From contig JAYEOW010000042.1 of NCBI GenBank assembly GCA_034723395.1, forward strand, positions 1 through 29,607: a stretch of DNA of 29,607 bases, given 5' to 3'. The notes under the pieces were generated by a model that saw only the letters and a list, made by a program, of their open reading frames with translations, was not told the DNA's origin and searched no databases. The stretch is from Candidatus Margulisiibacteriota bacterium. GTDB lineage: Bacteria; Margulisbacteria; WOR-1; O2-12-FULL-45-9. How positions within the stretch are numbered: the first letter of the stretch is position 1; each line of letters opens with the position of its first letter. This document shows, piece by piece, positions 1 to 29,607 of the stretch. Made by a program: the position numbers and the translations under genes.

Positions 1-1
1 T

Positions 2-526
2 AATTTTATCTCTGTTTTAGTTGTTAAAAAGGAGAGTTGGAGTAAGGTAGAAGGGAAAGAGATTTTTATTGGTAGCGATTGTAATCATATGTATATAATA
101 TTAAGTATATTATTTAGTGGGGATCACGGCGTTTTAAAATATATTCCTGATAAAATAGTTAAGCGGCGATGGGGGACCGATCGGATACCGGATGTTGAAA
201 AGAGAATAAGGTTGGATGTGGGATGGATACATAAGATTGCAAAAAAAGTATTTAATAATCCTAAGCATGTGCGAGGAGTCGATGCTCGTCTAATAAAAAA
301 TGACGGTTTTTCGTGGGCAGTGCGAACAAAAATATCGACGGGTAAATCTTTTTATTTTAATACTTTTCCTTTCTTGTTTGGCTATTTTTGGAGTTACCCT
401 CTATTTTGGATAAAAATTGTTCCGCTATTGTTTATGCCTAATTTTATATTAAAGATCATGCGTGGCTCTTACCGCAAAATGATTAAAGGTGAACCATTAA
501 GCGTACAGGAGGTGCTTGATGGTTAA
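2..526 (+). CDS. GT2 glycosyltransferase, C-terminal part (5'-truncated), resembling abequosyltransferase RfbV/WbaV
   Basis: The frame is open from base 2 (NFISVLVVKKESWSKVEGKEIFIGSDCNHMYIILSIL...LKYIPDKIVKRRWGTD...EKRIRLD). As I recall it, this follows the C-terminal pattern of Salmonella WbaV (S.IVKKERW...YIG..YPHVFIMMS...HYI...LV..R.DND...RRILID). CDP-dideoxyhexose genes lie downstream. Confidence 0.65.
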   Translation, partial: NFISVLVVKKESWSKVEGKEIFIGSDCNHMYIILSILFSGDHGVLKYIPDKIVKRRWGTDRIPDVEKRIRLDVGWIHKIAKKVFNNPKHVRGVDARLIKNDGFSWAVRTKISTGKSFYFNTFPFLFGYFWSYPLFWIKIVPLLFMPNFILKIMRGSYRKMIKGEPLSVQEVLDG

Positions 527-2060
527 ACGTATTATTGGTTTAGTATTCATCATGATATTAGTAGTGTTTGGGATCATGATGATCATGCCCCAGGATGGTC
601 TGAATTTTAATTTTGCCGCAAATAAGGGGATGTGGCAGGTATCTCCCGGGACGAAGGTCCGTTTTGACGGAGATACGGTTTCTTTAAAGAAAGGCTCTGA
701 TAATTTCTTTATTGCTGTTCCCGGGATCAATCTTGGGGCGGATCGATATGACGTGTGTATTATAGAGATGAAACAGCCGATAGCGTACGAAGAGGGGAGA
801 TTGTTCTTTATTTCCCAGTTTAATAAGGGCTATGATCGGAATTTTAGTTTCCCATTTGATACCGGGAAAGCCGATAAGTTTAATAAGATCTATATTGACT
901 TAAAAAAGCATGGCGCCTGGCAGGGAATAATACGCGAAATCTTAATTATCCCTGCGAAAAATTCAAAAACAGTATCGATAAAAAGTATCTCCTTTGTTGA
1001 CGCGAATCCCTGGACAAAAATGCGTGCCTGGTATAGCGATTTTACGCGCTATGGTGATCCACTGCTTGGAACATGCTTTTCCATGGCATCACCGATCTTT
1101 TTGGGAAGACCATTTAATATGCGCTTTATCCCGATATTATGGTGGATATTAGGAGTGGTTTTGCTAATTGTATTGGTTGATCGTTTTGCAGAAATAGATC
1201 CCAGGATAAAGAAATCCGCGATCGGAGTATTTTTCTTGATCATTGTATTATTGTGGGGAGCTCTTGATCTCAGAAATAATATTTATTACTTAAAAGCGAT
1301 ATCCAGGAATATTAGTCTTTATTGGGGAAAGCCGATGCAAGAGAAGCGGGGGATTGTTGTCGGCGACCAGGAATTTATCGATTTTATGAAGTTTTGCAAT
1401 GACAATATTCCGATCGATGCGCGGGTCTTTAACCAGGTGCCGGTTGAGGTGCCGGGAACTGCCTCAAACTATCTATCGGCGGTCCAATATTTGGCAAATT
1501 TTCGACCGCGATTTTATGATGGTAAATCTAAGTCGTATTATATATTTTACAAGCCAAAGGATGAGGGAAGCTGGGAATTATATCAGCAACAAGTGAATAT
1601 AAATGAATACCTTGATATTCTTCCAGGAGAGAAATTGCAGCAGGAGATAGAGTTGTGGCATCGCTTTAGGGATTTGTATCAGATCAATCTGTGGATAAAA
1701 GAAAAAGATGTTAAGAAGGCGGCGGTTGAGGTCATTGTTCTTGATAGAAGTGGGAAGAACATTGTGGGAAGAACAAGATATGTAAAACAAACTGGAGATG
1801 AAGCAGTTTTTCGTTTTAGCCCAAGAGTAAATATTGGAAAAGGAGAAAAAGTATTACTGCAGATAAAGAATAAAGGTAAAGATCCGATTGGGATCGGGAA
1901 TATTTATGGAGAACAATATCGGGAAGGGTTTTTGATCAGGGGTGGTAGAAGACAACAAAGAGATCTAACTTTCCGTCTTATTTACCGGCCAAAAGGCCTG
2001 GCCCTGTTTAAGCGCTTTAATAATGATGCATATATTTTGATGGATAGGAATATAAAATGA
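519..2060 (+). CDS. Membrane-anchored hypothetical protein with putative beta-sandwich extracytoplasmic domains; GT-C partner, copy 1
   Basis: AGGAGG at 507-512 precedes ATG 519. N-terminal TM/signal, beta-rich domain, two central TMs and a soluble C-terminal region. Collinear with 19152-20156(-). Confidence 0.8.
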   Translation: MVKRIIGLVFIMILVVFGIMMIMPQDGLNFNFAANKGMWQVSPGTKVRFDGDTVSLKKGSDNFFIAVPGINLGADRYDVCIIEMKQPIAYEEGRLFFISQFNKGYDRNFSFPFDTGKADKFNKIYIDLKKHGAWQGIIREILIIPAKNSKTVSIKSISFVDANPWTKMRAWYSDFTRYGDPLLGTCFSMASPIFLGRPFNMRFIPILWWILGVVLLIVLVDRFAEIDPRIKKSAIGVFFLIIVLLWGALDLRNNIYYLKAISRNISLYWGKPMQEKRGIVVGDQEFIDFMKFCNDNIPIDARVFNQVPVEVPGTASNYLSAVQYLANFRPRFYDGKSKSYYIFYKPKDEGSWELYQQQVNINEYLDILPGEKLQQEIELWHRFRDLYQINLWIKEKDVKKAAVEVIVLDRSGKNIVGRTRYVKQTGDEAVFRFSPRVNIGKGEKVLLQIKNKGKDPIGIGNIYGEQYREGFLIRGGRRQQRDLTFRLIYRPKGLALFKRFNNDAYILMDRNIK

Positions 2061-3436
2061 TATATTTAAAATTAATTATCGGGCTGTTCGTTGCATGGCT
2101 GCTGGGATATCTGATCGTCTATCTTTTTGACCCGGCAAAGAAGCTTCCTTTGTTCGAGGGGGCGGCATTGAGCTTTCTGGTCGGACAAGGAGCGATCACC
2201 CTTTTATTGTTCTTCCTGTTTCTTCTGTTGGTCCCTAATCCGATGATGATCGCCACTTTGCTGATCGCAATTATGTTCGCCGTTAAACTGTTTATTGATA
2301 AAAAGAAGCATTTTATTAATTTTACAGGCATTGCCAATGGTATAAGGCGGTCCTTTGCCAATAAGAAAAATATAATGGTCGTAATGATATTTGTTGTATT
2401 ATTTTCACTTTTAACAGTAAAAATATCATACTTATTTGTTGAAGCGTGCAGTAAGCCAGAATACGCCTGGGATGCCAGCGGCAACTGGACCGTTATTGGT
2501 CAGAGAGTTTATTACGCTCAGGAATATAGGCCAGATAAAGTTGTCGACGAATTACAGAAACATGTAAGCGGTTATCCGAGAGGGCTCTCCTTAACGCATT
2601 ATTGGCTGTTCAGCTGGATGGGCGAAGCTAATGACCAATGGTCAAAAATTATCTTTCCGTTGAATTTAATTTGTCTGTTAATTATATTTTATTATGGTTT
2701 AAAGCCGATTAGGGGTCGATTAGGGGCCTTAGCATTTACCTACTTCTTAGCTTCAGTCCCATTATTAATGTATCATGCCACGATCGGTTATGCCGACCTT
2801 ACTAAGACGGTTTATTTTGCGGCAGGGATAATATATTTTTATCGTTGGCTGCAAACCAAACAAAATAGTTACTTCTGGTTTTTTGCTGTCACGATGGCTT
2901 TGACCACATGGATCAAGATGGAGGGAAAGGTCCTTTATGCGATCGGATTTGCATTATTATTGTATTATCTGTGGCAGGGATGTAAGGAGCCATTAAAAAA
3001 TAAGCTCTTATATATCGGCAAATATCTATCATTATATTTAATTATAGGCTTGCCATGGCAATTATTCATTATGTTCGGTGATTTGCCGTACGTGCAATCA
3101 TCGATCCATCTGTCTGTTTCCCAGTTTTTAGCATTCCATGAGAAAATTTACGCATTAATGTTTATGGATGGGAGCTGGGGGATATTCTGGGTAATCGCTG
3201 CGGCAGCTATGCTCTTTTTCTTTAGAAAACAGCTGATTGGTGCAAACCTCTACCTTTTGCTAGCGATCATATTGTTCTATGGAAACTTACTTTTTATTTA
3301 TTCGTGTTTTCATGATACGGTTCATTTTATGCAACTTACATTTAGTCGCGTTCTTTTACCTATCTATCCGGTAGCAGTATTTAATATGGGCTGTATTCTT
3401 CCAATATTAAAAATTGATCAGAAGGTACAAATATGA
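2057..3436 (+). CDS. Polytopic GT-C fold glycosyltransferase (ArnT/PMT_2-like), copy 1
   Basis: About 12 hydrophobic segments; acidic WD motif (KPEYAWDASGNW) in a loop, then YP, GYADL and WIKMEG motifs. ATGA overlaps with both neighbours. Confidence 0.75.
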   Translation: MIYLKLIIGLFVAWLLGYLIVYLFDPAKKLPLFEGAALSFLVGQGAITLLLFFLFLLLVPNPMMIATLLIAIMFAVKLFIDKKKHFINFTGIANGIRRSFANKKNIMVVMIFVVLFSLLTVKISYLFVEACSKPEYAWDASGNWTVIGQRVYYAQEYRPDKVVDELQKHVSGYPRGLSLTHYWLFSWMGEANDQWSKIIFPLNLICLLIIFYYGLKPIRGRLGALAFTYFLASVPLLMYHATIGYADLTKTVYFAAGIIYFYRWLQTKQNSYFWFFAVTMALTTWIKMEGKVLYAIGFALLLYYLWQGCKEPLKNKLLYIGKYLSLYLIIGLPWQLFIMFGDLPYVQSSIHLSVSQFLAFHEKIYALMFMDGSWGIFWVIAAAAMLFFFRKQLIGANLYLLLAIILFYGNLLFIYSCFHDTVHFMQLTFSRVLLPIYPVAVFNMGCILPILKIDQKVQI

Positions 3437-4128
3437 AATTAACAGTAATAGCAACAGTATTTAATGAAGTTAAAACCGTATGCCAGGCGATTAAAGATAT
3501 CGAAAAGATTAAGGTGCCGGAAAAAGAGGTTATTATAATTGATAACTGTTCAACTGATGGTTCTAGGAAGCTACTGGAAGAACTTGAAGCTAATGATTTT
3601 AAGGAATATAAATATATTTATAATGATAAGAACCTTAAGTGCGGAAATTTTATTATTGGCAGGGATATGGCAAATGGAGAATATATATATTTGCATCACA
3701 CCGACCTGGAATACGATCCTGGCGCGGCGATGGAAATGCTGGCGGTTGCGGAGCAGGGCAGTTATGATGTGATACTCGGTTCTAGGCTAAAGGACAATAA
3801 GGATTCGATGTGGAGTATAATGAGGAAGCGGCCGGAATATCTAGCCACAATAATATCTACCGCTTTGGTAAATAAATGGTATGGGAAGAAATTCACAGAT
3901 ATAATCGGGACCCGGTTATATCGCACGTCTACTATTCGAAAAGTACCGACTGGGACTACTGGGTATGGTTTCGAGTTCGGTTTCGTAACTCGGATGTGCA
4001 AGCTTGGATTGAAGATTGCGGAAATTGCGGTGCCTTATAAGCCACGAGTATGTAAACGAGATAAAAAGGTTAAACCTTATCATATGTTGAATGCTTTATT
4101 TGAGATGTTCAAGGCGAGATATTTTTAA
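3433..4128 (+). CDS. GT2 polyprenol-phosphate glycosyltransferase (DPM1/GtrB-like, soluble form)
   Basis: VFNE, IIIDNCSTDGS, TDLEYDP, DVILGSR, FTD, YGFE and EIAVPYKPR...KK motifs of DPM-like GT2. Confidence 0.85.
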   Translation: MKLTVIATVFNEVKTVCQAIKDIEKIKVPEKEVIIIDNCSTDGSRKLLEELEANDFKEYKYIYNDKNLKCGNFIIGRDMANGEYIYLHHTDLEYDPGAAMEMLAVAEQGSYDVILGSRLKDNKDSMWSIMRKRPEYLATIISTALVNKWYGKKFTDIIGTRLYRTSTIRKVPTGTTGYGFEFGFVTRMCKLGLKIAEIAVPYKPRVCKRDKKVKPYHMLNALFEMFKARYF

Positions 4129-4152
4129 ATTGCATAAAAGGGGGGAGCTAAA

Positions 4153-4929
4153 ATGAAAGTTGTTATATTAGCCGGAGGTTTAGGGACCAGAATTGGAGAA
4201 GAGACCGCAATAAAACCGAAACCGATGATTGATATTGGGGAGAGGCCAATTCTTTGGCATATCATGAAGATTTACGCCCATTATGGTTTTAATGAGTTTA
4301 TTATTTGCTGCGGCTATAAGGGATATCAGATTAAAGAATATTTTAAAAACTACTTCTTACATGAATCTGATGTAACCTTTGATTTCGATGGAGGAGAAAA
4401 AAAGCTGATCCATAGCCATACGGCTGAGCCTTGGAAAGTTACTTTAGTTGACACTGGGTTAGATACCCAAACGGGGGGGAGACTAAAGCGAGTAAGGAAA
4501 TATCTAGGGGATGAAGATTTTATGTTTACTTATGGAGATGGGGTTGGGGATATTAATATTAAGGAATTATTAGATTTTCATAAGTCTCATAAAAAATTAG
4601 CAACAGTTACCGCAGTAAGGCCATTAGGTAGATTTGGCGCATTAAGTATTAAAGATTATAATGTAAAAAAATTCCAGGAAAAGACAGAGGGGAATAATTC
4701 GTGGATCAATGGTGGTTTTTTTGTCATGAATCCCAAAGTTATCGATTATATTGAAGGAGATGAAACTCCTTTAGAAACCAAACCAGTGCGGAAATTGGCA
4801 AAAGAGGGGGAGCTTATGGCTTATAAACATACGGGTTTTTGGCAACCGATGGATACACTAAGAGAAAAAAATATGCTTGAAAACTTGTGGAAATCAGGGA
4901 ATCCGCCATGGAAGGTCTGGGAAAAATGA
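4153..4929 (+). CDS. rfbF: Glucose-1-phosphate cytidylyltransferase (RfbF/DdhA)
   Basis: MKVVILAGGLGTRIGEET..KPKPM, TGGRLKRV, FTYGDG, WINGGFF, FWQPMDTLREK; SD GGGGGAG upstream. Confidence 0.97.
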   Translation: MKVVILAGGLGTRIGEETAIKPKPMIDIGERPILWHIMKIYAHYGFNEFIICCGYKGYQIKEYFKNYFLHESDVTFDFDGGEKKLIHSHTAEPWKVTLVDTGLDTQTGGRLKRVRKYLGDEDFMFTYGDGVGDINIKELLDFHKSHKKLATVTAVRPLGRFGALSIKDYNVKKFQEKTEGNNSWINGGFFVMNPKVIDYIEGDETPLETKPVRKLAKEGELMAYKHTGFWQPMDTLREKNMLENLWKSGNPPWKVWEK

Positions 4930-4954
4930 CGAATGACTAATTCCGAATGACGAA
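4927..4954 (+). repeat. Four tandem heptamers TGACGAA TGACTAA TTCCGAA TGACGAA
   Basis: Read directly; they span the rfbF stop and fill almost the whole rfbF-rfbG spacer. Confidence 0.8.
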
Positions 4955-4957
4955 TTT

Positions 4958-6115
4958 ATGAATAATTATTTTTGGAAAAAAAAGAGAGTATTTATAACCG
5001 GTCATACTGGTTTTAAAGGGTCGTGGCTCTGCTTGTGGTTCTATCTGATGGGGGCAGAGGTTGTCGGATATGCGCTGCAGCCGCCAACTAGGCCGAGCCT
5101 TTTTAAACTATGCAGGATCGATAAATTGGTCAAGTCGATCATTGGTGATGTAAGAGATTTAAAAAAATTAAAGAGAGCAATGCTGGCAGCAAAGCCCGAG
5201 ATAGTATTCCATATGGCGGCGCAGCCGATCGTGCGCGAATCATATAAGGTCCCGGTCGATACATTTAATATTAACGTTGTCGGAACGGTAAATGTTCTAG
5301 AAGCAGCGAGATCGTGTAGAAGCATTAAGGTAATTGTTAATGTGACTACAGATAAGGTTTATGAGGAAAGTAACGAGAATAGAGTAACGAGTAATGGGTA
5401 CAAGGAGTCTGATAAATTGGGCGGATATGATCCTTACGCGGGCAGTAAAGCTTGTTCGGAGATCGTTTCGTCAGTTTACCGGCGATCTTATTCGATGAAT
5501 ATCGCAACTGCCAGGGCAGGGAATGTAATTGGCGGCGGGGACTGGGCTGGAGACAGGCTGATCCCGGATTTTGTAAGAGCATTAATTAGTAAACGGAAGG
5601 TTAAGTTGAGAAATCCCAAGGCAACCAGGCCTTGGCAGCATGTATTGGAGCCGTTAAGCGGTTACCTGATGCTTGCTGAGAAGTTATATAAAAAGGCGGA
5701 TAAATATTCAGGGGCCTGGAATTTCGGGCCGGATGATCGGGATTCAAAGACGGTTGGCTGGGTTGTTAATAAACTGATGAAAAAATTAAAAGTAAAAAAT
5801 ATGGTCCAGATAGATAAAAAAAAGCATCCGCATGAAACTAAATTATTAAAGTTAAACTCAAAAAAATCTCGTAAAGAGCTTGGCTGGCGGCCAAAATGGG
5901 GGATCGATAAAGCGATCGATAAAATTGTCGAATGGACCAATGCTTATCAACGGAGGGAAAATGTTGCTTCAGTTTGTATGAAGCAGATTGAGGAGTATCC
6001 CTCACCCCGCCTCGTCCTCGACAGGCTCGGACTCGGCACCCCTCTCCACAAAGTGGAGAGGGGAAAAGAAGGGATGAGGCAAAAAGGAGTAGTATGCAAA
6101 AGGAAGAGAAATTAA
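4958..6115 (+). CDS. rfbG: CDP-glucose 4,6-dehydratase (RfbG/DdhB) with a C-terminal extension
   Basis: ITGHTGFKGSWL, FHMAAQP, TTDKVY, LGGYDPYAGSK, RAGNVIGGGDW, RPWQHVLEPL.GY. Confidence 0.96.
   Translation: MNNYFWKKKRVFITGHTGFKGSWLCLWFYLMGAEVVGYALQPPTRPSLFKLCRIDKLVKSIIGDVRDLKKLKRAMLAAKPEIVFHMAAQPIVRESYKVPVDTFNINVVGTVNVLEAARSCRSIKVIVNVTTDKVYEESNENRVTSNGYKESDKLGGYDPYAGSKACSEIVSSVYRRSYSMNIATARAGNVIGGGDWAGDRLIPDFVRALISKRKVKLRNPKATRPWQHVLEPLSGYLMLAEKLYKKADKYSGAWNFGPDDRDSKTVGWVVNKLMKKLKVKNMVQIDKKKHPHETKLLKLNSKKSRKELGWRPKWGIDKAIDKIVEWTNAYQRRENVASVCMKQIEEYPSPRLVLDRLGLGTPLHKVERGKEGMRQKGVVCKRKRN
5369..5396 (+). repeat. Intragenic heptamer tandem AGTAACG AGAATAG AGTAACG AGTAATG
   Basis: Read directly inside rfbG; encodes SNENRVTSNG. 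Confidence 0.7.
6000..6079. repeat. GC-rich REP-like structured element at the 3' end of rfbG
   Basis: Outer IR CCTCACCCC (6000-6008) / GGGATGAGG (6071-6079); perfect 11-bp hairpin CCCCTCTCCAC-AAA-GTGGAGAGGGG (6039-6063); inner imperfect hairpin GTCCTCGACAGGCTCGGAC (6014-6032). Confidence 0.8.
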
Positions 6116-7416
6116 GAGAAAAAGCGATTAGGGCGGCGATCGAGCATTATGCGGAAATGCATAAGAAAAAGGATTATAAGCCAGGCGATAAAATTTCTTA
6201 TGCCGGAAGAGTTTTTGATGAAAAAGAGATTTCTAATCTTATTGATTCTTCCCTCGATTTCTGGCTGACCGCTGGCAGATATGCGGATAAGTTCGAAAGG
6301 GGTTTAGCTGATTTTCTTGGAGTTAAATATTGTTCACTGGTCAATTCCGGATCGTCCGCGAATCTACTGGCGTTCATGGCTTTGACCTCGCTTAAGCTTG
6401 GGGATAAAAGGATCAAGCCGGGGGATGAGGTGATAACGGTTGCGGCGGGTTTTCCGACTACGATCGCGCCGATAATCCAATATGGTGCAGTTCCAGTTTT
6501 TGTTGATGTATCGATTCCCAGCTATAATATCGATTGCAGTCAGTTAGAAAAAGCTTTATCGAACAAAACAAAAGCGGTAATGATCGCCCATACCCTGGGG
6601 AATCCTTTTGATGTTAAAGCGGTTAAAGCATTTTGTGAAAAGCATGGTCTCTGGTTGATTGAAGATAACTGTGACGCTTTAGGATCAAAATATGCCGGGG
6701 AGTATACCGGAAGCTTTGGCCACGTTGCAACCTCGAGCTTTTATCCTCCGCATCATATCACCATGGGCGAAGGCGGAGCAGTTTATACCAACGATGAACA
6801 GATCAAGAAGAATGTTGATTCATTTAGAGATTGGGGAAGGGATTGCTGGTGTCCCGCTGGCAAAGACAACACTTGCAGCAAACGTTTTCAGTGGCAATTG
6901 GGTGAGCTGCCGAAGGGATATGATCATAAGTACACCTATTCCCACTTTGGTTATAATCTAAAAGCCACCGATATGCAGGCGGCGATCGGCTGTGCCCAGC
7001 TGGAAAAGCTCCCTTCATTTATTAATGCGAGGAAGAAGAATTGGAAATATCTCCGCGAAAGCCTTCAAGAACTTGCGGATATATTTATCCTGCCTGAGCC
7101 GATGGAGAATTCTGATCCGAGCTGGTTCGGATTTCTTCTAACGGTAAAAGAAAATGCTGGTTTTTCACGGGATGATGTTGTAAAACATCTTGAATCGAAG
7201 GGGATACAGACAAGGATGCTTTTTGCAGGGAATATGATAAAGCATCCATGTTTTGATGAGATGAGGAGAGAGGGCAAAGGATATCGAGTGGTAAGCGATC
7301 TAAAAAATACCGATGTTATTATGAACCAGACTTTTTGGATCGGGGTTTATCCGGGATTAACGAAAGCGATGTTGGACTATATGATCACAAATATAAAGGA
7401 GTTTAGTAATGTTTAA
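6094..7416 (+). CDS. rfbH: CDP-4-keto-6-deoxyglucose 3-dehydrase E1 (RfbH/DdhC)
   Basis: LDFWLTAGR, NSGSSANLLA, EDNCDALGS, SFYPPHHITMGEGG (His in place of the Schiff-base Lys), Fe-S motif RDWGRDCWC..GKDNTC, YDHKYTYSH.GYNLK. Confidence 0.96.
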   Translation: MQKEEKLREKAIRAAIEHYAEMHKKKDYKPGDKISYAGRVFDEKEISNLIDSSLDFWLTAGRYADKFERGLADFLGVKYCSLVNSGSSANLLAFMALTSLKLGDKRIKPGDEVITVAAGFPTTIAPIIQYGAVPVFVDVSIPSYNIDCSQLEKALSNKTKAVMIAHTLGNPFDVKAVKAFCEKHGLWLIEDNCDALGSKYAGEYTGSFGHVATSSFYPPHHITMGEGGAVYTNDEQIKKNVDSFRDWGRDCWCPAGKDNTCSKRFQWQLGELPKGYDHKYTYSHFGYNLKATDMQAAIGCAQLEKLPSFINARKKNWKYLRESLQELADIFILPEPMENSDPSWFGFLLTVKENAGFSRDDVVKHLESKGIQTRMLFAGNMIKHPCFDEMRREGKGYRVVSDLKNTDVIMNQTFWIGVYPGLTKAMLDYMITNIKEFSNV

Positions 7417-8893
7417 AGATAATCTGTTCATATTTGAAATGGCAAATAATCATTCGGGGGATGTAGAGCAGGGGCTAAAGATTATAAGAGATATCCATAA
7501 TGTAAGTAAAAATTTCCCTTTTAAATTTGCTTTTAAGTTCCAGTTCCGCAACCTCGATACCTTTATCCATCCCGATTATAAAGGCCGGATGGATATTAAG
7601 TATGTGAAACGTTTCTCCGAAACCAGGCTGGATGCCGCCCAATTTAAGACGCTTAAAGAGGAAATTGATAAATTGGGATTTGTCTCCATTTGTACACCAT
7701 TTGATGAGAGATCGGTCGATCTTATCGAAGAGATGAATTTTTCGATTATAAAAATTGCCAGTTGTTCATTTACCGACTGGCCGCTGCTCGAAAGGATCGT
7801 TAAAACAGATAAGCCGATCATTGCTTCTACCGCCGGAGCGAAGCTGGAAGATATCGATAAAGTGGTAAGCTTTTTTGAGCATAGGGGGAAGAATTATGCG
7901 CTGATGCATTGCGTAGCAGAATATCCTACGCAAAATAGCAATTTGCAGTTAAATCAGATTGACCTGTTTAAAGCGAGGTATCCACAGGCTGCGATCGGCT
8001 ATTCTACCCATGAAGACCCTAATAATACTGACGCAATTAAAATGGCCATCGCAAAAGGGGCCACACTGTTCGAGAGACATGTTGGGGTAGGCAAACTAAA
8101 TGCCTATTCGAGTAATCCGGAGCAGATAAATAAATGGCTGACGGCGGCTAAGGAAGCTTTTGAAATGTGCGGGATAAAGGATAGGCGATTAGAATTCACG
8201 CCAAAAGAGACCGCAAGTTTAAGAGCTTTGGGCAGGGGGCTATTTGTAAAAAAACCGATAAAGAAAGGTGAGAGGATATCATTGTCCGATCTGTTTTTGG
8301 CCATCCCTACGATCGATGACCAGGTAATCGCCGGTGATTTTTCTAAATATACTGAGTTTTATGCAAAATCAGAAGTAGATACTAATCAGCCTATTTTATT
8401 ATCTAATTTAAAAATGGTGGACAATAGGGAGAAGATCTATTCGATCGTGCAAAAGGTAAAGAAGGTTATCAAGGATGGAAATGTTAATGTGCCCGGGATG
8501 TTGAATTTAGAGATATCGCATCACTACGGAGTAGACCGATTCGATGAATACGGCTGTACGATCATTAATTTTATAAACCGGGAGTACTGCAAGAAGTTAA
8601 TAATACTTGTCCCCGGCCAGAAACATCCTGAACAGTTCCATGAGAAGAAGGAGGAGACTTTTCATGTCCTTTACGGGGACGTTCTTTTAACGCTGGATGG
8701 GGTTGAGAAAGAGAGCAAGGCTGGAGATATCATTACCGTAGAGAGGGGAAAGAAGCATATATTTAGCAGTAAGAATGGCGCAATAATCGAAGAGATATCA
8801 TCTACTCATTATAAAGATGACTCTTTTTATACCGATCCGGAGATTGCAAAGAATAAGCATAGAAAAAGCATGATAAGTTATTGGATGGAATAA
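7409..8893 (+). CDS. NeuB-family PEP-dependent ulosonate synthase fused to SAF and a C-terminal cupin (lyxose-isomerase-like)
   Basis: FEMANNHSGD, KFQ, TPFD, KIAS, HCVAEYPT, GYSTHE, ERH; SAF-like RGLFVKKPIKKGE; cupin YCKKL..L.PGQKHPEQFHEKKEETF...H.F.S..GAIIEEISS. Confidence 0.88.
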   Translation: MFKDNLFIFEMANNHSGDVEQGLKIIRDIHNVSKNFPFKFAFKFQFRNLDTFIHPDYKGRMDIKYVKRFSETRLDAAQFKTLKEEIDKLGFVSICTPFDERSVDLIEEMNFSIIKIASCSFTDWPLLERIVKTDKPIIASTAGAKLEDIDKVVSFFEHRGKNYALMHCVAEYPTQNSNLQLNQIDLFKARYPQAAIGYSTHEDPNNTDAIKMAIAKGATLFERHVGVGKLNAYSSNPEQINKWLTAAKEAFEMCGIKDRRLEFTPKETASLRALGRGLFVKKPIKKGERISLSDLFLAIPTIDDQVIAGDFSKYTEFYAKSEVDTNQPILLSNLKMVDNREKIYSIVQKVKKVIKDGNVNVPGMLNLEISHHYGVDRFDEYGCTIINFINREYCKKLIILVPGQKHPEQFHEKKEETFHVLYGDVLLTLDGVEKESKAGDIITVERGKKHIFSSKNGAIIEEISSTHYKDDSFYTDPEIAKNKHRKSMISYWME

Positions 8894-8894
8894 G

Positions 8895-9476
8895 ATGAAA
8901 ATAATCGTCTGGGATGTAGATGATATTTTAAATAATTTGATGTATTGCTGGTTTACCCGGAAGTGGCTGCCAGAGCATCCGGATTGCAAGCTTACGTATG
9001 AACAGATAACCGAAAATACGCCGGAGCGATTGCTTAATTGTACCCGGGAAGAATATTTAGCATCTTTAGATGATTTTAGGTTATCAGAAATGTATCCGGA
9101 GATGAAGCCTAATAATGAAGTATTGGCATGGTTTGAAAAATATGGCGATCGAGCCAGGCATATCGCCTTGACCGCGGTTCCTATTGAAGCGGCGCATGTT
9201 TCTGCTGCCTGGGTAATGAAAAATTATGGGAAGTGGATAAGGAGCTTTAATTTTGTCCCTTCGACCAGGAGGGATAAAACGATTCCGGAATATGACAATA
9301 CCAAAGCAGAATACATTAAGCGTTTGGGTACAGTAGATATTTTTATTGAGGACAATGAAGAAAATATTAAGGGAGTAAAAGAAAAAAGCTTATTAGTATC
9401 CCGTCCCTGGAATAAGGGTAAAGATAGCATGCAGCAGGTATTAGATAAAATAACAAAGATGATCAAGGAAGGGTGA
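8895..9476 (+). CDS. HAD-superfamily phosphatase (NT5C-like)
   Basis: Motif I IVWDVDDIL, motif II LTA, K, motif IV FIEDN, and RPWN. Confidence 0.8.
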   Translation: MKIIVWDVDDILNNLMYCWFTRKWLPEHPDCKLTYEQITENTPERLLNCTREEYLASLDDFRLSEMYPEMKPNNEVLAWFEKYGDRARHIALTAVPIEAAHVSAAWVMKNYGKWIRSFNFVPSTRRDKTIPEYDNTKAEYIKRLGTVDIFIEDNEENIKGVKEKSLLVSRPWNKGKDSMQQVLDKITKMIKEG

Positions 9477-11275
9477 AAATGATCAAACTTTCCGATTATG
9501 TAATGAAATATGTTGCCGATATGGGAGTTAAGGATCTATTTATGCTTTCAGGCGGCGGATGTATGCATCTGGTCGATTCGGTCGGTAGAAATCCAGATCT
9601 AAATTATGTTTGCTGCCTACATGAACAGGTAGCTTCGTTTGCTGCGACCGCTTATGCCCAATACACCAATAATATTGGAGTCGCACTGGTAACTACCGGG
9701 CCGGGGAGCACAAATGCGATTACCGGAGTGGCTGCCGCTTGGACCGATTCGATCCCGACATTAATACTGTCCGGCCAGGTAAAGCGTCCTGATATTTGTA
9801 AAGGGACCGGGCTTAGAACATTTGGTTTTCAAGAAATTGATATTGTTTCCATTGTTAAGCCGATCACAAAATATGCGGTAACAGTGATAGAGCCAAAAGA
9901 GATAAAATATCATCTTGATAAAGCGTGTTATTTGGCTAGAACAGGGAGGCCGGGGCCGGTTTGGCTCGATATCCCGCTTGATGTGCAGGCATCGATGATC
10001 GATGAAGATAAATTAAGTTCTTTTAAAGCAGATAAAAATGAACCAGAGAATAACCTGACCGGAAAAGTTTTAAAGATTATCGAAATGGTAAACAAGTCCG
10101 AACGGCCGGTAATTATTGCCGGTTATGGGATCAAGGTCACTGAGAGTGAAAAAGAATTTATTGAATTAGTGAAAAAGTTAAACATCCCGGTTTTAACTAC
10201 CTGGAAGGCGTTAGATCTGCTGCCGGAGGATTTTAATCTTTATTTTGGCCGGCCTGGGTGTATCGGCCAAAGAGGGGCCAACTTTATTCAACAGAATTCA
10301 GATCTAATAATTTCTATAGGAGCAAGGCTGGATTATGGCCAGATTGGATTTTCACATGAGACATTCGCGCGTGAAGCCAAGAAAGTAGTGATCGATGTAG
10401 ATGCGGCGGAGCTGAAGAAGTTTAAATTTAAATTGGATGAGGGGATAAATGCAAGCGCAGATAAATTTCTTAAGGAGTTTTTAGAGCAATCCGATAAAGT
10501 AGAAAAGGTAGATAGAAATCCTTGGCTTAAGAGATGCGCAGAGTGGAAGAATAGGTATCCTGTTGTTTTACCGCAGCATTGGGATAAAAAGGACTATGTG
10601 AGCACCTATGCTTTAGTTGATGAGCTTTCAAATATATCTAAGGAGAACGACCTTTTTGTTCCTGAGAACTCCGGGGCAGCGAGCGAGATCGTTATGCAGG
10701 CATTAAAAATAAAAAGCGGGCAAAGAGTTATTGCTACGAATAGTTTAGGCTCTATGGGATCGGGCTTGCCGGCGAGTATTGGGGCATGCGTTGCGAGCGG
10801 TAAAAAGAATACCATCTCGGTGATCGGGGATGGAGGGCTGCAGATGAATATTCAGGACCTCGAAACAGTTGCAAGGTTAAAACTGCCTATAAAATATTTT
10901 ATTCTAAATAATGACGGATATGGTTCGATAAGGAATACGCAAAGGAATTATTTCAATGGATTATATGTTGCTTCTGATCCTTCGAGCGGAGTAACTACCC
11001 CTGATCTAAAGAAAATTGCTGATGCTTATGAAATAAAGTATGCTTTGATATTGAATAATAGTGAGATAAAAGAGCAGGTTAAAGCATCATTGTCATCTGA
11101 TGGTCCGGTCATCTGTGAAGTGATGGTCGATCCCGAGGAGCCGACTATGCCCAAGCTTAAATCACAAGTAAAGCCTGATGGCTCTATGGTTTCGAAGCCG
11201 TTAGAAGATCTTTGGCCGTTTTTGGATAGGGAAGAGTTTAAAGATAATATGATTGTGGAGCCGATAGAGGAATAG
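9473..11275 (+). CDS. TPP-dependent acetolactate-synthase-like carboligase (YerE-like)
   Basis: GGGCMHLVDS, HEQ, TTGPGSTNAITG, GRPGPVWLDIPLDVQ, TPP motif GDGG...NN, SKPLEDLWPFL. Start is GTG 9473 or ATG 9479. Lies in a dideoxysugar context. Confidence 0.88.
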   Translation: MKMIKLSDYVMKYVADMGVKDLFMLSGGGCMHLVDSVGRNPDLNYVCCLHEQVASFAATAYAQYTNNIGVALVTTGPGSTNAITGVAAAWTDSIPTLILSGQVKRPDICKGTGLRTFGFQEIDIVSIVKPITKYAVTVIEPKEIKYHLDKACYLARTGRPGPVWLDIPLDVQASMIDEDKLSSFKADKNEPENNLTGKVLKIIEMVNKSERPVIIAGYGIKVTESEKEFIELVKKLNIPVLTTWKALDLLPEDFNLYFGRPGCIGQRGANFIQQNSDLIISIGARLDYGQIGFSHETFAREAKKVVIDVDAAELKKFKFKLDEGINASADKFLKEFLEQSDKVEKVDRNPWLKRCAEWKNRYPVVLPQHWDKKDYVSTYALVDELSNISKENDLFVPENSGAASEIVMQALKIKSGQRVIATNSLGSMGSGLPASIGACVASGKKNTISVIGDGGLQMNIQDLETVARLKLPIKYFILNNDGYGSIRNTQRNYFNGLYVASDPSSGVTTPDLKKIADAYEIKYALILNNSEIKEQVKASLSSDGPVICEVMVDPEEPTMPKLKSQVKPDGSMVSKPLEDLWPFLDREEFKDNMIVEPIEE

Positions 11276-11279
11276 ATGA

Positions 11280-12302
11280 ATGAATAAAATTATTGATCAA
11301 GATATAGACTTTATATTAAAAAGTGATGTTGACTGGGGGGAATTTAAGGGCAAGACGGTTCTTGTTACTGGAGCCTATGGAACTCTCATGTCATATATAA
11401 CTTATGTGTTGATCCGTTTAAAAGTTAAAATAATTGTTTTAGTGCGAGATCGGAATAAGGCGGGGCAGAGATTTGGTAATTATGTTGATAGTAAGTGCTT
11501 GAAAATAATTGAGCATGATTTGTCGTCGCAGATCGAGATCACAGATAAGATTGATTATATATTTCATGGTGCAAGTTATGCGAGTCCAAATTATTTTAAA
11601 AATAATCCGACAGGCGTTCTGTTGCCGAACACTATTGGAACATACCATTTATTGGAGCTGGCGAAGAAAAAAAAGATAAAGGGTTTTCTGTTTTTTAGCA
11701 GTGGAGCGGTATATGGAAAGAACCTTACTGAGCTGGTTGCCGAAAAAGACTATGGATATCTTGACCCGCTAGACATTATAAGTTGTTATGGGGAGAGTAA
11801 AAGGATGGGGGAGAATATGTGTCGGTGCTGGCAAGAACAATTTGGGATCCCCGTTAAAATAGTGAGGCCAGCTCATGTTTATGGACCCACCATGGATATT
11901 CAAAATGACAAGCGAGTGGTTGCAGAATTTATTAATAAAATATTAAATGGTCAGGGTATTGTATTGAGAAGTGACGGCTTAGCCTGCCGCTCATTTTGTT
12001 ATATTGCCGATGCTACGGTAGCGTATTTTAAGGTCCTTTTAGGTGGAAAAGATGGAGAAGCGTATAATGTAGGAAACGATGCTGTGTACATGTCGATTGT
12101 CAAACTTGCCGAAAATATTGTTTCTACTTTTCCGGAAAAACATTTGAAGATAATTATTAATAAAAAAGAAAATGACATTCCAATTGAAGAAAATAAAATG
12201 TTAATGTCTTCTAGAAAGATTGAGGCTCTTGGGTGGAAGTGTTCATTTTCTTTGCCAGAAGGGCTAAGGCGGACGGTTGAGAGTTTTCAATGCAAAGCGT
12301 AA
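11280..12302 (+). CDS. NAD-dependent epimerase/dehydratase (extended SDR); candidate YerF-like reductase
   Basis: VTGAYG, HGASYASP, FFSSGAVYG, CYGESKRMGE (YxxxK), RPAHVYGP, RSFCYIAD. Confidence 0.85.
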   Translation: MNKIIDQDIDFILKSDVDWGEFKGKTVLVTGAYGTLMSYITYVLIRLKVKIIVLVRDRNKAGQRFGNYVDSKCLKIIEHDLSSQIEITDKIDYIFHGASYASPNYFKNNPTGVLLPNTIGTYHLLELAKKKKIKGFLFFSSGAVYGKNLTELVAEKDYGYLDPLDIISCYGESKRMGENMCRCWQEQFGIPVKIVRPAHVYGPTMDIQNDKRVVAEFINKILNGQGIVLRSDGLACRSFCYIADATVAYFKVLLGGKDGEAYNVGNDAVYMSIVKLAENIVSTFPEKHLKIIINKKENDIPIEENKMLMSSRKIEALGWKCSFSLPEGLRRTVESFQCKA

Positions 12303-13246
12303 AGGATGTGTTATCCGTGCTATTAGAGAAGAGAGGCCAATATTTAAAAGGGAAGATTGATAAAAAGAATTACATGGAGGATATGTTTGAAATTCATAAG
12401 CGTTTATTTGAGTATCCAGGGTTATTGGCAGATTCCCTCATCAATAAAATTGAGATCAACGCTGAACAAGTAATATTTACTATCCGGAATGGTAATAACA
12501 ATATAATGCTCTGCTGTGACAAAAGAGAAGCTCATTCTTTGCCGATGTCGTTTCTTAATCTATCTTCAGTTGAAACTGAGGAAAATAAAATGATCCTGCA
12601 GCTTATTCAACCCGGAGATGTTGTCTTTGATATCGGTGCAAATATAGGCTGGTATACGATTAGTATATTACTTGCACGGAAAGGGACTTCTGTTTACTCT
12701 TTCGAGCCGATAAAATCATCATATCAATATTTGCTGAAAAATATGGAGCTTAATAATCAAAAAACTGAAAAGGCATATAATATTGGCCTGTCTGATGAGA
12801 ACAATATGATAGATTTCTTTTTTGACATAAAATGCGCTACAGCTTCATCGTTGGCAAATCTAAGGGAAGATAAGTGTACAGTGAAAGAAACCTGTGAGGT
12901 AAAAAGGCTGGATGATTTTTTAAAAACGATCCCTTCTGTAAGTAAGCTTGATTTCGTTAAGTGCGATGTGGAGGGAGCCGAGTTATTTGTTTTTAAAGGA
13001 GCGATAGAAACGATAGGCAAATTTAAGCCGATTGTATTCTCAGAGATATTAAGGAAATGGTCTAAAAAGATGGGATATCACCCTAATGATATTATTGATC
13101 TGTTCCGCAGTATTGATTATGAATGTCATGTTATTAATAAAGGTAAAATCGAAAAGTTTGGATCAGTTGATGAGGATACAGAGTACACTAATTATCTGTT
13201 TTTTCATAACAAGAAGCATGCAGGTATAGTTAAGCGGTTATTATGA
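12290..13246 (+). CDS. FkbM-family methyltransferase
   Basis: VVFDIGANIGWY, FEP, LDD, KCDVEGAELFVFKG. Confidence 0.9.
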   Translation: MQSVKDVLSVLLEKRGQYLKGKIDKKNYMEDMFEIHKRLFEYPGLLADSLINKIEINAEQVIFTIRNGNNNIMLCCDKREAHSLPMSFLNLSSVETEENKMILQLIQPGDVVFDIGANIGWYTISILLARKGTSVYSFEPIKSSYQYLLKNMELNNQKTEKAYNIGLSDENNMIDFFFDIKCATASSLANLREDKCTVKETCEVKRLDDFLKTIPSVSKLDFVKCDVEGAELFVFKGAIETIGKFKPIVFSEILRKWSKKMGYHPNDIIDLFRSIDYECHVINKGKIEKFGSVDEDTEYTNYLFFHNKKHAGIVKRLL

Positions 13247-13734
13247 GTGTAAATAATGCAATAAAAATATTAGATGAAAAAGCATCCGATCCTTCGGCAG
13301 GATTGCCTGAGGAGTTGTTTTTGTTTATAAGCCGAAAAACGCCGTTGGTAAATGTTGATCTGCTTATTAAAGATAAAAAGGGGAGGACCCTGTTGTCTTG
13401 GAGAGATGACCAGTATGCCGGTATCGGCTGGCATGTACCGGGAGGGATTCTTCGCTTTAAAGAAGATCTGGAAAGGAGAATATTGAAAGTTGCTAAAAAT
13501 GAAATTGGAGCGATAATAAAATATGATCCTGCTCCGATTGCGATCAACCAGGTAATCTGCGAACATGATACCAGGGGACATTTTATTTCTATATTGTATA
13601 GATGCTCACTTTCTAGTAAATATATTCCAGAAAACAAAGGATTATCAACTAAAGATCCTGGCTATCTAAAATGGCACGATTCTTGCCCGGAAAATCTAGT
13701 GGAAGTGCATGAAGTGTACAGGAGATATCTCTGA
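13243..13734 (+). CDS. Nudix hydrolase, GDP-mannose mannosyl hydrolase (Gmm/WcaH)-like
   Basis: F..ISRKTPLVNVDLLI...LL..R...WHVPGG...E...R...EIG; modified Nudix box and a RGH motif. Confidence 0.8.
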   Translation: MSVNNAIKILDEKASDPSAGLPEELFLFISRKTPLVNVDLLIKDKKGRTLLSWRDDQYAGIGWHVPGGILRFKEDLERRILKVAKNEIGAIIKYDPAPIAINQVICEHDTRGHFISILYRCSLSSKYIPENKGLSTKDPGYLKWHDSCPENLVEVHEVYRRYL

Positions 13735-13736
13735 CT

Positions 13737-14915
13737 ATGGCAAAGACAAAGAAATGCAGAATATGCGGTAATGATTTCTTTAATGATCCGCTGCTCTGCT
13801 ATAAAAATATGCCAAAAGCGGCCCAATATCTGCCAGACAAAAATGCGCTTAAAAATGATCATGGGATTGATCTGGAGGTATATCAATGTTCCGGATGCGG
13901 GCTGGTGCAGTTGAGCAATAAACCGGTCCCGTATTATAAGGAGGTCATCCGCGCGGCGGGTATTTCGGACGAAATGATGGCTTTCCGGAAGAGGCAATTT
14001 GCCGATCTTCTGGAGAAATATTCTCTTAAAGGTAAAAAAGTAATTGAGATCGGCTGTGGATGCGGAGAATATCTCTCTATTATGCGGCAGGCAGGGGCAG
14101 ACGCTTGTGGATTGGAGCAATCGGCGGAATCGGTCAGCAAGTGCGTTGAAAAAGGATTAAAAGCAGATCAGGGATTCATTCAAGATAATTTTTATAAATT
14201 GGAAGGCGCTCCATTTAATGCTTTTTGTATGTTGAATTTTCTAGAGCACCTGCCGGACCCGAATTCGATCCTGAAGGGGATATCTTTTAATCTCGTAGGA
14301 GGCGGGATGGGGCTTGTGGAGGTGCCGAATTTCGATATGATTTTGCGGAACAACCTTTTTTCGGAATTCATAGGGGATCATCTGCTTTATTTTACAAGGG
14401 ATACTTTAAATACAGCACTAAAGTTGAATGGTTTTGATATCATTGAGTGTAATGAGGTTTGGCACAATTATATAATATCTGCCGTTGTAAAGAAAAATTC
14501 CTTGATGCCGAGCAAAGTCAAGACGCTCGGAAAAAGTGAAAGGCTGGACCTATCGCACTTTAATAAATATCAATCCAAACTCAAGGCTGAAATCGAAGCA
14601 TTCATTCATCGAAACGGGAATAGAAAAGTGGCAATATGGGGTGCGGGACATCAAGCCTTGGCAGTTATTGCATTAACCAAACTTGCGGGCAAAATTAGGT
14701 ATGTTGTTGACTCTGCAGCATTTAAGCAGGGCAAATATACGCCAGCCTCACATATACCCATAGTTAAGCCTGATACACTTAGATCTAATCCTGTAGATGC
14801 GATTATTGTTATAGCGGCTAGTTACTCGGATGAGGTAGCCAAAATCATCCAGCAAAAATATGCTGCCAATATTAAGGTTGCCATATTGAGGGATAATGGC
14901 CTAGAGATTATTTAG
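13737..14915 (+). CDS. SAM-dependent methyltransferase of the NDP-sugar C-methyltransferase architecture
   Basis: Zn-binding CRIC...CSGCGLVQ, EIGCGCG, FLEHLPDP, EVPN, DHLLYF; C-terminal WGAGHQ...VDS...KQGKYTP.SHIPI. Confidence 0.85.
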   Translation: MAKTKKCRICGNDFFNDPLLCYKNMPKAAQYLPDKNALKNDHGIDLEVYQCSGCGLVQLSNKPVPYYKEVIRAAGISDEMMAFRKRQFADLLEKYSLKGKKVIEIGCGCGEYLSIMRQAGADACGLEQSAESVSKCVEKGLKADQGFIQDNFYKLEGAPFNAFCMLNFLEHLPDPNSILKGISFNLVGGGMGLVEVPNFDMILRNNLFSEFIGDHLLYFTRDTLNTALKLNGFDIIECNEVWHNYIISAVVKKNSLMPSKVKTLGKSERLDLSHFNKYQSKLKAEIEAFIHRNGNRKVAIWGAGHQALAVIALTKLAGKIRYVVDSAAFKQGKYTPASHIPIVKPDTLRSNPVDAIIVIAASYSDEVAKIIQQKYAANIKVAILRDNGLEII

Positions 14916-14927
14916 GAGGTAAGTTGG

Positions 14928-16013
14928 ATGTCAGAATTAAAATCAAGCGAGAAAGACAAGAGGAATAACCTAAAAAGGGAAAAACCATATGTCCATGAAA
15001 AGATCATGCGGTATGATGAAAAAATTAAAAAGGGCGAAAGCATTGCTATCCTTCAATTTCAGTATGATTATACTTGTAATTTTGCCTGCCAGCATTGTTG
15101 CATAACCAGGTTGCGCCGAAAAAATGCAGATAGATTTTTTACTCCGGCAGATGTTGCCGAGCTTTCGCGACAAGCAGACGAGATGGGATTGGCCCACATT
15201 GTTATTACGGGTGGCGAACCTTTGGTTTTTCCCGAATTTGACCAGATAGTTGAGGCAATAGATCCTCAGAAATTTTATATTTCTTCAGATACTAATGGCT
15301 GGAATTTAGATGAAGAAAAAGCCAGGCACCTTAAAAGTATTGGGGTCGATAAAATTCAGCTCAGCCTCGACAGTTTAAAAGATACGGAGCATGATGAGTT
15401 TAGAAACAAAAAAGGTTCGCATGGCCGATGTTTAAAGGCAATCGATGCAGCCCAAAAAGCTGGTTTAAACATTATTGTTCAAACGGTGGTTTGGAAGGAA
15501 AGGGTAAGGTCGCAAGAATTTATTGATTTTTTGGAATATTTAAATGGGAGAGGGGTAGCGGTCTTTATCACTTACGCAAAACCGGTTGGAGCATGGGAAG
15601 GTAAGTTTGATTCTCTCATTGACCGTAGTGATATGGATTATATAAGAGAGCTGGAAAAGAAGTATAATGTTTTTACCCATTTAACCCCATCTTACGGCCT
15701 TGATTTGGGGTGCATTGGAGTTAAAAGGATGGTTTCTATAACTAAATATGGTGATGTGATGCCATGCCCGTATATTCATGTTTCACTTGGGAACTTTTTT
15801 AAGGAACCTCTAAAAGATATTATTGAGCGAGGTTTAAATATTAAGCATTTTGGGCAATATTGTGATACTTGCTGGGTAGCCGAAGATAGGAATTTTATTG
15901 ATAAATACTTGGCGAAGAGAATATATGGCAAACCGCTCCCAGTGCCTTATGATGAAGTTTTTACAAAAGAGGACATTATTAAACCAGAAGAAAGAAAACT
16001 TTATCGTCCTTAA
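14928..16013 (+). CDS. Radical SAM enzyme with SPASM/twitch domain
   Basis: CNFACQHC (CxxxCxxC), TGGEP, TNG, SLDS, HD.FR; C-terminal GC...ITKYGDVMPCPY...CDTC; SD AGGAGG. Confidence 0.92.
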   Translation: MSELKSSEKDKRNNLKREKPYVHEKIMRYDEKIKKGESIAILQFQYDYTCNFACQHCCITRLRRKNADRFFTPADVAELSRQADEMGLAHIVITGGEPLVFPEFDQIVEAIDPQKFYISSDTNGWNLDEEKARHLKSIGVDKIQLSLDSLKDTEHDEFRNKKGSHGRCLKAIDAAQKAGLNIIVQTVVWKERVRSQEFIDFLEYLNGRGVAVFITYAKPVGAWEGKFDSLIDRSDMDYIRELEKKYNVFTHLTPSYGLDLGCIGVKRMVSITKYGDVMPCPYIHVSLGNFFKEPLKDIIERGLNIKHFGQYCDTCWVAEDRNFIDKYLAKRIYGKPLPVPYDEVFTKEDIIKPEERKLYRP

Positions 16014-16021
16014 ATGAGGCT

Positions 16022-16417
16022 ATGATTAGAAGGATATATAGAAAACACCGCGAGAAGATCAATTACATCCTGGTAGGCTGTTACAATACGATATTTGGTT
16101 ATGGAACATTCGTTGCCCTCTATTATCTCCTCCATCAGCGGATCCATTATCTGGTTCTGGTCGTCGTCGCATATGTAATAAGCATAACCAATGCATATAT
16201 CGGTTATAAGATATTTGTTTTTAGGACCGAGGGGAATTATCTTAAGGAATATTTGCGGTTTTATGTTGTTTATGGATTTTCTCTGGTCCCAAACCTTATC
16301 TTATTGCCGTTTATCGTTGAAATATTTAAAATGAGCCCCGTTATCGGGCAGGCCTTCGTGATCGCCTTCAGTGCGGTTTTTAACTACATGGGGCACAAAC
16401 ACTTCTCATTTAGATGA
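16022..16417 (+). CDS. GtrA-family polyprenyl-phosphate-sugar flippase
   Basis: 131 aa with 4 TMs; YILVG..NT, KIFVFR, RFY..Y, NY..HKHFSF. Confidence 0.9.
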   Translation: MIRRIYRKHREKINYILVGCYNTIFGYGTFVALYYLLHQRIHYLVLVVVAYVISITNAYIGYKIFVFRTEGNYLKEYLRFYVVYGFSLVPNLILLPFIVEIFKMSPVIGQAFVIAFSAVFNYMGHKHFSFR

Positions 16418-16440
16418 TGCGGGGAAGAAGATGTTCACTA

Positions 16441-16469
16441 TTTACCGGCTCTATTTTTCCTGCTATAAT
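16441..16469 (+). promoter_or_regulatory. Sigma70-type promoter TTTACC-N17-TATAAT with extended -10 TG
   Basis: TTTACC 16441-16446; TGcTATAAT 16461-16469; ATG at 16480 with no SD. Confidence 0.65.
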
Positions 16470-16479
16470 TTAGTGTCAC

Positions 16480-17748
16480 ATGAGGATTTTTCTTGATTTA
16501 ATCATAATTAATTTTTCAGCGGTTTTGGCTTTTCTTCTGCGGGAACACTGGCTGCATTTTATCAAAAAACTTCCTTCTGAGCATTTGGGGAGGTACATCC
16601 TGGCTCTTGCCGGGTTTAATCTTATCTATCTTTTTATATCTTGGCTGGTTGGCCTCTATGATAAACGGCAAAAAAGAGCGCTGCTTGAAGAATTCCTCCT
16701 AATTTTAGGTATTTTCCTGATATGTATGGCGGTCACAATTAGCTTTTTGTTTCTGGGAAGATTATGGTGGGTTTCGAGAATAATCGTATATCTTTTTTTG
16801 GGGGCTTCCATATTTTTGCTCTGTCTTTCCAGATATTTATTTAGATCAGCAACATTGGCTAAAAAAATGGGGATAAAATATGACCTGTCTGAATTTAAGA
16901 ATAAATCAGCAAAAAAAGCTTTAGAGATAGAACTGCAAAAAATCAAGAAACTTTCGGTTATTATTGTTACTTACAATCATAAGGAGTTGTTGTCGAAATG
17001 TTTACTTTCACTGAAGGAAGCAGATGTCAAAATCCCGCTAGAAATTGTTATTGTAGATAACAATTCAAATGACGGAACGGTTGAATTTGTCCAAGGCGGT
17101 TATCCAAAAGTGAAAATCATTAAAAATAATGAAAATCTGGGGTATTCAAAGGCGGTAAATATCGGCTTGCGGGTAGCATCCTCAGAATTTTATTTGATCA
17201 TTAATCCGGATATTCTTGTATTGCCCGGATCAATAGAATTAACATTGGACTACATGATAAAACACCCTAAAGTTGGAATTGCCGGCTGTAAACTCTTTAA
17301 TGAGGATGGTTCTCTGCAATTCTCGGCGCGGCGGTTTTTGGACTTGAGGACATATTTGTATCGTTTTACCCCTTTGCGGGGACTGATGTCCGGTAGCGCT
17401 TTGGAGAGGCGCTATTTGATGCAGGAATGGGACCATTGTGGTAATCGTTCTGTGGATTGGGTGTTGGGTGGTTGCATGCTGATCAGAAAATCAGCTGCGG
17501 ATAAAGTTGGCCTGATGGATGAAAGATTTTTTATATATTTTGAGGATGTTGATCTTTGTTATCGGATGTGGGATAAGGGATGGCCGGTTGTGTATGTGGG
17601 CGAAGCGGGAATGGTCCACAAGCATGCACGGACAAGCGCTAATAAGATATTCAGCAAAGCTACACGAGAACATTTTAAGAGCCTTTTTTATTTTTTGGGG
17701 AAGGCCGGGTTCCGCCCGCCAAGGAATTGTCCTTCAAGCTTGGAATAA
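16480..17748 (+). CDS. GT2 glycosyltransferase (WbbL/rhamnosyltransferase-like) with an N-terminal 4-TM domain
   Basis: SVIIVTYN, VDNNSNDGT, NLGYSKAVN, INPD, DWVLGGCMLIR, DERFFIYFEDVDLC.R; first ~125 aa are hydrophobic. Confidence 0.9.
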   Translation: MRIFLDLIIINFSAVLAFLLREHWLHFIKKLPSEHLGRYILALAGFNLIYLFISWLVGLYDKRQKRALLEEFLLILGIFLICMAVTISFLFLGRLWWVSRIIVYLFLGASIFLLCLSRYLFRSATLAKKMGIKYDLSEFKNKSAKKALEIELQKIKKLSVIIVTYNHKELLSKCLLSLKEADVKIPLEIVIVDNNSNDGTVEFVQGGYPKVKIIKNNENLGYSKAVNIGLRVASSEFYLIINPDILVLPGSIELTLDYMIKHPKVGIAGCKLFNEDGSLQFSARRFLDLRTYLYRFTPLRGLMSGSALERRYLMQEWDHCGNRSVDWVLGGCMLIRKSAADKVGLMDERFFIYFEDVDLCYRMWDKGWPVVYVGEAGMVHKHARTSANKIFSKATREHFKSLFYFLGKAGFRPPRNCPSSLE

Positions 17749-19147
17749 TCGCTTCCGCGCAGAAATATGTTATTATTACAATATATGCCATGGTCAAACG
17801 ATCGAAAATTGTGCCGTCCAGAAGCCATCTGAACATTTCAACTGTCCCAAACTGAACAAAAAGGGCAAGAACATCCAGAAAAATAATTGCCAGCAGGAAA
17901 ACAAGCGGCGAGCGCAATGATCTCCTATAGAATAATACCAGCGATACAATAAATAATGCCCATAAAAGGTGCCAATCGGCATAGAGGAATAATTTTTTAG
18001 CCATTATTGAGAAAATTATCCCGGCTTTGTTCGGAGGCAGGATTTTAGCCGGCGCCGCCGCCGAAGCGCCGCCATTTCCTATCCCCAATATTGATCTAAT
18101 AATTACGATAAGGATATTGAACTGACCATATAAAAGCATCGGGATGATCAAAATAAAAAAATTGAAAAGGGGGATAGCTGCATGCAATAGGTCGCTCCCC
18201 GTGATTTTATTTTTGTTAACGGTCAGATAAGTTAGCAGGACAAAGATGTTGGTTCCGGCATAAACAATTCCCGCTCTTTTTGTCCATACAGCAAAAGCCA
18301 ATAAGACGAAAGATATTAGTAAGTTTGAAAAAGCACTTTCTTTGTCAGAAGCATTAAAAGACTTCATGAATAAGAGGAGGTAAATTGTCGCAGCGCCGTA
18401 ATAAAAGCTCATTGTGAAATCGCCATAGGCGGTAGCGACATGGAAAACCAGGAAGGGCAGGGTGCTTAATAGGAAGGTGAAGATCATGCTCATCCGCCTA
18501 GTATAATATTTGCGCAGTGCCGAGTAAAAAATAACCAGCAGGCACAGGAATAGTGTCGGGAATAATATTTTAAATAGCGCGTCATTGATCGTGTGCATGC
18601 CGATGAATGCCCACCCCTGGGATAGATATGGTAAAAGCGGTTTATCGTGAATATGCTTAAGAAGGTATGGGGTGTTAAAGGTTTTTTCAAAAAAAATACC
18701 TTTGGCGACGATCGAATAGTATAAAAAAGCATCAACGTCTATGAGGGGCTTAACGATCGAAGCAAAATAAACGTAAATTACTTTAAAGGCCAATAAAATA
18801 GCCAGGCTGTATTCCCACCAAGCCATGTTTTGATGGTCGAATTTATTTATTTTTTTGATCTCCGCCAAATTGATACAGAAAGCTTTCTTTTTAAGCAAAT
18901 AGAGGCCGATTATTGCCGCTGTGACAAAAAGGGAACCTGTGATGCTGAAAAAAGTCAAAGGGATTTTTACAAGCTTGGTGAGCAGGAACATGACAATAAC
19001 AATGGCCCCGAGCCCAATGGGGAAAGCAAGGGCAAGTTTTTCCCAGAAATAGAACCGATTTGCGCTTTTTTGCATGAACAGAGAGAGCAGAAAGAGCCCA
19101 AAAATCGATGGAATGAGTATTATGATTAAAGTATTTAGTATTTGCAT
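17675..19147 (-). CDS. Polytopic GT-C fold glycosyltransferase, copy 2
   Basis: KPLIDVDA, KPLLP, INDALFKILFP, HVATAYGDF, WTKRAG and W.LLW motifs are collinear with 2057-3436. The 3' end overlaps the convergent GT2 by 74 bp. Confidence 0.78.
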   Translation of the reverse strand: MQILNTLIIILIPSIFGLFLLSLFMQKSANRFYFWEKLALAFPIGLGAIVIVMFLLTKLVKIPLTFFSITGSLFVTAAIIGLYLLKKKAFCINLAEIKKINKFDHQNMAWWEYSLAILLAFKVIYVYFASIVKPLIDVDAFLYYSIVAKGIFFEKTFNTPYLLKHIHDKPLLPYLSQGWAFIGMHTINDALFKILFPTLFLCLLVIFYSALRKYYTRRMSMIFTFLLSTLPFLVFHVATAYGDFTMSFYYGAATIYLLLFMKSFNASDKESAFSNLLISFVLLAFAVWTKRAGIVYAGTNIFVLLTYLTVNKNKITGSDLLHAAIPLFNFFILIIPMLLYGQFNILIVIIRSILGIGNGGASAAAPAKILPPNKAGIIFSIMAKKLFLYADWHLLWALFIVSLVLFYRRSLRSPLVFLLAIIFLDVLALFVQFGTVEMFRWLLDGTIFDRLTMAYIVIITYFCAEAIIPSLKDNSLAGGTRPSPKNKKGS

Positions 19148-19151
19148 ACGG

Positions 19152-20156
19152 CTATTTTTTCCTCAGGATATAGGCGCCATTTCTAAATTTTTTCCATGGC
19201 GTATATGTTTTTAGCAGTTCATTTTCAAATTGCTTATCATAGATCACCAGAAATTCTCCGCCCTTTTCATGTTTTATGGGATACAAGTAATAAGTCGCTT
19301 TTATGTCATTATAGAAGGGAGGGATCCGGGAATCAAAAGTGGAATCTGCGGGGATGTTCTCTTTGCAAAATTGGATAAAGGGATAAAAATCTCCCGTATT
19401 TATGATCGTCCGTTTTTCGTTGATATTCTTCCCAATAAGTATGAAGTCCTGCTTTGTGCTGTTCCAATTGTTAGATAATGTGTTGGCTTCCAGGAGGGCC
19501 CATATGATTATAATGGCGATAACCAGCTTTTTCCCCACTTCCGGAAGCAATTCGAGGAGGTCTAAATTTTTATTATTTTTAATGGTTACAATTATTTTCC
19601 AGGTGATCAATCCGATGAAAATAAAGAATAATGTCCAATATATATAAACGAAAACTGATCTGCCGTAGAGATTCGAGCTTTGCATGGTATTGATCGTGCT
19701 CCCGGTCTCAACTCTCCCTCTCGGCCCCCAAAACTCCTGCCAACCGGAGATGATATTAGTGAACAGATTTCCTTCAATGATCTCCGCCGAGCTTATTTCT
19801 ATCTTGCCGTTTATTTGTGGAAATAATAATAATCCTTTTATCCATCCGATCCAGTTTGGATTCTGCGAGGGGATATTTAAATAATAACTTTTTTCTCCTT
19901 TTTTAATCAAGAACTGGACGTTTTTCCGTTGATCAAAGCCTTTGTCGTATGAGGTTAGCCAGAACAAGTTTGCTTGGCCGGATTTATTTGCCTTAATTTT
20001 CAAAACAACCGTATTATATTCCTCTGAATCAAGCATAAGCTGAGATGATTGGAGGTAGGGTTGGTTGGGGACGGGGTGAAATGTAATGTTTTTTGCTAGA
20101 ACGGTGATTTGGAGTAATGTAAGAACCAGAATGCTGAATAGTATACGTTTTGGCAT
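19152..20156 (-). CDS. Membrane-anchored hypothetical protein; GT-C partner, copy 2
   Basis: Likely start is ATG 20156 (MPKRILFSILVLTLLQITVLA signal peptide). Collinear with 519-2060 (W.G.I..LL..P, GK...EKR.I, F..FC..NIP, K.F...AYIL). Confidence 0.8.
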   Translation of the reverse strand: MPKRILFSILVLTLLQITVLAKNITFHPVPNQPYLQSSQLMLDSEEYNTVVLKIKANKSGQANLFWLTSYDKGFDQRKNVQFLIKKGEKSYYLNIPSQNPNWIGWIKGLLLFPQINGKIEISSAEIIEGNLFTNIISGWQEFWGPRGRVETGSTINTMQSSNLYGRSVFVYIYWTLFFIFIGLITWKIIVTIKNNKNLDLLELLPEVGKKLVIAIIIIWALLEANTLSNNWNSTKQDFILIGKNINEKRTIINTGDFYPFIQFCKENIPADSTFDSRIPPFYNDIKATYYLYPIKHEKGGEFLVIYDKQFENELLKTYTPWKKFRNGAYILRKK

Positions 20157-20163
20157 TTTGGTT

Positions 20164-20192
20164 ATTATACCTGATGAATTAAGAATTACCAA
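20164..20192 (-). promoter_or_regulatory. Sigma70-type promoter TTGGTA-N17-TATAAT, probably leaderless
   Basis: On the minus strand: TTGGTA 20192-20187, TATAAT 20169-20164, then 7 nt before ATG 20156. Confidence 0.65.
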
Positions 20193-20311
20193 ATTTATCC
20201 CGAGAGAAATCGAGGGGTCAGAATTAAGAAGAAATAAATAATATCAAATGACTAATTTGGTAATTATTATTTGAGATTTTATTCATAATTCTGGCTTCTT
20301 AATTCATAATT
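20174..20311. repeat. AT-rich heptamer array with inverted symmetry and an embedded REP-like unit
   Basis: GAATTAA GAATTAC CAAATTT ... GAATTAA ... TGACTAA ... CATAATT ... CTTAATT CATAATT; perfect 12-bp IR ATGAATTAAGAA (20174-20185) / TTCTTAATTCAT (20296-20307). Confidence 0.75.
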
Positions 20312-20320
20312 TGCTTGATG

Positions 20321-20372
20321 CAACCTGACACATCCTGACACCTCTTGACAAATATCTATACAATGTTATACT
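20321..20372 (+). promoter_or_regulatory. Promoter TTGACA-N16-TATACT (extended -10) with three 10-bp-phased TGACA direct repeats
   Basis: CAACCTGACA CATCCTGACA CCTCTTGACA (20321-20350), where the third repeat contains the -35; TGtTATACT at 20364-20372. Confidence 0.8.
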
Positions 20373-20383
20373 TTTTATCTACT

Positions 20384-20629
20384 ATGGAAGTCAATGAAAA
20401 AGAGATCTATACCTCCGAGGAAACAAAGTCCCTGCTCAAGATTTCCCAGTCTACTTTTTTGCGTTTGGTCAAGAAAGGCGTGCTGAACGCCTACAAGGTT
20501 GGAGGCCAATACCGTATTTTAGGCAAGGAGATCCTTCATCTGGTGAGCCCGTCACTCGAAGAAAGAGCTGCCAAAGCTTACCGAAAAGTCAGGAACGGCG
20601 TCAAACGACGCCTGGACAAGATCAATTAA
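20384..20629 (+). CDS. Small excisionase/MerR-like helix-turn-helix DNA-binding protein (HTH_17; Xis/BldC-like)
   Basis: IYTSEETKSLLKISQSTFLRLVKKGVLNAYKVGGQYRI plus a basic C-terminal helix. ATG 20384 is preferred because the TTG at 20345 is the -35 box. Confidence 0.88.
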   Translation: MEVNEKEIYTSEETKSLLKISQSTFLRLVKKGVLNAYKVGGQYRILGKEILHLVSPSLEERAAKAYRKVRNGVKRRLDKIN

Positions 20630-20644
20630 ACAAAGGGGGAATTT

Positions 20645-21931
20645 ATGAGGTTATTAGCGGGTTTCCTGATCCTTTCGTTATTGTTACCTTTAGCGCCGAC
20701 CGGAGCGCTGGCCCAAATTTCGATCAATACGGGGAGTTTTTCTTTGGCAGGCAACCGGACACCTGTTTCCGGGGAGGCATTGGGAATATCTTCCAAGGCG
20801 GGCGCGGCAAAGACCGCCTATGTTCCGCAGGGGAATATATCCGAAGACTATTTGTTGGGACCAGGTGATGATTTGGATGTCCACCTTATGGTTGGGAACA
20901 ACGCCCTCGACCTCGATTATGATTTTGTTATTAATCCCGAAGGGAAGATATTCTTCCCTAAGATCGGCGAGGTCCATTTGTCGGGGTTAACGCTTAAGCA
21001 GGCTAAGGTGAAATTGATCAAAAAGATAAAAACAAAATTCTACCAGAAATTCTCCCTTTCGATCATGGTCTCCGAGCCCAAAAATGTAAAGATCTATGTT
21101 ACCGGGTTAGTGCAGCAGCCGGGGTTACATAAGGTTTATGACGGTTCTCGGATCTCCGAGGTGATCAGGATGGTTGGTGTTATCCCTGGGGGTTCTCACC
21201 GTAAAGTAGTGATCAAACGCAATGATTACGAAAGGACGGTTGATTTGTATGAGGTTTTGTATAGAGGGAACGAAAAGGCCGATATTCCGATCCAGCTGGG
21301 CGATGTGATTGATGTCCCTCCGGCGGGATCTGCGAGAGTAACGATCATGGGTGAAGTCCCGCGGCCCGGGCAGTATGAGCTAAAGGATGGGGAAAAACTG
21401 ACCGACGCGCTGGCGCTGGCCGGTTATGTCGGGGTAAACTCTGCCCTTTCCGAGGTCGCCTATCTGAAAAGGAAGAAGGGGGAAGATAGCTTCGAGAATA
21501 ATAAGCTTAATCTATATAATCTTTTCCTTAACGATGATGATTCACAGGATGTCGTTTTAGAAGATGGAGATATTATTTCCATACCGGCCATTAAACATTA
21601 TGTCTATGTTTATGGAGAGATAAAGGAAGGGGGCCGTATCAGTTATATTCCCGGCCAAAAACTTTCTGACTATATAAACATTTCTGGAGGACCGACGGTT
21701 AAAGCGAATTTGAGCGGGGTAACGGTTACCCGCCAGGATACCAAGAGACCAAAAGTCTTCCATATTAACGCGTCAAATATCCTGCATCGGGGAATTATGG
21801 ATAAGGACATAGAGATCCTGGCTGGAGATGTTATCAATGTCCCGGGTAATTTCTTCTACTTTTCCGACTTTTCATCTTTAGCAAATACTATGCTTTTAGG
21901 GCTGTCGCTATATACCGCTTTTATTAAATAG
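20645..21931 (+). CDS. Polysaccharide export protein (Poly_export + multiple SLBB domains; Wza/KpsD-like)
   Basis: Signal peptide ALA-Q, YLLGPGD.L, EGKIFFPKIG.V..SGLT, repeated V.G.V..PG / GD.I.(V/I)P units and a C-terminal hydrophobic helix. Confidence 0.92.
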   Translation: MRLLAGFLILSLLLPLAPTGALAQISINTGSFSLAGNRTPVSGEALGISSKAGAAKTAYVPQGNISEDYLLGPGDDLDVHLMVGNNALDLDYDFVINPEGKIFFPKIGEVHLSGLTLKQAKVKLIKKIKTKFYQKFSLSIMVSEPKNVKIYVTGLVQQPGLHKVYDGSRISEVIRMVGVIPGGSHRKVVIKRNDYERTVDLYEVLYRGNEKADIPIQLGDVIDVPPAGSARVTIMGEVPRPGQYELKDGEKLTDALALAGYVGVNSALSEVAYLKRKKGEDSFENNKLNLYNLFLNDDDSQDVVLEDGDIISIPAIKHYVYVYGEIKEGGRISYIPGQKLSDYINISGGPTVKANLSGVTVTRQDTKRPKVFHINASNILHRGIMDKDIEILAGDVINVPGNFFYFSDFSSLANTMLLGLSLYTAFIK

Positions 21932-21942
21932 GAGGAAAACCG

Positions 21943-22830
21943 ATGAGTGATGAAATTAATTTAAAAGAATATGTCGATGTGGTCCAGCGGCGCTGGAAGA
22001 TCGTTGCGATTGTCGCTGTCGGGCTCGCGATTGTCTCATTTTTTTACAGTATTCAACAAACTCCGGTCTATGAAGCAAATACCACGATCCTGATCAGGGG
22101 GGGCGGGAACCCGCTTTCAAAATTTTCGGACTTGGCGGCGGCGGTTGGGGCAAGAGTAGGCCCGGAAAATCAAATTATAGGAGACCTGGTTGGAGTACTT
22201 CAAAGCCGGGCGGTTGCTGCCAGGGTAGTTGAAGAGCTGGATTTAAGACAGAAGATAAGAGGGTGGGATGATCCAAGAATGAAGGATACAGCTTTGGCGA
22301 CGTCTGTCCAGGGGATGCTGCAAAAAGCAAAGAGTAACGGCAACCTGCTGGAGATCAAAGTGCAATATTCTGATCCTAAGCTGACAGCGGAGATTGTTGA
22401 TGGTTTTACAAACGCGCTCTCTTTCTACTGGAACAGTTTGAATCAGACCGAGATCCAGAAAAAGAGGGAATATATTGAAGCTCAGATGCCAAGGGTTAAT
22501 AAAGAACTAGCAACTGCAGAACGGAAGATAAAGGCTTTTACCCTTTTAGGTGTTCCCCAGCCGACAGTTGAATATAACCGCTTAAAAAGGGAATACGAAG
22601 TTAAGAATAGCATATATACAATGCTGCACCAGGAGTATGAAACCGTAAAGCTTGAAGAATCCAAAGAGATCCCGCCTTTCTCTGTTGTAGATGTGGCTTT
22701 AGTGCCGAAAAGTCCAGTCAAGCCGTTAGTAAAGATGAACACGATGGTTGGGCTTATCCTTGGAATATGCATGGGGATGTTTGTCGCATTTATGCAGGAG
22801 TATTGGTCCGGCTTAGATGAAGATTCATAA
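21943..22830 (+). CDS. Polysaccharide co-polymerase / chain-length determinant (Wzz/GumC-like, no kinase domain)
   Basis: DEINLKEY..V..RRWK TM1, PVYEA, coiled coil, VVD.A.VP..PVKP and Gly-rich TM2. Confidence 0.9.
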   Translation: MSDEINLKEYVDVVQRRWKIVAIVAVGLAIVSFFYSIQQTPVYEANTTILIRGGGNPLSKFSDLAAAVGARVGPENQIIGDLVGVLQSRAVAARVVEELDLRQKIRGWDDPRMKDTALATSVQGMLQKAKSNGNLLEIKVQYSDPKLTAEIVDGFTNALSFYWNSLNQTEIQKKREYIEAQMPRVNKELATAERKIKAFTLLGVPQPTVEYNRLKREYEVKNSIYTMLHQEYETVKLEESKEIPPFSVVDVALVPKSPVKPLVKMNTMVGLILGICMGMFVAFMQEYWSGLDEDS

Positions 22831-24130
22831 AATGAACTCAGATAATGATATTAGAATTTGTGTGATCGGTACCGGTTATGTTGGATTAACCACCGGTGTC
22901 TGTCTGGCTGATCTGGGATTTAAGGTTACCTGCGTAGATAAGGATCGGGAAAAAATTAGCGAGTTAAAGAAGGGGATATTTCCTATCCATGAGCCGGGAC
23001 TCGATAAGATATTCGAAGAAGTAGTCAAAAGCGGCGGTATAAAATTTACTGATAACGCCGTTGAGGCGATCAAACAGAATAATGTTATCTTTTTGGCAGT
23101 TGGAACTCCTTCCCGCGAAGATGGTTCAGCCGATACTACTGCTGTATTTGACGTAATAAGGCTGATCGCGGAAAATATAAACGAATTTAAGACGGTCGTT
23201 TTAAAAAGCACGGTGCCGATGGGGACCAGCGAAGCAGTCGACAAACTTATTCGATCTAAAACCAGCAATTACGCCCTTTTAAGCAATCCCGAATTCCTTC
23301 GCCAGGGGAAGGCGCTGATGGATTTTAAGCGGCCCCATAGGATTGTGATCGGCGGGACTAATCCAGAAGCGATCGCAATGTTGAAAAAAGTATATGAACC
23401 GGTCGGGGCTCCGATAATGGTAACCACTCCGGAGAACGCGGAAATAATCAAGTATGCGTCAAACTCTTTCCTCGCAATGAAGATCTCGTATATTAACGAA
23501 ATTGCTAACCTATGTGAAAAATACAATGCTGATGTCAAAGAGGTTGCCAAGGGAATGGGGATGGACCCCAGGATTGGCAGCAAGTTTCTGGATGCGGGGG
23601 TCGGATTTGGCGGTTCCTGTTTTCCCAAAGACGCGAAGGCATTGCTGCACAGCGCAAAAATCGCCGATTATGATTTTAAACTTTTAAGTGCCGCATTAGA
23701 GGTGAATGAACGTCAGAAGCTTATCGCGATCTATAAATTAAAAAAATATTTAGGTGATCTAAGAGGGAAGACGATTGGTCTTTTAGGGCTCGCCTTTAAA
23801 GCGGGGACTGATGATATCCGGGAAGCTTCTTCGATCGTTTTGATCGAGGGATTGCTGGAAGAGGGGGCCAAGATCAAAGCGCATGACCCCAAAGCGGAAA
23901 AGAAGATGCGTACCTTGTTCTCTCAAATCCAGTATTGCGATGTTCCTTACGACGCTGCTGAAAATAGCGACGCCTTAATAGTTGTTACCGAATGGGATGA
24001 ATTTAAAAAATTGGATCTTGCAAAGGTCAAAGGGCTATTGCGTAATCCGCTGATTATTGATGGCAGAAATATTTATGATCCGGAGCATGTAAAGTCGGCT
24101 GGATTTACATACGAAGGGATTGGAAGATAA
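22817..24130 (+). CDS. ugd: UDP-glucose 6-dehydrogenase family protein
   Basis: IGTGYVGL, AVGTP, KSTVP.GT, SNPEFLR, KYASNSFLAMKISYINE, GFGGSCFPKD, DGRNIY. Alternative start at 22832. Confidence 0.93.
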   Translation: MKIHKMNSDNDIRICVIGTGYVGLTTGVCLADLGFKVTCVDKDREKISELKKGIFPIHEPGLDKIFEEVVKSGGIKFTDNAVEAIKQNNVIFLAVGTPSREDGSADTTAVFDVIRLIAENINEFKTVVLKSTVPMGTSEAVDKLIRSKTSNYALLSNPEFLRQGKALMDFKRPHRIVIGGTNPEAIAMLKKVYEPVGAPIMVTTPENAEIIKYASNSFLAMKISYINEIANLCEKYNADVKEVAKGMGMDPRIGSKFLDAGVGFGGSCFPKDAKALLHSAKIADYDFKLLSAALEVNERQKLIAIYKLKKYLGDLRGKTIGLLGLAFKAGTDDIREASSIVLIEGLLEEGAKIKAHDPKAEKKMRTLFSQIQYCDVPYDAAENSDALIVVTEWDEFKKLDLAKVKGLLRNPLIIDGRNIYDPEHVKSAGFTYEGIGR

Positions 24131-25197
24131 TGGAGAAGCTTAGGTTTGCTTTGCTCGGCTGCGGTCGGATATCAAAAAAACATGCTGAAGCGCTAACCGC
24201 GTTGGATGAGGCGCAGATCGTAGCGGTTTGTGATGTCGATCAGGCGCGGGCAGAAAAACTAGGAAATAAATTAAAGGTCCCTTTCTATGTTGATTATGAC
24301 GATATGCTAGCGAAAGAAGCGATCGACGTTGTTAATATTTTAACTCCCAGTGGGCTTCACGCAAAGCATACCACTGATGTTGCTGTTAAATATAAAAAAC
24401 ATATTGTTTGTGAAAAGCCGATGGCTTTGACTTTAAGCGATGCCGACCGGATGATCGAAGCGTGTAAGAAAAACGGCGCGCATCTTTTTGTGGTTAAACA
24501 AAATAGATATAACCTTCCGGTTATGAAATTAAAAGAGGCGGTTATTGCAAAACGCTTCGGTAAAATGGTTTTAGGTACAGTACGCGTTCGCTGGATGAGA
24601 GATCAAAATTATTATGATCAGGATGCTTGGCGGGGCACCTGGGCGCTGGACGGCGGAGTTTTTGCTAATCAGGCAGCGCACCATATCGATCTTTTGCAAT
24701 GGGTGATGGGAGAACCGGAAGAGGTTTCCGCGCATATAACCAGCAGGCTGGTTAATATTGAAGCTGAAGATACGGGAGTGGCGGCGATAAAGTTCAAAAA
24801 CGGAGCGTTAGGAGTGATCGAAGCGACCACCGCAACCCGGCCGAAGAATCTGGAGGGCTCGATCTCTGTCCTTGGCGAAAAAGGGACGGTTGAGATCGGC
24901 GGTTTTGCGGTAAATGAGATGAAGCTTTGGGAGTTTTCTGATGATGAGAAGGATAAAGAGAACTTAAGTGAATTTAAGGAGAATCCTCCAAATGTTTATG
25001 GCTTCGGGCATATTCGCTATTTAAAAGATGTAATCGATTGTATAAAAAACGGCAAAGGGAATCCGGTTGATGGGAAGGAAGGGAGAAAATCCCTTAAATT
25101 TATTATTTCGCTGTATGAATCTGCAGAGAAAGGGAATCCTGTAAGGCTTTCCAAAGCGTTGGGTCATAGTAAGCTGGGAAAATTGAGTGGAAAATAG
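24130..25197 (+). CDS. Gfo/Idh/MocA oxidoreductase; WlbA/WbpB-like NDP-sugar 3-dehydrogenase
   Basis: [61 protein letters not shown]. Confidence 0.88.
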
Positions 25198-25789
25198 AAA
25201 ATTATATAAAAATGTAAAGATGGGGGCGAATTCTTTAATAGGGGATTTTGTGATTATTGGAGTGCCGCCGAAGGGGAAGAAAGACGGGGAGCTCGAAACC
25301 GTCATTGGAGATAATGCGGTCATTCGCTCGCATACCGTTATCTATGCAGGAAATCAGATCGGGGATAATTTTCAGACCGGCCATGGGGTAATGGTCCGTG
25401 AATTAAATACAATTGGGGATGATGTTAGTGTCGGAACAGGGTCGGTACTTGAACATCACTTAAATATTGGTAATGAGGTAAGGATCCATTCACAAGTATT
25501 TATTCCTGAATATTCAAATTTAGAGGATAAGTGTTGGCTTGGACCCAAGGTTGCTTTTACCAACGCGATGTACCCACGATCGAAAGATGTAAAAGAGAAT
25601 TTAAAAGGGCCGACGATCATGAGGGAGGCAAAGATCGGCGCAAATTCCACATTGCTGCCTGGCATTACAATCGGAGAGAGGGCGTTGGTTGGAGCTGGAA
25701 GTGTGGTGACAAAAGATGTTCCGCGAGAGAAGGTTGTCGCTGGCAATCCGGCGAAAGTAATTAAAGATATAAAGGAACTGCCGTATTAA
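25187..25789 (+). CDS. Hexapeptide-repeat N-acyltransferase (WlbB/WbpD-like)
   Basis: Left-handed beta-helix repeats; GP...[17 protein letters not shown]...[10 protein letters not shown]...GNPA. GTG start. Confidence 0.88.
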
Positions 25790-26889
25790 TGAAAATACCA
25801 TTCGTAGATCTAAGGGCTCAGTATCGGCTGATCAAAGAAGAGCTCGACTCAGCGATAAAGCGGGTCATTGATAATACCAGTTTTATCATGGGTGAAGAAG
25901 TAAGAAGCTTTGAAAATGAATTCGCAAAATATTGTGAAGCCAAGTATGCGATCGGGGTAAGTTCGGGAACAGATGCTTTGCACTTAGCATTACTGGCCTG
26001 CGGTGTTGGGGCGGGAGATGAGGTTATAACGGTGCCGAATACCTTTATCGCTACTACCGAAGCGATCTCTCATTGCGGAGCCAAACCTGTTTTTGTAGAT
26101 ATTGATCCAAAGACTTTTAATATAGATGTCTCTAACATCGAAGAAAAGATAACCGATAAAACAAAGGCAATTCTTCCGGTCCATCTTTACGGTCAGCCGG
26201 CGGATATGGATCCTATCATGGAGATCGCCCGTAAACATGGCCTTAAAGTAATCGAAGATGCCGCGCAGGCGCATGGAGCGGGATATAAGGGGAAGAGAGT
26301 TGGTAATCTTGGCGATGCCTGTTGTTTTAGCTTTTTCCCGGGAAAGAACCTAGGCGCTTTTGGAGATGGAGGAGCGGTCGTTACAAATAACGGAGAGATC
26401 GCTAAAAAAGTACGGTTGCTTAGGAATCACGGGCGGGAAGCAAAATACGAGCACTTGGTCGAAGGTTTTTGCAAACGGCTCGACGCGCTTCAGGCCGCGA
26501 TATTAAGAGTGAAACTGAAAAGTATTGAAGAATGGACCAATAAGCGGCGGCAAGCTGCCAAACTTTATAACGAATTGCTTAAAAATGATAAGATTGCTAC
26601 CCCTTTAAAGCTGGATGCAGCTGACCCGGTTTATCATTTATATGTCATCAGAATCCATAATAGGGATGGAGTTAAGAACAAATTAGAAGAGAAGGGGATA
26701 GCATCTGGAGTACATTATCCTGTTCCTCTTCATTTACAGCCCGCTTATAGGCATTTGGGGCATAAAGAGGGAGATTTTCCTCACACCGAAAAAGCGGCAC
26801 AGGAAATATTGTCCCTTCCGATCTATCCGGAAATCAGCCGAGAACAGATCGAATACATAACAACGGAGGTAAAAGCGAATGTCCTTTAA
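25789..26889 (+). CDS. DegT/DnrJ/EryC1/StrS aminotransferase (WlbC/WbpE-like)
   Basis: [68 protein letters not shown]. Confidence 0.93.
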
Positions 26890-28030
26890 GTTCAAAGTCT
26901 CTACAAATCTAAGATACGGTGTTTCAGAGAGTGAAAAGGTCGGGGAAGAGATAAGGGCGCTCGGTTTTTCGAAGCCGGGAGTAATTATCGATCAGGGAGT
27001 TTTTGAGCATCTGCAGACTAATAAAGTTTTAGAGAGCATAAAAAATGCAGATTTAAGCTTTGAAGTGTTTAAAAATGACGCGGTTGAGCCCGATTATGAT
27101 CATTTAGATGAATTTAAAAAGAATTTTTCCGGTAAGGAATTTGACTGCCTGGTCGGCGTTGGCGGCGGCAGTGTGCTCGACCTTACAAAGGCGATGGCGA
27201 CCCTTATAACAAATCCAGGGCCGGCACTTGACTACAAAGGTTTTCCCGATCTTAAAAATCGCCCATTGCCGGTGATCGCGATCCCGACAACCGCAGGGAC
27301 AGGGAGTGAAGTTACTTATAACGCGGTGTTTACTGATAGCAGTATAAAAAAGAAGTTGGGGATAAATTCAGAATTGAATTATCCGGTACTGGCAATTATC
27401 GATCCACTCTTTACCGTGAATTGCCCAAAATCGGTAACCGTTTCTTCGGGTTGTGACGCTCTGGTCCATACATTAGAGAGTTATGTCCATAGAAATAATA
27501 CGCCATTGTCGAGGATGCTATCGAAAGAGGCCTTTAGCTTATTGTTTAACAGTTTGAATAAAGTGTTGGATAATCCTGAAAATGTTGAAATCAGAGGGAA
27601 AATTGCTTTGGGGGCCTATCTTGCCGGAAAAGCGCTGGTTAATGCCGGATCCGGCCCTTCGGGAGCCTTTTCTTATCCATTAGGTGCGGTATACAAGGTT
27701 CCTCACGGTTATGCCGGAGCAATATTTATCCCGCATATCACCCGGATCAATGTTGAAAAAGGATATCTGGATTATGCCGATCTTTACGATCTTATCGAAG
27801 GGGTTGATAAGAATATTCCCCACGAAGAAAAGAACAAACAGTTTGCGGAAAAAATAAAGGACCTGATGGAAAAGTTGGGTGTTCCAAAGAGCCTGAGCGA
27901 ATATAAGTTAGGAGCGGAAGATATCGAGTTCATGATCGAGCAAACTGATGTCTTGAAAGCAGCGATCGACCAGAACCCGATCGAGATTACCAAAGAGGAT
28001 GTCCGTCAGATGATGAACCAATTAGCATAA
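26879..28030 (+). CDS. Iron-containing (type III) alcohol dehydrogenase; KdnB-like by context
   Basis: [41 protein letters not shown]. Confidence 0.85.
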
Positions 28031-28042
28031 GGAGGAATAAAT

Positions 28043-29197
28043 ATGCCAGGATTTGAATTGATCGGTGAAGAAGAAAAAAAATCGGTAATGGATATATTTG
28101 ATAAAGGGGGGGTCTTGTACCGTTATGGGCTAAATGCTAAACGGCAAGATATTTTTCGGGTAGATGATTTCGAAAAGAAAATAGCCGAAAAAGTCGGCGC
28201 AAAGCATGCGCTATTCGTTTGTAATGGAACTGCAGCTTTGAAAGTTGCTTTGGTTGCTTTAGGCGTTAAAGCTGGAGACGAAGTTATTACCCAGAGTTTT
28301 ACATTTATTGCTACCGTTGAGGCGATATTAGAATTAGGTGCGATCCCGGTGATTACTGAAATTGACGCTTCATTGAATATGGATCCAGCTGACCTGGAAA
28401 AGAAAATAACGAATAAGACCAAAGTGATCATTCCCGTACACATGGGGGGTGTTCCTGCCAAGATGGATGAGATTATGGCGATTGCCAAAAAGCATGATCT
28501 TAAAGTGTTAGAAGATAGCTGTCAGGCTTTAGGTGCTACCTATAAAGGCAAACCATTGGGAACAATTGGTGATATTGGGGCATATAGTACCGATGTTGGG
28601 AAGATTATTACCACGGGGGAAGGCGGAGTAATGGTTACAAACGATCCTGCACTATACCAAAAAGCGCGTGAATATTCTGACCACGGCCATGAGTGTAATC
28701 CGGATGTTCCTCGCGGAGAAGATACCCGTTCAATTTGGGGTTTTAATTACAAAGTTACCGAAATGCAGGGAGCAGTCGGTTTGGCCCAGTTAAAGAAACT
28801 GGATCATATATTAGATAAACAACGCGCGAACAAGAAGAGGATGAAAGATGGGATATCTGGAATAAAAGGGATCGAATTTAGAGAGCTTCCGGATGCTGCC
28901 GGAGATGCTGGTGATGTATTGATATTCTTTGTGGAATCAAAACAAAAAGCGCTCGATCTTGCGGGTGCCCTGAAAGCGGACGGAGTGGGGACCAAGAATT
29001 TGCCGGACGCGATCGATTGGCATTACGCGGGGACCTGGACCCAGATCTTTGGGGAAGACCATCTCGAAAGTAGATGGTCGCAATCGACTGACCATTTAAG
29101 AAGAGCAATCGCATTACCGGTAATGGTTAATATGGCAGATGAACAGATCGACAAAGTTGTCAATGCGGTAAAAGGAGCGGCAGAAAAAATACTATGA
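28043..29197 (+). CDS. PLP aminotransferase resembling Kdo8N transaminase KdnA
   Basis: N-terminus MPGFELIGEEEK, RY, GTAAL, EDSCQALG..YKG..LGTIGD, K.ITTGEGG, SDHGH, RG, FRE.PD..GD, WHY...W. This matches my recollection of Shewanella KdnA. SD AAGGAGG. Confidence 0.85.
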   Translation: MPGFELIGEEEKKSVMDIFDKGGVLYRYGLNAKRQDIFRVDDFEKKIAEKVGAKHALFVCNGTAALKVALVALGVKAGDEVITQSFTFIATVEAILELGAIPVITEIDASLNMDPADLEKKITNKTKVIIPVHMGGVPAKMDEIMAIAKKHDLKVLEDSCQALGATYKGKPLGTIGDIGAYSTDVGKIITTGEGGVMVTNDPALYQKAREYSDHGHECNPDVPRGEDTRSIWGFNYKVTEMQGAVGLAQLKKLDHILDKQRANKKRMKDGISGIKGIEFRELPDAAGDAGDVLIFFVESKQKALDLAGALKADGVGTKNLPDAIDWHYAGTWTQIFGEDHLESRWSQSTDHLRRAIALPVMVNMADEQIDKVVNAVKGAAEKIL

Positions 29198-29607
29198 TAT
29201 TAGGGATAATCCCGGCAAGAGGCGGGAGTAAAGGGATCCCCCGGAAAAATATTAAGATGATCGCGGGCAAACCGCTGATCGTCTGGACGATCGAAGCGGC
29301 CAAGAGGTCCAAATTAATGGATCGCTTTGTGGTATCGACCGAAGATCCGGAGATCGCCAAAATAGCCAGAGAACACGGGGCCGAAGTCGTTATCAGGCCG
29401 GCAGAGCTGGCCACCGATGAGGCAACCACGATTTCCGCGCTGCAGCATGTTCTTTCGCAGATCGACGCGAAAACGGTTGTGCTGCTACAGCCAACTTCTC
29501 CGGTAAGGGAAAAAGGTTTAATCGATCGGTGTATCGAAAGGTTTAATGAGACAAAGGTAGATAATCTTGCTACCGGTTTCATTTGTAAATTTATGGAGTA
29601 TGGTTCC
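29194..29607 (+). CDS. Acylneuraminate cytidylyltransferase (NeuA-type CMP-ulosonate synthetase), 3'-truncated; absent from the ORF track
   Basis: Translated by hand from the ATGA overlap: MILGIIPARGGSKGIPRKNIKMIAGKPLIVWTIEAA...VVSTED...RPAELATD...LLQPTSPVR. Confidence 0.92.
   Translation, partial: MILGIIPARGGSKGIPRKNIKMIAGKPLIVWTIEAAKRSKLMDRFVVSTEDPEIAKIAREHGAEVVIRPAELATDEATTISALQHVLSQIDAKTVVLLQPTSPVREKGLIDRCIERFNETKVDNLATGFICKFMEYGS

Follow-up and report, generated by a model that had tools for sequence, protein, structure and literature searches.

Our analysis suggests that each of the two membrane-protein gene pairs in a 29,607-nucleotide stretch of DNA (hereafter the window) from an uncultured groundwater-type bacterium of the class WOR-1, Margulisbacteria, represents one GT-C glycosyltransferase split in two, a reading to which we assign a probability of about 70%. 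The partner gene would encode the last helix and the outer domain of the enzyme, with a CBM-like domain added in WOR-1. The first-pass annotation had proposed the partner as a dedicated fourth component of a glycosylation system, i.e. an acceptor-recognition subunit, a split GT-C domain or a substrate. Of these options the split GT-C domain is favoured here, with the CBM-like domain as an optional addition; the substrate option appears unlikely, and rather than an unrelated fourth component, the partner would be the other half of the third. The annotation is thus supported in part, and none of the three outcomes that it named as refuting occurred: the copies can be aligned, homologues of the partner nearly always adjoin this GT-C family, and a GT-C fold is present in the polytopic protein. 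The reading rests on the fold, the absence of the tail, strict gene pairing, congruent trees and a colinear alignment that is strong for the core and weak for the partner. The window contains the following features:

519..2060, + strand: A1, partner of 513 aa, identified by BLASTP and the core profile
2057..3436, + strand: B1, GT-C copy of 459 aa (family profile, E 5e-108)
3433..4128, + strand: soluble GT2 (PF00535)
4153..16013, + strand: nucleotide-sugar cluster (family profile matches)
16022..16417, + strand: GtrA-family flippase (PF04138)
16480..17748, + strand: GT2 with four N-terminal membrane helices, overlapping with the end of B2 on the opposite strand
17675..19147, - strand: B2, GT-C copy of 490 aa (AF2 model and family profile)
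19152..20156, - strand: A2, partner of 334 aa (model and profile)
20164..20192, - strand: match to a sigma-70-like promoter (TTGGTA-17-TATAAT), with its end 7 nt upstream of the A2 ATG

The four ORFs were confirmed at 519-2060, 2057-3436, 20156-19152 and 19147-17675, and the genes of each pair are tightly coupled as first described: A1 and B1 overlap by ATGA, and 4 nt separate the A2 stop from the B2 start. The B1 stop likewise overlaps the start of the GT2 at 3433 by ATGA. The proposed paralogy held in BLASTP comparisons, which aligned both the partners (A1 with A2, E 1e-12, 63/252 identical, ~25%) and the polytopic proteins (B1 with B2, E 2e-25, 120/486 identical, ~25%) significantly. The shared motifs occur in the translations of the partners (GAWQGIIREILIIP/PNWIGWIKGLLLFP, GKPMQEKRGIV/GKNINEKRTII, FMKFCNDNIP/FIQFCKENIP, KRFNNDAYIL/KKFRNGAYIL) as well as of the GT-Cs (KPEYAWDA/KPLIDVDA, NDQWSKIIFP/NDALFKILFP, HATIGYAD/HVATAYGD, WIKMEG/WTKRAG). 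The genome (97% complete) holds two copies of the A and B genes each and no others. Promoter-type sites numbered 5 versus 1.9 +/- 1.3 in shuffles, and the closeness of the predicted promoter to the A2 ATG makes a leaderless A2 transcript possible.

The polytopic proteins were found to have a GT-C fold, as the annotation had assumed. The AF2 model of B2 (pLDDT 88) matched ArnT with a Z of 23.5 in VIA (rmsd 3.4, 313 aligned, model residues 109-471 on ArnT 26-364 of 541), with further matches to ALG12 (Z 19.1), AglB (Z 18.1) and Gpi14 (Z 14.3), and the best 20 VIA rows were all GT-C-fold chains. Foldseek ranks 1-23 for the same model were GT-Cs, none of them reaching E 0.001, and a PDB sequence search with the GT-C profile gave no match. 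B1 was assigned to the fold through its homology to B2 and the family profile; its own PMT_2 match (E 4e-4) lies under the cut-off, and PMT_2 is matched by 46 of 65 family members. Conserved in the family are D139 (65/65), D243 (60/65), K290 (65/65) and R450 (64/65), of which D139 is the acidic position of the outer loop that follows the first core helix, a location predicted from hydropathy and charge.

B2 consists of three extra N-terminal helices and the GT-C core, and its last helix corresponds to the one at ArnT residue 364, where the last helices and the periplasmic domain of ArnT, missing in B2, begin. Its model is all-helical to the C-terminus and has no C-terminal soluble alpha/beta domain on the chain; B1 likewise lacks one. 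The tail after the last predicted helix is shorter than 80 residues in 93 of 95 family ORFs (median 10); of the 105 GT-Cs outside the family in this DNA, 103 have at least 80 residues there (median 131). Furthermore, the family profile spans only residues 15-344 of 524 and 26-347 of 491 in two other GT-C families of the genome. Several of the solved GT-Cs matched in VIA are, however, short chains (ALG3 with 385 residues, PimE with 383), which speaks against a strict need to replace the missing tail.

At strict cut-offs, partner and GT-C occur in an identical set of 45 among the 146 Margulisbacteria genomes (WOR-1 class); these genomes are related and not independent, so that the pairing counts given here overstate the number of events. 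The partner family is present in 47 of 65 WOR-1 class genomes and in many Omnitrophota. Partner homologues almost always adjoin the GT-C family, which lies downstream of 56 of 64 partner matches (directly in 51, one gene away in 5); the remaining eight are five matches at contig ends and three weak ones with internal stops. Five more GT-C matches, including a triple tandem in G097, proved on inspection to have divergent partners. In Omnitrophota the partner directly precedes the GT-C in 19/19 and 15/15 cases (overlapping sets), and the metagenome set showed the pairing in 11 of 13, the other two being at contig ends. All 31 divergent tail-less GT-Cs inspected had a membrane ORF of 115-271 codons directly upstream, and 27 of these ORFs can be aligned with the partner core, at HH probability 44-49% and E 2e-4, scoring 26-27 where shuffles reach 15-16 at most. 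At the level of genes, an upstream partner is thus present for all family members that were inspected and do not lie at a contig end.

A role of the partner on the donor side, as an anchor or activator of the soluble GT2 (GacJ-like) or as a scaffold for synthase, flippase and GT-C, would fit the lack of a membrane helix in the GT2 at 3433, the position of a GT2 between partner and GT-C in 5 WOR-1 loci, and two fusions, one ORF joining GT2 and partner (L055) and one protein joining GtrA and partner (P0096). The GacI/GacJ pair, as excerpted from PMC8035078, offers a precedent. We consider such a role improbable, since the partner adjoins the GT-C nearly everywhere, whereas a DPM-like GT2 lies within the fetched region of only 22 of 40 relatives' pairs and GtrA within ~10 kb in 9 of 40; moreover, the conserved partner residues sit in the domain predicted to be extracytoplasmic.

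Over 68 pairs, distances among partners correlate with those among GT-Cs at r 0.81, and where a genome has paralogues, each tracks its own partner. Trees are often shared by operon neighbours, and the pairing is observed at the level of genes, both of which would suit two genes that are simply co-inherited in envelope clusters with no direct interaction. To this we give almost no credence, because the pair, with gaps of about -30 to +20 nt, persists in two phyla and one further lineage amid neighbours that are otherwise all different, and because tandem arrays contain it copied as a whole. The window copies do not stem from a recent local duplication, since they fall in different clades spread across several WOR-1 families; they are ancient paralogues, and they probably differ in sugar or acceptor. 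A frameshift artefact was likewise dismissed, because the piece resembling a C-terminus is the upstream one and all relatives show the same break.

The partner A1 comprises an N-terminal membrane or signal helix, a CBM-like beta-sandwich, two membrane helices and a C-terminal alpha/beta domain, and it matches the partner core profile with E 4.8e-12. A2 has the corresponding parts at residues 2-15 (signal/helix), 19-130 (CBM-like jelly roll), 168-193 and 200-240 (helices) and 245-333 (alpha/beta domain); A1 is longer because of a ~145-aa insert in the C-terminal domain (residues 353-497), restricted to clade-1 partners. In a fold search of the model, the N-terminal domain of A2 was a beta-sandwich jelly roll matching CBM8 (Z 10.9, rmsd 2.6, 108 aligned) and many further CBMs at Z 8-9, a fold also found in non-lectin domains, e.g. 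the Eph receptor domain. By sequence, this domain is related to repeats of large secreted proteins, some of which also contain WbsX, SLH, CBM6 or beta-helix domains. It is carried by WOR-1 partners and absent from those of Omnitrophota, so that the core pairing can do without it. Searches of Pfam, NCBIfam and PDB sequences named no family for the partner, fold searches with the whole model returned the beta-sandwich and nothing for the other parts, and the ESM Atlas gave unnamed clusters only, the nearest named clusters for the short partner being PF27383 (0.83) and DUF2079 (0.82), under the 0.9 bar. Other phyla to which the Atlas pointed are Nitrospirota, Myxococcota and Peregrinibacteria. 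A genome scan with P0186 and a search of plasmids and phages found no match, and a search for longer fused forms, a weak test, found one ordinary partner only. A DUF2079-partner fusion (P0220) was discarded as support for a split, DUF2079 genes being mere upstream neighbours in that lineage.

A role of the partner as acceptor, with the neighbouring GT-C glycosylating this membrane protein, would agree with a one-to-one pairing, which suits a dedicated substrate, and with the PMT_2 matches of the family, GT-Cs that O-glycosylate proteins being known (PMC12041528, in excerpt). It seems very improbable, as the partner model is compact and folded, the sequence contains no Ser/Thr-rich stretch, and the loss of the GT-C tail exactly where a partner is present would be left unaccounted for.

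A sister family of ~610 aa from Omnitrophota, PMT_2-positive (alignment A10) and present in 69 of 251 genomes searched, bears on the origin of the partner. The 29 one-piece proteins of the set (546-652 aa) carry their own tail of 128-172 aa, and no partner match was found upstream of them. Residues 6-473 of B2, including the three extra N-terminal helices, align to one-piece residues 10-447 (HH probability 99.5%), and the partner core aligns weakly to 452-521 (E 0.0013, HH probability 19%, 69 columns, the second half of the domain being left out), so the two pieces are colinear on the one-piece protein and do not overlap. The partner core scored 29.6 against the tail versus 12.9 +/- 2.8 in 30 shuffles (maximum 20.4) and 13.9 when reversed, and its helix-free part 23.5 versus 12.5 +/- 1.5 (maximum 15.2). 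The combined partner HMM at E <0.2 matched 7 of 29 one-piece tails only, and the divergent-partner profile alone reached E 0.065. Against the tails of four other GT-C families the partner domain gave nothing significant, with unrelated families scoring equally high, and an enrichment of GT-C tail scores (AUC 0.87) was set aside as a composition effect, the reversed profile reaching 0.85 and block shuffles being equal. Split and one-piece forms make up one clade (support 0.95, tailed outgroups), and the support for monophyly of the split forms is only 0.22.

An obligate auxiliary subunit of separate origin, which binds and stabilises the GT-C or recruits the acceptor and contains no detached GT-C piece, accounts equally well for the pairing and the tree congruence. 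It would also agree with the low HH probability (19%) of the partner-to-tail homology, and the Gpi14-Pbn1 structure (PMC12653191, in excerpt) provides a precedent, Gpi14 being among the matches of B2 (Z 14.3). We regard it as unlikely, though deserving some weight: the partner aligns right after the end of the GT-C alignment (452 after 447) and above all shuffles, and one-piece forms have a tail and no partner whereas split forms have a partner and no tail.

If each pair is one divided GT-C, the GT-C core in the membrane would come from the downstream gene, and the partner upstream would contribute the last helix together with the extracytoplasmic domain, as does the C-terminus of the one-piece form. 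The two proteins would bind in the membrane and so rebuild the cavity between membrane and soluble domains. The DPM-like GT2 at 3433 may load a sugar onto undecaprenyl phosphate, the GtrA at 16022 may flip the lipid-linked sugar, and the heterodimer could use Asp139 to transfer it onto a cell-surface acceptor, the additional CBM-like domain of WOR-1 partners perhaps helping to hold a glycan acceptor. Transfer from a polyprenyl-phosphate donor is what we infer from the fold and the neighbours. The gene order, C-terminal before N-terminal piece, may have arisen by tandem duplication and loss of the outer ends.

The GT2 at 3433 (PF00535, E 3e-24) was described as DPM/GtrB-like; the DPM likeness stands, and the GtrB likeness does not, no membrane helix being predicted. 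Its best NCBIfam matches, all under cut-off, are AglJ, PgfS and a dolichyl-P hexose transferase, and it is likely a DPM-like polyprenyl-phosphate sugar synthase. The flippase assignment at 16022 was sound (PF04138, E 1e-19, 70.8 bits versus a cut-off of 26.1), and this is the sole GtrA found in the genome. The cluster at 4153..16013 encodes RfbF-, RfbG- and RfbH-like proteins of the CDP-3,6-dideoxyhexose route (RfbH NF011936, 762 bits, above cut-off) as well as NeuB+cupin, NT5C-like, FkbM and C-methyltransferase, Nudix and radical SAM/SPASM proteins; from its ThDP enzyme and NAD reductase/epimerase we infer a YerE/YerF-like pattern. Delivery of unusual sugars made in the locus, as proposed earlier, is unsupported as a rule, since in the 40 regions around relatives' pairs GtrA occurs in 9 and a ThDP enzyme in 7, and the link between gene pairs and sugar cluster is loose. 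The genome has LpxC, Wza- and Wzz-like genes adjoin the locus, and WaaA was looked for in the genome and not found.

If the preferred reading is true, the outer domain of a GT-C can exist as a separate subunit, which bears on the evolution of acceptor specificity and on glycosyltransferase engineering by subunit swap, and a hypothetical-protein family of 47/65 WOR-1 class genomes and many Omnitrophota would gain a function. The one-piece relatives can serve as an internal control, and as the genome has two paralogous pairs, cognate and crossed combinations can be compared. A wider scheme, possible though doubtful, is that of a widespread clan of bacterial GT-Cs that arose by an ancient fission, with the gene order reversed, and whose members function solely as heterodimers. 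The C-terminal subunit, once detached, would serve as an interchangeable module for acceptor specificity that has acquired CBM-like domains, inserts or GT2/GtrA fusions, and it might seed a complex of synthase, flippase and transferase through which branched deoxy sugars are channelled to the cell surface.

In the open literature searched, mainly titles and beginnings of abstracts, no description of this gene pair was found. Rismondo et al. 2021 speculated, as an open question and with no example in the excerpt concerned, that an additional protein, which binds the acceptor, may be required by small GT-Cs (PMC8035078), and the window family provides a concrete pair for testing this. ArnT of Cupriavidus metallidurans (PDB 5F15/5EZM) shares the membrane fold, including a conserved Asp in the first outer core loop, and to this fold the window GT-C adds three N-terminal helices; the two are 12% identical, and therefore the substrate cannot be inferred from ArnT. 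ArnT, AftD, PglB, AglB and STT3 carry a C-terminal soluble domain on the same chain, whereas the window GT-C stops before the last helices and this domain, and the equivalent of an ArnT-type tail is likely the separate upstream gene. The active site of such GT-Cs lies between membrane and soluble domains, according to an excerpt of the AftD preprint (10.1101/2019.12.22.885152). With Gtr-type systems (GtrA-GtrB-Gtr*, CsbB-GtcA-YfhO, GacI/J-K-L) the window shares a candidate GT2 synthase, a GtrA and a GT-C in one locus; there, however, a single-chain GT-C is the sole transfer component, while the window GT-C has an obligate upstream membrane protein, its GT2 is soluble and GtrA is loosely linked in its relatives (9/40 regions). 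The ~610-aa family, itself uncharacterised, is a single polypeptide with no upstream partner match. A GT-C acting with a CBM-fold beta-sandwich is described in the excerpt of PMC11127046, and in GT136 ORF12 of Citrobacter youngae, AftD and the Emb arabinosyltransferases the CBM is fused to the GT-C, whereas the CBM-like domain of the window lies on the partner chain. Sequence searches did not link the window pair to a solved chain. In eukaryotic GPI mannosyltransferase I (Gpi14/PIG-M with Pbn1/PIG-X), a short GT-C is likewise combined with a membrane-anchored subunit bearing a luminal domain, as excerpted from PMC12653191; Pbn1 has an N-terminal luminal domain and a C-terminal anchor, whereas the core of the window partner has the opposite order.

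The locus carries two partner and GT-C gene pairs. The four open reading frames with their overlaps, and every motif quoted for them in the first-pass annotation, are present in the window.

519-2060 (+): A1, partner protein, 513 aa
2057-3436 (+): B1, GT-C, 459 aa
17675-19147 (-): B2, GT-C, 490 aa
19152-20156 (-): A2, partner protein, 334 aa

The copies are paralogous, as had been proposed (A1 and A2: E 1e-12, 25% identity across 252 columns; B1 and B2: E 2e-25, 25% identity across 486 columns), and the genome holds no further copies of either protein. Between the pairs lie a soluble GT2, an RfbF/G/H-like set, a NeuB-cupin protein, a ThDP enzyme with a reductase/epimerase, methyltransferases, a radical SAM protein, a membrane-anchored GT2 and the expected GtrA, the only one of the genome. 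The homologues that carry a taxon label belong to WOR-1/Saganbacteria or Margulisiibacteriota, most likely also the place of this genome. The 3' ends of B2 and a convergent GT2 gene overlap by 74 nt (17675-17748). A 145-codon ORF at the contig start (89-526), with no match in Pfam or NCBIfam, overlaps the A1 start and is probably the tail of a truncated gene. A promoter-like site (20192-20156, -), whose end lies 7 nt ahead of the A2 start so that a leaderless mRNA is possible, is divergent from a small HTH_17 gene (20345-20629, +) and Wza/Wzz-like genes, a layout recurring in approximately 10 of 40 relatives' regions.

Among 146 genomes of the phylum, the partner and GT-C profiles each matched in 47, and at strict cut-offs both were found in the identical 45 genomes, all of the window's class. 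GT-C was encoded immediately downstream of 51 of the 64 partner matches and behind a single intervening GT2 gene in 5; the remaining 8 are located at contig ends (5) or are weak with internal stops (3). From the GT-C side, 56 of 68 matches were paired with a partner, directly or with one GT2 gene between, and inspection of the loci revealed divergent partners for 5 more, including a triple tandem in genome G097. The last 7 (3 inspected by locus, G102 left out) are contig-end, fragment or weak matches, those in G016, G097 (236962) and G144 (contig C80) resembling other families. In the tandem locus (L070, G097:C3:220000-239500; 3995-9791) three pairs with short divergent partners follow each other; its third GT-C ORF is short (423 codons) and possibly broken.

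In 151 Omnitrophota genomes, a short-partner profile yielded 19 matches in 17 genomes, all 19 directly before a GT-C gene, as were 15/15 partners in a pattern scan of genomes partly shared with this set. In a third lineage, known from metagenomes, 11 of 13 partners were paired and the other 2 lie at contig ends. The reverse search with the GT-C profile gave 94 matches in 72 of the 151 genomes. We inspected 40 regions picked from matches without a partner-profile match (about 35 of the 94 being left out), and each of their 31 tail-less GT-Cs had a small membrane ORF immediately upstream. A profile of 27 of these 31 ORFs aligned to the partner core up to its C-terminus (probability 44-49%, E 2e-4), scoring above 30/30 shuffles. 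Partner and GT-C trees are congruent over 68 pairs (r 0.81, a value inflated by shared ancestry alone); better evidence comes from genomes with several paralogues, where each GT-C tracks its own partner. The window's two copies fall in separate clades, thus their duplication is old. The pair is real and conserved, and the partner is very probably obligate for the GT-C, whichever its origin.

The AF2 model of B2 (pLDDT 88, pTM 0.90) is helical throughout, and the GT-C fold predicted for the polytopic protein was borne out by comparison with ArnT (Z 23.5, rmsd 3.4, 313 residues). The top 20 rows of a wide structural search were all GT-C-fold chains, and Foldseek ranked GT-Cs first, none at E < 0.001. 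Since residues 109-471 of B2 match 26-364 of the 541 residues of ArnT, B2 has three extra N-terminal helices and ends where ArnT goes on. By hydropathy, fewer than 80 residues follow the last helix in 93 of 95 family ORFs; among 105 other GT-Cs encoded in the same DNA, 2 have so short an end. These counts include kin and are not independent. The AftD preprint (10.1101/2019.12.22.885152) states that all GT-Cs solved by then carry a soluble periplasmic domain, with the active site between soluble and membrane domains. Five other GT-Cs of the window's genome (contigs C1, C4, C40 and C46) have their own C-terminal domains. Among 65 family members G45, P134, D139 and K290 are invariant, while D243 is kept in 60 and R450 in 64; by the general GT-C rule given in PMC11127046, D139 would be the candidate catalytic base.

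The A2 model (pLDDT 87) begins with an N-terminal helix, which is followed by a beta-sandwich (19-130), a pair of long helices and, at the end, a small alpha/beta domain. Pfam, NCBIfam and PDB sequence searches gave the family no name. Of 150 representative matches, 78 have all three parts, 33 the sandwich only (mostly repeats inside large secreted proteins) and 24 the last helix and C-terminal domain only (many of them 110-190-aa proteins); this core of helix and domain is the constant part. A1 carries a beta-rich insert of about 145 aa within the C-terminal domain (residues 353-497, window 1575-2009), restricted to clade-1 partners (P0162, P0165, P0192, P0204 and those of loci L017, L078 and L079). 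The sandwich resembles CBMs (CBM8, Z 10.9), yet non-lectin domains as well; it belongs to no Pfam family and may be an undescribed CBM. Large secreted proteins (P0134, P0141, P0146, P0156 and others) contain it in 2-6 repeats, and some of them also have WbsX, SLH or beta-helix domains.

A search of 251 Omnitrophota genomes located a family of one-piece GT-Cs in 69. Eight of the inspected matches are 603-653-codon ORFs with their own tail and without a partner gene, matching the GT-C profile from the extra N-terminal helices onward. In HHalign against 29 one-piece members (1 of 30 loci was incomplete), B2 6-473 aligned to positions 10-447 (probability 99.5%). The alignment of the partner core, to 452-521, was weak (E 0.0013, probability 19%). 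It scored 29.6, against 12.9 +/- 2.8 for 30 shuffles and 13.9 reversed, and 23.5 against 12.5 +/- 1.5 without its membrane helix; the signal spans the helix and the first half of the domain, and 7/29 tails match at E < 0.2. None of the ORFs upstream of the 29 one-piece loci matched partner profiles, and the partner-to-tail test was negative on four more distant GT-C families. A FastTree of the GT-C core (63/67 sequences kept) joined split and one-piece forms at 0.95 with tailed outgroups; split-form monophyly received only 0.22. Because the sister family and outgroups possess the tail, fission from a one-piece ancestor appears more parsimonious than fusion. The partner had been proposed as a dedicated fourth component, with a split GT-C domain among the options: conservation of the pairing agrees with a dedicated partner, and the colinear alignment makes its core a better fit to a detached GT-C end than to an unrelated fourth component. 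We therefore favour the reading that each pair is one GT-C split in two proteins, with a probability of roughly 0.7.

Fold, absent tail, pairing and complementary alignment are the observed part of the mechanism. The partner helix would enter from the cytoplasmic side, at the end of B2's last helix, setting the soluble domain above the active site. GT2 would make a polyprenyl-phosphate sugar, GtrA would flip it and the predicted partner/GT-C heterodimer would hand the sugar to a surface acceptor. One ORF (locus L055, 5371-6468) fuses a DPM-like GT2 to a short partner, a similar junction opens protein P0200, and P0096 (497 aa) unites a GtrA domain with a full WOR-1-type partner. The L055 and P0096 fusions are compatible with the proposed topology and pathway, and may also be a mere joining of neighbour genes.

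In the 40 regions around relatives' pairs, many cut by contig ends, a hand count gave a DPM-like GT2 (our label for a GT2 cluster) in 22 (E < 1e-10) or 14 (E < 1e-40). Of the same regions, 9 had GtrA and 7 the ThDP enzyme, so that the suggested delivery of the cluster's sugar by the pairs is not supported as a rule. Genome G013 repeats both arms of the window's layout across two contigs. As conservation lies in the pair and the sugar cluster varies, we consider it rather doubtful that one of the two copies delivers the cluster's product. The ThDP enzyme, whose best solved relative is 8RPH (E 1e-118), and the following NAD-dependent reductase/epimerase (9473-12302) form a candidate branched-sugar pathway; with RfbH, they resemble in gene pattern the YerE/YerF route to branched sugars as outlined in PMC9306805. 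The NeuB-family synthase, fused with SAF and a cupin/lyxose-isomerase-like domain (7409-8893), adjoins an NT5C-like gene within the CDP-dideoxyhexose cluster. LpxC is present in the genome (C17), WaaA was not found in a whole-genome search, and Wza/Wzz-like genes come after the locus.

Our literature search, mostly of listings and abstract starts with supplements outside its scope, found no account of this pair, which is thus probably undescribed so far. Rismondo et al. (PMC8035078) raised, as a speculation, a requirement of small GT-Cs for a second protein that binds the acceptor. Gpi14-Pbn1, as presented in PMC12653191, is a eukaryotic precedent, with an anchor order opposite to that of the window partner. 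The window system is of the Gtr type of extracytoplasmic glycosylation in its predicted working, and its GT-C is one by fold; however, it differs from the standard three-component Gtr form, and its GT-C is not a single-chain enzyme of the ArnT type.
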